From: an uncultured delta proteobacterium
GTDB taxonomy: Bacteria > Desulfobacterota > Binatia > UBA9968
DNA length: 64,000 bases
NCBI GenBank assembly: GCA_963760795.1
Contig: CAVXEP010000013.1
Span: 224,001 to 288,000 of the forward strand
Direction: 5' to 3'
Shown here: piece after piece, positions 1 through 64,000 of the stretch
Layout of the letters: each line of letters opens with the position of its first letter
Numbering within the stretch: the first letter of the stretch is position 1
The notes under the pieces: generated by a model
Seen by the model: only the letters and a program-made list of their open reading frames with translations
The model's database searches: none
What the model was told of the DNA's origin: nothing
Made by a program: the position numbers and the translations under genes

Positions 1-7
1 TAATGCC

Positions 8-988
8 GTGCTTGGCTGTGCCAATCACGCCGTCGCTCAAAGCGACTTTTACGGCGGCAAAACCATTCGCTTCGTCGTCGGCTTTACCGCCGGCGGCGGC
101 TACGACGCTTATACCCGCGCCATCGCCCGCCATATGGGCAAACATATTCCCGGCAACCCGACCATGGTCGTCGACAACATGCCGGGCGCCGGCAGCATGA
201 TCTCGGCGAACTATACGTTCAAAGTCGCCAAGCCCGACGGTCTCACCATCGGCCACTTTATCGGCGGATTGTTCCTGCAACAGCTGCTCGGCAAACCGGG
301 CATCGAATTCGATTCGGCGAAATTCGAGTACGTGGGCGTGCCGGCGCAGGACAATTTCATTTTCGGCGTGCATAAATCCACCGGCATCACCGACGTGAAC
401 AGCTGGCTCGCCAGCAAGCAAGTGGTAAAATTCGGCGGTGTCGCCAACGGCTCCGGCAGTGACGATATCCCGAATATTCTCAAAGCGACATTGGGTCTGC
501 CGATTCAATTGGTCTCCGGCTATAAAGGCACCGCCGATGTTCGCTTGGCGTTTAACAGCGGCGAGGTGCAGGGTATCAGCAACTCCTGGGAGTCGACGAA
601 ATCCACCTGGCGCAAGGAAATCGACAGCGGCGACATGAGAGTAATTCTCCAGGCTACGCTCAAACCCCACCCAGACTTTGCCAAACTTCCAGTCGCATAC
701 GAAATGGCCAAGGGCGACGAAGCCAAACGGCTGATCGCCACGGTACTGCGCGTCCACGGCCCGACGGTGCGCCCCTATACGCTGCCGCCGCGCACACCCA
801 AGGAGCGCGTGCAGATCCTCCGCAAAGCGCTCATGGACACGATGAAAGATCCTGACTTTCTTGCCGAAGCCAAGAAGGCCAACCTCGACATCAATCCCGA
901 AGACGGCGCGACGCTGGAGAGCAACGTCAAAGAAATCTTGAAACTCGAACCGGCGCTGATCGCCAAGCTGAAGGAGATTTTGAAATAA
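8..988 (+). CDS. Bug/TctC-family tripartite tricarboxylate transporter substrate-binding protein (5' partial)
   Basis: Motifs FYGGKTIRFVVG, GGGYDAYTR, VDNMPGAGS, GYKGTADVRLA..GEV, PPRTPKERV..LRKA. The frame is open back to the window edge. Confidence 0.9.
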   Translation: MLGCANHAVAQSDFYGGKTIRFVVGFTAGGGYDAYTRAIARHMGKHIPGNPTMVVDNMPGAGSMISANYTFKVAKPDGLTIGHFIGGLFLQQLLGKPGIEFDSAKFEYVGVPAQDNFIFGVHKSTGITDVNSWLASKQVVKFGGVANGSGSDDIPNILKATLGLPIQLVSGYKGTADVRLAFNSGEVQGISNSWESTKSTWRKEIDSGDMRVILQATLKPHPDFAKLPVAYEMAKGDEAKRLIATVLRVHGPTVRPYTLPPRTPKERVQILRKALMDTMKDPDFLAEAKKANLDINPEDGATLESNVKEILKLEPALIAKLKEILK

Positions 989-993
989 TCCTA

Positions 994-1187
994 GCAGGCT
1001 GGTGAAAAAGACCCATAAGCCGATTGTCCTGAGCATCGTCGAAGGGTGCGCTCAATCGCCTCGCGTCATCGTACTGCCGATGTACGCCTCCAGCCTGTCC
1101 TGAGCCGAGTCGAAGGATCGATTTTTCGCGCGCCTTGCCTCTGGATCTTTTTGAGCAGCCTGCGAGAGATTTTTTTCAGCTACCTGC
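994..1187. repeat. MITE/REP-like palindromic intergenic element
   Basis: GCAGGCTGGTGAAAAAG (994-1010) is an imperfect inverted repeat of CTTTTTGAGCAGCCTGC (1147-1163) and TTTTTTCAGCTACCTGC (1171-1187). It contains two GTCCTGAGC-N4-TCGAAGG units (~1026, ~1097). Confidence 0.6.
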
Positions 1188-1271
1188 AAGGGGGAAATTC
1201 GCTTGCCGGCACGAAACAACGTGGGTAAGACTAGAGCGGCATACCCTACCGAACCGTAATCAGGAGGGCGC

Positions 1272-2297
1272 ATGAAACGACCAATCGTCGCTGGATTTGT
1301 CGCCGTGGCGGTTTTCCTAACCTATCACGCCGCACAAGTTGCCGCGCAAAGCAACTTTTTCGAGGGCAAGTCGATTCGCATCATTGTCGGTCTCGCCGCC
1401 GGTGGCGGCTATGATGTCTATGCCCGCGTGATCGCCCGCCACATCGGCAAACATATTCCCGGCCAGCCGTCGATCAGCGTGGACAATATGACCGGCGCGG
1501 GGAGCTTGCTGGCTGCCAATCACCTCTACAACGTCGCCAAGCCGGACGGACTGACGATGGGCCACTTCATCGGCGGCTTGTTCCTGCACCAGTTGCTCGG
1601 CAAACCGGGCATCGCGTTCAACGCACCCAATTTCGAATTTGTCGGCACGCCGATGCAGGATAACTTTGTTCTTGGCATCGCAAAAACCACCGGCATCACC
1701 GATGTCGAAAAGTGGATAAGTTCCAAGCAAGTAGTGAAATTCGGCGGCATCGCCAGCGGCACCGGCAGCGACGACGTGCCGAATATTCTTAAGGCGACGA
1801 TCGGATTGCCGCTGCAACTGGTCACCGGCTACAAAGGCACTTCGGAAATCCGCCTGGCGTTTAACAGCGGCGAAGTTTCCGGAGTCAGTATCTCCTGGGA
1901 GTCGGCCAAATCGACTTGGCGCAAGGAAGTGGAGAGCGGCGAGATGATCATTGCGCTTCAGGGCAACACCAAGTCGCACCCGGAGCTGACCAAAGTGCCG
2001 GTGTCGATCAACCTGGCGAAAACCGACGAAGCGAAGAAACTCATGCAGATCGTGCTGCAAGCCCATGGGCCGACTGTGCGGCCCTTCGTTGTGCCGCCGC
2101 GCACGCCCAAAGACCGCGTCGCGATGCTGCGCAAAGCCTTCATGGACACGATGAAAGATCCCGAGTTTTTGGCCGAGACTAAAAAGGCGAATCTGGATAT
2201 CAATCCCACCGACGGCGCGACCCTCGAACAAAACGTTTTAGAGATCATGAAGCTCGAACCAGCGCTGGTCGGCAAGTTGAAAGATATTTTGAAGTAG
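1272..2297 (+). CDS. Bug/TctC-family substrate-binding protein
   Basis: Signal peptide, GGGYDVYAR, DNMTGAGS, GYKGTSEIRLA; RBS AGGAGG upstream; close paralog of 8-988. Confidence 0.92.
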   Translation: MKRPIVAGFVAVAVFLTYHAAQVAAQSNFFEGKSIRIIVGLAAGGGYDVYARVIARHIGKHIPGQPSISVDNMTGAGSLLAANHLYNVAKPDGLTMGHFIGGLFLHQLLGKPGIAFNAPNFEFVGTPMQDNFVLGIAKTTGITDVEKWISSKQVVKFGGIASGTGSDDVPNILKATIGLPLQLVTGYKGTSEIRLAFNSGEVSGVSISWESAKSTWRKEVESGEMIIALQGNTKSHPELTKVPVSINLAKTDEAKKLMQIVLQAHGPTVRPFVVPPRTPKDRVAMLRKAFMDTMKDPEFLAETKKANLDINPTDGATLEQNVLEIMKLEPALVGKLKDILK

Positions 2298-2320
2298 CGA
2301 CGAGCGGAGGCAGGAGGGCA

Positions 2321-2404
2321 GGCGCCGAGCTCGAACAAAACATCAAAGAAATTTTCAAGCTTGAGCCGTCACAGATCGCCAAGCTCAAAGAAATCCTCAA
2401 GTGA
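2321..2404 (+). pseudogene. 3'-terminal remnant of a third TctC paralog
   Basis: Reads GAELEQNIKEIFKLEPSQIAKLKEILK*, matching the C-termini of the two upstream paralogs. Confidence 0.8.
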
Positions 2405-2612
2405 CAGTCCCGCGTTCGCCGTCGTTGCGCCACTCCATCTTCCGCCCGTGCAATAATTCCGCTGTCAAAGTCGCCCCGATTCATCGCCCGCTCGATTTCT
2501 TATACCAAGGTCGATAGGCTGAACCTCGCCGCTATTTTTTCAGGCGCGGCATGTAGAGGAAGGAATTCGCGCCCAGAGATTCCGAGGATTTTACGATCTT
2601 GGCAACACACCC

Positions 2613-3875
2613 ATGACCACCGACTCCGCGCCTGAACCCGCCGGCAAACTCGCCGCCCTCGGCTACCGCGACTTCCGCCTGTTCTGGTCGGGCCAGTTGA
2701 TCTCCAATATCGGCACCTGGATGCAGATGACGGCGACCAGCTGGCTGCTCTACCAGCTCACCGGCTCGGCGGTGCTGCTCGGCTTAAATGGCATCTTTCG
2801 CGCGATCCCGGCGCTGACTCTCGGATTGATCAGCGGCACCTTCGCCGACCGCTACGATCGGCGCTGGATGCTCCTGTGGACTCAGGTAATTCTCGGTTCG
2901 CTTTCCCTCGCTGTCGGCTTCTTGGATGATTTCGGTCACATCCAGCCCTGGCATATTTATACCTTCACTTTCTTGAGCGCGGCGGTGGGCGCCTTCGACG
3001 GACCGGCGCGCCAGGCGATGTTTCCCGCTCTGGTACCGCGCTCGGCCTTGCCTAATGCCGTGGCGCTCAACTCGCTCCTGTGGAAAGGTTCCGCCCTGAT
3101 CGGTCCTTCTCTCGGCGGTGTCGCCATCAGTCTGATGGGCACCGCCGGCGCGTTCTACGCCAACGCCATGAGCTTTCTAGTCGTCGTCGTCACGCTCATG
3201 ATGCTACGCGTCACGGCGAAAGCGGCAGCCAAGCGCCAGCGCCATTTCATGACCGAGACTCAGGAAGGATTTAGATACATTATCGCCCGGCCGATCATCC
3301 TCGGCATCACGGTCATGGAAGCGGTGGCGTCGGTGTTCGGCTTGGACCACACCATGCTGACGATCTACGCCAGCGACGTGCTGCGCGTCGGCGCCCATGG
3401 CTTCGGTCTGTTGCAATCGGCGCGCGGCCTCGGCGCGGTGGTCGGCTCCGGGCTGTTTCTCGCCATCGGCCAAAAACCTTATCAGGGTAAAATCCTCATC
3501 GTCACGGCGATCCTGTACGGCATATTCTTTGGGCTGTTCGGCATGGCGCCGACCTTCGCAATCGCTCTGGGACTGATGACTTTGATCGGCCTCACCGACA
3601 CCGTCTGGGGCGCGGCGCGCGGCACGATCATGCAGATGATCACGCCGGATCAATTTCGCGGCCGGGTGATGGGCGTTTTTCAATTGAGCAACCGCGGCCT
3701 GCACCCATTGGGTCAAGTCGAATCAGGCCTGTTGATTCCCCTCATCGGCGTGCGCGAGACCACCCTGTTCGGCGGTATTTTAGTCACCGTGGTGACGCTC
3801 TTAACCGTCTGGAAAGTGCCGGCGATAGCGAAGTTCCGGTGGGATGATGCAAAATACAAATCCCCAGCAGAATAA
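2613..3875 (+). CDS. MFS transporter (EntS/MFS_3-like)
   Basis: About 12 hydrophobic segments; RDFRLFWSGQLIS, GTFADRYDRR, FRGRVMG motifs. Confidence 0.92.
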   Translation: MTTDSAPEPAGKLAALGYRDFRLFWSGQLISNIGTWMQMTATSWLLYQLTGSAVLLGLNGIFRAIPALTLGLISGTFADRYDRRWMLLWTQVILGSLSLAVGFLDDFGHIQPWHIYTFTFLSAAVGAFDGPARQAMFPALVPRSALPNAVALNSLLWKGSALIGPSLGGVAISLMGTAGAFYANAMSFLVVVVTLMMLRVTAKAAAKRQRHFMTETQEGFRYIIARPIILGITVMEAVASVFGLDHTMLTIYASDVLRVGAHGFGLLQSARGLGAVVGSGLFLAIGQKPYQGKILIVTAILYGIFFGLFGMAPTFAIALGLMTLIGLTDTVWGAARGTIMQMITPDQFRGRVMGVFQLSNRGLHPLGQVESGLLIPLIGVRETTLFGGILVTVVTLLTVWKVPAIAKFRWDDAKYKSPAE

Positions 3876-3887
3876 TATAAACGGCCG

Positions 3888-3969
3888 GTTCCAATCGTTC
3901 CAATGGTTCCAGTAGTTCCAGGTGCTGCCGCACAGTTGGAACCCGTGGAACCACTGGAACCTTTGGAAC
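3888..3969. repeat. Palindromic array of 9-bp repeats (4 x GTTCCAnnn, then 4 inverted nnTGGAAC); possible bidirectional terminator
   Basis: GTTCCAATC GTTCCAATG GTTCCAGTA GTTCCAGG ... TTGGAAC CCGTGGAAC CACTGGAAC CTTTGGAAC, between two convergent genes. Confidence 0.8.
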
Positions 3970-3988
3970 GGCGCCGCCAGGCGCATAT

Positions 3989-5209
3989 TTACGCCAGCGG
4001 CTTGAAGCGATCGGCGTAGCGCCGCCGCATGCCGAGCGGCATCCCCGCCCGCCCGGTGAGAAATTTCTCAGGGCTCTCGGTGGCCAGATCGATACGGATA
4101 TTTTTCGCCGGATCGCGGAACGTGTTGAGCGGATCCTTGCCGGCGGCGACCAGCTTGAGCTGATTTTCCAAGAGATGGCGATAGAGCACGACACCGTGAT
4201 CGGATTCGCCGAGGAGTTCTTTAGTTCGATCGTAAACCGCACCTTGGGAAATAAAGATCGCGTTGTCCTGCGGGTCGACATCGTTGTTCAAGTATTGAAA
4301 CTGCGGCTGGCCATGCCGGTCGAGTTCCGGCGACGGCATATGATAGAGCGGCATCTGCTCGCCGGTTTGCCGCTCGCCCTCGCCAAAAGGATGGGTCGAG
4401 TAGTACCACTGCGCGGTGTGGGTCTCGTCCACCGGCACGCGGAAGCGCAGCATATCCGGCCCCTTTTGAATGGTCGGGAACACCAGCCAGTGGCCGATTT
4501 TCCAATCGTCCGATTCTTCGCTCTCGCCTTCCAAAATGCGCCGCTTGATGATGCCGTACTCGGCGAGATCGAAACCGATTTTTTGATGGCGCACCCGTCG
4601 GCGTTTGAATTCCTCATTGCCGGTGCGCTCCGCCGCGTAATTGCGAAACACGCCGTGCAGCCACTCGACATGCACCGGGTCCGCGATATTTTCGACGGTC
4701 TGCAGCCAGTTGCAGGCGGTCATCGTGTAACCGATTTCCCGCCAGTAGTTCTCTTCCACCAGTAAGTCCCAGCGCGGCACCAGCGGCGCCGGCTGCGGGC
4801 CAAGATAGGCGAAGATCAAACCGCCGACTTCCTCGGCGACATAGTTGGCCAGCTGAATCTTGTCTTTGAAACCGCCGGGCTTGATGGTCTCTTCAAACGG
4901 CTGTTCCAGACAGCGGCCGGCGGCGTTGAATTTCCAACCATGGTACGGACAGCGCAAACCATCTTCTTCAGCCATGCCGTAGACAAGGTTGGTGCGCCGG
5001 TGCGGGCAGTAGGCATCGATCAGTCCGAGTTTTCCTTGGCTGTCTTTGAACAGAACGAGTTCTTCGCCGAGAATTTTTACAAACTTGGTCGGATGGCGCG
5101 CCAACTCCGACACCGCCGCGATCGGGTACCAATAGCGCCGCAGCAATTCTCCCACCGGCGTGCCCGCTTTGATCTGTGTCAGCCGCTCGTTGTCTTCCTT
5201 ACTAATCAT
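3989..5209 (-). CDS. Rieske non-heme iron oxygenase large subunit (phthalate 4,5-dioxygenase/VanA-like)
   Basis: Rieske CPH...CPYH; mononuclear Fe motif ENIADPVHVEWLH and distal QD; N-terminal GTPVGELLRRYWYP. Confidence 0.92.
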   Translation of the reverse strand: MISKEDNERLTQIKAGTPVGELLRRYWYPIAAVSELARHPTKFVKILGEELVLFKDSQGKLGLIDAYCPHRRTNLVYGMAEEDGLRCPYHGWKFNAAGRCLEQPFEETIKPGGFKDKIQLANYVAEEVGGLIFAYLGPQPAPLVPRWDLLVEENYWREIGYTMTACNWLQTVENIADPVHVEWLHGVFRNYAAERTGNEEFKRRRVRHQKIGFDLAEYGIIKRRILEGESEESDDWKIGHWLVFPTIQKGPDMLRFRVPVDETHTAQWYYSTHPFGEGERQTGEQMPLYHMPSPELDRHGQPQFQYLNNDVDPQDNAIFISQGAVYDRTKELLGESDHGVVLYRHLLENQLKLVAAGKDPLNTFRDPAKNIRIDLATESPEKFLTGRAGMPLGMRRRYADRFKPLA

Positions 5210-5284
5210 CGCCCTCTCCCGTCTCTGTCTCGGTCGTTTCTATACCATCCTCAATCCTCGATTATCCATCCTCGACCGATCCGA

Positions 5285-6388
5285 CTACGGCTTGCGACCG
5301 CTCTTCGCCAACGCCTGATCGACAACCTTCTGCATCGGTTCGGCGTCCATCCATTCAGCCTTCCAGGTCACCATGTACTTGGCGCCCTCTTTGCGCCGCG
5401 CCATCGGCCGCACTTCGTTCTTGGCAATATCCAAGCGCAAAGAATCGTTGATGCCGCCGTCGCGCTGCACCGCCAGCTGTCCCTCGCGGGAGAGCAGCCA
5501 GTTGATAAAAACCTTGGACGCGTTGGGATGAGGCGCGCGGTCGGCCCAGGCAACGGTGAAGGCGCCGGGCTCGAGCATGCCGCCTTCTTTCCACGCGCCG
5601 GTGTCGGCGACGTTGATCGGCAACCCTTGGCCCTTGGCCTGCAAAATATCGTCGCCATTGCCGAACAGCAGGATCGAGAAACGTTTTTGCGCCACCCAAT
5701 TGATCGCCTGCGAGTAATCGCGCGAAACCATCACGATCTGTTCGCTAAACAAGCGGCGCAAGAATTCGCCGCCCAGCTGCGGATGGTAAAACACCGTGCG
5801 CGCGCCGCTGCGGCCGTAACCGGCGTAGCGCGGGTCTATGACGACGATCTTGGCGCGCCACTTTTCTTGGAGTAAATCCCAGAACGAGCCCAACTCCTGG
5901 GGTGTCACCAGCTCGCTGTTATAGGCCGCCATGTTGACCGACACGCTGCCCACCGGCACGAGAATATACTTACCCTCGGTGTCGACATACTGATGCTTGC
6001 CCGACCACCACTTCGACTCGTCTTTGACTTCCGGCAAAATAAACGCCGGCGCGATCGGCTGTAAAGCCTTGGCCTGATAGAGCGCGTAGGGGGAAGTATT
6101 GCCGATACGCACCACGTCGGCGATGAACCTGCCGCCGCGCCGTTCGGCCATGATGCGCGTCAGCAGTTCGTTGCCCCTCCCCTGGCTGACTCTGACTTTG
6201 ATGCGCGGAAATCTCTTTTCGAACTCGCTCAAAAAACCAATTTCGCCGACACTGTAGTAGTTAATCTCGCCTTCTTGCTCCGCCGCTTTGACGGTCCGCT
6301 CCCATTCGGCTGTCCAGGATTCGGCGGCATGAACGCGATGGTGAAAACCAATTAAAAAAACTATGAGTGCGTAACAAAGAGTCTGCAC
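5285..6388 (-). CDS. ABC extracellular solute-binding protein (FbpA/TbpA-like family)
   Basis: WERTVKAAEQEG, MAERRGG, APHPNASKVFINWLLSREGQ. Start uncertain: GTG 6388 chosen because the ORF extension to 6541 runs through a REP element. Confidence 0.88.
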   Translation of the reverse strand: MQTLCYALIVFLIGFHHRVHAAESWTAEWERTVKAAEQEGEINYYSVGEIGFLSEFEKRFPRIKVRVSQGRGNELLTRIMAERRGGRFIADVVRIGNTSPYALYQAKALQPIAPAFILPEVKDESKWWSGKHQYVDTEGKYILVPVGSVSVNMAAYNSELVTPQELGSFWDLLQEKWRAKIVVIDPRYAGYGRSGARTVFYHPQLGGEFLRRLFSEQIVMVSRDYSQAINWVAQKRFSILLFGNGDDILQAKGQGLPINVADTGAWKEGGMLEPGAFTVAWADRAPHPNASKVFINWLLSREGQLAVQRDGGINDSLRLDIAKNEVRPMARRKEGAKYMVTWKAEWMDAEPMQKVVDQALAKSGRKP

Positions 6389-6432
6389 GAGTTTGTCGAT
6401 GGACCTTTCGATACCTGGAAGTTTCTTCGTTA

Positions 6433-6574
6433 CCCCTCTTTGGAAAAGAGGGGCCAGGGGAGATTTTCCGCTTCCATGCGGCGCCACCGTCCCAAAGGAT
6501 TGCCGATCTGCTGCAAAGCACCATCCCCACGCCACAATCAAATCCCCCTTAATCCCCCTTTTCCAAAGGGAGAA
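6433..6574. repeat. REP-like inverted pair (CCCCTCTTTGGAAAAGAGGGG / AAATCCCCCTTAATCCCCCTTTTCCAAAGGG)
   Basis: Two hairpin-forming units in inverted orientation in the intergenic region. Confidence 0.65.
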
Positions 6575-6748
6575 TTGGTCATCGCCAGCTATTTACTTCA
6601 TCAGCTCCCGTGTCCAGCCAACAAGAGGTGTCGCATGATTAGTTTTCCAAAAGGGAAGCGACCATTCCTCGCCATTTGCTTCTTGGCTCGGGATTGCCGT
6701 TTTCACGGAAATGACGGTGTGAGACGCTAACGCCTTCATGCTGCTCAC

Positions 6749-7936
6749 TTACTTCTTGATGATCTCTTTGAACAGTTTGTTGACCGGCTCTTGATTGCTC
6801 CGCTCCGCCGTATCCATGACGATGTATTTAACCCCGGCGACGCGGCGCTGGGGGGCCGGCACGGCATCTTTTGGAATATCGATGCGCAGCGACTCCACCA
6901 GTAGATTATCCGAGTTCATGATCTTCTGAAACGATACTTGGCCTTCCCGCGACAACAGCCAATTGATGAACAGCTTGGCGGCGTTGGCATGGGGCGCCTG
7001 ATTCATCAGCGCGACGGAACCGTTGCTGCCCGAGGAGATCGCCGGGGTTTCCTTCCAACGAAACACGTCGAACTCCTCCACCGGCAAACCTTGACTACGC
7101 GCCGCTTCGATATTGCCGCAGAACAGGCAGAGGGCGAACTTGCCCACCGCCAGCCAATCCATCGCCTGGCGCTCATCGCGGCTCAGCGTCACGTCCATCT
7201 CGCTGAACAAACGGGTGAGAAACCTTTCGCCGAGTTCTGGAATATTGAACAGCAGCCGGCCGCCGACGCGCTGGCGGCCCGGCTGGCGCGGGTCGAGAGC
7301 GACGATCTTGCCGCGCCACTTGGTCTGAATCATGTCCCAGTAGGATTTGAATTCTTTGGGATCGACTTGTGGCTTGTGGTAAAAAACGTTGGGCAGGTCG
7401 GTGCTGCCGACGAAGACAAAAATATGGCCGCCTTCGCCATCCATGTACTGATGCTTGCCGTCCCACCATTTGCTGGCATCGACCACTTCGGGCAGCAGCA
7501 GCGCCGGCTTGATCGGCTCTAAAGCTTTGGCCGGATAAAGAACGCCCAATGGCGTCGTCGGTCCGCAGATGCAAATATCCCAAAGAAATTTTCCGGCGCG
7601 CCGCTCGGCCATCAGCCTCGGTCCGGTCTCGGCGGCCGGTGTGCTGGCGGTGATGACCTGGATCTCGGGATATTTTTTCTCGAAGGCTTTGACCGCCGCC
7701 TCGATATTCTCCCGCTGGTAAAGAAAGACGCTGACTTTGCCGTCTTTTTTTGCCGCCTCAACCGTCCGTGACCACTCAGCCTCTGCGCCGGAAATCGACG
7801 CGGCGAACAACGGCGCAGCACCAGCCATGGCCAAGAACCATAAAGCTGCTGCGACAGACGCACAGCGAACTTTCTTTGTATTTAATGAAGCCAAGAACAC
7901 GACGACTTGCCGCAAGAAGCTGATAACCGATGGCAT
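6749..7936 (-). CDS. ABC extracellular solute-binding protein (FbpA/TbpA-like family)
   Basis: MAERRAGKF, APHANAAKLFINWLLSREGQ, SLRIDIPKD; signal peptide. Confidence 0.9.
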   Translation of the reverse strand: MPSVISFLRQVVVFLASLNTKKVRCASVAAALWFLAMAGAAPLFAASISGAEAEWSRTVEAAKKDGKVSVFLYQRENIEAAVKAFEKKYPEIQVITASTPAAETGPRLMAERRAGKFLWDICICGPTTPLGVLYPAKALEPIKPALLLPEVVDASKWWDGKHQYMDGEGGHIFVFVGSTDLPNVFYHKPQVDPKEFKSYWDMIQTKWRGKIVALDPRQPGRQRVGGRLLFNIPELGERFLTRLFSEMDVTLSRDERQAMDWLAVGKFALCLFCGNIEAARSQGLPVEEFDVFRWKETPAISSGSNGSVALMNQAPHANAAKLFINWLLSREGQVSFQKIMNSDNLLVESLRIDIPKDAVPAPQRRVAGVKYIVMDTAERSNQEPVNKLFKEIIKK

Positions 7937-7987
7937 CGAACCGGATCTGGTTGAACTTTTGAACCCTTGAACTTTGAACTCCGCGAT

Positions 7988-9110
7988 CTACGAGTCGCTC
8001 GGCCACAGCGTCATGCCCTCGGGCTTGAGTTCGAGATAAACCCGGTCGCCCGACTTGAGATCGTACGACTCCGGCGAAACCAAGACCCGGGTATCCGCGC
8101 CCAGAGTGACGGTGTACTCGTAACGGTCGCCGAGGAACTGCACGGTTTGCAGCGTCGCCTCGACCATGTTGACGCGGCCATCCTGCCGGCTGCCGGTCAA
8201 ATTGACCTTCTCCGGACGGATCGCCACGGTCACGCCTTGGCCGATGGCCAACGATCCGTTCACCGAGCCAATCACTTTAGTGCGCGGTAAATTCAGCAAC
8301 GCCGAGCTGAAGCCCTGGACTTCGACACTGACCGATTGGTCCGTGGATGCGCTGATCTTGCCGGGTAGCAGGAACGTCTTGCCGAGGAAGTCGCGGACGA
8401 ACGGCGTCGCCGGGCGGAAATAGACTTCTTCCGGCGTGCCGACCTGTTCGAGCACGCCGAATTTCATGATCGCGATACGATCGGACAGGCTCAGCGCTTC
8501 GATCTGATCATGGGTGACGAAGATCACGGTGATATTTACGCGCTGTTGCAACGACTTTAACTCGCGGCGCATCTCTTCGCGCAGCTGGGCGTCGAGATTG
8601 CTCAGCGGCTCGTCGAGGAGCAACACTTTCGGGCGAGAAGACCAAGGCCCGCGCCAAGGCGACGCGCTGCTGTTGGCCGCCGCTGAGCGCCGGCGCCGGC
8701 CGTTCGCCCAAACCGGCGAGCCCAACCAATGCCAGCACGTCCTCGACTTTTTTACTTGCCTGGGCGCCTTTGATGCCGCGCAATTTCAGCGGATAGGCGA
8801 CGTTTTCGAAAACCGTCATATGCGGCCACAGGGCATAGGACTGAAACACCATGCCCATGTTGCGCTTTTCCGGTTTGATGAAAAGATTTTTATCCGGCGC
8901 CACCAGACACTGGTCGCCGAGATGAATCTCGCCGCCATCCGGTTTTTCCAGACCGCCGACCATGCGCAAGGTCGTCGTCTTGCCGCAACCGGAGGAGCCC
9001 AGCATAGTGAAAAACTCGCCCTCGGCGATGTCTAAATTAATCCGATTGACGGCGGCGACCTGGCCGAATGTCTTATAGAGATTTTGAATGCGTAAGAAAC
9101 TCACTGGCAC
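7988..9110 (-). CDS. ABC transporter ATP-binding protein (PotA/FbpC type with TOBE domain), one frameshift near 8630
   Basis: Walker A GSSGCGKTT, FQSYALWPH and LSGGQQQRVALARAL in ORF 8508-9110; LLLDEPLSNLD and VTHDQ in ORF 7988-8725. Confidence 0.9.
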
Positions 9111-9212
9111 TTTTCCTTAATCGTCCGCAACCGGCCATGACTCAAATTGTCGAGAATTGCCATCCTCGATCCCCAACGGCTTTCGCGACATTTACTAATT
9201 TAGGACTCGTTG

Positions 9213-10949
9213 TCATTCCGCCCGGATGCCGACTTTGAGACCGAAGGAACGCGCCACGATCGCCACACCCAAGGTCAGCACGGTGATCATGATGATGGTA
9301 ATGCTCGCCACCTCGCGGTAGCCGGCGGCGACTTGATCCAATGCCAACAGCGACAAGGTGCGGGTTTCCGAAGTCGCCAGGAGAATGATCGCCGAATTAT
9401 GCTGCGCCGCGAACATGAACTTGATGACCGCGACCATCACCATGGTTTGCGCCATGAGCGGAAAGACGATGCGCAAGTAGGTGCGCCAAAAGCCGGCGCC
9501 GGACATGCGCGACGACTCTTCAAGTTCTTTGCCCAACTGGACGAAATTCGCTTTGAGAATTTGCGTCGCCAGGGTAATGCCGCCGAGCACTTGAGCAACC
9601 ACCAGCAAAACGATGGTGCCGTAAAACGGCCGAAACACCGGCGTGCCGAGAAACATCCACAACAGACCCAAGCCCGAAAGAACACCGGGAATCGCCGACG
9701 GCAGCCAGCAAATCGAATCCAGTATGCCGCGGCCCGGCAGCTTGGTGCGCACCAAGACATAGCCGATCAGGGAGAAAAACAGCGCGCCGACCACGCCGGC
9801 GCTGACCGCGACGATCAAAGTATTGTGCAAACCCTGAAGAATGCGCGGATCGGTGAGCGCCATGCGCCAGTATTCCATCGTCCAGGTTTTCGGCAGATTG
9901 AAAAAACCGAAGCGGGTCATGAAGCTGCCGCCGAGCACGGAGAGCAGCGGCACCACGTCGAGAACGAAAAGTATCAAGCCGACGAAGGCCGTCGCCGGAT
10001 AGCGCCACACCCCAAGCTCGATGATCTTCGGTTTGAATTGGCCGGTGACGGTGGTGAACTGGCGGCGCGAGATGAGTTTGCGCTGGAGCGGAATAAAAAC
10101 CGCTAGGAACAACAAGATAACACTCCCCAACGCCGCCGCCTGGTTTACCAATGGCGGTTCCTGGCGCGCCAGGTCGACGATCTTGGTGGAGTAAACATAA
10201 AAACCCCATGGCACACCAAGCAGCAATTCAATTTCCAAGCTGCTAAAGATGCGAATGACGCTGAGCAGAAATACCACGATGATCACCGGCGTCAGCGCCG
10301 GCACGGTGATGCGGACAAGGGTCGTGAAAGCGCTCGCTCCCGACATCCGGCTCGCTTCTTCCATCGATGCGTCCATGCGGCGAAACGCCGGCGTCATGAG
10401 CATGACTTTGGTGGAAATCCCGTTGCCGACCAAATGGACGAAGACGATGCCCCAGAACGAATAGATGTCGAAATTGAGACCGCTCAACAGCGGCATCTGG
10501 CGCAGCCAGGAATTGATCAAGCCGGTGCTCGGATCGAGCATCAGCATCCAACCGAAGGTGGTCGCCAAGCCGGGCATGAAAAATGAAATCCAAAAGCCGA
10601 ATTCCATCGCGTTAGGAAACAGAATATTGGTGCGTGCCAATAGCCAAGAAATGAAAATTCCCGTGGGCAGGGCAACGACCTGTAAAACCACGCCGATCTT
10701 GACGCTGTTCCACAGCGAGCGCCAAATCCCCGGTTCGGCGAAGGCCTTACGCCAAGCGTCCAAGCCGTAGACTTCCGGCTCGGCGATGGTCGCGGTGTTG
10801 AAGCTGTTGACGACGATCAGCGTCAAGGGATAGAGCACGTAGAATCCCATGAAGCCGATCAAAGCCGCCATGATCGCCGTGCCGCCATCCAAGGGCGGGA
10901 GCCAGGATCGCGTCAAAGCCGGCGCGTTGTAGGTTTCGGTTTTAGCCAT
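9213..10949 (-). CDS. ABC transporter permease, fused double membrane domain (FbpB-type)
   Basis: Two EAA loops (MEEASRMSGAS, LEESSRMSGAG); about 12 TM segments. Confidence 0.93.
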   Translation of the reverse strand: MAKTETYNAPALTRSWLPPLDGGTAIMAALIGFMGFYVLYPLTLIVVNSFNTATIAEPEVYGLDAWRKAFAEPGIWRSLWNSVKIGVVLQVVALPTGIFISWLLARTNILFPNAMEFGFWISFFMPGLATTFGWMLMLDPSTGLINSWLRQMPLLSGLNFDIYSFWGIVFVHLVGNGISTKVMLMTPAFRRMDASMEEASRMSGASAFTTLVRITVPALTPVIIVVFLLSVIRIFSSLEIELLLGVPWGFYVYSTKIVDLARQEPPLVNQAAALGSVILLFLAVFIPLQRKLISRRQFTTVTGQFKPKIIELGVWRYPATAFVGLILFVLDVVPLLSVLGGSFMTRFGFFNLPKTWTMEYWRMALTDPRILQGLHNTLIVAVSAGVVGALFFSLIGYVLVRTKLPGRGILDSICWLPSAIPGVLSGLGLLWMFLGTPVFRPFYGTIVLLVVAQVLGGITLATQILKANFVQLGKELEESSRMSGAGFWRTYLRIVFPLMAQTMVMVAVIKFMFAAQHNSAIILLATSETRTLSLLALDQVAAGYREVASITIIMITVLTLGVAIVARSFGLKVGIRAE

Positions 10950-11095
10950 GGCTAATACTCCCTAAAGAGCCTGCGCGTTAATATCGCGTGAAGCGTTGGA
11001 GATCAAGGGGAATTCGGATTGGCGTCGGTAGTAGCGCGATACCCTTTATCTCCCATACTGATATTCCTCCCGCCAAGGTGCAAAGGGTGAACGTT

Positions 11096-11153
11096 GTCAT
11101 TTCGAACGAAGAGAGAAATCCGTCTTAGATCCCTCGCATTCGCTCGGGATGAC
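11096..11153. repeat. REP-like hairpin GTCATTTCGAAC...GGGATGAC
   Basis: Terminal GTCAT/ATGAC inverted ends; an inverted partial copy lies at ~35862-35888. Confidence 0.6.
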
Positions 11154-11229
11154 AGGCCTCTGGCCTGTCACTTCGCGCCTTTGCGGCTTTGCAGAAGGTA
11201 TTCCGGTTCCCGGTTTCATCCGTGCCCTG

Positions 11230-12399
11230 TTAGTACGGGCTCGCGACTTGATGGCAGAGCCGCTGTTCACTGTGATCGCGGCTCGATTGCAGCATCGCCA
11301 GGCAAACTTCGAGGGTCGCCTTGCCCCATTTGCCATCGTGCGGCATGGGCTGGTCTAGGGTAATCGAACGGTGAAATTCATCGAGTTCGACTTTGAGCGG
11401 GCCATCCCACCGGTCGCAAGGAATTTCCGAGCGCCCCTGCTCGTCGTAGGTAAACACCCCTTCGGAAGATTGCCGCAGCGCGCCGCGTTGGCAACTGACT
11501 AAGGTAATGCCGAAAAACGGCTGGCGCGGCCGCCGGCTCGGGTCACCGTCGCCGCGCTCGATGTCGAAGGCGACGCCCGAACGGCTGGTGTTCTTGTCGA
11601 GCTTGCCCGCCGCGCGAGCTTGGCGCAGGCGCTGCCCCGGACCGGAGCGCCGCTCACCGCCAAAAACATCGCCCTCGATCAACTCGCGATCGTCGAAATA
11701 GCCGTAGCCGTCATAGATCAAGGTCGCGGTGACGCCGCCGGCGAATCGCAAGAGCGCCGAATAGTTTCCCTCGGTATCGTTCTCCGCCGACCAGCGACCG
11801 GCGTGGGCGCGCACGCTCTCGACCAGGCCACCGCCCAACAGCCGGGCGATGTCGACTTGATGCGGCGCCTGGCGGTAACAGACGCCGCCGCCGAGGTTGG
11901 TATCGATTTCCATCGCCTCGCGCGGCCGGAGCAGCCAAGGCGAGTAGCGAATCGTATGCACCTGGGTGACCGGACCGAGCCGGCCGCTGCTGATAATCTC
12001 GCGCATCTTGCGAATCGGCGCATTCCAACTGCGAGTGTGCGCGACCATGAGTTTGACGCGATTCTGTTCCGCGGCGGCGATCATCCGGTCGCAATCTTCC
12101 AGCGTCAACGCCATCGGCTTCTCGACCATCACATGCTTGCCCGCTTGCAACGCCGCGATCGCATGCTCGGCGTGAAACGGATTGGGCGTGGCAACGTAGA
12201 CCGCGTCCAATTCCTTCAGCGCACACAAGGCCTCGACGCTGGCGAAGGTTTGAATGCCAAATTCACTGGCATACTGCGCCCGCCCCTCCTCGCGCAGGTC
12301 GGCGCCGGCGACAAAGGTGAAGCCGGTCGTCTTGGCAATCGCGAGTGGCAGCGATCTGCCGCCGGTGCCGAGGCCGACTAATCCGATTCTGATAGTCAT
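11230..12399 (-). CDS. Gfo/Idh/MocA oxidoreductase (cis-dihydrodiol dehydrogenase OphB/Pht4-like)
   Basis: IGLVGLG Rossmann motif, VYVATPNPFH, VEKPMA, GGGVCYRQAPHQVD, GKWGKATLEVCLA. Confidence 0.9.
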   Translation of the reverse strand: MTIRIGLVGLGTGGRSLPLAIAKTTGFTFVAGADLREEGRAQYASEFGIQTFASVEALCALKELDAVYVATPNPFHAEHAIAALQAGKHVMVEKPMALTLEDCDRMIAAAEQNRVKLMVAHTRSWNAPIRKMREIISSGRLGPVTQVHTIRYSPWLLRPREAMEIDTNLGGGVCYRQAPHQVDIARLLGGGLVESVRAHAGRWSAENDTEGNYSALLRFAGGVTATLIYDGYGYFDDRELIEGDVFGGERRSGPGQRLRQARAAGKLDKNTSRSGVAFDIERGDGDPSRRPRQPFFGITLVSCQRGALRQSSEGVFTYDEQGRSEIPCDRWDGPLKVELDEFHRSITLDQPMPHDGKWGKATLEVCLAMLQSSRDHSEQRLCHQVASPY

Positions 12400-12577
12400 G
12401 ATCGATTCCTACAATGGTTCCAGCCGTTCCATTCGTTGCAGATGTTCCGTACGTTCAAGCGCCCGCCTCTTTCCTCCCCATGGGAGCGCGGACATTCTTG
12501 TCCGCGATCAATGGCGGGTTAGAAAACCCGCCCTCCTGTAAAGAAGAAAGGAGTAGGGGCATGAACGTTTTGAACGG

Positions 12578-13816
12578 TTATTTCTCTTCGCTATCAAGAA
12601 TCGGACTATACTTGGTCGCCCCACCCTGGCGGGTCTGACCGGTGCGAAAGCTGTTCTTGTTAAGCTTAGCTTCCTCCAGGCGCAGTTTGATCGAAACATT
12701 CTGCGCCGGATCGCGGAACACGTTCATCGGGTCCTGGCCGGCTTGGACTTTTTCCATTTGCTCCTTCAATTGGCGGCGGTAAAGAATAATCCCTTTGTCC
12801 GACAGTCCCAGCGCCTCTTGTGTGCGGTCCGCCACACCGCCCTGGGTCATCCAGGCGATCATGTCTTCACCGCTGTTGTTGTCGAGCAGAGACCAGTCGG
12901 GCTCACCCGTAACGTCGACGCCGGGCACGGGAACTTGATACAGCGGAATCACCTCCTGCGGCTCACGCGCATCCGGGCGCACATAGCAGGTGTACCAAAG
13001 GTGCAGCGTATGGCTGTCGTCGAGCGGCACGCGGATCTGAAAGGTCGGCCGCTGCGTGCTGCCGCTCAAGAGAATATTCGGGAACAGCACCGGATGGCCC
13101 ACCTGCCAGTCCTCGCTGTCTTCGCTCTGCCCCTCCAGCATGCGCGTCTTGATCAGACCATGCTCGAATTCGCGGAAGTTAATCTTCTTGTGGCTCACCG
13201 GCTTGCCTTTGAAGTCGGTGCGCCCCAAGCGTTCTTGAACATAGTTGAAAAAATGCTGGTGCAGCCACTCGACATGCACCGGATCGAGCGAGTTCTCCAT
13301 GATCTGCAACCAATTGCAGGGAATCACCGCCGCGCCGATATCACGCAGCACGCCATCGCGGACGAACAGTTCCCAGCGCGGTATCAGCGGCGCCGGCTCC
13401 GGTCCGAGATAGGCGAAGACGAGCCCGCCCAGTTCCTGCACCGGATAGGCCGGCAGACGGATGCGATCCTTGAAGGTGCTCGCGGGATCTTCGGCTTGTT
13501 CGTACGGCTGCTCCAAACACTTGCCGTCTTTACCGTAAAGCCAGCCATGATACGGACAGCGCAAGCCGTCGTTGTCGGGAATGCCCAACACCAACGACAT
13601 GCGCCGATGCGCGCACTGCGGCCCGATCAACCCCGGCCGCCCCTGCCGGTCGCGGTACAGCACTAAATCCTCGCCCAACAAACGCACGGCTTTGGTCGGC
13701 CGCGCGATCAGCTCGGAGGACGCGGCAATCGGCAGCCAATAACGCCGCCACAGCTCGCCCATCGGCGTGCCCCGGCCAACTTGGGTTAGTAGATCGTTCT
13801 CTTCTTGGCTAAGCAT
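12578..13816 (-). CDS. Rieske oxygenase large subunit
   Basis: CAH...CPYH; ENSLDPVHVEWLH; GTPMGELWRRYW. Confidence 0.92.
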   Translation of the reverse strand: MLSQEENDLLTQVGRGTPMGELWRRYWLPIAASSELIARPTKAVRLLGEDLVLYRDRQGRPGLIGPQCAHRRMSLVLGIPDNDGLRCPYHGWLYGKDGKCLEQPYEQAEDPASTFKDRIRLPAYPVQELGGLVFAYLGPEPAPLIPRWELFVRDGVLRDIGAAVIPCNWLQIMENSLDPVHVEWLHQHFFNYVQERLGRTDFKGKPVSHKKINFREFEHGLIKTRMLEGQSEDSEDWQVGHPVLFPNILLSGSTQRPTFQIRVPLDDSHTLHLWYTCYVRPDAREPQEVIPLYQVPVPGVDVTGEPDWSLLDNNSGEDMIAWMTQGGVADRTQEALGLSDKGIILYRRQLKEQMEKVQAGQDPMNVFRDPAQNVSIKLRLEEAKLNKNSFRTGQTRQGGATKYSPILDSEEK

Positions 13817-13914
13817 AGAGTTGCTTCTCCCAATTTACTTTCACCACGAAGGCACGAAGAACACGAAGTTCGGAATATTATTCTTCCGACCTTCGTGGTG
13901 ACTTCGAATTTTTC

Positions 13915-14205
13915 GTGTCCTTTGCGTTCTTTGCGGCCAACATTCCGATTCCTATCTCTTCCCCGCTTCGGCCAGCGCTTCGCCGATCAATAATGTTTTA
14001 CCCGGTGACCGCCACTGCACCACCACCGGGCGTATCGCGATACGCCCCTACCTCGGAATCCCTCGTGGATTTTTTTGCGCCCCATGCGCTCTTTGCGGTT
14101 AATTATCCGATTTCGAAATTCTTTCTACTTTGTGTCCTTTGCGTTCTTTGCGGCCAACATTCCGATTCTATCTCTTCCCCGCTTCGGCCTGCGCTTCGCT
14201 GATCA
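13915..14205. repeat. ~75 bp direct repeat (13915-13989 and 14132-14205) duplicating an SBP 3' end plus the downstream 9-mer repeat
   Basis: GTGTCCTTTGCGTTCTTTGCGGCCAACATTCCGATTC(C)TATCTCTTCCCCGCTTCGGCC... in both copies; one indel and two substitutions. Confidence 0.85.
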
Positions 14206-15316
14206 CCTTGTTAATCGGCTTCATATCGAAGTAGTCCGGATTCCACTGCGGCATATATTTTACCCCGGGGTTGAGCCGATTGCGCGGCGGAATCTCATCC
14301 TTGGGTATATCCATCCGTAACGAACCCTCGGCGCCGGCGTCGATAAATTTCGCCGCGGATTTTTGAAAGTCGCTCTGTCCCTCGCGCGACAGAAACCAGT
14401 TGAGAAACACTTTCGCCGCGTTGGGATGGGGCGCCTGGTTCATCAGTACCAAAGTCTTGGCGCGGCTTTCAACGCCGACGCCCTCCTTGAACTGCGCCGG
14501 CTCCATCAAGTCCACCGGCAGCCCTTGACTCTTCGCCTCACTGATCGACTGGTGCCGGCATAGGCAGAGAGAATACTTGCCGGCAGCTAACCAGTCTTCG
14601 CCCTGGGGAAAGCGGGCGTAAAGCGTCAGCGCCATTTCACTGAACAGCCGGCGTAAAAACTGCGGCCCCAACTCCGGATTGTGAAAAAAGAAGCGGTCAC
14701 GGGTGGCGGCAAAGCCGCCGGCCTTGGGATCGAAGGCGACGATCTTGCCCTTCCATTTGGCATCGAGCAAATCCCAGTAGGACTTGAAACCGGCGGGATT
14801 GACCAATTTCGTATTGTAGCCAAGTAAGAACAGCGGCGCGCCGACGTAGACCAGAATGTAGCGCCCCTCGGGATCGATGAACTGCTGTTTGCCCTGCCAC
14901 CACTTCGACTCGTCTTTGACCTCCGGCAGGATAAACGCCGAGGCGATCGGGTCGAGCGCCTTGCTCTGGTAGAGCGTGTACGGCGAAGTGTTGCCGAGAT
15001 TGCCGATGTCGGCGAGAAATTTCCCGGCACGCCGCTCGGCCATGATGCGCGAGATATGCTCGCCGCCGCGCGCCGAAACCACGGATAATTTAATCTTGGG
15101 GAATTTATGGGGGAACCCGGTGTTGGCAATCGCCTCACCGACTTCGGTGAGACTGTAAAGCACCAGTTGGCCTTCTTGCTCCGCGGCCTTGACGGTCCTA
15201 TCCCATTCGTCCTGCCACGGCGCCCTGACTTCGCCGGCAAAAGCGCCGTGCGCAATGGCGATGGCAACCATGAAGAAAACCATCAGTGCCGCGATCGGAT
15301 TTTTTACGCCCAGCAT
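14168..15316 (-). CDS. ABC extracellular solute-binding protein (FbpA/TbpA-like family)
   Basis: Signal peptide, MAERRAGKFLAD, APHPNAAKVFLNWFLSREGQ. Confidence 0.92.
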   Translation of the reverse strand: MLGVKNPIAALMVFFMVAIAIAHGAFAGEVRAPWQDEWDRTVKAAEQEGQLVLYSLTEVGEAIANTGFPHKFPKIKLSVVSARGGEHISRIMAERRAGKFLADIGNLGNTSPYTLYQSKALDPIASAFILPEVKDESKWWQGKQQFIDPEGRYILVYVGAPLFLLGYNTKLVNPAGFKSYWDLLDAKWKGKIVAFDPKAGGFAATRDRFFFHNPELGPQFLRRLFSEMALTLYARFPQGEDWLAAGKYSLCLCRHQSISEAKSQGLPVDLMEPAQFKEGVGVESRAKTLVLMNQAPHPNAAKVFLNWFLSREGQSDFQKSAAKFIDAGAEGSLRMDIPKDEIPPRNRLNPGVKYMPQWNPDYFDMKPINKVISEAQAEAGKR

Positions 15317-15404
15317 AATTGGCCGTGACTGCGAAATTTATTTCCCTAGCTACGACGCACAGATCACTGAACGCTCCCGGCTCCAAGCTGAGAATTTTTG
15401 CATT

Positions 15405-15477
15405 GTCGTCACCCCGGTGCAGACCGGGGTCCATCCCTATCCCCTGAACTCTGGATACCGTTTTCCAACGGTATGAC
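15405..15477. repeat. REP-like double hairpin (GTCGTCACCCCGGTGCAGACCGGGGTCCA...TGGATACCG...CGGTATGAC)
   Basis: Self-complementary stems at the left edge of the accessory block. Confidence 0.6.
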
Positions 15478-15507
15478 GGAGCCCAATCCAAAATCGAAAA
15501 TCCAAAA

Positions 15508-16592
15508 TTACTTGATGACCTGATTCGCCCGCGAAAGAAATTCCGGCGAAAGCGTCAGGCCGATCTGCTTCGCCGCTTTCAAGTTGATGACGAACTCAAA
15601 CTTCGTTGCCTGCTGTACTGGCAGATCGGCAGGTTTCGCTCCCTTGAGGATCTTGTCCACGTAGTGAGCGGACTTGCGGAACAGGTCATCGTAGTCCGCC
15701 CCATAGGACATCAGACCGCCCTCATCGACAAACTCCTTCTGGAAGTAAATAGCTGGTAACCGGTATTTGCCGGCAAGCTCGACGATGCGCTTTCTTTCAG
15801 CCGAAAAAGGAGGGAGAGGTTAACGTCATAATCGCGTTGACCTGCTTTTGCTTTGCGGATTGGAAGGCGCTCTCTAAACCTTTGGGATTAGGTTGCGTCT
15901 TAATCACCTCCAATTCTAGCTTCAGCACCACAGCCGCAGCCCTGAGCTTTTTCAGTTGGAGATCTGTTGATATGGCGCCTATGCCGCCTTCCCGGCCCCC
16001 GCAGAAATCCAACTCGGGCGAGCTTGGGTATGGCGTCCTTGAGTATCTCTAGCCTTTTGGTATTTAGCTCGGTCGCTAAAGTCGAGAGCCCTGTAACATT
16101 GCCTCCCGGCCGTGCCAGACTGGCAACCAGGCCTTCACCCACAGGGTCCCCAACCCTCGTCATCACGATGGGGATAGTAGTGGTGGCGCTCTTGGCCGCT
16201 AACGTCGGTCCCGTCGCTGAGACCACGATCAAATCAACCTTAAGACGAACCAGCTCCGCTGCAAGCTCAAGTAGGCGCTCAGAACCTTTGTTTTCTCCAT
16301 ACCGGTATTCAATGCTGATATTCTTTCCCTCAATCCATCCCAGCTTCGTCAGCTCTTGTCCGAACGCCTCCACCAGGACCGCGCTACCGGAAGCAGTGCT
16401 ATGTATCGAGGAAACCGATGCGAAAGATTTTCTCCAGGCTGCTGCGCGTGAGCCACAGCCCAACACAGCGCGAATGCTAACAACGAGGGCAAGAAGCGCC
16501 ACCGATTTTGGTCTACAGGGCCGCTTTTGGATTGTGGATTTTGGATTGTCGGATCGAAGCCAGCTAATTGCAGTCCGAAACTTCTTTGTCAT
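15508..16592 (-). CDS. Orphan ABC_sub_bind (PF04392-like) substrate-binding protein, several frameshifts
   Basis: Pieces GWIEGKNISIEYR, LVASLARPGGNVTG, KRLEILK, MSYG...YVDKILKGAKPADLPVQQATKFEFVINLK...RANQVIK* in several frames. Confidence 0.85.
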
Positions 16593-16637
16593 GTCCTAGC
16601 CCCCCCAAATCCAAAATCCAAAATCGAAAATCCAAAA

Positions 16638-17632
16638 TTACTTGATGACCTTATTCGCCCGCGAGAGAAACTCCGGCGAGAGTGTCAGTCCGATCTGTTT
16701 CGCCGCTTTCAAGTTGATGACGAACTCAAACTTGGTCGCCTGCTGCACCGGCAAATCAGCCGGCTTGGCGCCTTTCAAAATCTTGTCCACGTAAACAGCC
16801 GCGCGCCGGTACAGGTCATCGTAGTCCGCCCCGTAGGACATGAGACCGCCCTCGTCGACAAACTCCTTCTGAAAGTAAATAGCCGGCAAGCGGTATTTGC
16901 CGGCAAGCTCGACGATCCGCTTTCTTTCGGCGAAAAAGAGGGCGACTGGTGGTCGTCATGATCGCGTCCACCTGCTTCTGCTTTGCGGTTTGAAAGGCGC
17001 TCTCTAAACCTTTGGCGTCGGATTGAGTCTCGATCTCCTCCAATTTTAGCTTCAGCGCCAGAGCCGCAGGCCTGAGCTCTTTCAGTTGGAGGTCTGATTG
17101 CCTATGCTCGCCTCCCGGCCGCCGCAGAAGTCCAACTCGGGCGAGCTTGGGGATCGCGTCCTTGAGTATCTCTAGCCTTTTGGTGTTTAGCTCGGTCGCT
17201 AAACTCGAGAACCCGGTGACATTGCCTCCCGGCCGCGCCAGACTGGCAACCAGACCTGCACCCACGGGGTCCCCAGCGTTCGCCATCACGATGGGGATAG
17301 TAGTGGTGGCTTTCTTCGCCGCCAACGCCGGTGGCGTCCCTGAGACCACGATCAGATCAACCTTAAGACGAACCAGGTCCGCCGCAAGCTCAGGCAGGCG
17401 CTCAGACTTTTGCTCTGCAAATCGGTACTCGATGGTGATATTCTTTCCCTCAATCCATCCAAGCTTGCGTCAGCTCTTGCCGGAACGCCTCCAAGAGGAC
17501 CGCGCTACCGGAAGCAGTGCTTCCATCCAGGAAACCGATGCGAAAGATTTTTCCAGCTTGCTGCGCGTTGGCAATGGGACCAGAAATCACAATGGCAGTT
17601 GCCAGTAGCCAGATGACAATGGATTTCATCAT
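16638..17632 (-). CDS. Orphan ABC_sub_bind protein, frameshifted
   Basis: MMKSIVIWLLA signal peptide, RIGFLD, LARPGGNVTG, ...RANKVIK*; very similar to 15508-16592. Confidence 0.87.
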
Positions 17633-17678
17633 GGATTTGTCTCCGATGTTCTTACCGACAACCGACCACTGACCACGA

Positions 17679-18662
17679 TCACTTGATTACTCTGTCTGCT
17701 CTGACCAGCACATTCGGCGGGATCGTCAGGCCGATCTGCTTGGCGGCTTTCAAATTGATGATGAACTCGAACTTGGTCGGCTGCTCTACTGGAAGGTCTG
17801 CAGGTGTTCTACCTTTCAAAATCTTGTCGACATACGTAGCGGCGCGCCGGTCCAGGTCCCTGTTGTCCACGCCGTAGGTCATGAGCCCGCCGGCCTCCAC
17901 GATTGCTGGTGAGATGTACATCACCGGGAGTCGGTGCATTACCGCGAGTGCAAAAATCTGTGTGCGGTGAGCATTGGCGATAGGGCCCGCCGCCATCATA
18001 AGGGCTGCCTCAGCCGATCCCTTGCTCGCAGCGCGGAATGCGGTCTCAATATTCTTGGGGTCTAGAACGTCTAGGTATTGAAGCTTCACTTTCAACGTCC
18101 CTGCCGCGAGTTCCACCTCTCTTAACACTTGTGCGTGGTCTGGTCTGGTCGAAGTTCCAAAGACCGCCACGCGGGAGAGCCTGGGAATGGTCTCCTTCAA
18201 CAGCTCCAGTCGTTTTCCGCTTAGCTCGGGGGCAAGTGTGGACAACCCGGTGATGTTCCCACCAGGCCGCGCAAGGCTGGCGATGAATCCTGTTGCGACT
18301 GGATCAGGATCGTTCGTCATGACTATGGGAATCGTTGTCGTCGCTTCCTTTGCGGCACGCGTTGGTAATGGACCAGCCGTGACGATGATGTCTACCTTGA
18401 GACGCACAAGCTCGGCCGCAAGCGCGGGGAGGCGATCGAGTTTCCCTTCCGCATATCGCAACTCAATGACAATGTTTTTCCCCTCGACGTAACCAAGGTC
18501 GCGCAGACCTTGGCGAAAGGCCTCGATGCGGGCCGATTCAGCGGAAGGGGAGGAACCACGTAGGTTTCCTATCCGCGGGAGTTTCGTTGGCTGCGCCTGG
18601 GTAGGGAAGCAGGGAGCAAAGAGCAGGGAGCAAAGAGCAAGGAGAATGATTTTCTTACTCAT
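17679..18662 (-). CDS. Orphan ABC_sub_bind protein
   Basis: Intact: FRQGLRDLGYVEGKNIVIE, SLARPGGNITG, PVEQPTKFEFIINLK, RADRVIK*. Start MSKK at 18662. Confidence 0.92.
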   Translation of the reverse strand: MSKKIILLALCSLLFAPCFPTQAQPTKLPRIGNLRGSSPSAESARIEAFRQGLRDLGYVEGKNIVIELRYAEGKLDRLPALAAELVRLKVDIIVTAGPLPTRAAKEATTTIPIVMTNDPDPVATGFIASLARPGGNITGLSTLAPELSGKRLELLKETIPRLSRVAVFGTSTRPDHAQVLREVELAAGTLKVKLQYLDVLDPKNIETAFRAASKGSAEAALMMAAGPIANAHRTQIFALAVMHRLPVMYISPAIVEAGGLMTYGVDNRDLDRRAATYVDKILKGRTPADLPVEQPTKFEFIINLKAAKQIGLTIPPNVLVRADRVIK

Positions 18663-18712
18663 TGCTTTCCGTCCTGCTTTTCTGATGTCTGACGTCTGAC
18701 TTCTGACCGCTG

Positions 18713-19712
18713 TCATTTGATTATCCTAGTCGCTCGCGCCAGCACCTCCGGTGGAATCGTCACGCCGATCTGCTTCGCCGTCTTGAGATTGATCACGAAC
18801 TCGAACTTCATCGGCTGCTCCACCGGCAGATCGGCAGGCTTGGCTCCCTTCAGGATTCTGTCCACGTAATATGCGACGCGCCGGTAGCTGTCCGCGAGGT
18901 CCGCCCCGTAGGACATGAGCCCACCGGCATCTACAGCTTCTCTGTTGCTGTACATCGACGGTAACCGGCTCTTTAACGCAAAGCCCGCGATCCGTTTTCG
19001 GTTAGCACTCATTAGCGGGCCCGCGGTGAGCACGTAGAGTCCATCCGGGCGCTGCTTGTTTAGCGCAGCGAATACCTTCTCGAAATCGTCCGCAGCTCGT
19101 ACCTCCCAAGGCTGAATAGTCAACTTCAGCGCACGCGCCGCGGCTGGGAGAACCTCTTTCACCTCGAGTACACTGGCCGGAGTCGGCCGGATCGTAGAGA
19201 ACCGCGACACGGGCAAGTTTGGGAACGGCTTCTTTGAGCAGCTCCAGCCGCTTCCCGCCTAGTTCTCTGGTAAGGAGTGTAAGGCCGGTGACGTTGCCGC
19301 CGGGACGGGCAAGGCTTTCAACCAGGCCTGCCTCGACAGGATCGGACCCACCGCCCACCATAACGATGGGAATCGTCTTGGTCGCATTCTTGGCCGCCCG
19401 GATCCACGGGTCCCCTCCTGCTACCACGATGATATCAACCTTGAGACGCACCAGCTCCGCCGCAAGCTCAGGGGCCCGATCGCGCTTCCCCTCCGCATAT
19501 CGGTACTCGATGGCGATGTTCTGTCCTTCTATGTAGCCACGCTCGCGCAGAGCCAGCCGAATTGCCTCGGCACGGGCGGACTCAGTAGCTGGATCGGAAT
19601 TCGATAGATACCCTATCCGCGGGACTTTCTTCGGCTGCTGTCCCTGAGCGATCGCTCCACCAGCAAGCAGCATGGCAACGACCAGGATTGATCTGAAAGA
19701 AACTATCCTCAT
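18713..19712 (-). CDS. Orphan ABC_sub_bind protein, one frameshift near 19180
   Basis: ORFs 19002-19796 and 18713-19216 join; RBS GAGG before ATG 19712; close paralog of 32188-33270. Confidence 0.88.
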
Positions 19713-20134
19713 TGCGCACCTCGTGCTGGAAGCTATCACGCATGCGGCACTTGCGAAAAGTGTTATTTGCGTCAGATACGGAACCAGGTCCGTCACTTTC
19801 TCCGTATGGAATCCGGCGCTTGGTCACACGGTGCCGGCATAGGCACCATCGGAAGAGGCGCGCCGAGGCCTCAGCGCTACTTATTTTCCTACAGCTCCCA
19901 CGTGGTAGGATTTCCGCATGTGCGGCCGATTTCGTGCGCCGCAAACCGAACATCGCCCTTGCTAACTATTCACCAGTCGAATCCTACTCCGCGAAACAGG
20001 TTAGATTTCATCGTTGACGCCACTAACTGCCTGAAGTACAAGTCAGCGGAGCCGCATGGAGTTGTTTCTGCGGTGTAAGCGAACCTGTCTTATGTGTAGT
20101 TTGTTCCCACGACAAATATCCCCGTTTTGAGGCG

Positions 20135-23100
20135 ATGCTTCTAATGGCACCCACGAGAAAAAAGGGTTCAAAGAGTACCAAGGCAAAACCGCTCCGTCCC
20201 GCGAGGCAAACGTTGGTGGCTAAACAAGCGCAGACGATCGCTGAGCTATGCCAGGAACTCGCTCAATCTGTGCAGCGGGAAAATGAGGCTCTGGAGCATC
20301 AGACGGCAACCGCCGAGGTGCTCAGCATCATCAGCCGCTCGCCCACGGACGTGCAGCCGGTGCTCGACGCCATCGTCGAGAGCGCGGCTAAGGTTTGTGG
20401 AATCGATGACGTGGTTCTGCGACTGCGCGAGCGCGACACGATGGCGGTGCGGGCTCATTTCGGCCCCATACCGACTGGGCGCACCTGAGATCAGCGTCGA
20501 TGACGCCACAGTTTCGCTGGATTCGCGAGCATGGCACACTCCACGTTCCCGACGCCAGAGCACCGAACGATTTTCCAGTAGGTGACTTCCGGCCTCTTTC
20601 GTTCGCTCGTTGGCTGTTCCCCTTCGTCAGCAGGGAGAATTTATTGGAGTCACTGAACGCACGTCGTACCGAGGTGCGCCCCTTCACCCCGGCGCAGATC
20701 AAGCTGCTCGAAACTTTCGCCGACCAGGCGGTGATCGCCATCGAGAACGTGCGGCTGTTTCAAGAACTCACTGAAGCGTTGGAACAGCAGACAGCGACGA
20801 GTGAAATCTTGGGCGTCATCGCTAGCTCGCCGACGGATATTCAGCCGGTATTGGATACGGTGGTTGAAAATGCTGTGCGGCTGGCCGGCGCTGAGAAAGG
20901 TCACATTTATCAATATGATGGAGAATTTCTTCGCGTCGTTGCGCAGTTTCAACGAGACCGTTGAAGAAATCGCAGTTATGCGTGACCAACCCATCCGCCC
21001 GTAACCTGGGAGTTTGAACAGTCGAGCGTTCCTCGAGGGACAACATTTCCAACGTCTTGACGCACAAGCGGACGCCAATTATGACGGCCCTGGCCGGCCG
21101 GCCGGTGCACGCTCCGCCCTGGCGGTTCCCCTGCTTCGCGAAGGAACAGCGATCGGAACCATTACAATCTGGCGTGATGTTGTGGAAGCATTTTCTGAGA
21201 GGCAAATTGAGCTGGTCAAAACCTTTGCCGCCCAAGCGGTGATCGCCATCGAGAATGTGCGCTTGTTCAAGGAACTCGGCGAGCGCAACGCGGAACTGCG
21301 CGAGGCGCTGGAGCATCAGACGGCGACGGCCGAGGTGCTCGGCATCATCAGCCGCTCGCCCACCGACGTGCAGCCGGTGCTCGACGCCATCGTCGAGAGC
21401 GCCGCGCGGGTTTGTGGGATCGATGACGTGGTGCTGCGACTCCGCGAGGGGAACAGTCTGGTTCCACGGGCTCATTTTGGTCCCATACCCATCGCCCGCG
21501 TCGAGATCAGTATTGATGAGCCACGATTTTCGCTGGATGCGCGAGCATGGCACGCTCCACATTCCCGACGTCCGCGAGCAGAACGACTTTCCAACGTTGG
21601 GTTCCACCGGCGGCTGGCGCACCTTCTTAGCCGTTCCCCTTCGTCAGCAGGGGGAACTCATTGGAGCACTGAACGCACGTCGCACCGAGGTACGCCCCTT
21701 CACCCCGGCGCAGATCAAACTGCTCGAAACCTTCGCCGACCAGGCGGTGATCGCCATCGAGAACGTGCGGCTGTTTCAAGAACTCAAGGAATCGTTGGAA
21801 CAGCAAACCGCGACGAGCGAGATCTTGGGCGTGATCGCCAGCTCGCCGACGGATATTCAGCCGGTGCTGGACGCCGTTGCCGAAAACGCTGCGCGGCTAT
21901 GCGAGGCAACCGATGCGCAGATCACGCGTGTCGACGGCGATGTCCTCCGTATCGTGGCTTCACATGGCTCGATCGCCGTGCCATCAAGTGCACGAGCGGA
22001 AGGTATCCCGATTCGCCGTGACATCGTTGCGGTCGAGCGGTCCTCGACCGTCGAACTGTTCACGTTGAAGACTCTGGCAGCCGAAATAGATGGCGAGTTC
22101 GCTGGAGCTAAGTATCTTCAGCAGATCACGGGCCAGCGTGCGACGCTTTCGACACCCTTGCTCCGCGAGGGTGTTGCCATAGGCGCGATCGTGATTCGAC
22201 GCATGGAGGTCCGGCCTTTCTCGGAAAAACAGATCAAGCTGCTCGAAACCTTCGCTGCACAAGCGGTGATCGCCATCGAGAACGTGCGCTTGTTCAAGGA
22301 ACTGCGGAGCGCAATGCGGAATTGCGCGAGGCGCTGGAGCATCAGACGGCGACGGCCGAGGTGCTCGGCATCATCAGCCGCTCGCCGACGGACGTGCAGC
22401 CGGTGCTCGACGCCATCGTCGAGAGCGCGGCGCGGGTTTGCGGGATCGATGACGTGGTGCTGCGACTCCGCGAGGGCGACGCTATGGTTGCACGGGCTCA
22501 TTTTGGCCCCATACCGATCGCGCGCATCGAGATCAGTATTGATGAGCCAGCAGTTTCGCTGGATGCGCGAGCATGGCACGCTCCACATTCCCGACGTCCG
22601 CGCCCAGAACGATTTCCCAACGTTAGGTTCCGTCGGCGCTGGCGCACCTTCTTGGCCGCTCCCCTTCGTCAGCAGGGGGAACTCATTGGAGGACTGATCG
22701 CACGTCGCACCGAGGTGCGCCCCTTCACCCCGGCGCAGATCAAACTGCTCGAAACCTTCGCCGACCAGGCGGTGATCGCCATCGAGAACGTGCGGCTGTT
22801 CAAGAACTCACGGAGGCGCTTGGAGCAGCAGACGGCGACGAGTGAGATCTTGGGCGTCATCGCCAGCTCGCCGACGGATATTCAGCCGGTGCTGGACGCG
22901 GTTGCCGAGAGCGCCGCCGCGTCTGTGCGACGCAAACGATGCGCAATTTGGCGTCGTTGACGGAGACATGTGCTTCGGCTGGCGCCTCACATGGATCGAT
23001 GCCTCTCGTCGCGGCCGAGAAGGTCGCCGATTGACTCGCGCTATCGGTGCGCGGTCCGAGCGATGCTCGACCGGCAGACGATTCACATTCCAGACATCTG

Positions 23101-26100
23101 CAGCCCGGACGCGCAAGACGAGATTTCCGGACAGCTCAGGTTCATTGCCAGGCGATCGGCTGTCCGAACCGTGCTTGGCGACGCCGCTGCTTCGCGAAGG
23201 TACGGCGATCGGGGTGATTCATGATCCGCCGAACGGAAGTCCGGCCGTTCACCGACAAGCAGATCGCGCTGCTCAAGACCTTCGCCGACCAAGCGGTGAT
23301 CGCCATCGAGAACGTGCGGCTGTTCAAGGAACTGCAGGAGCGCAACGCGGAATTGCGCGAGGCGCTGGAGCATCAGACGGCGACGGCCGAGGTGCTCGGC
23401 ATCATCAGCCGCTCGCCGACCGACGTGCAGCCGGTGCTCGACGCCATCGTCGAGAGCGCCGCCAGGGTTTGTGGGATCGAATACCTGACACTGCGACTCC
23501 GCGAGGGGAACGTGCTGATTCCGCGGGCTCATTTTGGTTCCATGCCCACCGCCCGCGCCGAGATCAGTGTTGATGAACCACGGTGTCGCTGGATGCGCGA
23601 GCACGGGACGCTTCACGTTCCCGATATCGCGCGCGCAGAACGATTTCACAAGGGCGGGTTACCGACAGCAACTCGAATCGCACCTTTTTGGCCGTTCCCC
23701 TTCGTCAGCAAGGGGAACTCATTGGAACACTGACTGCGCGTCGCACCGAGGTGCGCCCCTTCACCCCGGCGCAGATCAAGCTGCTCGAAACCTTCGCCGA
23801 CCAGGCCGTGATCGCCATCGAGAACGTGCGGCTGTTCAAGTTGCAAGAACTCAACCGGAGCTCAGCTTGGAGCAGCAGACGGCGACGAGTGAAATCCTGG
23901 GTGTGATCGCCAGTTCGCCGACGGACATTCAACCGGTGCTGGATACGCATCGCCGAAAGCGCGTGCGCGTGTGTGCGGCGCGACCGATGCGTCACGATTC
24001 GCCTGCTCGATGGCGAGATGTTCTTCGGGTCGTCGCCCACTATGGCGAGACTGCCGAAGCAAGTACGCCTGGCTGCAGAGCCGACCGGGACGTGTTGGAT
24101 TGCCGACTTCAGGCAATCGCGCATTCAGCGAGCGACAAGCCATCCACGATTGCCGATGCTGCAGGCAGAGCGAGATTCCCGAGCAGTCATTGCCGCACGG
24201 CATGGAGTCGAGACCATGCTTGTCAACGCCGCTGCTGCGCGAGGGCACGGCCATCGGGGTGATCAACATTCGTCGCGACGGAAGTGAAGCCTTTCACCGA
24301 CAAGCAGATCGCGCTTGCTGGAAACCTTCGCCGCCCAAGCGGTGATCGCCATCGAGAACGTGCGGCTGTTCAAGGAACTCGGCGAGCGCAACGCGGAATT
24401 GCGCGAGGCGCTGGAGCATCAGACGGCGACGGCCGAGGTGCTCGGCATCATCAGCCGCTCGCCGACGGACGTGCAGCCGGTGCTCGACGCCATCGTCGAG
24501 AGCGCCGCGCGGGTTTGCGGGATCGATGACGTGGTGCTGCGGCTCCGCGAGGGGAACGCTATGGTTTCGCGGGCTCATTTTGGTCCCATACCCATCAGCC
24601 GCGTCGAGATCAGTATTGATGAGCCACAGTATCGCTGGATGCGCGAGCATGGCACGCTCCACATTCCCGACGTCCGCGCGCAGAACGATTTCCCAACGTT
24701 GGGTTCCGTCAGCCAGTTGTCGCACCTTCTTGGCCGTTCCCCTTCGTCAGCAGGGGGAACTCATTGGAACACTGAACGCACGTCGCACCGAGGTGCGTCC
24801 CTTCACCCCGGCGCAGATCAAACTGCTCGAAACCTTCGCCGACCAGGCGGTCATCGCCATCGAGAACGTGCGGCTGTTTCAAGAACTGCAAGAACGCAAT
24901 CGCGAATCACCGAGCTCTGGAGCAGCAGACGGCGACGAGTGAAATTCTGGGCGTCATCGCCAGCTCGCCGACCGACATTCAGCCGGTGTTGGATGTTGTT
25001 GCGGAGAACGCAGCGCGGCTATGTGACGCGACCGATGCCAACATTTACCGTATTGACGGCGACTGGTTATCGGCTCGTGGCCTCATACGGAGCTATGCCT
25101 ATCCCCGACCGCGATAAACCGAGACCTCTCATTCGGGGTCATGCTCCAGCCAGAGCTATGATCGATCGAGCGGTCGTACACGTCGATGACATGTTGAGCC
25201 TGGAGGCTCAGGCCGAATTTCCTGAAGGCTGGGCTTTCACCCAGGCCGTCGGTCTACGTACTATGCTTAGTCGCACCGTTGCTGCGCGAGGGGGTCGCAA
25301 TCGGTGCGATCTTGATTCGCCGCACGGAAGTTCGCCCATTCATCGGACAAGCAGATTGCGCTTCTCAAAACCTTCGCCGACCAAGCGGTGATCGCCATCG
25401 AGAACGTGCGGCTGTTCCAAGAGCTCAAGGAATCACTGGAGCAGCAGACGGCGACGAGTGAGATTTTGGGTGTCATCGCTAGCTCGCCGACGGACATCCA
25501 ACCCGTGTTGGATGCAGTTGCGGCGAGCGCGGCGAGGCTGTGCGATGCCACGGATGCCACAGTCATTCGGCTCGACGGCGATGTTATGCATCAGGTGGCG
25601 GTCCATGGGTCGATGCCTGTCCCTGGGTCTCGACGAATAACCCACGGCACGCCCGTGGGCCGAGCTCTTATCGATCGAAGCACCATTCATATTCATGACC
25701 TCGTGGCGGAACTCGAAGCCGAATATCCGGAATCGAGGGATCGGCAGGGGCCGATCGGTACGCGCACGATGCTCATCACGCCGATGCTGCGCGAGGGAGC
25801 GCCGATCGGGGCTATCGTCATTCGCCGCATGGAGGTCCGCCCCTTCACGGAGAAGCAGATCAAACTGCTCGAAACTTTTGCCGCTCAGGCCGTCATCGCC
25901 ATCGAGAACGTGCGGTTGTTTCAAGAACTGCAAGAGCGAACCCAAGAGCTGATTAGGTCAGTGGGAGAGCTGAAAGCACTCGGCGAAGTCGGTCAGGCGG
26001 TTAGCTCGACTTTGGATTTCGAAACCGTGCTGACGCGCATCGTTTCCCATGCGGTCCAATTGAGCGGCACCGACGGCGGGGCGATTTACGAATACGACGA

Positions 26101-27203
26101 GCCGTCTGAAGAGTTCCTGCTGCGCGCCACCGATCATATGGAGGAAGAACTGATAACCGCTTTGCGGGCGAATCCCCCGCGTCTTGGCGACGGGTTAGTG
26201 GGGCGCGCGGCATTGGAGCCGGGAGCCGATTCAGATTCCCGATATTTCGCAATCTAGCGCCTACGCGCCGCGCATGCGCCAGATACTCGAACGCTTCGGT
26301 TTTCGTGCCAGCCTGGCCGTTCCCTTGTTACGTGAAGATCGCATCATCGGCGGCTTGGTAGTGCGACGAAAATCGATCGGCGAGTTTCGCCCCGAAGTCA
26401 TCGAGCTTTTGAAAACCTTCGCGACCCAGTCGGTGTTGGCGATCCAAAACGCCCGGCTGTTTCGCGAGATCGAGGAAAAGAGCCAGCAGATCGAAGCCGC
26501 CAACCGCCACAAGTCTGAGTTTCTCGCCAACATGTCGCATGAGCTGCGCACGCCGCTCAACGCCATCATCGGCTTCTCCGAAGTCCTGCAGGAAAGACTG
26601 TTTGGCGAGTTAAATGAAAAACAAGCCGAATACACTGACGACATCCTTACTTCCGGTCGCCATCTGCTGTCCCTCATCAATGAGATTCTCGATCTGTCCA
26701 AAGTCGAAGCCGGGCGCATGGAGCTGGAGACTGCTACGTTCGATCTGCCGTTGGCCATAGACAACGCCCGCACCTTCGTGCGCGAGCGGGCGACAAATCA
26801 TGGGATTACTCTAAATGTCAAAGTTGACGAGCGGCTCGGCGACATCGTCGGCGACGAACGCAAGATCAAGCAGATACTTCTGAATCTCTTATCCAACGCC
26901 GTCAAGTTCACGCCCGAGGGCGGACGGATAACAATTAACGCCAGACCGATTAACGGCGCAGTCGAGATTTCAGTAACCGACACCGGCATCGGCATCGCCG
27001 AAGAGGACCAGCCAAAAGTCTTCGAAGAGTTTCGTCAGGTGGGCAGCGACAACGCGAAAAAGGTCGAAGGCACCGGACTGGGCTTAACGTTGGCGAAGAA
27101 GTTTGTCGAGCTGCACGGTGGAAGGATTTGGGTCGAGAGCGAAGTGGGCAAAGGTTCCACTTTCGTGTTTACCCTGCCGACTGCCATGGCCGCACAGAGT
27201 TAG
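20135..27203 (+). CDS. Cytoplasmic multi-GAF (12 GAF) sensor histidine kinase, many frameshifts
   Basis: Repeated QTAT.E.L..I..SPTD.QPVLD ... [14 protein letters not shown] modules; His[15 protein letters not shown]; HATPase [22 protein letters not shown]. About 2350 codons if restored; no TM segments. Confidence 0.88.
20285..25940 (+). repeat. Tandem ~1.02-1.05 kb (A+B) GAF repeat units
   Basis: A modules start ~20285, 21302, 22328, 23359, 24404; B modules ~20779, 21795, 22820, 23867, 24917, 25436. Confidence 0.9.
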
Positions 27204-27382
27204 CGTTTGAAATTCAAATTCTAGACAGATGTGAGGTTAACACCCGAGGGCGAATCTCGAGAAGGCCAGTCCGTAGATGAAGGATTTACCCTCGGCGCCA
27301 ACGAGCGCTGGGCCGAGATAGGCTGCGGTTTGTTAGGGAGATAGGCCGCCGACTGCGGCGGTGTTTGACGGCTAGAAAATTA

Positions 27383-27411
27383 TTGACAAGTTGGGGTAGC
27401 CGGTGGATATT
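27383..27411 (+). promoter_or_regulatory. Possible sigma70 promoter upstream of the MOSC gene
   Basis: TTGACA, 17 bp spacer, GATATT (weak -10). Confidence 0.3.
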
Positions 27412-27455
27412 CCAACCCGTTCAGATTTCATTGGTGGAGCCGTCTTAGGAGATAG

Positions 27456-27504
27456 GCCGACCGGCAATTGTCGCCGCCTACGGCGGCTCACTTAATAGTT
27501 AGGC
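27456..27504 (+). other. Partial attC-like site (L'', L' and R' core GTTAGGC)
   Basis: GCCGACCG...CGGCGGCTCACTTAATAGTTAGGC. GCCG-A-CCG pairs with CGGCGGC leaving one bulged base; the core is 34 bp before the ATG. Confidence 0.55.
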
Positions 27505-27538
27505 TTACTATCGCAAGTGACTACGGAGGATTGAACCA

Positions 27539-28330
27539 ATGCCGCGCGTCGCTGCTCTGTATCGTTATCCTGTGAAGGGCTTCACTCCCGAAGAGTGTGA
27601 CACGTTGACGGTTCTCGACGAAGGGAGAATTGCCGGCGACCGTGTCCTCGGCATACGGTTTGCTGACACCGAAGCGGCCGATGATGCCTGGAGTAAGAAA
27701 ACGGGGATGGTGGCCCTTGTGAATACACCAGGGCTGGCACGTCTGCACATTAGGTTTGAGGAAGAGGCACTTCGGTTACGCATCAGCTTAGCCAGCACCG
27801 TCTTAGTGGATGAGGTACTCAATAATGATGGAAGAAAGCGGCTCGCGGCCGCGGTGGCGGATTATGTGCTCAAGCTCGACGAGAATCCGCTTTCTAGCCA
27901 CCCGGAGCGGCTCCCGCTACGGGTGGTTGGCGACGGCATCACGCCGCGATACCACGACGCCGAAGCAGGTCAGGTGACGCTACACGGCCGTGGGAGTCTC
28001 CAAGTGCTTACGGCTGCGATTGCGAACGCCGAAGTCAGCGAGCTTCGCTTTCGCTCAAACATTGCGGTTGAGAGGCTGGGAGCCTGGGAGGAGCAAAGCT
28101 GGGTGGGACGAAAGGTTCGCATAGGCACGGTCGACTTTGACGTGATAAAGCCCAAGCTCAGGTGCCTTGCTACGCATGCAAATCCTAAGACAGGTGAACG
28201 GGACTTGCCGATTTTGACGACCCTGACCAGGGTTTTTGGGCAGGAGCAGCCAACGTTTGCAGTGGCAATGGTTCCTAGTCACGGCGGCGGACAAATTCAC
28301 GCCGGCGATGAAGTCAGCCTCGTTGATTAA
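27539..28330 (+). CDS. MOSC domain-containing protein (MOSC_N plus MOSC)
   Basis: VAALYRYPVKG, GIAGDR-like RIAGDR, RFRSNI, EEQSWVG, RCLATHANP, GQIHAGD; RBS GGAGG. Confidence 0.92.
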   Translation: MPRVAALYRYPVKGFTPEECDTLTVLDEGRIAGDRVLGIRFADTEAADDAWSKKTGMVALVNTPGLARLHIRFEEEALRLRISLASTVLVDEVLNNDGRKRLAAAVADYVLKLDENPLSSHPERLPLRVVGDGITPRYHDAEAGQVTLHGRGSLQVLTAAIANAEVSELRFRSNIAVERLGAWEEQSWVGRKVRIGTVDFDVIKPKLRCLATHANPKTGERDLPILTTLTRVFGQEQPTFAVAMVPSHGGGQIHAGDEVSLVD

Positions 28331-28394
28331 AGACAGGTTAAGGCCAGATGGGTGGGACTAAAGGATTGTGCCAGGTTTCTATCAGTCCATTTTT

Positions 28395-28409
28395 GCCTAA
28401 CCATTCGCT
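28395..28409 (+). other. Truncated attC left end (R'' GCCTAAC-CATTCGCT)
   Basis: GCCTAAC is the exact reverse complement of GTTAGGC at 27498 and lies 65 bp after the MOSC stop. Confidence 0.5.
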
Positions 28410-28609
28410 TTAGACCGCTAACGACGCTGAATGTAAACCGCTTCGACTTGGAGAACCGCGAGATAGCCGAGTTCATCGGTCTGGAACTCGCTAGGCTGAT
28501 TGTTGACACTTGCTATCCTGAACTTCTGCGCGAGCGGGAGGAAACGGAGAGAGTTATTGAACGGCAAACCTTGAAATCGCCTTATCGACGTTAATCATTC
28601 CGGATAAGG

Positions 28610-29602
28610 GTGACCCCCGTGCACAAAAAAATCACCATATTGGTTCTCTGCGCTCTGCTCCTTGCTCCCTGTTTCCCCGCCCAAGCACAGCAGCCAACGA
28701 AAATCCCGCGGATAGGATTTCTAGCTGCTAACTCCCTTTCCTCCCTCTCGGCCCGCATTGAGGCATTCCGGCAAGGTCTGCGCGCACTTGGGTATGTGGA
28801 GGGGAAAAACATTGTCATTGAGTATCGATATGCAGAGGGAAATGCCGAGCGTCTCCCCGCGCTGGCGACCGAATTAGTGCAGCTAAATGTCGACATCATC
28901 GTCACGGCTGGCTCGGCATCGACCCGTCCCGCCAAGGAAGTAACTCGAATTATTCCCATTGTCATGGCGGCGGATAGCGATCCTGTTGGGACCGGTTTCG
29001 TCGTCAGTCTTGCGAGACCTGGGGGAAATATTACTGGATTGTCCAACCTCGCCCCGGAGATCAGCGGGAAACGACTGGAGCTTCTAAAAGAAACCGTTTC
29101 TAAACTCTCCCGCGTAGGCGTCTTCGGACAGTCGAGCACACCCGGTACCGCGCCAGCGTTGAGAGAGACGGAACTCGCTGCGGCGGCACTCAAGGTGCAA
29201 CTTCAATTCCTAGAGGTACGAGATCCCAAAGATATTGAGAATGCATTCCGAAGCGCAAGCAAGTGGCGCGCGGGGGGAGTCATCCTCTTGTCGAACCCGG
29301 TCTTCACTTCTCAGGGAAAACTACTTGCAGACCTCGCGGTAAAGAGCCGGCTGCCGGCTATATCTCAAATTAGTGAATTTGTGGATGACGGAGGGCTGAT
29401 GAGCTATGGCGTGAGCGTTGTCGACTTATACCGGCGTGCCGCCACTTATGTGGACAAGATTTTGAAAGGCCGAAAGCCCGTAGACCTTCCCGTGGAGCAG
29501 CCGATCAAGTTCGAGTTCATCATCAGCCTGAAGGCAGCGAAGCAGATCGGCCTGACGATTCCTCCCAATGTGTTGGTGCGGGCGGATCGGGTTATCAAAT
29601 GA
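28610..29602 (+). CDS. Orphan ABC_sub_bind protein
   Basis: Intact; RIGFL, GYVEGKNIVIEYR, LARPGGNITG, RADRVIK*. Confidence 0.92.
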   Translation: MTPVHKKITILVLCALLLAPCFPAQAQQPTKIPRIGFLAANSLSSLSARIEAFRQGLRALGYVEGKNIVIEYRYAEGNAERLPALATELVQLNVDIIVTAGSASTRPAKEVTRIIPIVMAADSDPVGTGFVVSLARPGGNITGLSNLAPEISGKRLELLKETVSKLSRVGVFGQSSTPGTAPALRETELAAAALKVQLQFLEVRDPKDIENAFRSASKWRAGGVILLSNPVFTSQGKLLADLAVKSRLPAISQISEFVDDGGLMSYGVSVVDLYRRAATYVDKILKGRKPVDLPVEQPIKFEFIISLKAAKQIGLTIPPNVLVRADRVIK

Positions 29603-29748
29603 CCCCGTCTTCAAAGCAGGAGTCCGCGACGATTTCCGGTAAGCATCAGGCGCCATCCCCCCGCTGAATGTGCTGACGGTAGAGGGTAATTTGATTAACA
29701 ATCCAAGACGCATAGGGCGAAAAGCAAAGGGTAAGATACGGAAGAAAT

Positions 29749-30342
29749 ATGAGAAACAACATGGTGCGTCTCACGCTTGTCGCTCTGCTCTTCGCGCTTA
29801 GCTTTTCCGCCGACGCCCAGCAGCCGGCGGGAACTCCCCGGATAGGAACCCTGGCCGCGGCCTCCGCGACCCCGGATCTAGGTGGCAAACGGTTGGAACT
29901 GCTCAAGGAAGTCTTCCCTAATCTTGACCGGGTGGCTTTCCTCTGGGAACCGGGTACTCCGAGAGGAAACGAGCCCCTCACAGATATGGAGGCTGCGGCC
30001 AAGGCGTTACGACTCACACTTATATCGATCGAGGTGCGAAGTGTTGGCGATTTTGAGGACGCATTTGCGCGAGTGAGAAAGGAACGCGCCCAGGCGCTCA
30101 TTATGAACCCAGGTCCACTTTTCAATACTCAGCAACGCCAAATCTTGGACTTCGCGGCAAAGAACCGGTTGCTGGCGATGTACCCAACCAGTGAATTTGT
30201 TGAGGCCGGCGGCTTGATGAGCTACGCGCCGATCGAGCAGCCGATAAAGTTTGAGTTCATCGTCAATCTGAAAGCGGCGAAGCAGATCGGCCTGACGGTT
30301 CCCTCGAATGTGCTGGCGCGGGCGGATAGGGTGATCAAATAA
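29749..30342 (+). CDS. Miniature ABC_sub_bind protein with two in-frame internal deletions
   Basis: RIGTLAAASA joined directly to TPDLGGKRLELLKE; GGLMSYA joined directly to PIEQPIKFE; signal peptide and RADRVIK* retained. Confidence 0.8.
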   Translation: MRNNMVRLTLVALLFALSFSADAQQPAGTPRIGTLAAASATPDLGGKRLELLKEVFPNLDRVAFLWEPGTPRGNEPLTDMEAAAKALRLTLISIEVRSVGDFEDAFARVRKERAQALIMNPGPLFNTQQRQILDFAAKNRLLAMYPTSEFVEAGGLMSYAPIEQPIKFEFIVNLKAAKQIGLTVPSNVLARADRVIK

Positions 30343-30555
30343 GCACGCGGCGATGCTAGGAGTGAACTGAATTTTCCATCTAACAAATCCTGTGAAAATT
30401 GCCTGTGGCGTCTTACAATTCAATCCTGCGGCATTCCGCGCGTTGCGACTCTTCAATTTAGTCCAACACGCTCGTTTTAGCGCTTTCCCGCAACTTGATT
30501 GTTTCCAAGCTTTGGGGATAAAACGCTTCACGATAGGCTGCTTTTGAGGCCGAGC

Positions 30556-32172
30556 ATGTTCCTCATATTGAAGAAGTTTAGTCTGAGGGTAATTATCCCG
30601 AGCGTTTCCCTGATCATACTTGTGAACCTGCTTCTTTCAGAGTCCCATGAAAGTAATCCGCATAAACGCATCGAAGAGGCGTTGGCCTCGGGGAATTATG
30701 ACCTCGCAAAGGCGGAATACCGAAAGCTGATTCAGGACAACTTCTTCAAGGTCGAGTATCACAGAGGCTATATTCGTAGCCATCTCAGGCTATCTGAGCG
30801 GACAACCCGCCCGTCCAGGCGAGACAATCAGGACATAATAGAGGGGTATCGGCGCTACGCTTCGGCGAGTGCTCCCGAAGTGTCTGATATCGGCTACTAC
30901 GGACTCGGCTTTTTCTACGGTCTTCAGACCGACGACGAGCGGGCACGTGAGAATTTTCTGCACGTTCGGAATACACGACTCCCCTACCTGAACTATTCTC
31001 TTGGAGCCATCTATAGCAGGACGGGTCGTCGCGATCTCGCGAAGCAACACTTCGATCGAGAGATCCAACTTGGAGGCATTGTCACCGGAGCGTATTCGAA
31101 CCTCGCTGTGCTGCTTTTCGCAACAAAGCAGTACAGTGAGCTCAAGCAAATTGCTGCGCGTCCTGAAGCAAAAAACTCTATCCCATTGGATATCCGACGC
31201 TTACTTGCGCTACGAGAGGGGAGGTATGCGGACTACGTACGGGAAGTTTTGGGTTTCCACGGCGTAACCACCTACGGTCTTCTCGGCGCTGTGCTGATAC
31301 TTGGCGCGTGGTTTGTCTATCTCCAGCAGATCGAGGTGTTCGAGCCGAAACGCCTTTGGTTCGGCGGGATAATCCTGGCCGGAGGGATGATTTTTTCTTG
31401 CTTTGCGCTCCCGCTCTACGATTTTGCCTTCGGATTCCGCCCCAATCTCACAAACCTGAGCGATCTCCTTTTTTATATGTTTTTAGGCGTGGGACCGATT
31501 GAGGAAGTACTAAAAATTCTTCCTATGCTCCTGCTCATGTGGTTGACCCCTGCGCTCGAAAAGCCAGTGAACTACATTATCTACGGCTCTATATCGGCGC
31601 TAGGATTCGCCTTCATGGAAAACCTGCGCCCTTCCTATGAATGGAGACTCGGAGCAGTCTCCACGCGCGCCTCTGGCGCTGTCATCCTGCACATGACACA
31701 GACATCATTAGTTATGTACGGCCTCTTCTACAGCAGGTACCGCGTCAAGAAAAAGCCGTTTCAGTACTTTCTCCTCGCTCTTTTAGCAGCATGCGTCCTT
31801 CATGGGACTATTGATTTCTTATTGTTCAAGGGCTGGGGCGTTCTCTGTCTTCCAATACTGATTTATGTCATCCGCCAGTACGGTATCTTTATCAATTGCA
31901 CCCTGAACCTGTCCGACGGTAATCCGGACCAGCCAAAGCGACAGCTCGATCTCACCGAGTATCTCTGCTATTCGCTGGCGGCCATCGTTATCCTCCAGTA
32001 TGTCGCAATGGCTGTGAAGTACGGCCCCAGCAATGCCAACTCGGCTTTCCTCGGGACAGCATTTCTCTCGTTTTTTTTGCTATGCGTGATTTTGGTAAAC
32101 CTCGGGAGCTTCGACATACAAAAACGGCAATGGTTGCCACTGCTGAGGAGGAAAGCAACCTCAGAAATATGA
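30556..32172 (+). CDS. PrsW-family glutamic intramembrane metalloprotease with N-terminal TPR-like region
   Basis: VGPIEEVLK, GFAFMEN, ILHMTQT, VLHGTIDF motifs; TPR-like YYGLGFFY and YSLGAIY helices. Confidence 0.85.
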   Translation: MFLILKKFSLRVIIPSVSLIILVNLLLSESHESNPHKRIEEALASGNYDLAKAEYRKLIQDNFFKVEYHRGYIRSHLRLSERTTRPSRRDNQDIIEGYRRYASASAPEVSDIGYYGLGFFYGLQTDDERARENFLHVRNTRLPYLNYSLGAIYSRTGRRDLAKQHFDREIQLGGIVTGAYSNLAVLLFATKQYSELKQIAARPEAKNSIPLDIRRLLALREGRYADYVREVLGFHGVTTYGLLGAVLILGAWFVYLQQIEVFEPKRLWFGGIILAGGMIFSCFALPLYDFAFGFRPNLTNLSDLLFYMFLGVGPIEEVLKILPMLLLMWLTPALEKPVNYIIYGSISALGFAFMENLRPSYEWRLGAVSTRASGAVILHMTQTSLVMYGLFYSRYRVKKKPFQYFLLALLAACVLHGTIDFLLFKGWGVLCLPILIYVIRQYGIFINCTLNLSDGNPDQPKRQLDLTEYLCYSLAAIVILQYVAMAVKYGPSNANSAFLGTAFLSFFLLCVILVNLGSFDIQKRQWLPLLRRKATSEI

Positions 32173-32187
32173 GTCGAAGGGCCGCTG

Positions 32188-33270
32188 TCATTTGATTATC
32201 CTAGTCGCCCGCGCCAGAACCTCCGGCGCAATCGTCAAACCGATCTGTTTCGCCGTCTTGAGATTGATCACAAACTCGAACTTCATCGGCTGCTCCACCG
32301 GCAGGTCGGCGGGCTTGGCTCCCTTCAAAATCCTGTCGATGTAATATGCGACTCGCCGGTAGCTGTCCGCGAAGTCCGCTCCGTAGTACATCAGCCCACC
32401 CGCATCTACAAATTCGATGCTCTGGTACACCGACGGCAACCGGCTCTTTAACGCAAGGCCGACGATCCGTTTTGTGTTAGCACGCAAGACTGAGCCCGCG
32501 CTGGACACATAGAGTCCATCAGGGCGCTGTTTGCCCAACGCAGCGAATACCCTGTCGAAATCGTCCACAGTGCGTACCTCCCACGGCTGAAGAGTCAACT
32601 TCAGCGCACGCGCCGCCACTGGGAGAACTTCTTTCACCTCGCGTACGCTAGCCGGAGTTGACACACTGCCCGGATCGTAGAGAAACGCGACACGAGCAAG
32701 TTTGGGAACCGCTTCTTTGAGCAGCTCCAACCGCTTCCCGCCAAGTTCTTGGCTAAGGTTTGTAATGCCGGTGACGTTGCCGCCGGGACGGGCAAGGCTT
32801 TCAACGAAGCCTGCCTCGACAGGATCGACCCCTCCGCCCACCATAACGATGGGAATTGTCTTGGTGGCATTCATGGCCGCCAGGATCGGCCCACCCCCTC
32901 TTGCTACCACGATGATTTCGACCTTGAGATGCACCAGCTCGGCCGCAAGCTCGGGGATCCGATCGCGCTTCCCCTCCGCAAATCGGTATTCGGTGGCGAT
33001 GTTCTGTCCCTCGATGTAGCCGCGCTCGCGCAGGGCCAGCCGAATTGCCTCGGCACGGGCGGAGTCACTAACTGCATCGCCCGGCGATAGATACCCTATC
33101 CGCGGGACTTTCTTCGGCTGCTGAGACTCAACCCCGCCTTCCAATCCTACGAACGCGATAACGAGGGCGAGCAACCCTAGCCATTTTGGATCGCGGATTT
33201 TAATCCGCGGGGCCGCTTTTGGATTACCGGAAAAAGAATCGGAAACTCGCTTCGAAGCAATTATTTTCAT
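32188..33270 (-). CDS. Orphan ABC_sub_bind protein
   Basis: Intact; RIGYL, ESLARPGGNVTG, RATRIIK*. ATG at 33270; the ORF extension upstream is intron sequence. Confidence 0.92.
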   Translation of the reverse strand: MKIIASKRVSDSFSGNPKAAPRIKIRDPKWLGLLALVIAFVGLEGGVESQQPKKVPRIGYLSPGDAVSDSARAEAIRLALRERGYIEGQNIATEYRFAEGKRDRIPELAAELVHLKVEIIVVARGGGPILAAMNATKTIPIVMVGGGVDPVEAGFVESLARPGGNVTGITNLSQELGGKRLELLKEAVPKLARVAFLYDPGSVSTPASVREVKEVLPVAARALKLTLQPWEVRTVDDFDRVFAALGKQRPDGLYVSSAGSVLRANTKRIVGLALKSRLPSVYQSIEFVDAGGLMYYGADFADSYRRVAYYIDRILKGAKPADLPVEQPMKFEFVINLKTAKQIGLTIAPEVLARATRIIK

Positions 33271-33310
33271 GCGTCTTATTCCCCCATCCAAAATCGAAAA
33301 TCCAAAATTA

Positions 33311-33984
33311 ATCGCGGTAGGGACGGTCATTGCTGACCGCCCCCCGCACAGACCCGTACGTGCGGCGCTACCGCATACGGTTCTTACCTCGGATGTTGAC
33401 GTGCAAAGCTACACGTACACCCAGCAATCCGCGCGACCTGGCTACGAACGGTTTCCCGTCCGAGTTCCGGCTCTGTGTCCGGTCCAGTAGCGATTGCTCG
33501 GTGTTCTCCTTGGTCAGTCCCCTTCCCTCCGCCAACTCCGCAGGCAGCGCCACGCCGCCCTTGTTCGCTGGTTTCTTCGGTACTATGGAACTGTATGACT
33601 CCCCGTTAACGTGCATGTCGGGATTGTGGCCTCGCGCCTTCTCCGACCGTTCCGCTTCTGTTGTAGAAACGGAAGTCACCGGGGTCTCTCGGCTTCCGTG
33701 AGAAAAGTTTCCAACCGTGCCAGTGGTCTTTGACTCCGTGGGGGTCCCATCGAACTTGCCAATATCGCTCGACATGACTGTTGCCTTCCCCATATCAAGA
33801 TAAGGTCGGCCTCCACAAAAGGGTGTTTTCGGAGCTCAATACACCGCCCGGTTGTACCTCTGTGAACGCTTCGCCCTGCCGGTTGCCCGACACTGCGCAT
33901 CACTCGAGGCCAAGGCGACTGGCTAGGTCTTACCTCGTACGACTCTTTCATTCGCTACCTTCCTCCGGCTTTTGCCGACGCTTC
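33311..33984 (-). mobile_element. ORF-less group II intron (IEP internally deleted; resembles bacterial class E)
   Basis: Minus strand ends with domain V GAACCGTATGCGGTAGCGCCGCACGTACGGGTCTGTGCGGGGGGC and domain VI ...CCCTACCGCGAT. Starts GAAGCGTCGGCAAAAGCCGG. EBS1 CTTGAT (33794-33799) pairs with exon ATCAAG. Removing it restores GTCATCAAG-TAATTTTGG as at 16638. Confidence 0.88.
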
Positions 33985-34023
33985 CTTGATGACCTTATTC
34001 GCTCGCGTGAGCACCATCGGCGG
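33985..34023 (-). pseudogene. 3' remnant of an ABC_sub_bind gene (5' exon of the intron)
   Basis: PPMVLTRANKVIK, followed after the intron by TAA. Confidence 0.85.
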
Positions 34024-34098
34024 ATTTGCTCAGCCAAACGAATGCGCTTGACCTATGTCCCCCTTGCTCTTAGAATTCCCTCGTAGGAGGTTTTTCCA

Positions 34099-34317
34099 AT
34101 GAGAGCGATAAAAATCCATGTGCCAGATACCCTGCTGCGCAAGCTGCCTAAGAGCCAAGCCGAGAGAAAAGAAGTTGTAAGATTGGGACTGCAGCGCTTC
34201 ACTTCGCGTCGGCGCAAGAAAGCGCGTAGCGTTGTAGACGATACTTTTGCCGCGCTGGCCGTCCGAAACCATGCCAAAATAGAGCAGCTGATTGAGCAAA
34301 CAAAATATGGCGATTAG
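34099..34317 (+). CDS. Putative antitoxin of a PIN toxin
   Basis: 72 aa, RBS AGGAGG, ribbon-helix-like N-terminus; overlaps the PIN gene start. Confidence 0.7.
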   Translation: MRAIKIHVPDTLLRKLPKSQAERKEVVRLGLQRFTSRRRKKARSVVDDTFAALAVRNHAKIEQLIEQTKYGD

Positions 34318-34804
34318 ATCCCTGGAGGATGTCCCGGATGAATCAAATATTTTTGTTGATACCAATATTCTCATCTATCACCTGCTTGACGATGAGTTGT
34401 ATGGGGTCTCCTGCCGAGATTTTCTCAAGCGAGTGGAGACTGGCTCGGTCATAGCGTTAACTTCGCCCATTGTCGCTTCCGAAACTCTGTTCATTTATCT
34501 TCGCGCTTGGCTTATCAAAAACAAGAAGATCGCTCCCAAACGTGTCCTTCGTTATCTCAAGCGCCATCGAGCGGCGGTCAAGGAAGTGGACTTTCATAAG
34601 CCACTGGCTCTGCTCGCCCTCATGCGGATCCTTCCCCTTAGTAAGGACGTCATGCAGACCTCCTATGACTTGATGACGCGCTACCAATTGCTCCCTGCCG
34701 ATTCCATCGACGCCGCTCTTATTCGCCGCCACCATCTAGCGGCTCTGGCCACTCGCGACGACGACTTTGATCTTGTTGAGAGTCTCGATGTGTACAAGCC
34801 TTGA
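34307..34804 (+). CDS. vapC: PIN-domain VapC toxin
   Basis: IFVDTNILIY, S..VASE, LLPADSI, LATRDDDF. Confidence 0.9.
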   Translation: MAIRSLEDVPDESNIFVDTNILIYHLLDDELYGVSCRDFLKRVETGSVIALTSPIVASETLFIYLRAWLIKNKKIAPKRVLRYLKRHRAAVKEVDFHKPLALLALMRILPLSKDVMQTSYDLMTRYQLLPADSIDAALIRRHHLAALATRDDDFDLVESLDVYKP

Positions 34805-34817
34805 ATCGCGTTTTGTT

Positions 34818-34884
34818 GGCCGCTTTTGGATTTTCGATTGTCGGATCGAAGCCCGCTAATTGCAATCCGAAACTTCTTTGTCAT
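34818..34884 (-). pseudogene. 5' remnant of an ABC_sub_bind gene
   Basis: MTKKFRIAISGLRSDNRKSK plus its upstream leader is nearly identical to the start of the gene at 16592 (MTKKFRTAISWLRSDNPKS). Confidence 0.8.
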
Positions 34885-34944
34885 GTTCTAGCCCCCCCCA
34901 AAATCCACAATCGACAATTATTTATTTATGCCCCAGTCTATCAC

Positions 34945-35796
34945 TCACACTGGCTCCGGCAGCTCTTCGTTTTCAAAATCGATGACGATCTCCCAGCCGT
35001 GACGGGAAAACACTCGATGCGCTGCTTCGGTTCCTTCCAACTTCAGCCCGAGCTCTTCGGCCATCTTGAGAGCGTTGCCGGTGCGGCCGGGACGCAGTCT
35101 CAGGCGGTGTTTCTTTTCGCCAAGGTTGAAAACCCCGTCGACCAACTCATCGAGTCGCCAGGTCTGCGCGCAGCCCGCCGACGCGGCGCGGGCGAACATC
35201 TGCAACGGCAATCCCATTTTCTCCGCCAGCAACATGCCTTCGTAAATCGCCAGCTCGGACATCGCCTGCATCATCTGATTGATTTTCTTGCCCACCTGGC
35301 CGTTACCGTTGACGCCCAGGTAAGTGACCATCCTGCCGATTTGTTGGAGCACCGGCAGACAGCGCTGGTAGGCTTGATAACTGCCGCCGACAAAGAGCGT
35401 CAGGTTGCCGTTGGTGGCGCCGATGTCCGCGCCGCTCAGCGGCGCGTCGAGCATTTCAATGCCGCGCGCGCGCAATGCATCGGATACTTTGATCGCCAAC
35501 TCCTGCGAGGTGCTGCTGAGATCGACGAAGACCAACCCCGGGTTCTTCGCCGCAGCAATGCCGTCGGCGCCGCAGGCAACTTTCTCGACGTCGTCAGGCT
35601 GCAGCGACGCGAGGACAATGGTGGAACGTTCGGCAACTTCGCGCGGCGTCGCCGCCGTCGTCGCGCCTTCTTTGATGAGCCCCGCCATCCTGTCCGCGGC
35701 CAAATCGAGAATCGTCAACGGATAGCCGGCGCGCAACAGCCGCAACGCAATCGCGCCGCCCATATTACCCAAGCCGATAAAGCCGAGGCGTTCCAA
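34945..35796 (-). CDS. NAD(P)-dependent beta-hydroxyacid dehydrogenase (3-hydroxyisobutyrate DH family)
   Basis: LGFIGLGNMG, FVDLSST, MLDAPLSG, GNGQVGKKINQ. Confidence 0.9.
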   Translation of the reverse strand: MERLGFIGLGNMGGAIALRLLRAGYPLTILDLAADRMAGLIKEGATTAATPREVAERSTIVLASLQPDDVEKVACGADGIAAAKNPGLVFVDLSSTSQELAIKVSDALRARGIEMLDAPLSGADIGATNGNLTLFVGGSYQAYQRCLPVLQQIGRMVTYLGVNGNGQVGKKINQMMQAMSELAIYEGMLLAEKMGLPLQMFARAASAGCAQTWRLDELVDGVFNLGEKKHRLRLRPGRTGNALKMAEELGLKLEGTEAAHRVFSRHGWEIVIDFENEELPEPV

Positions 35797-36183
35797 AGGA
35801 GCGGTAAATTTTTATATTTTCATCGCTTTGGTCCCATCAAATTTGCAAATCTCCTCGGCTCGAGATTTCTCTCTCCGTTCGAAATGACAACGTTCACCCT
35901 TTGCGCCTTCGCGTCCCTGTCGACCTCGCTCAGGACAGACTTTGCGAGAGATAATCCGAGACTAACCGGTGCGCAAGCGCACCTCGAAACCTGTGGCGTT
36001 CGTATTACCATAGTTGAAAGCGCCGTAGAGGGCGGGTTTCAAACCCGCCAATACGAATCCCGATGCTTTTTTTGCGTACTTTGCGGTTAAGAATCCGATT
36101 CCTAATGGCGGGCTAGAAAGCCCGCCCGCCCTTATTTCTTTGTGCCCTTTGTGCCCTTTGTGGTTAAAATTCTTCTCCGCCGA

Positions 36184-37390
36184 TCAGATTTGCTCCGACT
36201 GCTGCTGCAACTCAGCCAGCAACGATTTCATTTCCTCTGGAACTGCGTCCACCGGATACTGTTCGACGCCGATGTCGAGATCGACCACGGCGAGATCCTC
36301 TTGCAGCACGCCCTTGGGCTTTTCGCCATTGGCGACCGCGGCGACGCCGTCGCGAATCATCTTGCGCAAAAGCAAAATAGCCCGGTCGCCGTAGCCGGGA
36401 TGTTCGAGAGTGCGGTCGACGATGGCGCCTTGGCTTTCCACCATCGCTTTGTCTTCCAACGGCACGTTGCCGCGGATCTCGCCGTAGAAACGCCGGTCAT
36501 AAGATTTTCTCTCGCGCTGTTTCGCCTGCTTGACGTAGCCGCCGTGATAGCTTTTTTCCTCGGGGGTCTCGGGATAGACCGTGATGCGCATCTCCTCGCA
36601 ATGAGTGTCATCGATGGGAATCACCCAGATCGCCTGCTGTAACGTCACCGTCTGCTCGCCCGGATTTTTCGGGTAAAGTTCACGGGATTTACGATTGATC
36701 GTCGGCAGCACTGTGCATCTCTTGCGCAGTGCGATGTGATTAGGCTTTGCCCGCGGATCGAGGATGTAAAGTTTCACGCCGTACTCGCCTTCCACCGGTT
36801 TAAAAGCGGGACAATTTTTGTAGATACCATGCAGATAGGTCAGATGCGTCGTGTCGGTGGTATTTTCGACGCCCTGGAGCCAGTTACAGTGATAAGCTTT
36901 ACCGGCTTCGGCGTCGCCCCGTTCGACGACCCGGTAGCCGTCTTGTATCAGCACGTCGTACCTTGGCAGCGGCGGTGGGCTGTCCGTTCCCAAGTAGGCA
37001 AAGACAAATCCGCCGAGTTCTTGGACGGGATACCAAGGATGGCGAATATTCGGCGCGCTCTTGATCGGCTCGGCAGGCCGGTCGACCACATTGCCGCGGC
37101 GGTCGTAGCACCAGCCATGATAGGCGCAGCGAATGCCGTCGGCTTGAATGATGCCGTATTCCAGTGACGCGCGCCGATGCGAGCAGTAGGCGCCAAGCAG
37201 CACGAGCGCACCGGAGAGATCTCTGAACAGCACTAGCTCCTCGCCGAGAATCTTCACCGGTACGGGAATATCCTTAACCTCTTCCGACAAGCGCCACCGG
37301 CCACCAAAAGCAGCGCAAGTAATTGCCGCCCGGCGTGCCTGGCCCGACGCGAACGACTTCATCCCAGGTAAGATCGCTTGGTTTGATCAT
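36184..37390 (-). CDS. Rieske oxygenase large subunit, frameshift near 37290
   Basis: Likely N-terminus MIKPSDLTWDEVVRVGPGTPGGNYLRCFWWPVAL from ATG 37390; CSH...CAYH; ENTTDTTHLTYLH. Confidence 0.88.
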
Positions 37391-37608
37391 AAGCCTGTCT
37401 CCTCTTCAGCGACAATCACTCTTTCACCACGAAGGCACGAAGGACACGAAGTTTTCGGACATTTAAAACTCCGACCTTCGTGCATCTTCGTGTCCTTCGT
37501 GGTGAACAGGTCCCTTTCCGAACTTTCGCCCCCTTTGCGTTCTTTGCGGCCATTCTCGGCATCCGAATCTTCTTCCGCCAACGATTTGACCGGCTGGAAC
37601 AAGTTTGC

Positions 37609-38735
37609 TTATTTGTTCGCCATCTCACTGACCAAATCCGTGATCGCCCGATCGGTCCCACACCGCCGGTCCCCAGAGCCGGATATAGTTCACGCCCTTT
37701 TGCCGCTGCGCCCAGGCCGGCAGATGCTCTTTCGGAATATCTTCGCGCAGCGAATTATAGCCGGGCTCGCCAGCACCGGTTTTCTGCACGGCCATCTGTC
37801 CTTCGCGCGAGAGAAACCAATTGATCAGCACCTTGGCCGCGTTGGGATGCGGCGCTTTGTTGGCGAGCGCGATCATGGTGCCGCCGGCTTCCAAACCGAC
37901 GCCATCTTTTTTCATCACGTGAGCATCGAGCACCTCGACGGGCAGCCCCTTGCTTTTGGCTTCTTCGAGCTGCTCCGGTTTAGCCGTAATCGCCAGGGGA
38001 AACCTACCCGAGGCGATCCAATCGAGTCTGCTGTCCCTCGTTACGGATCAGCGTCAGGCCGGCCACGGTGAAAAGCTTTTTGATGAATTCCGGTCCCAGC
38101 TGCGGGTTGTGGTAGAGAAACAGCAAGGGACTGGCGCCGCCCGGATCGCGCGGGTCTTTGAGGGTGATCTTGCCTTTCCATCTTGGATCCAACAGATCGG
38201 CGTAGGCGCGCAGGCTTTGGCCGTCGACGAGTTTCGGATTGTAACCGAGCAGGTGCAACGGGAAGGCGGCGTAGATAAACACATACTGGTTGTCGACATC
38301 GTTGTAGTGATGCCGTCCCTCGAGCCACTTCGATGCATCTTTGACTTCCGGCAGCATGAACGCGGCGCCGATCGGGTCGAGCGCCTTGGCTTTGTACAGC
38401 GACGTGCTGGTGCCGCCGCCGAGCCGCACCACGTCGGCGAGAAATTTTCCCGCGCGCCGCTCGGCCAGCAGTCGCTGCAAATGTTGCGCAGCCGTGGCTT
38501 GAACTAAGTTGACTTTGATTCTCGGATACTTTTTTTGAAACGCATGCCACTCCGAATCGCTGGAGATCTTGTAGACCACCACCTGCCCTTCCTGCTCGGC
38601 GGCTTTGACCGTCCGCTCCCATTCGCTGTCAGGAGCTGCGGGGGGTTCCGCCGAGCGCCCGGGCCGCGGCGCCAACAGTACGAGGTGGAGAACCAACAGC
38701 GCCAGTAGTTTAACCCGCGGGCCTTGATGGATCAT
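37609..38735 (-). CDS. ABC extracellular solute-binding protein (FbpA/TbpA-like), frameshifted in the 3' third
   Basis: LAERRAGKFLAD; APHPNAAKVLINWFLSREGQ in the downstream frame; probable stop after ...SEMANK at 37609. Confidence 0.85.
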
Positions 38736-38760
38736 CGAGGGTCCTCCTTAAGAAAGCCGC

Positions 38761-39773
38761 TCAGAGATCGAGCGTGGCCGGCGCGAACAGTTCCTCGATT
38801 TTCGGTTTCTGCGGAATCAAGCCCTGCTCATGGGAGTAGTCGATGATGGTTTCGAGCATCGGCCGGTTCGCCTTGAGGCCGTAGGGGAAAGGATCGTCGC
38901 CGAGAATCTCTTTGGTTTTGGCGAGATATTCGCGGCCGAAAAACAGTCCCGACGGCAGGCTTTCGCTGAGGCGATCTTGGTAGACTTGCTTCGCGCTGAC
39001 AAACGCCTTGTACAGATTGAACGCCAGCCAGGGATATTTTCTGTCGACATCGCCGCGGATGGCGTACGCATGATTCGCCGGCACATAGCCATGCTGCTTG
39101 ATGAACCGGGCCGCTTCGGCCATGCGGTCGGGAAACAGCGGCTTGACCTTGCTCCAGTCGCCGCCCTGGGCGCGGATATGGGTCGAGCGGTCGATGATGT
39201 TCGATTCGCGCGAAAAAGCCCGGGTCACCGAGGCGACATCGATCTCGTGGTTGACCAGCATCGATGCGATACTTTTGTCAGGGGGGATCTTGTGGAAGGC
39301 GATTCCCTTAGGCGGGGTAAAGCCGGTGGCGCCGCCATGGCTCAACTCATCGGTGCGCTCCATGTACCAATCGACCTTGTACTGCGACACACCGAAGTCA
39401 TGTTCCAGCGTGCCGCGCACCCAGAGCGAGGCGGTCTGCTGGTATTCGCCGACGCCGATGCGCTTGCCGGTTACATCTCCCGGCGCCCGGATTCCGGAAT
39501 CGACGTGATAGGAAAGCTCCGCGTGCATGAAGCGGCGCGACGGGAAGACCGGGATCGCCACGAAATCCATGCCGCGCGATCTGGCGATCAGATAGGACGA
39601 CAGCGACATCTCCGAGATTTCAAATTCCTGAAACTTGAGCTGGCGCCAAAAAGTTTCCGACGGATCGGAATAGGTCGGCATCAGCTCGACCCCTTCAGGT
39701 TGGATGCTGCCATCCATCAAAGGTTGGACGCGCTCGTTGAACGCCGAAACAAAACTCAATCTAGTCGCGGCAT
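38761..39773 (-). CDS. 4,5-dihydroxyphthalate decarboxylase-like protein (OphC/Pht5 family, SBP-type fold)
   Basis: PSETFWRQL, SEMSLSSY, AIPVFPSRRF, GKRIGVGEYQQTA..W.RG, DPFPYGL.ANR, EQGL. ATG 39773 with GGAGG RBS needs a 1-nt correction. Confidence 0.8.
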
Positions 39774-39889
39774 GAAACCTCCGGTTTCGGTTCAAAGTTC
39801 AAGGGTTCAAGGTCGGAGCGCCTTCCGAGTTCCGAACCTTGAACTTTTGAACGCTTGAACCTTTGAACAGAAGTAGTCGCGCGGCGCGA

Positions 39890-40990
39890 CTACTTCTGCG
39901 TGCACCCCGGATGATAGGGCATGTTGCACTTGGCGCCGGCGGCTTTCATCGCCGCCTCGAAGTCTTTGTGGATCTGCGGATCCTCGTCTTCGAACTCGAT
40001 CTGGTTGCCGCCGAGTTTCAAGCTTGTATAGGTGCCGCCTTCGCCGTCCGTTGAGCGCAAGAAGCGGTAGCGCCAGTTGTTCCAACGCAAGGCGAGATAG
40101 CGCGCCGGGGCCGCGCCGGAATTAAAATGCTGGTGGAACCATTGATCCGGCGGCACGACGACACTGCCCGGCCCCCAATCGACGCGCTCGGGCTCGCCAT
40201 CTTTCCACAACACCGAATAACCCTGGCCGGAAAGAATGATCACATGGGCGCCGGGGCCGTGGCGATGGCCTTTCTTGTAGGTGCCCACGGGGAACTCGGA
40301 GATATGCGCGCCCATGGTGTTGCGCGCCAGGTCGAACTTCATGTTGGTGCTGCCCTTGCCGCGCTCATCGTAATTAGTCAGCTTGAGCGTGTGGGTATCG
40401 GGGACAAAATTGGTGGTCATGAAAAAGCGCCCGGTGATCGTCCCCTCGCCGTTGAAGTAACCTTCGGTGTGCGGATCGAAGCGGTCGGTGAAAACGTAAT
40501 CGCTGTTAAAAATGTAATCGCTGTTGTGAAACAGGTTCATCATGAAGCAAGAGTTAGTCACCGCAAAATAACGCGCGGTCTCGCTGCCGCTGGCGTTGAA
40601 GTGCTGGTAGTCGGCGTTGATCGGGATCGCGAACATGCTGCCCGGCCCCCACTCGAACGTATGCTTCTTCTTGCCGTCGCGCTGCCATACCGTGGTCGCG
40701 CCGTAGCCTTTGGAGACGTAGACCATTTCCTCGTACATATGTTTCTGCGGTTTGGTCTTGCCGCCGGCGGGGATCTCACAAACATAGCCATCGTTGGTGC
40801 CGCCGGTGCCGTCGAGCACGACAAAGGAACAAGGCACGCCTTTCAAATCCCAAGGCTCCACGGGAACCTGGTTGACGTCCTTGACGAAGAAACCGCGAAT
40901 ACAAGGAATCCGTTGCTCCGCCTGCCAAACCTTATAAGTGTCGAGCCGATCCGGCTTGAGATCGGCCGGTTGCGTGTTCATTTCGGCCAT
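39890..40990 (-). CDS. Bicupin protein (possible ring-cleavage dioxygenase)
   Basis: QKHMYEE...YQHFN and KKGHRHGPG...WFHQHFN metal motifs; RBS GGAGG before ATG 40990. Confidence 0.85.
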   Translation of the reverse strand: MAEMNTQPADLKPDRLDTYKVWQAEQRIPCIRGFFVKDVNQVPVEPWDLKGVPCSFVVLDGTGGTNDGYVCEIPAGGKTKPQKHMYEEMVYVSKGYGATTVWQRDGKKKHTFEWGPGSMFAIPINADYQHFNASGSETARYFAVTNSCFMMNLFHNSDYIFNSDYVFTDRFDPHTEGYFNGEGTITGRFFMTTNFVPDTHTLKLTNYDERGKGSTNMKFDLARNTMGAHISEFPVGTYKKGHRHGPGAHVIILSGQGYSVLWKDGEPERVDWGPGSVVVPPDQWFHQHFNSGAAPARYLALRWNNWRYRFLRSTDGEGGTYTSLKLGGNQIEFEDEDPQIHKDFEAAMKAAGAKCNMPYHPGCTQK

Positions 40991-41083
40991 TGAAACTTCC
41001 TCCTGATATCTTCCTGGCTGCGTTCGATTTATCGCTGATGCCGTCCGATTGTCATGCGAAAGCAAAACTTAAAGGCGAAATCC

Positions 41084-42250
41084 TCACGCCACCTTCTTCT
41101 CTTTAACAGAAATCCCGATGCGCTGGTTGATCACTTCGAACTCGATCAAACGATTCTTTTGCGCATCGCGCACCACGCCGAGCGGTTCGCCGCCGTTGCG
41201 CACCGTGTCGATCTGTTCGCGCAGGATTTTTCTCAGCAGGATGATGCCCTCGTCGCCGACGCCCAAATGCTCCTGGGTGCGATCCGTCGGCGCGCCTTGG
41301 GTTTCCCAGGCCATGGCGTCTTGCGCCAGCACGTGATCGAGCCGGTACTCGCCCTTGTCGTCGCGAATGCGAAAAAACTCCCAGGGCGTATCGCCGTCCG
41401 CCGGCGAGCGGTCGGTGTCGTTGGGCGAAAAATAAACTACGAATACCTGCGTATGGGCATCGTCCACCGGCACGCGGATCTGCAAATTATGACGCACCCG
41501 GCCTTCGAACAGCTGCTCCCGGAACACATGGCGCAGCGTGCTCGGGAACAATAGCGGATGCTGGTCGACCACCGGCGCGTCGCCGGGTTTTCTGCCGGGC
41601 GTGATGCGCCGCTTCATGATGCCGTACTCGAACGGCGTGAAGCTATGGTCCTCTTCATAGTGGTCCACGCTCGGCGCTAAATGCGCGGTGTCGCCGTGCA
41701 GCCAAAACAGATGGGACGGGTCGACGGAGTTTTCCGTCGGCTGGAGCCAGTTGCAGTTATAAACTTCGTGCTTCTCGATCCAGCGGTAACCGTCCTCCCA
41801 CACCAAGACATCCCAGCGCGGCAAGAGCGGCCGCGGCTCCGGTCCCATGTAGGTCCAGATCAATCCGCCCAAGCGCTCGGCTGGATAAGCCGTATGTTTG
41901 ATCTTGTCTTTGAAACCGCCGTCAACCGGTTCCGCCGGCTGTTCGAGACATTTTCCCGTACAGTCGAATTTCCAACCGTGATACGGACAGCGGATGCCTT
42001 CGGCATCGACGCGGCCGAAAGCTAACGAAGCTTTTCGGTGCGGGCATTGTTCGGCGACCACACCGTAGCGGCCGCTTTGGTCGCGATAGACCACCAGATT
42101 TTCGCCCATCAGCCGAAACGCTTTGATCGGCTTCTCCTCGGTCAATTCGCCGGCGCAGGCCACCGGCATCCAGTAGCGCCGCAAATACTCGCCGCCCGGC
42201 GTGCCGCGGCCGACTTGCGTCAGCGTTTCGTTTTCTTCACGTGTGAGCAT
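41084..42250 (-). CDS. Rieske oxygenase large subunit
   Basis: CPH...CPYH; ENSVDPSHLFWLH; QDAMAWETQG. Confidence 0.92.
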   Translation of the reverse strand: MLTREENETLTQVGRGTPGGEYLRRYWMPVACAGELTEEKPIKAFRLMGENLVVYRDQSGRYGVVAEQCPHRKASLAFGRVDAEGIRCPYHGWKFDCTGKCLEQPAEPVDGGFKDKIKHTAYPAERLGGLIWTYMGPEPRPLLPRWDVLVWEDGYRWIEKHEVYNCNWLQPTENSVDPSHLFWLHGDTAHLAPSVDHYEEDHSFTPFEYGIMKRRITPGRKPGDAPVVDQHPLLFPSTLRHVFREQLFEGRVRHNLQIRVPVDDAHTQVFVVYFSPNDTDRSPADGDTPWEFFRIRDDKGEYRLDHVLAQDAMAWETQGAPTDRTQEHLGVGDEGIILLRKILREQIDTVRNGGEPLGVVRDAQKNRLIEFEVINQRIGISVKEKKVA

Positions 42251-42312
42251 GTTTCACCTCTCGCATGAAAGCCCATCTGCTCAACTATCGCTTGGCTTTC
42301 CGTCCCTCTTAC

Positions 42313-42409
42313 TTCCTCTCCCTCTGGGAGAGGATCGAGGTGAGGGCTCTTTCATGGCGACCGAATCGGAATTGCCCTCACCCTAGCCCTCTCCCAAAGG
42401 GCGAGGGTG
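42313..42409. repeat. REP-like inverted pair (CCTCTCCCTCTGGGAGAGG..GGTGAGGG / CCCTCACCCTAGCCCTCTCCC)
   Basis: Same family at ~59510-59599 and a half copy at ~60919-60954. Confidence 0.75.
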
Positions 42410-42434
42410 AATACGCATCGCGTCTCGAATGAGC

Positions 42435-43582
42435 CTACTTCCCCTTATCCGCTCCGGCCATGATGTCTTTGGCCAGATCGAAGATCGGTTTCATATCACC
42501 ATATTCGGGTTTTACAACATCGAAGTATTTCATTCCCGGCTGCAACCGGTTTTCCGGCGGGATGTCGTCTTTGGGGATATCGATGCGCCGCGAGTTGGCC
42601 GGATCGTCGACATCGCCGAGCTTCTGCAAAGCGATCTGGCCTCGGCGCGAGAGAAACCAGTTGAGGAAAACTTTGGCGGCATTGGGATGCGGCGCCTGAT
42701 TCAGGTAGCTCACTGAACCGCCGCCGGCGGAGAAGCTCGAACCCTTCTTTCCAATGATTGGTATCGAAATCGTCCACCGGCAACCCCTGCTTTTTCGCCC
42801 GCGCCGAATCTTTGCAGCCCATGCAGATGGCGTACTTCCCTTGCGCCAGCCAGTTGGTCATCTGCTGGAAGTTCTTTGCGTAAGTAATCTCCATGCCGCC
42901 GAAGAATTTCTTCATGAACTCCGGGCCGATTTCCGGGCTGTAATAGTAGAACTGCATGGTCGCGCCCAGGCCGGTATCGCGCGGATCGAGGGAGACGATC
43001 TTACTTTTCCACTTGGGATTGATCACGTCGGCGTAGGATTTGAACTCTTTCGGATTGACCAGATTGGTATTGTAGGCCAGCTGGGCGTTGCTCGGCGAGC
43101 CGATGAAGGCGAAGATATATTTCCCCTCCGGATCGGCGTAGCGATGCTCCTTGCCGTACCATTTGGAGAGATCGGTGACTTCGGGGAGAATCAGCAGCGG
43201 CTTGAATCGGATCGAGCGCTTTGCCTTTGTAGAGCGTGTTGTAAAGACTGTTGGTGCCGCCGCTGTAAACGTCGGCGATAAACTTACCGCCGCGCCGCTC
43301 GGCCATGATGCGGTTGGTCAGATCGTTGCCCCGGCCGGTCACCGCGACAACGTTGATGCCGGGATAGTCGCGTTTGAAATCCTGCAGCAAGCCCTCGTAG
43401 CGGTAAATGTAGACGGTGACCTGCCCCTCTTTCTTAGCCGCGGCCAGGGTCTGCTCCCAGTCCTTTTTCCAGTCGAATTGGGCCGCCTGCGTGTGCGCCG
43501 CTAGCAGGAATAATGCTAACGCGGCCAAAAAGGTACGGGCGAAAAATCTTTCGCCCCTACAATACTTTTTACGGTTAATCAT
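42435..43582 (-). CDS. ABC extracellular solute-binding protein (FbpA/TbpA-like), frameshifted
   Basis: ORFs 43001-43705, 42496-43026 and 42435-42713 join into a close paralog of the adjacent gene. Confidence 0.85.
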
Positions 43583-43780
43583 GCGCGACGTTTCTCCACT
43601 CCGATCGATCTTCGAACCGACCTCATGCACCGGCAGAATATTTCCCGATGGGCATGCCAATGTCAACCGGCGAATTGGCTCGATGAATGCATTATGAATC
43701 GGCATGCCCCTAATGACTCTTCAGACGTCCATGTGGCGTAACCTGGCGCTGTCGACGAAATTTCATTCAGCCACGAAAGA

Positions 43781-45010
43781 TCACGAAGGTTTCGGAAGAT
43801 CAAAATTCCGAACTTCGTGAACTCTTCGTGTCGCTTCGTGAGTGAACGACTGTCGCTGATCTTCTTGGATCGCATTCAGCGCACCGTCTAATTGCGAGGC
43901 CATTCCGTCTACTTCTTCGCTTCGATGCGCCGCCATGATCTCCCTGGCCAGATCGGCGATCGGCTTCAAATCGGCATACTCGGGTTTGACCACGTCGAAA
44001 TACCTGCCCTCTGGTGACATGCGGTTCGATGGCAGAACATCGTCCTTGGGAATATCGATGCGCCGCGAATTGGGCGCATCGTCGACGTCGCCGAGCTTTT
44101 GCAAGGCGATCTGCCCACGCCGCGACAGGAACCAATTGATAAAAACCTTGGCCGCGTTGGGGTGCGGCGCCTGATTCAAATAACTGAGCGAACCGCCGCC
44201 TGACGAAAAACTCGATCCCTCCTTCCACCGGGTCGTATCGAAGTCGTCCACCGGCAGTCCCTGGTTCTTAGCGCGCATGGAATCCTTGCAGCCAAAGCAC
44301 AGGGCGTAGCGCCCCTGGGCCAGCCAGTCGGTCATCTGGCGGAAATTCTTGGCGAACTGGATGTCCATGGTGCTAAAGAATTTTTTGATAAATTCCGCGC
44401 CGAGTTCCGGGTGATAGTAGAAAAACTGCATGGTGCCGCCCAAGCCGCCGTCGCGCGGATCGAGGGAGACGATTTTACCCTTCCACTTGGGCTGCGTGAC
44501 ATCCCAATAGGATTTGAATTCCTTGGGACTCACCTGACTCGTGTTAAAAGCTAACTGAGCGTCGCTCGGACTGGCGAGATAGGCGAAAACATATTTCCCC
44601 TCAGCGTCGGCGTAGCGGTGCTCCTTGCCATACCACTTCGACTCATCGACGACTTCGGGCAGGCTCAACAGCGGTTTGATCGGGTCAAGCGCCTTGCCTT
44701 TGTAGAGAACGTTATAGTTGCCGCCGGTTCCCGCGCTATAGACATCCGCGATGAACTTGCCTGCCCGCCGTTCAGCCATGACGCGGTTAGTCAGCTCGTT
44801 ACCCCGTCCGGTCACGGCGACCACGTTGATACCGGGAAACTCCCGCTTGAAATCCTGCAGCAAACCCTCATAGCGATAGATGTAAACCGTGACCTGCCCT
44901 TCCTTCTTGGCGGCAGTCACCATCTGTTCCCATTCTTCCTTCCAATTGCCTGGATCTGCGGCGATAGCGCTTGCCGCGATGCCGAGCAAGTACGCTAACA
45001 GCACCGCCAC
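43781..45010 (-). CDS. ABC extracellular solute-binding protein (FbpA/TbpA-like)
   Basis: MAERRAGKFIAD, APHPNAAKVFINWFLSRRGQ. Native stop probably ~43909 (terminal frameshift). Confidence 0.88.
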   Translation of the reverse strand: MAVLLAYLLGIAASAIAADPGNWKEEWEQMVTAAKKEGQVTVYIYRYEGLLQDFKREFPGINVVAVTGRGNELTNRVMAERRAGKFIADVYSAGTGGNYNVLYKGKALDPIKPLLSLPEVVDESKWYGKEHRYADAEGKYVFAYLASPSDAQLAFNTSQVSPKEFKSYWDVTQPKWKGKIVSLDPRDGGLGGTMQFFYYHPELGAEFIKKFFSTMDIQFAKNFRQMTDWLAQGRYALCFGCKDSMRAKNQGLPVDDFDTTRWKEGSSFSSGGGSLSYLNQAPHPNAAKVFINWFLSRRGQIALQKLGDVDDAPNSRRIDIPKDDVLPSNRMSPEGRYFDVVKPEYADLKPIADLAREIMAAHRSEEVDGMASQLDGALNAIQEDQRQSFTHEATRRVHEVRNFDLPKPS

Positions 45011-45140
45011 CCATTTTGGATTTTGGATTTAGATTTTGGATTGGGGACATAAGAAATTCATCGACGCCGCAATTCGAAAAATCGGTCTTTTTTCGAGAAT
45101 CCAAAATTCAAAAGCGAGCCCCGCAGACGATAATCGATAA

Positions 45141-46170
45141 TCATTTGATCACCCTATCCGCTCGCGCCAAGCACCTCCGGCGGAATCGTCACGCCGATCT
45201 GCTTCGCCGTTTTCAAATTAATGACCAGTTCAAACTTCATCGGTTGCTGCACAGGAAGGTCAGCAGGCTTCGTTCCTTTGAGGATTTTGTCCACGTAGAC
45301 GGCGGCGCGCCGGAATTGATCGCGCCGGTCATGTCCATAAGAGATGAGACCGCCGGCCTCGGACCACTCGGGGTTGCCACACATCGTCGGAATGCGGATC
45401 TTGGCCGCAAGATCCAAGAGCGTTGTTCGATGAAAAGCAGTGAAACTACCGAGAAATATAATCAGAGCCTGCGCGCGTTCCTTGGTCATCGCCGTGTAGG
45501 CGCTCTGGAACTGGTTGGGTTCCAGCATATGCAAGGGTTGAATCTGCAGTCCCAAGGTCTTTGCCGCTGTCTGAGCCTCTCTCAGTTCTTCCTGGTCCCC
45601 ACCCGGACCGCCATGGTAAAGCACCGCCACGCGAGAAACCTTGGGAAGTGTTTCCCTGAGAAGCTGTAGCCGCTTTGCGCTTAAATCCGGATCGATGCTC
45701 GTAAACCCCGTAACGTTTCCACCTGGTCGCGCCAGACTGGCAACCAGGCCCTCACCGACGAGATCACCCGCGTTACCGACGAGGATAGGAATTGTACTGG
45801 TTGCTTGCTTGGCAGCAACGGTTGCTTGCGTGCCGAAAGTTACGATGATATCCACAGGAAGATTGACGAGCTCCGCTGCTAAAATACCATAGCGCTCCTC
45901 TTTACCTTCGGCAAAGCGGTATTCGACTGAGATGTTTTGCCCCTCAATATAACTTAACTCCCGCAATCCTTGGCGTAATGCCTCAATATTAGTTGGCATT
46001 GGAGAAGAACGCGCGCCGGAGAGCAATCCAATCCGGAAAACTTTCTTCGTCGGCTGCGCCTCAACCACCGCCGCCGACAGTGTGTATGCGATAACGATGG
46101 CGAGGAACCCAGCCCATTTTAGCTTGTCTGAAAAAGAATTCAGAACCTGGGGAACAGATTTATCATTCAT
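45141..46170 (-). CDS. Orphan ABC_sub_bind protein (solo)
   Basis: LARPGGNVTG, PVQQPMKFELVINLK; one extra base near the end hides RADRVIK* (stop at 45141). Confidence 0.9.
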
Positions 46171-46491
46171 GCATTTTTTCTCCGTTAATCCAACATCGAA
46201 AATCCAAGATCACTTTCGCCGTTGTTCCAACAATTCCTTGACGAACTTACGGATCGGTTCTTGATCCATCCACTCGGCGCGATCGGCGAAGTGCGAACGA
46301 TCGATCATTCAACTGTCTTCTCAAAGCCAGCACAGACTAATCCCGAGCCTTCTATCGTGTCAATTCTTCGACTGCCGCTAGTTTCGGTTTTCGCATTAAC
46401 TCGAAATTCGAACCCCGAGAATGCTGCCTACTGCCACCTAACTGTATTATCTCCTGACCTTGTGCTACTTTGAATCGCACACAGAACCAAA

Positions 46492-46803
46492 ATGAAAAAA
46501 AGCGGGAATTTAACACGGCAACGGATTCTGAAGTCCCTAAAAGACCGACCGGAAATGCTACGGAAATATACGGTTAAGAGAATCGGCCTGTTCGGCTCCT
46601 ATGCCACGGGCAAGCAGACGCCGAGAAGCGACATTGATTTTTTAGTCGACTTTGAAAAGCCCACCTTTGACAATTTCATCGGATTGAATTCCCATCTTGA
46701 GCGGCTGTTTAAAAGAAAAATCGACCTAATCACCGACGGCAGCCTCAGCCCCCATATCAAACCATACGTCGAGAAGCAGATCCGGTGGCATGAAGTCGAA
46801 TGA
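46492..46803 (+). CDS. mntA: MNT minimal nucleotidyltransferase antitoxin
   Basis: IGLFGSYATG...SDIDFLVDF (GSX10DXD). Confidence 0.9.
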   Translation: MKKSGNLTRQRILKSLKDRPEMLRKYTVKRIGLFGSYATGKQTPRSDIDFLVDFEKPTFDNFIGLNSHLERLFKRKIDLITDGSLSPHIKPYVEKQIRWHEVE

Positions 46804-47125
46804 AGTTTTTCTCAGGCATGTGCTCGATGAGATTACTTTCTTATTGGAGCATACGCGGGGGTTGAGTTTCGATGACCTTATGGAAGATGCCGTGCTGCAA
46901 CGCGCCTGTGCGCGAAGCTTTGAAATTATGGGTGAAGCCGTGAAGCACATTTCCAATGACTTCAGAAGGAAACACAAGGAAATCGACTGGAGAAATATCG
47001 CCGGCATGAGAGATAAGCTAATCCACCAGTACTTTGGCGTAAACTGGAATATCTTGTGGGACGTAATAAAAGAGAAACTGCCAGGCGTTCAGATTCACCT
47101 TGAGAAGATCTTAGAAAGAAAATAG
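46790..47125 (+). CDS. hepT: HEPN/DUF86 ribonuclease toxin
   Basis: FEIMGEA; IAGMRDKLIHQYFGV (RX4HXY); overlaps mntA. Confidence 0.9.
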   Translation: MKSNEVFLRHVLDEITFLLEHTRGLSFDDLMEDAVLQRACARSFEIMGEAVKHISNDFRRKHKEIDWRNIAGMRDKLIHQYFGVNWNILWDVIKEKLPGVQIHLEKILERK

Positions 47126-47172
47126 TCTGTCGACCCGTTATTTTCATTTCTCTTCCAATTTAATATCTAGAA

Positions 47173-48312
47173 TCACTTTCGCCGTTGTTCCAACAATTCC
47201 TTGACGAACTTACGGATCGGCTCCTGATCCATCCACTCGGCGCGGTCGACGAACGGATAGCGGGCTTCATCCGCGTTGGCGGGCCGGCGGTTGCCGCGCG
47301 GCACTTTGTCTTTGGGGATATCGATGCGCAGCGAATCCGGCCCTTCTTCGCCGGTGGTGAAGATCCGCTGATAGTGCATCTGCCCTTCGCGCGAGAGCAG
47401 CCAGTTGAGCGCGACTTTGGCGGCGTTGGCGTGGGGCGCTTTGTTGAGCAACGCCGTGCCGCCTGAACCGGCGGTGAGATAAGCGCCTTCTTTCAACTGC
47501 TCGGGATCGAACCAGTCTACGGGTATCCCCTGGGTCTGCATGACATCGAGATCCATGCGCGCCACCGGCGCGAAGATCGATAACGCAAACTTTCCACCCG
47601 CCAACCAGTCGCCCATCTGGCGCGTGTCGCTGCTGATGACGATGTCGGTTTCGGTCAGCACCCGGCGGATGAATTCCTTGCCCAAACTCTTGCTGTGATA
47701 GAAAAACCGCATGGCGTCGCCGGAGCCGCCCAAGTTGGGATCGTAGCCGACGACCTTGCCTTTCCATTTGGGATTGAGAATGTCCCAGTAGGACTTGATC
47801 TCGCCGGGAGCGACGAGCTTGGTATTAAAACCCATGACGATGCGCCCGCCGCCGTTGAAGTTTAACAAATACTTGCCTTCAGGATCGACGTAGTGGTGTT
47901 TTTTCTGCCACCACTTCGACAGGTCGGTGACTTCCGGCAACACCAACACCGGCGGGATCGGGTCGAGCACTTTGGCTTTGTAGAAAACATTGTAGCCGGT
48001 GGTCAGCCCATTGAGATAAAGATCGACCAGAAACTTATCCGCGCGCCGCTCCGCCATCAGCCGCTTGGCGACATCCGCGCCGCGGCCAAACACCCCGGTC
48101 ACTTTGATCTCAGGATACTTCTTGTGAAACTCAGCAAAGAGCTTCTCGAACTCATCGCTGCCGTAAAGAACCAGCTGCCCTTCCTTTTTCGCCGCCTCGA
48201 TCGTCTTCTCCCAATCGGCTTTCCACGCATCGGCCTGGGCAGCGCGTGCTACATTCACACCGCACAAAGAGTAAATGGCGACAGCAAGAAAAGTTAACGT
48301 CGCAATCTTCAT
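47173..48312 (-). CDS. ABC extracellular solute-binding protein (FbpA/TbpA-like)
   Basis: Signal peptide, MAERRADKF, APHANAAKVALNWLLSREGQ. Confidence 0.92.
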   Translation of the reverse strand: MKIATLTFLAVAIYSLCGVNVARAAQADAWKADWEKTIEAAKKEGQLVLYGSDEFEKLFAEFHKKYPEIKVTGVFGRGADVAKRLMAERRADKFLVDLYLNGLTTGYNVFYKAKVLDPIPPVLVLPEVTDLSKWWQKKHHYVDPEGKYLLNFNGGGRIVMGFNTKLVAPGEIKSYWDILNPKWKGKVVGYDPNLGGSGDAMRFFYHSKSLGKEFIRRVLTETDIVISSDTRQMGDWLAGGKFALSIFAPVARMDLDVMQTQGIPVDWFDPEQLKEGAYLTAGSGGTALLNKAPHANAAKVALNWLLSREGQMHYQRIFTTGEEGPDSLRIDIPKDKVPRGNRRPANADEARYPFVDRAEWMDQEPIRKFVKELLEQRRK

Positions 48313-48410
48313 TCGTTCTCCTATACAATACTTATTTCTTCATCCCGCCAATCCTCGACGCAAAATTTCCGACAAAGCGTTATTTTGCCTTTTTTATTTT
48401 TACTTTTGCC

Positions 48411-49399
48411 TTATCTGATGACTTTATCCGCCCGATACAGCACCGACTGCGGCACCGTCACGCCGATCTTGTTTGGCGGTGTTAAGATTGATCACGAACT
48501 CAAACTTGGTCGGTCGCTCGATCGGGAATGTCCGCGGGTTTGGCGCCTTTGAGAATCTTGTCCACGTAAGTGGCCGCGCGTCGGTAGGATTCGAGAAAAC
48601 TTGCGCCATAGGACATCAGTAAGCCAGCGTCAGCAAATTCCTTGACCCCGCTTACCGCCGGCAGACGATGCTTGAGAGTAAGTCCCACGATCTGTTTGCG
48701 GTGCGTGTTGAACACCGGATCGCCGAGGACCTGTAGCGCCCTCGTGCGCTCACTGACTATCGCTGCGAAGGCGCGGTCAATTTCCTCGGGATCGCGCGCC
48801 TGCAGGCTCTGCAGCTTTACGCCTAATGCTTTGGCCGTGACTTCCACCTCTCGCAGTTGCGCGGCCTGGAACACTGGATTCGCCGGATTCCAAAGCGCTG
48901 CCACTCGGGAGATTTTCGGCAGAGTTTCCTTGAGTAGCCCCAGGGGTTTCCCAGCGGTCTCGGCAGTCATCGTAGATGTTCCGGTGAGATTCCCACCCGG
49001 CCGCGCGAGGCTGGCGACAAGCCCGGACCCCACGGGATCGGAAACGGCCACCATCACGACCGGGATCGTCGCGGTTGCGGCCTTCGCTGCCAACGACGGT
49101 TGCGTCACCGCCGCGACAATCACGTCGACCTTGAGACGAACTAAATCCGCGGCAAGTTCCGGCAACCGCTCGAACTTGCCGTCGGCACATCGGTATTCAA
49201 TCGCGATATTCTTCCCCTCCACGTATCCAAGGTCGCGCAGACCTTGGAGGAATGCCTCGGTGAGATGCGCACTGCCAGCGCGCCCAACCGCAGTGAGATA
49301 GCCGAGCCGCGCCATTTTCCCCGGCTGCTGCGCGTCGACGAACTGCACAAAGGCGAAAATCACAGTGAGAACCGCGAGACCGAGGAGTTTTTTCTTCAT
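48411..49399 (-). CDS. Orphan ABC_sub_bind protein (solo), frameshifts near the 3' end
   Basis: MKKKLLGL signal peptide, LARPGGNLTG, ...VLYRADKVIR* ending at 48411. Confidence 0.9.
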
Positions 49400-49432
49400 G
49401 GACCTCCCGTTAACACAGCAGGCAACGCGTTT

Positions 49433-49492
49433 GTAGGGGCAATCCCCTGTGGTTGCCCTCCGACCGGGCAGGCACGGGGGCCTAGCCCCTAC
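49433..49492. repeat. GTAG-type REP doublet
   Basis: GTAGGGGCAATCCCCTGTGGTTGCCC...GGGCAGGCACGGGGGCCTAGCCCCTAC. Confidence 0.7.
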
Positions 49493-49513
49493 AAGATGAT
49501 CACGACACCGTTA

Positions 49514-50614
49514 CTAATTTTTACCTGCACTCTTCAGCGCTTCATTCACGACATCGATGATCGGCTTCATCTCGATCCACTCGGGCTTGCCGGTGTCGAG
49601 ATACTTGATTCCGTCCAACCGGCGATTGTCGTAGGGCACTTCTTCTTTGGGAATGTCGATGCGCAGCGAATCGGCCGGGCTTTCCGCGTTCATCGTTCGT
49701 CTTTGCAGCGCAATCTGGCCGGCGCGCGACAGCAGCCAATTGATGAAAACCTTGGCGGCGTTGGGATGGGGCGCGCGGTTCACCAGCGCCAGGGTGCCGA
49801 ACTGCTGCACCAGGCCGCCGCCTTCTTTAAAAACTTTCGGACCGAAGGTGTCCACCGGCAACCCTTGCCGCTTCAAGACATCGACGTCGCAAAAAAAGCA
49901 GATCGCATATTTCCCCGTGGCCAGCCAATCCGGCCCCTGGCGAAAGTCGCGAAACAAAGTCGCGTCCATCTCGCCAAACAGTTTGCGAATGAATGACGGC
50001 CCTAGCTCCGAATTGTAGTAAAAGAACCGCGTATTCCCCGCCCCCGGCCCCGCCTCACGGATATCGCGAATCGCGATCTTGCCTTTCCACTTCGGCTGCA
50101 AGAGATCGCCGTAAGACTTGAACTCTTTCACGTCGACGAGCTTGGTGTGGTAGCTGATCGAGCCGTAGGTCGCCGAGCCGACATAGTTGAATACATACTG
50201 TCCGTCGGGGTCGGAATACTGATGCTTCTTCAGATACCACTTCGACGGGTCGGTGACTTCCGGCAAGATCAGCGCCGGCTTGATTGGATCGAGCGCCTTG
50301 GCGACGTGAAACTGTTGGTAATTGGGATTCGCCCCGGTGCTGGAAACATCGGCGATAAATTTTTCCGCGCGCCGTTCCGCCAGCAGACGCGGTCCAAGTT
50401 GATTACCGCGCCCGGTGACCGCGACAACTTTGATCTCAGGAAATTCTTTCTCGAAGTCCGGCAGAATCGCCTCATAGCCGCTGATGTAAACGACGACCTG
50501 CCCTTCCTTCTTGGCGCCGTCGAGAGTCTTTTCCCATTCCAGCTGCCAAGCAGGCTTGGCTTGAGCCGCGAACGCAGAGTTGATCGCTATCACAAACCCC
50601 AAGGCATAGACCAT
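49514..50614 (-). CDS. ABC extracellular solute-binding protein (FbpA/TbpA-like)
   Basis: LAERRAEKF, APHPNAAKVFINWLLSR; one of three close tandem paralogs. Confidence 0.92.
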   Translation of the reverse strand: MVYALGFVIAINSAFAAQAKPAWQLEWEKTLDGAKKEGQVVVYISGYEAILPDFEKEFPEIKVVAVTGRGNQLGPRLLAERRAEKFIADVSSTGANPNYQQFHVAKALDPIKPALILPEVTDPSKWYLKKHQYSDPDGQYVFNYVGSATYGSISYHTKLVDVKEFKSYGDLLQPKWKGKIAIRDIREAGPGAGNTRFFYYNSELGPSFIRKLFGEMDATLFRDFRQGPDWLATGKYAICFFCDVDVLKRQGLPVDTFGPKVFKEGGGLVQQFGTLALVNRAPHPNAAKVFINWLLSRAGQIALQRRTMNAESPADSLRIDIPKEEVPYDNRRLDGIKYLDTGKPEWIEMKPIIDVVNEALKSAGKN

Positions 50615-50619
50615 TGGAA

Positions 50620-51906
50620 TTAAATTTCGTCAAACATAACATGCCGACTGTGAGACTTCTCCCAGACTTTGCGTCTTGGCGACCAATTGCGGAAACCAAT
50701 CCGAAAGAAATCCGAGATTCGAACGTCCACAATCGTCGCATCGTTCCTCCAAGCATCGCAAAGTCTTGGAAAATCCAATATTTCCCCGCCGCTCTTGAGC
50801 GCCTCATTGACAACATCGAGAATCGGTTTCATCTCGAGCATCTCGGGTCTTCCCGTGTCGACATACTTGACACCGTCCAGCCGCCGGTTTAGCAGCGGCA
50901 CATCGTCTTTGGGAATGTCGATGCGCAGAGAGTCGCCGGGGCTTTCGCCGGTGCTCAAGCGCTTTTGCAGCGCGATCTGGCCGCGGCGCGACAATAGCCA
51001 ATTGATAAAAACCTTGGCCGCGTTGGGATGTGGCGCGCGATTGACCAGCGTTAAAGTGCCGAATGCCTGGACCAAGCCACCGCCTTCTTTGAAAACCCGC
51101 GGCCCGAAGGTGTCCACCGGCAAGCCTTGCTGCTTCGCTATCTCCACGTCGCAGGAAAAACAGATGGCGAATTTTCCCGCCGCCAGCCAATCCGGCCCCT
51201 GGCGAAAATCACGAAACAAAGTCAGATTCATTTCGCCGTAGAGTTTGCGAATGAACGGCGCGCCTAACTCGGGATGATGAAAAAAGAACCGCGCGTTACC
51301 GCCGCCAGGGCCGGGCGCCCGGACATCGCGGGCGACGATTTTATCCTTCCATTTCGGACTGAGCAGATCCCAGTAGGATTTAAACTCCTTCGGGTCGACC
51401 AGCTTGGTGTTGTAATTCACCGAGCCGTAGGTCGCCGAGCCGACATAATTGAAAACATATTGGCCCTCGGCGTCGGCGTAATGGTGCTTTCCCTCATACC
51501 ATTTGGACGGGTCGGTAATCTCCGGAAGAATCAGCGCCGCTTTGATCGGGTCCAAGACTTTGGCCGGATAGAGCTGCTGGTAGGTCGCATTGGCTCCCGT
51601 GCTGACGACATCGGCGAGATACTTCTCGCCGCGCCGCTCGCTGATCAACCGCTGGACAATTTGCGCGCCGCGCGCCGGAACAGCCACGAGCTTGATTTCC
51701 GGAAATTCTTTTTCAAAGTCCGGCAGCACCGCTTCGTAACCGCCGATGTAGACAACGACCTGTCCTTCCTTTTTGGCGGCTTCGAGGGTTTTCTCCCATT
51801 CCTGTTGCCACGCGGGCTTTGGCTGAGCCGCCAAAGCAACCATCGCTAAGCCAAAGAAAACGATCGCCGAAAAAGAACTACTTAACGCGGCCACTCTTCG
51901 TCTCAA
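50620..51906 (-). CDS. ABC extracellular solute-binding protein (FbpA/TbpA-like)
   Basis: Same motifs; the extension after NEALKS is probably terminal frameshift read-through. Confidence 0.88.
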   Translation of the reverse strand: MRRRVAALSSSFSAIVFFGLAMVALAAQPKPAWQQEWEKTLEAAKKEGQVVVYIGGYEAVLPDFEKEFPEIKLVAVPARGAQIVQRLISERRGEKYLADVVSTGANATYQQLYPAKVLDPIKAALILPEITDPSKWYEGKHHYADAEGQYVFNYVGSATYGSVNYNTKLVDPKEFKSYWDLLSPKWKDKIVARDVRAPGPGGGNARFFFHHPELGAPFIRKLYGEMNLTLFRDFRQGPDWLAAGKFAICFSCDVEIAKQQGLPVDTFGPRVFKEGGGLVQAFGTLTLVNRAPHPNAAKVFINWLLSRRGQIALQKRLSTGESPGDSLRIDIPKDDVPLLNRRLDGVKYVDTGRPEMLEMKPILDVVNEALKSGGEILDFPRLCDAWRNDATIVDVRISDFFRIGFRNWSPRRKVWEKSHSRHVMFDEI

Positions 51907-51934
51907 TTTTCAATTCTCCATTGTCAATTATCCA

Positions 51935-53053
51935 TTAACTCTTCCCCGCCGCCTTGAGCGCTTCGTTCATGACGTCCAAGATCGGCTTCATCTCCTGCCA
52001 TTCCGGACGGCTGGTGTCGAGGTACTTCACACCATCGAAGCGGCGTTGCAAAATCGGTATTTCGTCTTTAGGAATGTCGATACGCAGGGAATCGGTGGGA
52101 TTCTCGGTTTTGAGCATATTTTTCTGCAGGGCGATTTGGCCTCTGCGCGACAACAGCCAATTGATAAAAACCTTCGCCGCGTTGGGATGGGGCGCGCGAT
52201 TGACCAGCCCGAGGGTACCGAATTGCTGCACCAGGCCGGCGCCTTCCTTGAAAACTCCTGGGCCAATGGTGTCCACCGGCAGCCCCTGCTGCTTGGAGAC
52301 ATCGACTTCGCAAAAAAAGCAGATCGCCGCCTTGCCAACGGCAAGCCAGTCGCTTCCCTGGCGGTAGTCACGAAACAAAGTAGTGTCCATTTCGCCGTAT
52401 AACTTGCGAATGAACGAGGGACCGACATCCGGCAGGTAATAGAACAAGCGCGCGTTACCCGAACCGGGGCCGGGCACGCGGACGTCCCGCGAAATGATTT
52501 TGCCTTTCCATTTAGGATTGAGCAGGTCCCAATAGGATTTGAAATCCTTCACGTCGACCAACTTAGTGTTGTAGCTCACCGAGCCGTAGGTCGCGGTACC
52601 GACGTAACTGATAATGTATTGGTTTTCCGGGTCGGCATAGTGGTGCCTGCCTTGGTACCACTTGGTCACGTCGTTGATCTCGGGCAACAATAACGCCGGC
52701 TTGATCGGGTCGAAGACTTTCGCCGGAAACAACTGTTGATAGGTGGTCACGCCGCCGGCGCTGACCACATCGGCAAGAAATTTGTCGGCGCGCCGCTCGG
52801 CGAGCAAACGCTGGCCGACCTGGCTGCCGCGGCCGGTGATCGGCAAAACCTTAATTTCCGGATACTCCTTTTGGAAGTCGGGGAGATTCTCTTCATAGCC
52901 GCTGATATAAATCGCCAGCTGGCCTTCCTTCTTGGCCGCTTCGAGCGTCTTCTCCCACTCCACTTGCCACGCAGGCTTGGGTTGAGCGGCAAAGGCAGTA
53001 TCGAACGCGCTTAGCAGCGCAATACATAGCAAAGGTAACAATCTTCTCAGCAT
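51935..53053 (-). CDS. ABC extracellular solute-binding protein (FbpA/TbpA-like)
   Basis: Signal peptide, LAERRADKFLAD, APHPNAAKVFINWLLSRRGQ. Confidence 0.92.
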   Translation of the reverse strand: MLRRLLPLLCIALLSAFDTAFAAQPKPAWQVEWEKTLEAAKKEGQLAIYISGYEENLPDFQKEYPEIKVLPITGRGSQVGQRLLAERRADKFLADVVSAGGVTTYQQLFPAKVFDPIKPALLLPEINDVTKWYQGRHHYADPENQYIISYVGTATYGSVSYNTKLVDVKDFKSYWDLLNPKWKGKIISRDVRVPGPGSGNARLFYYLPDVGPSFIRKLYGEMDTTLFRDYRQGSDWLAVGKAAICFFCEVDVSKQQGLPVDTIGPGVFKEGAGLVQQFGTLGLVNRAPHPNAAKVFINWLLSRRGQIALQKNMLKTENPTDSLRIDIPKDEIPILQRRFDGVKYLDTSRPEWQEMKPILDVMNEALKAAGKS

Positions 53054-53079
53054 AATTTTGGCTTCCTGTTTTACTTAGA

Positions 53080-53136
53080 TTTATCGGCGCGCCGCTCGGC
53101 GATCATGCGCTGCGCCATCTGCGAACCGCGGGCGAT
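53080..53136 (-). pseudogene. Internal fragment of another SBP paralog
   Basis: IARGSQMAQRMIAERRADK matches the family motif RG....R..AERRADK. Confidence 0.7.
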
Positions 53137-53183
53137 AGTTTGGCAATAAATCTCTGACACAATTTGCGCATGAATCATTTACC

Positions 53184-54311
53184 TCAGCTGGCTTTTTTCT
53201 GCGTGTAGCTCCACTCATAGTCCCGATCGCGGTACGCCTCGTCCGGCATGACCGACTGCAATCCTTTGCGCGCCAACTCGGACTCGAACTTCTCGCGGAT
53301 CATCGGGTCTTCAGCGGTGTACTCGATCTGATCGCGCGCGCGGTCTTCGACCTTTTCGCTGATGCCGTTGAGCCCGCGAGGCGGATGGATCGCCAGGTAA
53401 CGCGCCGGCGCGCCGCCGATGTTGAAATGTTGGTGAAACCAACGGTTGGGCGGCACGAACAAGCTCGCTTCATGCCAAGGAATTATGATTTTCTCGCCGC
53501 CCTCCGGCCACATGATCGAGTAGCCCTCGCCGGCGGGAATGACAATCAAGTAACCGGGTCCATGGCGGTGGCCTTTCTTATACGTCCGCGCCGGAAACAC
53601 CGACATATGCGCCGAGATCGCCGAGCTGGGAAATCCCACCCACACCACGTGACCACCGGCGCCGCGCCGCTCAAAATGATCGAGCCGGTCCCAGGCTCTC
53701 ATGTCGGCGAAAAAATTACCGAACCAAATGTTACGCCCGTCGCGCGCGCTGCCAGGCTCGTTGAGCGTCACGACTTTCGCTTCGGAATAAATCTCGCGCG
53801 CGCCCTGGCCGTAGAGCAGATCGTAATCCACCAGCGGATTATTGAAGAAATAATCCGGATCGGGCAGCACCGACATCGCCAGCGGCAAATAGCTGCAATG
53901 CAAGAGCTTCACCGACTGGTCGCCTTGCATGTTGCTCAACTGGCAATGATAGTTGCCCGGAATTAGAAACATCGCGTGGCTTTGCCACTCGAAAATCTTT
54001 TTCTCGCGCGTGCCGGCCCAGATGCTAGCGACGCCGCGTCCTTGCAAGACGTAGACGACTTCATCGATGGCAACCCTAAACGACGGTAGCGTTTTCCCCG
54101 GCGGAATCTCTGTTACATAAGCGCCGGTCACGCCCTCCTGGCCGGCGAGCTGGATAAACGCCGCGTCACACTCGCGCTCCGGCCAATAGCCCAGCTCCAC
54201 CGTGCGGCAATCTTCGATGTAATAGCCGCGATGAATCGGCGCGCCGGTCGACTCGATCCAGTATTCATAGGGCGTTTTCTTGTCCCAAAAATTCGCCGTC
54301 GATCTAGCCAT
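53184..54311 (-). CDS. Bicupin protein
   Basis: YKKGHRHGPG...NRWFHQHFN; paralog of 39890-40990. Confidence 0.85.
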   Translation of the reverse strand: MARSTANFWDKKTPYEYWIESTGAPIHRGYYIEDCRTVELGYWPERECDAAFIQLAGQEGVTGAYVTEIPPGKTLPSFRVAIDEVVYVLQGRGVASIWAGTREKKIFEWQSHAMFLIPGNYHCQLSNMQGDQSVKLLHCSYLPLAMSVLPDPDYFFNNPLVDYDLLYGQGAREIYSEAKVVTLNEPGSARDGRNIWFGNFFADMRAWDRLDHFERRGAGGHVVWVGFPSSAISAHMSVFPARTYKKGHRHGPGYLIVIPAGEGYSIMWPEGGEKIIIPWHEASLFVPPNRWFHQHFNIGGAPARYLAIHPPRGLNGISEKVEDRARDQIEYTAEDPMIREKFESELARKGLQSVMPDEAYRDRDYEWSYTQKKAS

Positions 54312-54431
54312 GTCTGTCTCCGTCTAAATTCTAACCGAGGATAGACGATGGAAGATCGAGGATCGAAAGAAACCATCCTCCATCCTCGATCCTCAATCCT
54401 CGACGATTGTCGATCTCGTCTCACTTCGCGC

Positions 54432-55523
54432 TCACTTTTTCTTCGCCATCGCCTTCTCGACGATGTCATAGATCGGCGCCATATCGATATATTCCGGCTT
54501 ATCCACCAGCAAATACTTCACACCGTCGACACGCCGCAATTCGCTGCGCACCATGTCCTTGGGAATATCGGTGCGCAGCGATTCTTCGGAATTGTACGGT
54601 GTGTTGGTCGCGCGCTGAAGCGCCGTCTGGCCCTCGCGCGAGAGTAGCCAATTGACAAACACGCGCGCAGCGTTCGGGTGCGGCGCCTGGGTCGGCAATA
54701 TGACCGATCCCATGTTGCCGGCGGAAATCGCTCGGCTTTCTTTCCACTGCACCGTGCGAAATTCGTCCACCGGCAGCCCTTGAGCTTTGACTTTGAGGAT
54801 TTCAGAGCAAAAAAAGCAGATGGCGAATTTTCCGTGCGCCAGCCAATCGGTCGCTTGACGAATTTCTTGGGTGAGCGTCACATCCATCTCACCATAAAGA
54901 CGGCGAATAAACTCGGCGCCTAGTTCCGGTGTATGATAAAAGCCGCGCAGACCGATGCGCTGGCTGCCGGAAATCTTCGGATCGCGCGAAAGAATTTTGC
55001 CTTTCCACTTGGGTTGGAGAAAATCCCAGTAGGAACGAATCTCGCCCGCCTCCACCGACTTGGCATGGTAGGAAACATACTCGCTGACGTTGCCGACATA
55101 AACAAAAACGTATTGGTTCTCAGCGTCGATGTAGTGGTGCTGGCCGAGCCACCACTTGGACTCATCGACGACCTCGGGAAGGATCAGAGCCGCACGCACG
55201 CTGTTCAAAATTTTCGCGCGATAAAAAACTTCATAGGCCGTCGTCGCCCCGGCGATATAGGCGTCGACGAGATACTTCCCGGCGCGCCGCTCCGCCATAA
55301 TCTTGGGCGCAAACGTATTCCCCCGCCCGGGGGTCACGACCACGTTGATCTCCGGATATTTTTTTTGAAACAGCTGCGCCATCGCGCCGAGCTCGCCCTC
55401 GCCCTGGTAGAGATAGAGCGACAGCGAGCCTTCTTTCTTCGCCGCACTGACGGTGCGCTCCCACTCGATTTGCCAGTTAGGTTTAGATTCAGCGGCGTAA
55501 GCGACGCTGACCGACAGAAGCAC
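54432..55523 (-). CDS. ABC extracellular solute-binding protein (FbpA/TbpA-like)
   Basis: MAERRAGKY, APHPNAARVFVNWLLSREGQ; the start may lie slightly upstream. Confidence 0.9.
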   Translation of the reverse strand: MLLSVSVAYAAESKPNWQIEWERTVSAAKKEGSLSLYLYQGEGELGAMAQLFQKKYPEINVVVTPGRGNTFAPKIMAERRAGKYLVDAYIAGATTAYEVFYRAKILNSVRAALILPEVVDESKWWLGQHHYIDAENQYVFVYVGNVSEYVSYHAKSVEAGEIRSYWDFLQPKWKGKILSRDPKISGSQRIGLRGFYHTPELGAEFIRRLYGEMDVTLTQEIRQATDWLAHGKFAICFFCSEILKVKAQGLPVDEFRTVQWKESRAISAGNMGSVILPTQAPHPNAARVFVNWLLSREGQTALQRATNTPYNSEESLRTDIPKDMVRSELRRVDGVKYLLVDKPEYIDMAPIYDIVEKAMAKKK

Positions 55524-55824
55524 AAACGAAATACCAGCATTGATCTAAGAGAATACACGCTCATCGCAGGCTCCGAATTCTTGCCCCGTCAGCCAAGGGT
55601 GTTTCAGCTGTCATTCCGAGGTCCTTCGACATATTCAGGATAAACTCCGCCGAGGAATCTCGCCTTCGTAAGTGTCCTCCCATTCGCTACTCAGCAAAGC
55701 GGGCGCGATGAATCGCCCCGCTACGGAGTCCGATTTTTTGCGTCCTTTGCGGCCACTTCCGGTTCCGATTCTTCGTCGGTCAACAATTTGAACGGCTTGA
55801 ACGATTGGAGCGATTGAAACAGTC

Positions 55825-56994
55825 CTACGCTTTCGGCGGCACATGATAAGTCACGGAACCCGCCTTACCCACTTCCAGGGAATGATCCATTTTGGTGTCG
55901 ATGATCGGGTGATTGGGGTCCCGAAAGACGTTCATCGGCTCCAAGCCCTGCGCTACTTTCTTGATTTCGCGCGCCAACATTTCCCGATAGACGACCACGC
56001 CGCGATCCGATGCGGCAAGCCGCTCGCGCGTGCGGTCGAGCACCGGCCCCTGGGTTTCCCAGGCCATGAAATCTTGAGCGTCGACTTCGTCGAGGCGAAA
56101 CTTCGTGTCGGGATGGCGGGCGCCGAGCGGGTTCTTGAACGGCTTGCGGTAACTGACCGGCACTTCGTCTTTGTTCGCGTGCGGCTCGGCGGAGTCCGGC
56201 ACGAAGTGGACATAAACGATCCAGGTGTGCGTGTCGTCGATGGGCACGCGAATCTGCGTGCGGTTGGCTTGGCGCAGCACCGTCGGGAATAACAGCGGAT
56301 GCTCCTCGACTTTGCCATCTTTGAATACGCGCCGTTTGATCACACCGTGATCAAACTCCTCAACCTCGAACTTTACTAAATTATCGATGGTGCCCCGGGT
56401 CGTGCTCTCGACTTTGAAGCCGTCGGTTACCAGCTCTTGATGCAGAACATGCAGATGAGCCGTGTCGACGGAATTCTCCATCGCTTGCAGCCAGTTACAG
56501 TCGAGCTGCGGCAAGGCGCGGAGCCAATGCCAGCCGTCAGTGCGCGCCCAGACATCGTATTTGGGCATCGCCGGCGCCGGCTGCGGGCCGAAATAGGCCC
56601 AGTAGAGGCCGGCGAGCTTCTGCACCGGATAGGCTTTTTGTTTGACCGTGTGGCAGAACTTACTGTCCGCCGGTTCCGCCGGCGTCTCCAGGCAGTTGCC
56701 CTTTATATCGTAAAGCCAGCCATGGTACGCGCAGGCAAGGCCGCGCTCCTCGACCCGGCCGTAGGAAAGCGACACACCGCGATGGGCGCAGCGATCATGC
56801 AAAAGCCCGACCTCGCCGCCGGTGGTTTGGAACAAGACCAAATCCTCGCCGAGGATGCGCAGAAACTTGGTCGGATTTTCCGCGGTCAAGTCCGCCGCGA
56901 TCGCCACCGGATGCCAGTAGCGCCGCAGCAATTCCCCCGCCGGCGTGCCGGGACCGACTTTGGTCATCATTTCATTTTCTTCAGCGGTCAACAT
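55825..56994 (-). CDS. Rieske oxygenase large subunit
   Basis: CAH...CAYH; ENSVDTAHLHVLH; QDFMAWETQG. Confidence 0.92.
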   Translation of the reverse strand: MLTAEENEMMTKVGPGTPAGELLRRYWHPVAIAADLTAENPTKFLRILGEDLVLFQTTGGEVGLLHDRCAHRGVSLSYGRVEERGLACAYHGWLYDIKGNCLETPAEPADSKFCHTVKQKAYPVQKLAGLYWAYFGPQPAPAMPKYDVWARTDGWHWLRALPQLDCNWLQAMENSVDTAHLHVLHQELVTDGFKVESTTRGTIDNLVKFEVEEFDHGVIKRRVFKDGKVEEHPLLFPTVLRQANRTQIRVPIDDTHTWIVYVHFVPDSAEPHANKDEVPVSYRKPFKNPLGARHPDTKFRLDEVDAQDFMAWETQGPVLDRTRERLAASDRGVVVYREMLAREIKKVAQGLEPMNVFRDPNHPIIDTKMDHSLEVGKAGSVTYHVPPKA

Positions 56995-57071
56995 TTTCTA
57001 CTCCCCCTTAAACATCGACGAACAGACGCGTCATCCGCGATTCTCAATCCTCTATCCTCAGAACCGCTCCG

Positions 57072-58202
57072 TCATTTCTTACCGGCTAAAACCTCATCCA
57101 TCAACTTGGTCACCGGCGTAACATCCCGCGTGCCCAGCTCGTCGGGATCGAAATACTTACCGCCGTCAAGGCGCCGCTCCGGCGCCGGAATGTGATCCTT
57201 GGGCACGTCGATGCGCCGTGAGTTCTTTGCCTCTCCCGGCGTGCTGATCACGCGCTGGAAGGCGCTTTGCCCTTCGCGCGAGAGCAGCCAATTGACAAAA
57301 ACCTTGGCGGCATTGGGATGGGGCGCGCGGTTCATCAAGGCAAGTTGGCCGAAGGCTGCCGAGATGCTCGCGCCCTCTTTGAAATGATGCGGATCGAATT
57401 CGTCCACCGGCAGCCCCTGCGCCTTGGCTTTGACCGTGTAAGAACCTTGCGTCGGCATCGACAAGGCGAACTTACCCGCCGCCAGCCAATCCATCGCCTG
57501 ACGCCCGTCGGCGGTCAAAGTAACGTCCATCTCGCCGTAAAAACGGCGCAGAAACTCCGGGCCGAGATCGGCGTGGTAATAAAGATATTGGAACGACGGC
57601 CCGGAACCGCGCACCCGCCGAAGATCGGGAGAGACGATCTTGCCTTTGAGTTTGGGGTTGAGAAAGTCCCATAAGGATTTGTAGTCTTTCGGATTGATCA
57701 GATTGCTGTTGTAGGCCGGACTCGCCCCCGCCGCCACGTTGGCTTCGTAGACAATAATGTAGCGCCCTTCGCGGTCGGCATATCTTTGCTTGCCCTCCCA
57801 CCACTTGGTCGGATCGATCACTTCAGGCAAGATCAGCGCCGGCTTGAGCGGATCGAGCATCTTGGCGAGATAAAGATTCTGATAGATCGAGCCGCCGCCG
57901 CCACTGTAAACATCGGCGAGATACTTGTCGCCGCGCCGCTCGGCGACGATGCGCGGCGCGAGCTGGGTGCCTGAGCCGGTGACGCTGGTAACCTTGATTT
58001 TAGGATAAGCCTTCTGAAACACCCCCGAATCGATCAACGCGCCATAGCCGGCGATGTAGACCGTCAACTGCCCTTCTTCCTCCGCAGCCTTGACCGTCCG
58101 CTCCCATTCGGCTTGCCACGCCGGCTTGGGCTCGGCCGCTAAAACTGGGATAGCGGCGCACCAAACAAAGGCAAGCAACAATAGACAAGTCAGATGCTTC
58201 AT
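57072..58202 (-). CDS. ABC extracellular solute-binding protein (FbpA/TbpA-like)
   Basis: Signal peptide, VAERRGDKYLAD, APHPNAAKVFVNWLLSREGQ. Confidence 0.92.
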   Translation of the reverse strand: MKHLTCLLLLAFVWCAAIPVLAAEPKPAWQAEWERTVKAAEEEGQLTVYIAGYGALIDSGVFQKAYPKIKVTSVTGSGTQLAPRIVAERRGDKYLADVYSGGGGSIYQNLYLAKMLDPLKPALILPEVIDPTKWWEGKQRYADREGRYIIVYEANVAAGASPAYNSNLINPKDYKSLWDFLNPKLKGKIVSPDLRRVRGSGPSFQYLYYHADLGPEFLRRFYGEMDVTLTADGRQAMDWLAAGKFALSMPTQGSYTVKAKAQGLPVDEFDPHHFKEGASISAAFGQLALMNRAPHPNAAKVFVNWLLSREGQSAFQRVISTPGEAKNSRRIDVPKDHIPAPERRLDGGKYFDPDELGTRDVTPVTKLMDEVLAGKK

Positions 58203-58291
58203 AAGAGCCTCAAACCTGGCCTACTCCCGGCAAGGAGGATGGGACAAATCCGAAACCTTGAACTGTTGAACCCTTGAACCTTGAACAAGTT

Positions 58292-59479
58292 TCACTCCGG
58301 ACTCGGCACCTGATGCGACAGCATGATCTCTTTGCGCTGCTTTGCCGACTCCAGCATCGCCAGGCAAACTTCCAAGGTCGCCGCGCCCCAGCGGCCGCCG
58401 TGAAACACCGGCCGCCCTTTCACCACCGCGTCGTACAATTCTTCAACTTCCGCCTCGCGGCCACGGCTGCCCGCCGGCAGTGTAATCTCCCGTTGCTCGC
58501 TCTCGCCGTAAATCTTCAGCCCATCCGGCGTCTGGCGAATATCGCCCTTCTGACAGCTTACCACGGTGTGGCCGAAAAACGGCTGCTTGCGCGCGCCGCT
58601 CCAGACATGGCTGTACTCGCCCTCACGCTTGCCGCCAAAGCGCATGCCTTCTTTTAACTGCTCTTCTTCTTCCGCCGTGCGCACTTCGCGTAATTTTTCT
58701 CGCACTGTCAAATTGGTCTCGGGCGGCCGATGTTGCCCGCCCTCGCCGACCCAATCGAACAATTCCGCGGTATCGAAAAAGCCATAGCCGCTATATACCA
58801 GCGTCGCCGGCGTGCCGTCTGCGAATTCTAAATAACAAGTATAGCTGCCTTCCCACTCGCGCGCCGGGTCCCAGATACCGGTCATGGCGCGCACACTGCG
58901 CACCATGCCGCCGCCGATCAAGCGCACCACGTCGACATGGTGCGGTCCTTGATTGAGCACCACGCCGCGGGTCATGGCCAGCTCATGCTTCATCCGGGGA
59001 CGGTACATGAACTCGTTGTAGTTCCAGGTATTGATCATGCACAGCTTGCCGAGCTCGCCGCTTTTGACGATCTCGCGGATCTTGCGGATCGGCGGATCGA
59101 AGCTATGGGTGTGGCCGCACAGCAATTTAACGCCGTATTTGTCCGCCGCTTCATTCATGGCGTCGCATTCCGCCAGATTCATCGCCATGGGTTTTTCGAC
59201 GATGATATGCTTTTTGTGCTTGGCGGCGAGAATCGCGTGCTCCGCGTGCAGCGAATTGGGCGTGGCGATGTAGACCGCGTCGACGTTGCGGCTGGCGCAT
59301 AACTCCTCGACGCTGGTGTAGCCTTCGGCCTGATACTGCTCGCGGAACTTTGCCACGGCGTCCGCGCGCATATCCGCGGCTGCGGTGATTTTGATAAACG
59401 GCAACTTGGCGATGGGCGGCATGATCTGCGTGCTCGCCACGCCCAAGCCAGCCATGCCTAATCGAAGAATGTCACTCAT
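58292..59479 (-). CDS. Gfo/Idh/MocA oxidoreductase (cis-dihydrodiol dehydrogenase OphB/Pht4-like)
   Basis: LGMAGLG, VEKPMA, GHTHSFD, NEFMYRPR, NQGPHHVD, GRWGAATLEVCLA; start MSDILR at 59479. Confidence 0.9.
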   Translation of the reverse strand: MSDILRLGMAGLGVASTQIMPPIAKLPFIKITAAADMRADAVAKFREQYQAEGYTSVEELCASRNVDAVYIATPNSLHAEHAILAAKHKKHIIVEKPMAMNLAECDAMNEAADKYGVKLLCGHTHSFDPPIRKIREIVKSGELGKLCMINTWNYNEFMYRPRMKHELAMTRGVVLNQGPHHVDVVRLIGGGMVRSVRAMTGIWDPAREWEGSYTCYLEFADGTPATLVYSGYGFFDTAELFDWVGEGGQHRPPETNLTVREKLREVRTAEEEEQLKEGMRFGGKREGEYSHVWSGARKQPFFGHTVVSCQKGDIRQTPDGLKIYGESEQREITLPAGSRGREAEVEELYDAVVKGRPVFHGGRWGAATLEVCLAMLESAKQRKEIMLSHQVPSPE

Positions 59480-59607
59480 TGATTGTTCCTTCGCTGCAGG
59501 CTTTCTTCCCTCCTCTCCCTCTGGGAGAGGACCGAGGTGAGGGCGCATTTTGTACGAATGCGATGGCCCTCACCCTTCCCACTCCCAAAAGGCGAGGGTT
59601 AAATTCA

Positions 59608-60888
59608 CTACGCGGACAAACTTTGCTCGGCAATTTTTTGTTGCACGATGGACCTAATATCCGCGGTCTTTGGAGCGACCTCTGAAATGACCGCGAGGTG
59701 CGCAAAGTCATTCTTACGCGGATCGCGCACCACATGCAGCGGATCGCGCCCTTCCTTCACGTCTTGAATGCCCTTGAGCAATAGCTTGCGCGCGGCGACA
59801 ATCGCCTTGTCCGAAGTCACCAGATGTTCCTTGGTCCGGTCTTGGATCGTTCCGGCGCCTTCGATGACGCAGGCGTCCTGCGCCTGGAAGTTGTAGCCGA
59901 TGCCGCTGAAGGTTTTATCTTTCATTGACGCGCGGTCTTGCAAGTAGCGGTTCGCCTTGGTGCGGGTCATACGATAGTCGGGCTGCAACTCGTCGCGCCC
60001 GCGCAGCATCATCGACCGGTCGAGCGCGCGCTTGCGGCTGAAAACGATGACGAACTTCCAGTGATTGTAGTCGTCGATCGGCACATGCCAGTTGACCGAG
60101 TAACCCTCCGCCGCGGTCTGGCCGGGGAAGGTGCTGAAGTTGGGCATGATGAAATTCGACGTGCGAAAATAAATCTTGTCGTCGTCGAGGTTGCGAATGG
60201 AAAAAATCCGCACGCCAAAATCGGTCAGCTCGACTTCGATGCGCGGCGCGATATCGGCGCCGAACAGCGAATTGGGCGAACTCTCGCTGCCCGGCACGCG
60301 CCGCTTCTTGTCGGTTTCGGAAAGTTCGAGATTGCGGTGCAGGAAGGACAGATGCACCGGATCGATATTGCCTTCATTTGATTGAAGGTAATTGCACGAG
60401 TGATGAATCTTCGAGACGAAGCGCTGGTCGTCGGGAACTTGAAGAAACTCATAGTTAGGCAACAGCGGCGGCTCGCCGGGACCGATATAGGCGAGAATGA
60501 CGCCGCCGATCTCGCGGCAAGGAAAGGACGGCTGGCAAAAGTCATCGCGATGCTCGCCGCCGTTGGGCTCGCCGGGCTGTTCGAGAATCTTGCCGTTCAC
60601 GTCATAGAGCCAGCCATGGTAAATACAGCGCAGCCCGCCGTCTTCCAACCGGCCGTAGGTCAAATCGGCGCCGCGATGGCAACAATGCGCATCGAGCACG
60701 CCGACACGCCCTTTGTCGTCGCGAAAAATCGCCAACTCCTCACCCATCAATGTTACCGCCACCGGCGCGCCGTCGGCTTTCAACTCTTCCGACAACGCCA
60801 CCGGCTGCCAATAGCGGCGCAAGAGTTCGCCGCACGGCGTGCCGGCGTTGGTTTGAGTTAGAAGTTGATTTTCCTCCCGACTGATCAT
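59608..60888 (-). CDS. Rieske oxygenase large subunit (phthalate 4,5-dioxygenase-like)
   Basis: CCH...CIYH; EGNIDPVHLSFLH; QD...G.IQDRTKEHL. Confidence 0.92.
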   Translation of the reverse strand: MISREENQLLTQTNAGTPCGELLRRYWQPVALSEELKADGAPVAVTLMGEELAIFRDDKGRVGVLDAHCCHRGADLTYGRLEDGGLRCIYHGWLYDVNGKILEQPGEPNGGEHRDDFCQPSFPCREIGGVILAYIGPGEPPLLPNYEFLQVPDDQRFVSKIHHSCNYLQSNEGNIDPVHLSFLHRNLELSETDKKRRVPGSESSPNSLFGADIAPRIEVELTDFGVRIFSIRNLDDDKIYFRTSNFIMPNFSTFPGQTAAEGYSVNWHVPIDDYNHWKFVIVFSRKRALDRSMMLRGRDELQPDYRMTRTKANRYLQDRASMKDKTFSGIGYNFQAQDACVIEGAGTIQDRTKEHLVTSDKAIVAARKLLLKGIQDVKEGRDPLHVVRDPRKNDFAHLAVISEVAPKTADIRSIVQQKIAEQSLSA

Positions 60889-60984
60889 CTGGTAATTCCC
60901 TCGCTTTATTATCTACGTCCCATCGCCCGCTTGCGGAAGGGGCTAGGGTGAGGGTTCTTTGCAGGGGCGACCGGCCGGTCGCCC

Positions 60985-62472
60985 TCACGCCCCCGGAAAC
61001 GGGATCACTCCTTTGAACTTGGCGATGGTCTTCTCGCGCAGCTCGCGGCTCGACCGGCTGACTTTGGGAAACTTATCTTTCCAATGATACGGCCGCACGG
61101 CGTAGAAGATCGCCCGGCCGTTGGTGTGATCCTTGTTATCGCGCTTTTCCGGCGGCATGCGCGGATCGAGGGGCGTGCTCCAGCAGCCGTCGATGATGTC
61201 GATATTGGTCGGCGGATCGACCCGCGTCATCATCGCCCACAGCACTTCTTTCATATTGGTCGGGTCGATATCCTCGTCGACCACCACCACGTAACGGCCG
61301 TTACGATTGGCCGCCGCGCAGCTGAGCGCCGCTTGCCCCGCCTGCTTGGCATGTCCGGCGTATTTTTGCTTGATCGAAACGACGGTCATATAGGAAGTGT
61401 GATTGTAGACGCCGGCGATGTCTTGAATGCCGGCGCTCTCCAATTGATCCCACAGCACGCCGGCGGAGATATGCAGATCCATCTTCACCGCCCCCGGCCA
61501 CAGCGGCGCCTCGTCTTCGAGGATCGGATCGTTGCGGTAGTAGATCGCTTTGATGCGAATGATCGGTTGGTTCTCGCCGGTGCCGCCGGTGCCGCCGGAA
61601 TAATAACCCGGCCATTCGCCGAACGGTCCTTCGGGCCGCGCCTCTTCCGACGGCGGCGGAATCTCGCCTTCAATGGCGATCTCCGAGGACGCCGGTATCG
61701 GCAAGCCGGTAATCGGCCCGCGTAAAACTTCCAGCGGCCGGCCCATCAAGCCGCCGGAGATTTCCATCTCCGAGCGGCCGTAGGGAAACTTCGTGTACGA
61801 CGGCATGAACACCATCGGATGCTGGCCGTAACTCGCCACCACCGGGCAGCTCTTGCCCTTGTCCCAATACTTGGCGCAAATCTGCCGGCCGTTCTGGCCG
61901 GGGCTCATCCAAAGGCCGAGCGTGTTTTTGTCGTGCAACTGCATGCGGTAGGTGCCGCTGTTGACATAACCGTTGTCGGGATCGCGATTGATCAATCCGC
62001 CGCCGGGCCCAAAGTAGCGCCCGCCGTCGTTCTCGTGAAATCGCAACGCGGGAAACTTGAGCAAGTTAACGTCGCTGCCGGTCAATTTGTTTTCGAACAG
62101 CGGCGAGCTGCTTACTTCCTTCGGCGCAATCGGCTCGGCACTGCGCACCTTGCGCGCCGCCAGACGCAAGGTTTCTAATTTAGTCTTGTCGGTGGGCAAT
62201 CCCAGCGCCAAGGCCACGCGGCGGTACGCCGCGTAAGGCAAGCTGCAAACCCGAAACCCCGCCGGATAGCCTTTGACCTTGTCGAAGATCAGCATCGGCG
62301 GTTGCGACACCAACTCGGCGGTGGACTCGACCAACGCGCCGATCTCGGCATCCCAATCCGCTCCTTCGATGATCCGAAAGTCGCTGATCTTTTTCGCCTC
62401 TTCAATGAAGCTGCGGAAATCTGTGTAAGCAAGTTCGCCATATTTAGTTCTCCTCGAATTATCGTCTGTCAT
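60985..62472 (-). CDS. UbiD-family (prFMN-dependent) decarboxylase
   Basis: DGGRY, NSGTYR, EGPFGEWPGYY, VVVVDEDIDP, WAMMTR. Confidence 0.92.
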   Translation of the reverse strand: MTDDNSRRTKYGELAYTDFRSFIEEAKKISDFRIIEGADWDAEIGALVESTAELVSQPPMLIFDKVKGYPAGFRVCSLPYAAYRRVALALGLPTDKTKLETLRLAARKVRSAEPIAPKEVSSSPLFENKLTGSDVNLLKFPALRFHENDGGRYFGPGGGLINRDPDNGYVNSGTYRMQLHDKNTLGLWMSPGQNGRQICAKYWDKGKSCPVVASYGQHPMVFMPSYTKFPYGRSEMEISGGLMGRPLEVLRGPITGLPIPASSEIAIEGEIPPPSEEARPEGPFGEWPGYYSGGTGGTGENQPIIRIKAIYYRNDPILEDEAPLWPGAVKMDLHISAGVLWDQLESAGIQDIAGVYNHTSYMTVVSIKQKYAGHAKQAGQAALSCAAANRNGRYVVVVDEDIDPTNMKEVLWAMMTRVDPPTNIDIIDGCWSTPLDPRMPPEKRDNKDHTNGRAIFYAVRPYHWKDKFPKVSRSSRELREKTIAKFKGVIPFPGA

Positions 62473-62530
62473 GTTCGACTAGCGACAGACCACCACGGCG
62501 TGCCACGAGGCCGAATCGCGATATTTGCTC

Positions 62531-63649
62531 CTACTTCGGATCCTTCTTGGAATCCGAATTTGCGTCCACTTTGCGTCCCTTGCGCCCTTTGCGTTCTTTG
62601 CGGCCAATCCTCACTCTTCCACGACTGAAATCTCCGACTTCACGCCGTTGCGCTGCAACTCTGCCAAGTACAGTCGGATGAATATCCGCAGGCTCCTCGT
62701 CCAAGGGGATCATCTCATGCAGCTTGGTGCGGAAACGGTCCTGGCTGAACTTCGGGCTGCGGCCGCGCATGGCGAAGTGGCGCAGCGTCGAATGGCCGGT
62801 GTTGAAATGGCCGTGGTACATGAGATCGCCGGGCGAGTAGATCGAGCCCGGCTTGATCTCGAAGCGCGTGCGCTCGTCGCCTTCGCGCCAGACCATCGCG
62901 AAGCCGCTGCCTTGGGTCACGCAAACGATGGCGCCGGGACCATGGCGGTGAAACAGGCTGCGGCTGCCCGCTGGGAATTCTTGAACGTGGCAGCCGTAAG
63001 TCGTGCCGGCCAGGCCGAAGCGCATGATCTTCACGCCCTTGCCCTTCATTGGATAATCGTCGAGGGCAAACTGATTGACGTCGGGAACCAGATTGGACTC
63101 CCATGACCGTACCGTCAATTTCTTGTTCTCATTGAAAAATTCCCGGTCCGGCCGGAAGCGGTCGCGAAACTGGAATGGATTGCGAAAAATAAAATCCTCG
63201 TTGTGAAATAAATTAATCACGTGAGGCGCGTTGGTGCCGGCGAGAAAGCGCACCGGCTCATTGGACGCGTTGAAGTGCTGATAGGAAACGTTGAGCGGAA
63301 TCGCGAAGATCGCCCCCGCCGCCCACTCGAAAGTCTGCTTGGCGTCGCCCTCGAACCAAACCGTGGTCGCGCCCCGCCCTTTGTGAATGTAGATCAGCGT
63401 CTCGAACATATGATGCTGCGGCTCGGTCTGCTTGCCGGCGGGAATCTCGCAGATATAGGCGTCGTTCTCCTGCTGCTCGCCCATGTTCAGGTAGGAGCCG
63501 AGCGCCCCCATGCGCGCCCAAGGCTTGACCTCGACGTCCATCAAGTCTTCGATGAAAAAGCCGGTGACCGAGGGGATACCCTCTTTCTCCTGAAACAGTT
63601 CATAAGCTGTCAGACCCAGCTGAATCGGGTCGCGGTGCGGCAATCGCAT
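62531..63649 (-). CDS. Bicupin protein
   Basis: QHHMFE...YQHFN and FHRHGPG...YHGHFN; native stop probably ~62611 (terminal frameshift). Confidence 0.85.
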   Translation of the reverse strand: MRLPHRDPIQLGLTAYELFQEKEGIPSVTGFFIEDLMDVEVKPWARMGALGSYLNMGEQQENDAYICEIPAGKQTEPQHHMFETLIYIHKGRGATTVWFEGDAKQTFEWAAGAIFAIPLNVSYQHFNASNEPVRFLAGTNAPHVINLFHNEDFIFRNPFQFRDRFRPDREFFNENKKLTVRSWESNLVPDVNQFALDDYPMKGKGVKIMRFGLAGTTYGCHVQEFPAGSRSLFHRHGPGAIVCVTQGSGFAMVWREGDERTRFEIKPGSIYSPGDLMYHGHFNTGHSTLRHFAMRGRSPKFSQDRFRTKLHEMIPLDEEPADIHPTVLGRVAAQRREVGDFSRGRVRIGRKERKGRKGRKVDANSDSKKDPK

Positions 63650-63838
63650 GAATCAAATTCTCCTTGCGCCGGGCAAAATGCTGCGCAGCTGTTCGCTTAA
63701 CGTTAGAAATTCTATATTCTTGGCAGGGAGAAACTGCAAGGTGAGGTTGTTTAGGTATCAACTAATCTGGCGGGCGCCGGAAATGGCGAGCCGGACTTCT
63801 AGCAATAGCTCGAATCAAAGCCGCGAAAAAGCTTAGAA

Positions 63839-64000
63839 CTAGTTGATAGCAAAATAATCAACCATGATCTGCGGGATTTTGTCATAGTGCTCATCAGTGG
63901 TGACGACACGTAGCCCATGCTCCATAGCGCTTGCCGCGATCCAGATATCATTGGTGGGTATTGGGGTACCGGCTTGCCATAGCGAATTGAGAATAACCGC
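63839..64000 (-). CDS. vapC: PIN-domain VapC toxin, C-terminal part (runs off the window)
   Basis: Manual translation: AVILNSLWQAGTPIPTNDIWIAASAMEHGLRVVTTDEHYDKIPQIMVDYFAIN*. Confidence 0.85.
   Translation of the reverse strand, partial: AVILNSLWQAGTPIPTNDIWIAASAMEHGLRVVTTDEHYDKIPQIMVDYFAIN

Follow-up and report, generated by a model that had tools for sequence, protein, structure and literature searches.

A 19.4 kb inserted block of orphan PF04392 solute-binding genes in a soil delta proteobacterium

We analysed a stretch of 64,000 nucleotides, referred to here as the window, from the genome of an uncultured delta proteobacterium of soil (G000). A block of 19.4 kb (approximately 15481-34923), found only in this bacterium, is inserted in it. 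We consider it probable that the block is a plasticity-zone array of an orphan solute-binding protein (SBP) family, PF04392, which evolves by birth and death with gene conversion, and not an integron-like system. It would have been inserted in this lineage alone, at a variable part of the chromosome, and would consist mainly of members of two multi-copy families of the genus, the orphan PF04392 SBPs and multi-GAF kinases, with selfish elements added (a PIN toxin-antitoxin pair and a group II intron).

The inserted block and its boundaries

The block breaks up a syntenic Rieske/SBP/oxidoreductase cluster (Pfam), in agreement with the first-pass annotation of the window, which had described an interrupted catabolic cluster and proposed searching relatives for the corresponding empty site. 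Such a site was found: the flanking SBP_bac_8 and dehydrogenase genes (Table 1) lie 140-400 bp apart in all six congeners that carry both flanks on one contig (G013, G021, G007, G011, G017 and G002). Sequence was read at five of the empty sites (G011, G013, G021, G007 and G017), and all five lack heptamers. In G000, both junctions fall exactly at a TAA codon with a heptamer array, in direct orientation, which bears out the earlier report of heptamers at both ends. The leader module at the right boundary has homologous modules in seven other species. Just outside the left boundary lies a REP-like element, of which about 20 copies, full or partial, occur in G000; copies across the genus are 90-93% identical, and the same site is occupied in G011.

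Genes are on the minus strand at 15.5-19.7 kb and 32.2-34.9 kb and on the plus strand at 20.1-32.2 kb, and the G+C content is a mosaic (0.51-0.63). What frames the block appears to be no more than the two ends of a PF04392 array, its 5' leader and its 3' stop with heptamers, and insertion may have proceeded by homology-driven recombination at dispersed repeats. PF04392 copies with heptamers also occur outside the block (45154-46170 and 48500-49399), so this frame is not unique to it.

It is extremely unlikely that the contig merely detours through repeats and that the block is not truly at this site. An artefact of this kind would fit the repeats abutting both junctions, the origin of the genome as a MAG (88.9% complete, 6.15% contamination) and the concentration of frameshifts in repeated genes, but the junction repeats are only ~25 nt long and both flanks continue correctly on a single 309 kb contig. 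Moreover, for unique segments of the block (PrsW and the toxin-antitoxin pair), matching contigs with 2-9 differences exist in two public runs; they stop short of spanning the junctions, and they indicate that the block sequence exists in nature.

The block was correctly described as integrase-free: it is a genuine insertion with no recombinase genes inside. We regard as unlikely a decayed genomic island that was acquired horizontally, lost its integrase and ends and was later colonised by PF04392 duplications. The absence of the block from all six congeners, the mosaic G+C content, the toxin-antitoxin pair, the intron relic and the broken genes would suit this origin, as would the MOSC-domain gene, which shares 90% identity with a copy that another species (G019) carries in an unrelated context. 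However, neither a tRNA nor an integrase remnant nor flanking direct repeats other than the heptamers were found for the block, and most of its content comes from families native to the genus. No homologous counterpart of the 19 kb block was found elsewhere, its pieces being individually multi-copy or present in other contexts.

Table 1. Features of the inserted block and its flanks (window coordinates)
Feature	Position	Strand	Basis
Left flank, SBP_bac_8 solute-binding gene of catabolic cluster	14168..15316	-	Pfam; ortholog adjoins right flank in 6 congeners
REP-like element, two hairpins, just outside block	15395..15484	.	Copies in G000 and genus
Left boundary, (TTTTGGA)3 array directly 3' of copy D TAA (15508)	15485..15508	-	TRF, sequence
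PF04392 copy D, full length, several indels relative to copy C (pseudogene or consensus error)	15508..16592	-	Pfam pieces, sequence
Heptamer-armed leader module: (TTTTGGA)4, loop with ATG, (AATCCAA)3	16525..16638	-	TRF, sequence
PF04392 copy C, frameshifted (extra base at 17469; 16939)	16639..17631	-	Pfam, sequence
PF04392 copy B, intact	17679..18716	-	Pfam 171 bits, profile 15-292
PF04392 copy A, A-type subfamily, frameshift ~19184	18714..19712	-	Pfam, sequence
Histidine kinase, 12 tandem GAF modules (510-540 nt period), then HisKA and HATPase	20135..27203	+	Pfam, repeats
MOSC-domain gene	27539..28330	+	Pfam
PF04392 copy F, intact	28610..29602	+	Pfam 171 bits
PF04392 copy G, 197-aa ORF with in-frame internal deletions	29749..30342	+	Pfam profile 119-230 only; sequence
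TPR and PrsW-family intramembrane protease	30499..32172	+	Pfam; NCBIfam below cut-off
PF04392 copy H, intact, A-type, heptamer leader; listed ORF reaches 33330 inside intron	32188..33270	-	Pfam 138 bits
Group II intron, ORF-less; D1-D4 33946-33724, D5-D6 33385-33311	33311..33984	-	Rfam; ends from sequence; EBS1-IBS1 pairing
PF04392 copy E 3' remnant (...TRANKVIK), 5' exon of intron	33985..34060	-	Sequence
Toxin-antitoxin pair: 72-aa antitoxin 34099-34317, PIN toxin 34292-34804; in place of copy E body	34099..34804	+	Pfam, ORFs
Right boundary, copy E leader module (TAA and heptamer arm, loop with ATG at 34884, second arm)	34824..34923	-	Sequence
Right flank, NAD_binding_2 dehydrogenase gene	34945..35796	-	Pfam 141 bits; orthologs adjoin left flank in 6 congeners

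The PF04392 family and the test of a cassette mechanism

Eight PF04392 loci were found in the block: three intact (B, F and H, with full-length Pfam matches of 171, 171 and 138 bits, the cut-off being 25.9), three full-length but frame-broken (A, C and D), one internally deleted and one remnant. The first-pass annotation had listed seven near-complete copies and a split one; its total of eight loci stands, while the state of the copies needed revision. The stereotyped C-terminal ending that it had noticed, RA[DNT][RKQ][VI]IK, is present in all eight. Some of the frameshifts may be consensus errors of a long-read MAG; the break at 16939 sits in a T run. The extra base of copy C is absent from contigs of all four public runs. 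Repeated genes in long-read MAGs deserve read-level checks before they are called pseudogenes.

Counting across the genome, we obtained 98 PF04392 matches in G000, of which 29 have intact length. The 98 matches form 45 clusters; 24 of these contain more than one hit, and in 23 of the 24 every hit is on the same strand. The PF02653 permease gave only 10 matches in the same assembly (88.9% complete), the nearest 6.7 kb from any PF04392 match, and none in the window, which upholds the claim that these genes lack a cognate permease. The family is expanded in all 28 genomes of taxonomic family f1 and was found in none of the 27 genomes of the sister family f3. Many other soil MAGs carry it in plain same-strand tandem arrays of up to nine copies. 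Intact, broken and partial copies in other MAGs numbered 140, 14 and 23 among short-read loci and 34, 11 and 11 among long-read loci.

The TTTTGGA arrays of G000 are specifically linked to this family. Of the 42 arrays, 24 have a PF04392 match no more than 300 bp away, where random placement would give 1.3%; for the six next-commonest units the figure is none of 112 arrays. In other MAGs, heptamer arrays with many different units follow 68 of 223 PF04392 3' ends. The arms of the leader module at 16525-16638 pair in the MFE fold (z -2.1).

The domain is shared over its whole length (E 1.6e-28 to 2.3e-19) with the PF04392 SBPs of solved structure (VC_1101, 3LKV, Phe; SP1069, 3LFT, Trp; CD0873, 6HNI, Tyr) and TrpX, and the C-terminal 'LARA..' region is also in common. 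VC_1101, SP1069, CD0873 and TrpX belong to complete ABC importers, whereas here there is no adjacent permease and the selectivity positions are hypervariable. Identity with the TrpX tryptophan SBP (NCBIfam NF041285 equivalog) was rejected, at 112-148 bits against a cut-off of 390. Orphan TctC/Bug expansions resemble the present family in that dozens of SBP paralogs far outnumber the membrane components. They comprise 79 members in Bordetella pertussis and 100 in Comamonas testosteroni, and PMC9602780 describes the reason for this redundancy as unknown. The present family differs in being PF04392 and not PF03401, in its tandem arrays with many broken copies, its heptamer leaders, its low synonymous divergence across species and the intron at a stop codon. 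The persistence in some bacteria of SBPs without transporters, in numbers from dozens to a hundred, is a question for which PF04392 offers a tractable case, with pocket-centred variation, recombining copies and a subfamily less diverged across species than adjacent genes.

The first-pass annotation had proposed an integron-like cassette mechanism, for which we obtained no support. The attC consensus is RYYYAAC ... GTTRRRY, and a simple core-site scan for it (with no dedicated attC model) gave one candidate in 15000-35200, inside the kinase coding region. No tyrosine recombinase (PF00589) was found in the window; the genome has 13, the nearest 14 kb from any PF04392 match, and rve matches are likewise absent from the 14 kb around every PF04392 match. 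Profiling recombinases, as the annotation had suggested, speaks against its mechanism. Like an integron array, the block strings together short gene units and includes a toxin-antitoxin pair and a group II intron, and some group II introns target attC sites. Unlike one, it has neither intI nor attC, carries genes on both strands where integron cassettes are co-oriented behind one promoter, and is made of units that are paralogs of one family; an integron cassette array was rejected on these grounds.

Nor do the conserved termini behave as the recombination or landing sites they had been taken for. At the protein level the C-terminus is kept across the family, with similar ends in 3LKV and 3LFT. 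The DNA that encodes it, however, ranks with the gene's most variable parts and comes in at least four alternative versions, contrary to what a recombination core would show. Paralogs are homologous along the gene body and not at the ends. We read the heptamer arrays and the RAxxVIK ending as traits of the family and not as sites of a dedicated recombination system.

It is very unlikely that the PF04392 units are mobile cassettes for which the stop/heptamer junction and the leader serve as recombination or landing sites, the recombinase is encoded elsewhere, and cargo such as the toxin-antitoxin pair and the intron builds up in between, as in an integron. The TAA and heptamer arrays at block start and end agree with this idea, as do the conservation of the leader module in seven other species, the orphan state of the proteins and the A-type copies, which are more alike across species than neighbouring orthologs. 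At copy E, the leader and last codons remain and the toxin-antitoxin pair has replaced the gene body between them. Weighing against it are the lack of attC-like sites (core-site scan) and of a recombinase in the block or within 14 kb of a PF04392 match, the variable 3' DNA, the confinement of homology to gene bodies, the presence of genes on both strands and the absence of heptamers after the stops of copies F and G. The annotation had named conserved gene order at orthologous loci, random breakpoints or matching numbers of permeases as findings against its idea; the idea survives these, on the evidence of the one insertion event examined.

A broader proposal, which we hold to be quite unlikely, is that PF04392 genes with their heptamer leaders are self-contained exchangeable units that move across loci and across species of this soil genus without a linked recombinase, joined at the stop/heptamer junction, with the intact and broken pool forming a shared, recombining library that keeps making new ligand pockets. 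The exact TAA and heptamer junctions and the body swap in copy E weigh against our main reading: they are what unit-wise exchange would leave, and plain homologous recombination accounts for them only loosely.

Pocket variation and recombination between copies

Variation was analysed in 30 copies of the A-type subfamily from 13 genomes. Framework pi was 0.057, 0.038 and 0.166 at codon positions 1, 2 and 3. The 66 most variable codons gave 0.41, 0.41 and 0.21, a modest selection signal in a class picked by its own variability, and the value of 0.21 indicates that third positions are not hypermutated. Sites with pi of at least 0.5 numbered 26, 27 and 19 at the three positions. In VC_1101, Ala-246 and Tyr-262 are the two selectivity residues (PMC6816091). 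They align to S304 and F320 of copy H, and each of these falls within the 39 codons, out of 306, that vary most. The suggestion of a diversified binding repertoire fits these data, with variation densest in pocket codons. The proteins probably act as a set of binders that covers many small solutes of aromatic or amino-acid-like type and shares a few membrane partners. If the pockets truly bind different soil compounds, the arrays would form a natural binder library beside aromatic-compound oxygenases.

Recombination among the copies was evident. A PHI-type statistic of 0.675 compared with 0.731 ± 0.008 after permutation (0 of 500 permutations as low), and 54.5% of informative site pairs were incompatible. 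The tree is star-like, with copies of different genomes interleaved. Synonymous-site diversity was 0.166 for the A-type (13 genomes) against 0.40-0.42 for neighbouring orthologs (7 genomes). Such low diversity, with no clustering by genome, would need either exchange between species or constraint on the DNA itself, and it weighs against our main reading. PF04392 evolution may combine duplication in tandem with diversification of the pocket; copies would also often recombine or convert one another, and often decay.

Programmed diversification, in which broken and partial copies are donor cassettes that rewrite pocket loops in the manner of vls/pilS or chicken pseudo-V genes, has a low probability in our judgement. 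It would fit a framework that is conserved apart from short hypervariable patches, the clustering of frame breaks at two patch positions (profile ~142-148 and 192-203), the strong recombination signal and the occurrence of broken copies in short-read assemblies too. However, there are 29 intact-length copies rather than one expression site, with 5' leaders seen only in the copies that were read, and the breaks may be consensus errors. The third-position value in variable codons is near that of the framework, so selection and ordinary conversion are enough. The assembly also has no RVT_1 match, which excludes a diversity-generating retroelement in the assembled part; the variable patches, moreover, are not limited to A positions and include indels.

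Cargo genes and the group II intron

Most of the cargo listed in the first-pass annotation was confirmed, namely the toxin-antitoxin pair, the TPR-PrsW gene, the repeat-built GAF kinase and the group II intron; an attC-flanked gene was not, the only candidate of the core-site scan being the one inside the kinase coding region. The kinase locus reads as eight ORFs in four frame states. Its homologs in G044 and G019, likewise long-read MAGs, are also split. The PIN toxin (58 bits, Pfam) overlaps the upstream ORF by 26 nt, which is the type II VapBC arrangement, although the VapB match of the antitoxin is weak (E 0.027, below cut-off). No DNA match to the pair was found elsewhere in the genus.

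The intron gave Rfam matches to RF02005 (160.4 bits, D1-D4) and RF00029 (40.6 bits, D5-D6). The copy in the block is ~674 nt long and keeps only the first codons of its ORF; full-length copies of 1.94-1.95 kb occur in G013, G045 and G019. It sits exactly between the last codon and the stop. The same exact insertion between last sense codon and stop of PF04392 genes was seen in three of six intron copies, as expected from the claim that it is aimed at the conserved terminus; the others lie at a hairpin apex. Rfam domains, EBS1 pairing and hairpin-apex copies are shared with those bacterial group II introns whose homing targets are short IBS motifs or hairpins, whereas the use of PF04392 stops, the ORF-less block copy and the lack of RVT_1 in the assembly set this intron apart. 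Homing to the stop-codon junction is a small, clean example of adaptation to the conserved end of a protein family. The final 5-6 nt of the 5' exon form base pairs with the EBS1 loop (CUUGAU with AUCAAG). Judged by eye, EBS1 fits the exon in five of six copies (two only with a bulged U), with one clear compensatory change between G000 and G013.

The inserted block and its empty site

We found that the 19.4-kb block carrying PF04392 (ABC_sub_bind) solute-binding genes is real and is an insertion. We searched relatives of the source MAG (G000) with the DNA of its left (11230-15480) and right (34920-41100) flanks. In five of them (G007, G011, G013, G017 and G021) the flanking SBP_bac_8 (14168-15316) and NAD_binding_2 dehydrogenase (34945-35796) genes were only 140-400 bp apart on one contig. 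They adjoin likewise in G002, so that the empty site proposed in the first-pass annotation is present in all six congeners having both flanks on one contig. The G011 match stops at 15480 and resumes at 34924, which places the block at about 15481-34923. Every relative with an empty site is a different species (flank identity 72-88%), so that the insertion may be recent or old.

TTTTGGA heptamers were absent from the five empty sites read (all but that of G002), some of which contain other small palindromic repeats. Small repeats have gathered at this intergenic spot in several species. In G021 the empty site (locus L011, from contig C50, about 615-700 as oriented) holds a MITE-like palindrome with perfect arms (GTCATCCCGAG...CTCGGGATGAC), and those of G011 and G017 hold other small hairpin repeats. 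A REP-like element with two hairpins (15395-15484) occurs about 20 times in G000, in whole or in part. Many congeneric species have copies of it that are 90-93% identical, and G011 has it at the orthologous spot.

Features of the inserted block (window positions)
Feature	Position	Strand	Remarks
PF04392 copy D	15508-16592	-	several indels
PF04392 copy C	16639-17631	-	frameshifts at 17469 and 16939
PF04392 copy B	17679-18716	-	intact
PF04392 copy A	18714-19712	-	frameshift near 19184
Histidine kinase, 12 tandem GAF modules (period 510-540 nt)	20135-27203	+	reads as 8 ORFs
MOSC gene	27539-28330	+	
80-aa ORF		+	listed between MOSC and copy F
PF04392 copy F	28610-29602	+	intact
PF04392 copy G	29749-30342	+	197-aa ORF, internally deleted in frame
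TPR-PrsW	30499-32172	+	
PF04392 copy H	32188-33270	-	intact
Group II intron, ORF-less	33984-33311	-	between last codon and TAA of copy E
PF04392 copy E, wreck	leader 34912-34824; ATG at 34884; last codons (...TRANKVIK) end 33985	-	upstream of H
Antitoxin/PIN pair	34099-34804	+	in place of copy E body

Eight PF04392 loci, three of them intact, were identified in the block, and copies A-D form a tandem on the minus strand of its left part. No recombinase domain or tRNA was found in the block, and Rfam models at permissive thresholds detected nothing there besides the intron. PADLOC gave no match for PrsW, PIN, the antitoxin, MOSC or the small ORFs; outside the block, an MNT protein matched candidate family PDC-S09. 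An MNT/HepT toxin-antitoxin pair (46492-47125) lies within the 3' end of an SBP gene (47173-48312), flanked by a near-identical direct duplication of about 85 nt of the gene end (46210-46300 and 47170-47255). It is missing at this site in G013, G021 and G007; G013 has an 83% match at a different place, on contig C8.

As a unit, the block was not found elsewhere; only MOSC matched, in G019:C23. MOSC with its short flanks (27498-28417) is 90% identical to that copy in an otherwise unrelated context, orthologous flanks being only 72-88% identical. Kinase, PF04392 and MNT/HepT genes occur together on G013:C8, but in a different order. A second presence/absence case (around 45154-46170) did not yield a clean empty site, as another SBP paralog is present there in G013 and G007 and two PF04392 copies in G021. 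In public sequencing runs, the largest share of sampled words of 14200-16200 in any run was 0.32. Logan contigs from four runs included thousands of short ones on PF04392 and GAF repeats and a few near-identical pieces on PrsW, MOSC and the toxin-antitoxin pair. None of the joints listed bridged 15480 and 34924 or spanned a block junction, and such contigs cannot show circular forms, depth or absence.

The GAF kinase belongs to a multi-copy family, with further G000 copies on C7 and C29 and many in the genus at 74-84% identity. In G044 and G019, too, its homologs are broken up into several ORFs. This points to consensus errors where long-read MAGs contain tandem repeats. Upstream of copy A, a 142-nt stretch (19789-19930) without an Rfam match has counterparts of 94% identity on C31 (92641-92782) and upstream of the C19 paralog.

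An orphan gene family with conserved ends and heptamer arrays

The source MAG (6.58 Mb, 35 contigs, 88.9% complete, 6.15% contamination) has 98 PF04392 matches, 29 of intact length without stops. They form 45 clusters, and of the 24 clusters with more than one hit, 23 have all their matches on the same strand. PF02653 permeases gave only 10 matches, at least 6.7 kb away from any PF04392 match; the proteins are orphans, as proposed earlier. Among the genomes sampled, the expansion is common to taxonomic family f1 (28/28) and absent from its sister f3 (0/27). Same-strand arrays of up to nine genes occur in other MAGs (79 loci), and a full-text search of main texts found no description of PF04392 expansions. 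A weak PF04392 match within a 1196-aa open frame (G000:C12:199713-200357) hints that this genome also uses the domain for sensing within a large signalling protein.

Counting only copies uncut by a locus end (32 edge-cut copies left out), intact, full-length-broken and partial genes in other MAGs numbered 140, 14 and 23 in short-read and 34, 11 and 11 in long-read assemblies. Decay in the family is therefore real, though its extent may be inflated by long-read assemblies. The extra base at 17469 was mostly missing from contigs at least 90% alike (10, 9, 8 and 7 contigs in four public runs), and that at 19183/19184 was missing from some. In-frame versions are thus common elsewhere, and the breaks in G000 represent mutations or else errors of the consensus.

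The conserved gene ends and heptamers had been read as recombination or landing sites, with any recombinase supplied in trans. All eight loci do end in RA[DNT][RKQ][VI]IK, and the solved homologs 3LKV and 3LFT have the same terminal region; the motif is conserved at the protein level. In DNA, the last ~15 codons are among the most variable of the alignment of the A-type subfamily (that of copies A and H), with at least four alternative endings. Paralog homology covers the mature coding body, ending at the signal peptide and at the 3' end, and one body is joined to three different 5' leaders. This pattern is the reverse of that of a conserved recombination core.

Among the period-7 units of G000, TTTTGGA is the most frequent. 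A PF04392 match lies no more than 300 bp from 24 of its 42 arrays, compared with 1.3% of random places; the other 18 lie away from the family. None of the 112 arrays of the six next-commonest units is as close. A frequent module consists of (TTTTGGA)n, a loop of about 60 nt with CTAGGACATGACAAAG, and (AATCCAA)n; in copies D and H the second arm is in frame with the protein N-terminus. Homologous modules were found in seven other species, and in other MAGs 68 of 223 PF04392 3' ends are followed by heptamer arrays, whose units are diverse. The heptamers are a trait of the family, and the same repeats stand at both block ends because the block ends in PF04392 intergenic modules. Even so, both junctions fall exactly on a TAA-plus-heptamer array. 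A hairpin sequestering the start site was considered and dropped: folds of 220-nt 5' regions of 55 PF04392 genes were no better than those of shuffles (mean z -0.10; 3.6% below -2), and four window modules gave z values of -2.1, -0.01, -0.7 and -0.1.

Diversification and recombination of the copies

In nine G000 paralogs of copy A, framework DNA is near-identical and differences crowd into about seven short patches, where indels and frame breaks also fall. Genome-wide, PF04392 break points cluster at profile positions of about 142-148 and 192-203. We aligned 30 A-type copies from 13 genomes, picked among the best matches with G004 left out. Framework pi at codon positions 1/2/3 was 0.057/0.038/0.166. 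For the 66 codons whose first two positions vary most, a class selected by its own variability, it was 0.41/0.41/0.21. Third-position pi is barely higher in the variable codons, which argues for selection rather than local hypermutation. A non-circular check gave a modest result, with pi of at least 0.5 at 26, 27 and 19 sites for positions 1, 2 and 3. According to PMC6816091, two residues determine side-chain selectivity in VC_1101, SP1069 and CD0873. With offsets set by hand, they correspond in the alignment to S304 and F320 of copy H, both within the 39 most variable of 306 codons. Ligands known for the family are Trp, Tyr and Phe (PMC10443332).

A PHI-type test gave 0.675 against 0.731 +/- 0.008 (0/500 permutations as low), which supports recombination among copies, and the tree is star-like with genomes interleaved. 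Third-position diversity is 0.40-0.42 for neighbouring orthologs (7 genomes), well above the A-type 0.166, so that either exchange between species or DNA-level constraint is needed.

The group II intron and the probable origin of the block

The intron scored 160 bits for D1-D4 and 40.6 bits for D5-D6 with Rfam, and matches were found in 7 of the 31 genomes of the genus. Leaving out partial contig-end copies of G004 and weak (71-78%) G011 matches, six copies have both ends: three of full length (1.94-1.95 kb) and three with a common ORF deletion (673-677 nt). As had been proposed, the intron targets the PF04392 terminus: in three of the six, the insertion point falls precisely where the last sense codon of a PF04392-type end meets the stop (...VIK|TAA, ...VLR|TAA, ...VIR|TGA). 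Apart from that, the exon flanks of the three are unlike one another, and these are therefore separate insertions. The remaining three are at a hairpin apex or in other repeats. By eye, the EBS1 loop fits the last 5-6 exon bases in five of six copies; G000 pairs CUUGAU with AUCAAG, and G013 shows a compensatory change (UUUGAU with AUCAGA). The G000 copy is probably stranded, since RVT_1 had no match in that genome.

Most likely, an array of a birth-and-death, gene-converting orphan SBP family was inserted in a plastic region and would afterwards have been invaded by the toxin-antitoxin pair and the intron. The observations of the first-pass annotation were largely right. Of its interpretation as a cassette system, the diversified repertoire and the intron aimed at the terminus found support, and the rest none. 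Left odd are the exact junctions at stop/heptamer arrays, the replacement of the copy E body between its ends and the low cross-species synonymous divergence. We regard a true unit-exchange system as rather improbable.

Close protein relatives are found in MAGs from soil and groundwater that are labelled Deltaproteobacteria, Candidatus Binatia or Syntrophobacteraceae. The window (1-64000) spans 224001-288000 of contig C13 in G000, and paralogous modules recur throughout it, with at least 12 SBP_bac_1/8 genes, seven Rieske/LigXa-type oxygenases, two TctC genes, many GFO/IDH/MocA oxidoreductases, cupins and a UbiD decarboxylase. The window has only one BPD_transp_1 permease (9213-10949) and, as ATPase, a TOBE-only fragment (7988-8725); its orphan SBPs include families other than PF04392.

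What the first reader, a model, noticed from the sequence alone, without database searches (positions are those of the whole stretch)
33311..33984. ORF-less group II intron programmed to insert just before the stop codon of an expanded gene family
Seen: a 674-nt element with clear domains V and VI lies between ...AAGGTCATCAAG and TAATTTTGGATTTTCGA. The uninterrupted junction exists at 15508 and 16638. The loop GCCGACCTTATCTTGATATGGGGAAGGC holds CTTGAT, the exact complement of the exon end ATCAAG (Ile-Lys codons). The 5' end is the non-canonical GAAGCG. The IEP is reduced to its first and last few codons. Established: EBS1-IBS1 pairing sets target choice, and some introns specialise on repeated sites such as attC or terminators. 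Inference: an intron lineage exploits the conserved ABC_sub_bind terminus as an abundant, nearly harmless target and is mobilised in trans.
Basis: partly seen in the sequence, partly recalled or inferred. Interest (0 to 1): 0.85.

Follow-up and report, generated by a model that had tools for sequence, protein, structure and literature searches.

The report
Intron family targeting transporter-gene stop codons
A small mobile self-splicing intron that has lost its own enzyme gene sits just before the stop codon of a leftover piece of a transporter gene, and its relatives in soil bacteria occupy that same spot in many copies of this large gene family.

Summary
Window 33311-33984 (minus strand) is a 674-nt group II intron without a reverse-transcriptase gene (Rfam RF02005 160 bits; domain V/VI 40.6 bits). 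It lies exactly between ...ATCAAG and TAA.

I found 26 insertions at this position in PF04392 (ABC_sub_bind) genes: 11 of 36 distinct relatives in genomes and 15 of 80 metagenome contigs. The intron always lies between the last sense codon and the stop.

The loop CUUGAU is EBS1. It covaries with the last six exon bases (176 of 186 positions pair; 0 of 2000 shuffles reach this). I also found EBS3 at intron nt 254. It complements the first 3' exon base in 22 of 23 copies and is A opposite the U of the stop.

Two separate clades made this target shift. All 26 copies lack the GUGYG 5' end. In 25 of 26 an in-frame stop follows 4-12 codons into the intron.

Caveats for this copy:
- The 5' exon is a 15-codon orphan remnant, not a gene.
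- The genome (88.9% complete) has no reverse transcriptase.
- Domain V reads AAC, not AGC.

Trans-mobilisation is inferred, not shown. This is a new variant of a known kind, closest to the groEL stop-codon introns and the Thermosynechococcus ORF-less families.

The parts
33311..33984 (-). ORF-less group II intron, 674 nt (domains I-VI)
   Evidence: RF02005 and RF00029 matches. Boundaries fixed by the uninterrupted paralogous junctions. Fold z-score -4.9. Single copy in the own genome.
33979..33984 (-). Non-canonical 5' end GAAGCG (canonical relatives: GUGCG)
   Evidence: Read. Alignment of 5' ends. All 26 ABC-end copies have G+N(1-3)+GCG.
33794..33799 (-). EBS1 (CUUGAU), intron nt 186-191, in a hairpin loop
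   Evidence: Terminal loop in the Rfam alignment and in the MFE fold. Pairs 6/6 with the exon end. Covaries across 31 copies.
33731..33731 (-). EBS3 (A), intron nt 254, in GGAGUC[A]AAGAC; pairs with the U of the stop codon
   Evidence: Watson-Crick complementary to the first 3' exon base in 22 of 23 copies, with three variants.
33724..33946 (-). Core of domain I matched by RF02005
   Evidence: 160.4 bits, E 2.6e-46.
33395..33793 (-). Remnant of the reverse-transcriptase frame (residues 1-132 of 558 of the full-length relative), partly overlapping domains I-III
   Evidence: Search of the own genome with P0001: 81% identity, the only match.
33404..33409 (-). Deletion junction in domain IV (about 1.27 kb of ORF missing)
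   Evidence: Alignment with the full-length copies L007, L008 and L017. The same junction occurs in L004 and L005.
33311..33385 (-). Domains V and VI; triad AAC at 33380-33382; bulged A in CCCUACCGC; 3' end AU
   Evidence: RF00029 alignment. D5 comparison: 5 of 42 unique copies have AAC.
33985..33990 (-). IBS1 (AUCAAG = Ile-Lys, the last two sense codons)
33985..34029 (-). 5' exon: 15-codon orphan remnant of an ABC_sub_bind 3' end (..PPMVLTRANKVIK), closed upstream by TGA at 34030-34032
   Evidence: Reading. tblastn with the genome's own ABC_sub_bind proteins finds only the last ~21 residues here.
33308..33310 (-). TAA stop codon; its T (33310) is IBS3
32188..33270 (-). Next gene of the array: intact ABC_sub_bind gene 37 nt downstream of the stop
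   Evidence: Pfam PF04392, 138.5 bits.
15497..15516 (-). Uninterrupted paralogous junction ATCAAG|TAA...
   Evidence: Exact 20-mer. The frame ending here is 103 aa.
16627..16646 (-). Second uninterrupted paralogous junction
   Evidence: Exact 20-mer. The frame ending here is 105 aa.

Best explanation
The element is an ORF-less derivative of a mobile IIB-like group II intron. Its full-length relatives encode a 558-aa reverse transcriptase with no detectable endonuclease domain.

It belongs to a sub-lineage whose exon-binding sites have been reset from the family's usual site (..AAAAGGGGUCRGG | A..). The new site is the 3' end of ABC_sub_bind (PF04392) genes. EBS1 pairs with the last two sense codons, here AUC AAG. 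EBS3, an A, pairs with the U of the stop codon. Reverse splicing therefore places the intron exactly between the last codon and the stop.

This gene family offers many near-identical targets. There are 98 Pfam matches and about 74 such termini in this genome. The usual terminus (..AAGGUGAUCAAG|U) resembles the ancestral target (..AAGGUGUCAGG|A). That resemblance would explain why two intron clades made the same shift.

Insertion should cost little even without splicing, because translation stops 4-12 codons into the intron.

Shown:
- the anatomy and the boundaries
- EBS1 and EBS3 covariation
- the site distribution
- two clades
- the shared deletion junction

Inferred:
- The copies arrived by retrohoming.
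- ORF-less copies were moved by a relative's protein.
- The retained 5' part of domain IV serves as that protein's binding site.

This particular copy lies in a dead 15-codon gene remnant, in a genome with no detectable reverse transcriptase, and has AAC in domain V. It is most likely a stranded copy. Whether it still splices is unknown.
For: **Intron identity.**

**Boundaries.** Two intron-less paralogous junctions. The stop codon falls in frame directly after the intron in 9 of 9 genome-derived ABC-end copies whose 3' end is known. The same holds in 6 of 6 readable metagenome copies: TGA x4, TAG x1, and one T at a contig end.

**Site distribution.**
- 11 of 36 distinct genome-derived 5' junctions are ABC_sub_bind ends: own, L004, L007, L009, L021, L022, L034, L035, L041, L043, L047.
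- 15 of 80 metagenome loci are ABC_sub_bind ends. The loci were fetched with a pattern internal to the intron. 12 of the 80 had no readable 5' end.

**Host genes are real PF04392 members.**
- L009 and L022 match the profile to position 293 and 292 of 293, right at the junction.
- 13 of 15 metagenome frames hit this genome's ABC_sub_bind proteins up to their last residue. 8 of these alignments are 268 aa or longer.

**EBS1-IBS1.** 176 of 186 positions pair. 23 of 31 copies pair 6/6. 0 of 2000 exon shuffles reach this (mean 157). Pair types include CUUGAU/AUCAAG, UUUGAU/AUCAAA and AUCAGA, CCUGAC/GUCAGG, CCCGAC/GUCGGG and CCUGUC/GACAGG. In metagenome copies 10 of 10 readable pair 6/6, including CCGAAU/AUUCGG.

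**EBS3-IBS3.** 22 of 23 copies. The one exception, L017, also mismatches at EBS1.

**Two origins.** In the IQ-TREE of the first 500 nt, 34 rows, the ABC label needs at least 2 changes. Clade A (87/94) is nested among GUGCG introns. Clade B (100/99) is sister to Acidobacteriota introns.

**ORF-less copies.** Own, L004 and L005 share one deletion junction but lie at three sites in three genomes.

**Low cost.** An in-frame stop lies 4-12 codons into the intron in 25 of 26 copies.

**Full-length relatives.** Open frames of 565, 566 and 574 aa in L007, L047 and L008. Pfam finds RVT_1 only.
Against: - No splicing or mobility was observed for any copy. RNA-library contigs cover only relatives of the intron body, not the exons.
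- This copy's exon is a remnant with no gene. No promoter-like site was found on its strand.
- Domain V has AAC instead of the conserved AGC.
- The 5' end is not GUGYG.
- No reverse transcriptase was found in the own genome.
- In the two genomes that hold both ORF-less and full-length copies, the full-length frames are broken. The longest frame is 329 aa in L017 (G019) and 218 aa in L043 (G073).
- The three copies that share the deletion junction do not form a clade in domains I-III; L004 is sister to full-length L007. Gene conversion between copies, or recurrent deletion, could therefore produce ORF-less copies in place without any ORF-less mobility.
- 8 of 11 genome-derived ABC-end copies lie in short gene fragments, not intact genes.
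- EBS2 was not identified.
- Copies are related by descent, so counts overstate the number of independent events.
Confidence: 0.85

Rival explanations
1. Vertical inheritance. The intron entered one ancestral ABC_sub_bind gene once. It now sits at many gene ends because the gene family expanded by duplication, with EBS1 drifting along with each exon to keep splicing.
For: The position within the gene is homologous in all 26 copies. The family is highly expanded, with 98 matches in this genome. Two copies in G073 (L034, L041) have similar 3' flanks.
Against: Intron copies of clade A are 90-93% identical. Their 3' flanks share nothing, and I counted 29 of 39 matching positions by eye between the last 39 exon bases of the own copy and L007 (sequences printed). 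Most paralogues, including the closest ones in the window, lack the intron. The intron is patchy: 6 of 30 genomes of the genus match. Clade A is nested among introns at unrelated sites, and the ABC label needs at least 2 changes.
Confidence: 0.04
2. Hitch-hiking. The mobile unit is a short ABC_sub_bind 3' fragment plus the intron, moved by recombination or another element. The association with gene ends would then be carried along, not targeted.
For: In the own copy and in L004, L007, L021, L034, L035 and L041 the 5' exon is only 7 to about 38 codons. L021 shows a full gene followed by two orphan termini in a row.
Against: The fragments differ in length and sequence, and EBS1 matches each one. 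3 genome copies (L009, L022, L043) and at least 8 metagenome copies sit at the end of long ABC_sub_bind frames. Orphan and fragmentary termini are common without any intron: 46 of 74 termini in this genome lie in frames of 250 aa or less. So 8 of 11 in fragments is close to what random choice among termini would give.
Confidence: 0.05
3. No specialisation. These are sporadic ectopic retrotranspositions of the ordinary family into a near-cognate sequence that happens to end ABC_sub_bind genes. The copies are dead on arrival.
For: The ABC terminus resembles the canonical target. Several copies pair imperfectly: L004 4/6; L009, L021 and L035 5/6. The own copy has AAC in domain V.
Against: EBS1 and EBS3 have changed to fit the new site in both clades. 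ABC-end copies include full-length ones with open 565-566 aa frames, L007 and L047. 26 insertions at one codon boundary with several EBS1 variants imply repeated successful homing after retargeting.
Confidence: 0.05

Closest known systems
Specialised IIB1 lineage at start/stop codons of housekeeping genes (Avi.groEL, EcKTE56.groEL). As described in Gomes et al. 2025, PMC12584367: abstract, Introduction and passages read. Their ref. 32, Michel et al. 2007, was not seen.
   Same: A group II intron lineage tied to a termination codon. Insertion is arranged so that the unspliced message still terminates almost normally. Site-specific homing by EBS-IBS pairing.
   Different: The groEL introns insert between the 2nd and 3rd base of the stop of a single-copy essential gene and recreate a stop with their first G. 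This lineage inserts before the stop of a multi-copy paralogous family and relies on a stop 4-12 codons inside the intron. The 300-700 nt 5'-subterminal insertion that marks the groEL lineage is absent: only 38 nt precede the RF02005 match. Relatedness to that lineage was not tested.
Thermosynechococcus elongatus TeI3/TeI4 families (Mohr et al. 2010, PMC2882425: abstract and passages read)
   Same: ORF-less derivatives with shared deletion break-points in domain IV and remnants of both ORF ends. Good EBS/IBS matches at their sites. Divergence of target specificity.
   Different: In T. elongatus, mobilisation by driver proteins of the same genome was shown experimentally. Here no reverse transcriptase is present in the genome and nothing is tested. 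The T. elongatus targets are mostly other mobile elements and intergenic sites, not one codon boundary of a gene family.
Class IIC introns at terminators and attC sites (as summarised in PMC12584367 and PMC4424553; passages read)
   Same: Specialisation on an abundant, repeated, low-cost kind of site.
   Different: IIC introns read a DNA hairpin plus a short EBS-IBS pairing. Here recognition is by a 6-bp EBS1 plus EBS3, and the RNA matches RF02005, not a IIC model.
C.te.I1 of Clostridium tetani (as described in Zimmerly and Semper 2015, PMC4424553; passages read)
   Same: An ORF-less bacterial group II intron in a genome with no related protein gene. The review calls that the sole known exception.
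   Different: The C. tetani genome is complete and the intron is shown to splice. Here the genome is 88.9% complete and splicing is untested.

Membership tests
Group II intron (Rfam RF02005 + RF00029) | Domain I-IV core matching a class covariance model above its gathering score | tested here: met
   160.4 bits against a cut-off of 49, full length.
Group II intron (Rfam RF02005 + RF00029) | Domain V/VI match; 3' end AY; bulged A in domain VI | tested here: met
   40.6 bits against a cut-off of 40, only just above. Ends in AU. CCCUACCGC has an unpaired A 8 nt from the end.
Group II intron (Rfam RF02005 + RF00029) | 5' end GUGYG | tested here: not met
   The 5' end is GAAGCG. Canonical relatives have GUGCG. 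All 26 ABC-end copies deviate.
Group II intron (Rfam RF02005 + RF00029) | Catalytic triad AGC in domain V (the triad as a defining feature is recalled, from no call) | tested here: not met
   This copy has AAC. 37 of 42 unique relatives have AGC and 5 have AAC.
Group II intron (Rfam RF02005 + RF00029) | EBS1-IBS1 pairing with the 5' exon | tested here: met
   6/6 in this copy. Covariation across 31 copies.
Subgroup IIB-type exon recognition | EBS3-IBS3 pair with the first base of the 3' exon | tested here: met
   22 of 23 copies, three pair types.
Subgroup IIB-type exon recognition | EBS2-IBS2 pairing | tested here: inconclusive
   The internal loop 5' of the EBS1 hairpin varies with the target type. 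I could not fix a register.
Mobile group II intron (retroelement form) | Intron-encoded reverse transcriptase/maturase in domain IV | tested here: not met
   Only residues 1-132 of 558 remain. Full-length relatives carry RVT_1.
Specialised IIB1 start/stop-codon lineage (groEL introns) | Insertion within or next to an initiation or termination codon | tested here: met
   The intron lies directly before the stop.
Specialised IIB1 start/stop-codon lineage (groEL introns) | Large (300-700 nt) 5'-subterminal insertion at the base of domain I | tested here: not met
   38 nt lie between the 5' end and the start of the RF02005 match. The whole ORF-less intron is 674 nt.
Specialised IIB1 start/stop-codon lineage (groEL introns) | Monophyly with Avi.groEL and its relatives | not tested
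   No groEL intron sequence was fetched. blastn of L007 against E. coli genomes found only 64% identity over the RT core of ltrA genes.
Class IIC | Insertion after a terminator or attC hairpin, with a short EBS1 | tested here: not met
   No terminator-like site in the region. EBS1 is 6 bp.
ORF-less family mobilised in trans (T. elongatus type) | ORF-less copies share deletion break-points and sit at EBS-matched sites | tested here: met
   Own, L004 and L005 share one junction at three sites. Pairing is 6/6, 4/6 and 6/6.
ORF-less family mobilised in trans (T. elongatus type) | A driver protein encoded by a related intron in the same genome | tested here: not met
   0 RVT_1 matches and no second match to P0001 in G000, which is 88.94% complete.

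The most novel reading that the evidence does not exclude
Two intron clades converged independently on the junction between the last codon and the stop of one paralogous gene family. In doing so both rebuilt their 5' end (G+N1-3+GCG instead of GUGYG) and keep an in-frame stop within a dozen codons. This would be an adaptation to living under translating ribosomes. The remodelled 5' end and early stop would let the host protein be made with or without splicing. The intron could then persist in, and perhaps modulate read-through into, tandem arrays of transporter genes. A further step: the domain V AAC variant with its flipped purine pair would be a functional alternative catalytic core.
Probability: 0.2. 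Interest if true: 0.8.

Novelty: new variant of a known kind. Interest (0 to 1): 0.62.

Why it matters
Bacterial group II introns are thought to survive by avoiding genes. The known exceptions target single housekeeping genes. This family instead uses the conserved last codons of a gene family with dozens of copies per genome as a renewable pool of homing sites, and it does so in at least two clades.

It offers:
- a natural series of matched EBS1/EBS3 and target variants
- natural ORF-less derivatives
- natural 5'-end and domain V variants that can be tested directly in splicing and mobility assays

It also bears on annotation. These 0.67-1.9 kb insertions between a gene and its stop will be read as truncated or extended transporter genes.

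My searches of the held library found no paper that joins group II introns with this gene family: 'group II intron' + 'ABC transporter substrate-binding' + 'retrohoming' gave 0 papers. Searches listed nothing on it by title or abstract.

Tried and rejected
- **Orthologous empty site.** A search of 31 genomes of the genus with the 5' flank (33985-34800) found only the last ~40 bases, the generic gene terminus, elsewhere. No orthologous locus was available for comparison.
- **Public runs.** No run holds more than 0.29 of the sampled words. Contigs of two DNA and two RNA-library runs cover the intron body at 88-99% likeness, not the flanks. These are relatives, and nothing can be said about expression or splicing here. 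Table 5c lists one X3 record (depth 3.2) that goes from 33310 to 34000 with 16 letters between. That would be an intron-less form of this or a paralogous junction. It is absent from table 5 and its sides are short, so I do not count it.
- **EBS2.** I compared the internal loop 5' of EBS1 with exon positions -7 to -13 and could not settle a register.
- **Class assignment.** The only papers naming RF02005 are the Rfam release papers. PDB hits to the protein are generic group II RTs. I give no Zimmerly class.
- **Relation to groEL introns.** blastn of L007 against E. coli genomes gave only 64% over the RT core. Not decisive.
- **Promoter scan.** It found one site, on the plus strand facing the PIN-gene pair, and none for the intron strand. 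It is a consensus scan only.
- **A first D5 regex** printed nothing. It was corrected.
- **The 'down' protein** was translated one base out of frame. Rows with that query are ignored. The gene was checked properly.
- **Sources not seen.** Supplementary files of Gomes et al. 2025 and Mohr et al. 2010 were not opened (closed). Michel et al. 2007 and Simon et al. 2008 were not seen. Their intron lists could hold a relative of this family.

**Unpublished genome G004.** These claims rest on it:
- L006 and L024: GAAGCG 5' end at GGGKUCGGG sites.
- L006 as sister of clade A.
- L018: second deletion junction, AAC triad, 3' exon TGA.
- L029: possible further ABC end.

None of the 26 counted ABC-end copies comes from G004.

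**An assumption.** For copies starting GGUGCG, and for L005, I gave the first G to the exon, so that the intron starts GUGCG or GAGCG.

Full report
**What is there.** On the minus strand, 33311-33984 is a 674-nt group II intron. Rfam's class model RF02005 matches 33724-33946 over its full length at 160.4 bits. The domain V/VI model RF00029 matches 33311-33385 at 40.6 bits, just over its cut-off of 40. The RNA folds well below shuffled controls (z = -4.9).

The flanks are ...GTCATCAAG and TAATTTTGG.... The same 20 bases without the insert occur twice more in the window, at 15497-15516 and 16627-16646, where 0 are expected. This fixes the boundaries to the base, because neither end base can slide.

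The 5' end is GAAGCG, not GUGYG. Domain IV keeps the first 132 residues of the long frame seen in full-length relatives and about 7 codons of its end. About 1.27 kb is missing. The genome holds one copy only.

The frame that ends in ..ANKVIK is open for only 15 codons behind a TGA. Upstream lies a small ORF plus a PIN-domain gene on the other strand. So the 5' exon is an orphan remnant of an ABC_sub_bind gene. An intact ABC_sub_bind gene follows 37 nt after the stop.

The family is very large here, with 98 Pfam matches, and it is decaying. Of 74 frame ends with the family's terminal motif, 28 close frames longer than 250 aa and 46 close shorter ones. Several are orphan pieces of 8-30 codons with no intron.

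**Relatives.** DNA searches of 61 and then 90 related genomes, a protein-based scan of genome contigs and a pattern scan of metagenome contigs gave many copies.
- Full-length copies of about 1.94 kb carry a 558-aa reverse transcriptase. Pfam finds RVT_1 only and no endonuclease domain.
- After removing duplicates, 36 distinct genome-derived 5' junctions were read. Eleven lie exactly after the last sense codon of an ABC_sub_bind frame.
- Nine of those eleven have a known 3' end. In all nine TAA, TGA or TAG follows the intron at once.
- Host genes are intact in L009 and L022, where Pfam matches run to the last profile positions at the junction. The gene is nearly intact in L043. The other eight are fragments.
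- Among 80 metagenome loci, 15 are ABC-end copies. Thirteen of the 15 frames hit this genome's ABC_sub_bind proteins up to the last residue, eight over 268 aa or more.
- So the intron does live in intact genes. The share found in fragments matches the share of fragmentary termini available.

**How the site is read.** Across 31 copies, 176 of 186 EBS1-exon positions pair, and 23 copies pair at all six. No exon shuffle out of 2000 reaches this. The pairs change together, for example:
- CUUGAU with AUCAAG
- UUUGAU with AUCAAA or AUCAGA
- CCGAAU with AUUCGG
- CCUGAC with GUCAGG
- CCCGAC with GUCGGG
- CCUGUC with GACAGG

I then scanned every column of domain I for complementarity to the first 3' exon base. 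One column stood out: intron nt 254 (window 33731). It is complementary in 22 of 23 copies, with A-U, U-A and G-C all seen. This is an EBS3-IBS3 pair of the IIB kind. In ABC-end copies it is A opposite the U of the stop, which explains why all three stop codons occur. The single exception, L017, also mismatches at EBS1 and looks ectopic.

**Where the specialisation came from.** Most relatives start GUGCG and sit at ..AAAAGGGGUCRGG | A.., unrelated to the gene family. A maximum-likelihood tree of the first 500 nt puts the ABC-end copies in two places.
- Clade A (own, L047, L004, L007; support 87/94) lies inside the GUGCG group.
- Clade B (L009, L021, L022, L034, L035, L041, L043; 100/99) is sister to Acidobacteriota introns. 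It also contains one copy, L037, still at a canonical-type site.

Well-supported branches force at least two changes of target. The usual gene terminus ..AAGGUGAUCAAG|U is close to the ancestral target ..AAGGUGUCAGG|A. A near-cognate slip followed by fitting of EBS1 and EBS3 is therefore a simple path, and it could be taken twice. That step is inference.

**Cost to the host.** If the intron is not spliced, the reading frame runs into it. In 25 of 26 ABC-end copies a stop comes after 4-12 codons, and after 4 codons in 14 of them. The own copy adds 9 residues. This holds across 5'-end variants of 5, 6 and 7 bases that shift the frame. The copies are related, so this is suggestive, not a test. 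It parallels the groEL introns, which recreate the stop with their first base (PMC12584367, Introduction read).

**ORF-less copies and movement in trans.** The own copy, L004 and L005 share one peculiar deletion junction yet lie at three different sites in three genomes. In clade B all ORF-less copies break at the same 5' point and at four different 3' points. This resembles the Thermosynechococcus families (PMC2882425, passages read) and suggests ORF-less RNAs moved with a relative's protein.

Several things weaken that reading:
- The three junction-sharing copies are not a clade in domains I-III, and domain V variants are distributed as a mosaic. Exchange between copies is evident and could create ORF-less copies in place.
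- The own genome has no reverse transcriptase at all, though it is only 88.9% complete.
- The full-length copies that share a genome with ORF-less ones have broken frames.

**Is this copy alive?** It pairs perfectly with its exons. But it has AAC for the domain V triad, no gene to serve, no visible promoter on its strand and no helper. AAC occurs in 5 of 42 unique copies, at five sites, three of them with open protein frames. So the variant may be tolerated. I rate this copy as probably stranded. Its splicing competence is open.

[quoted passage not shown] The hallmark 300-700 nt insertion of that IIB1 lineage is absent here. ORF-less proliferation with retargeting is known from T. elongatus.

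What is new is the target, one codon boundary of a large paralogous family, reached twice. It comes with systematic loss of GUGYG and an early in-frame stop. I found no paper on this.

It is a new variant of a known kind.

Noticed in passing
L140, L142, L148, L159, L165, L169, L176, L189, L191, L193, L201, L203 (metagenome contigs): A related sub-lineage with 5' end GAUAGCG sits directly after GC-rich hairpins of the form GGGGCAG..loop..CUGG. It targets hairpins like class IIC introns, but in an RF02005-type intron.
   Followed up: no
L061, L105, L050, L116, L005, L008, L017 (5' and 3' flanks): Canonical GUGCG relatives insert inside short inverted repeats (AAAGG..|..CCUUU). L008 and L017 lie in the centre of longer palindromes.
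   Followed up: no
L087, L088; run X1 on window 33311/33981: Head-to-tail tandem arrays of related introns occur in one MAG. DNA contigs of a soil run join an intron 3' end to a GUGCG 5' end (table 5).
   Followed up: no
own genome; e.g. window 33280-33307, 15480-15496: The intergenic motif TTTTGGATTTTCGATTTTGGATT follows many stop codons. TTTGGATTTT occurs 103 times in the genome. Its function is unknown.
   Followed up: no
own genome contigs C25, C13, C19, C20 (one search list); L021 1250-1500: ABC_sub_bind genes are decaying on a large scale. 46 of 74 family-type termini close frames of 250 aa or less, and orphan 8-30 codon termini stand alone. L021 shows a full gene, a 16-codon terminus and a 7-codon terminus in a row. 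Assembly frameshifts may add to this.
   Followed up: partly
window 33380-33382 and the partner base 33353; L007, L008, L018, L047: Domain V has AAC instead of AGC. In the own copy and L007 the opposite base is G where others have A, so a G.A pair is flipped to A.G.
   Followed up: partly
window 34099-34317 and 34292-34804, plus strand: A small ORF followed by an overlapping PIN-domain ORF (Pfam PF01850). It resembles a vapBC toxin-antitoxin pair. It diverges from the intron and may have replaced the body of the lost ABC_sub_bind gene. The only promoter-like site of the region faces it.
   Followed up: partly
L007, L034, L041 3' flanks; own genome C31 (row): A shared element (..GCCAGGATTGAACTGA.TTCTCC..) lies just downstream of several ABC_sub_bind stops in different genomes. 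It was not identified.
   Followed up: no
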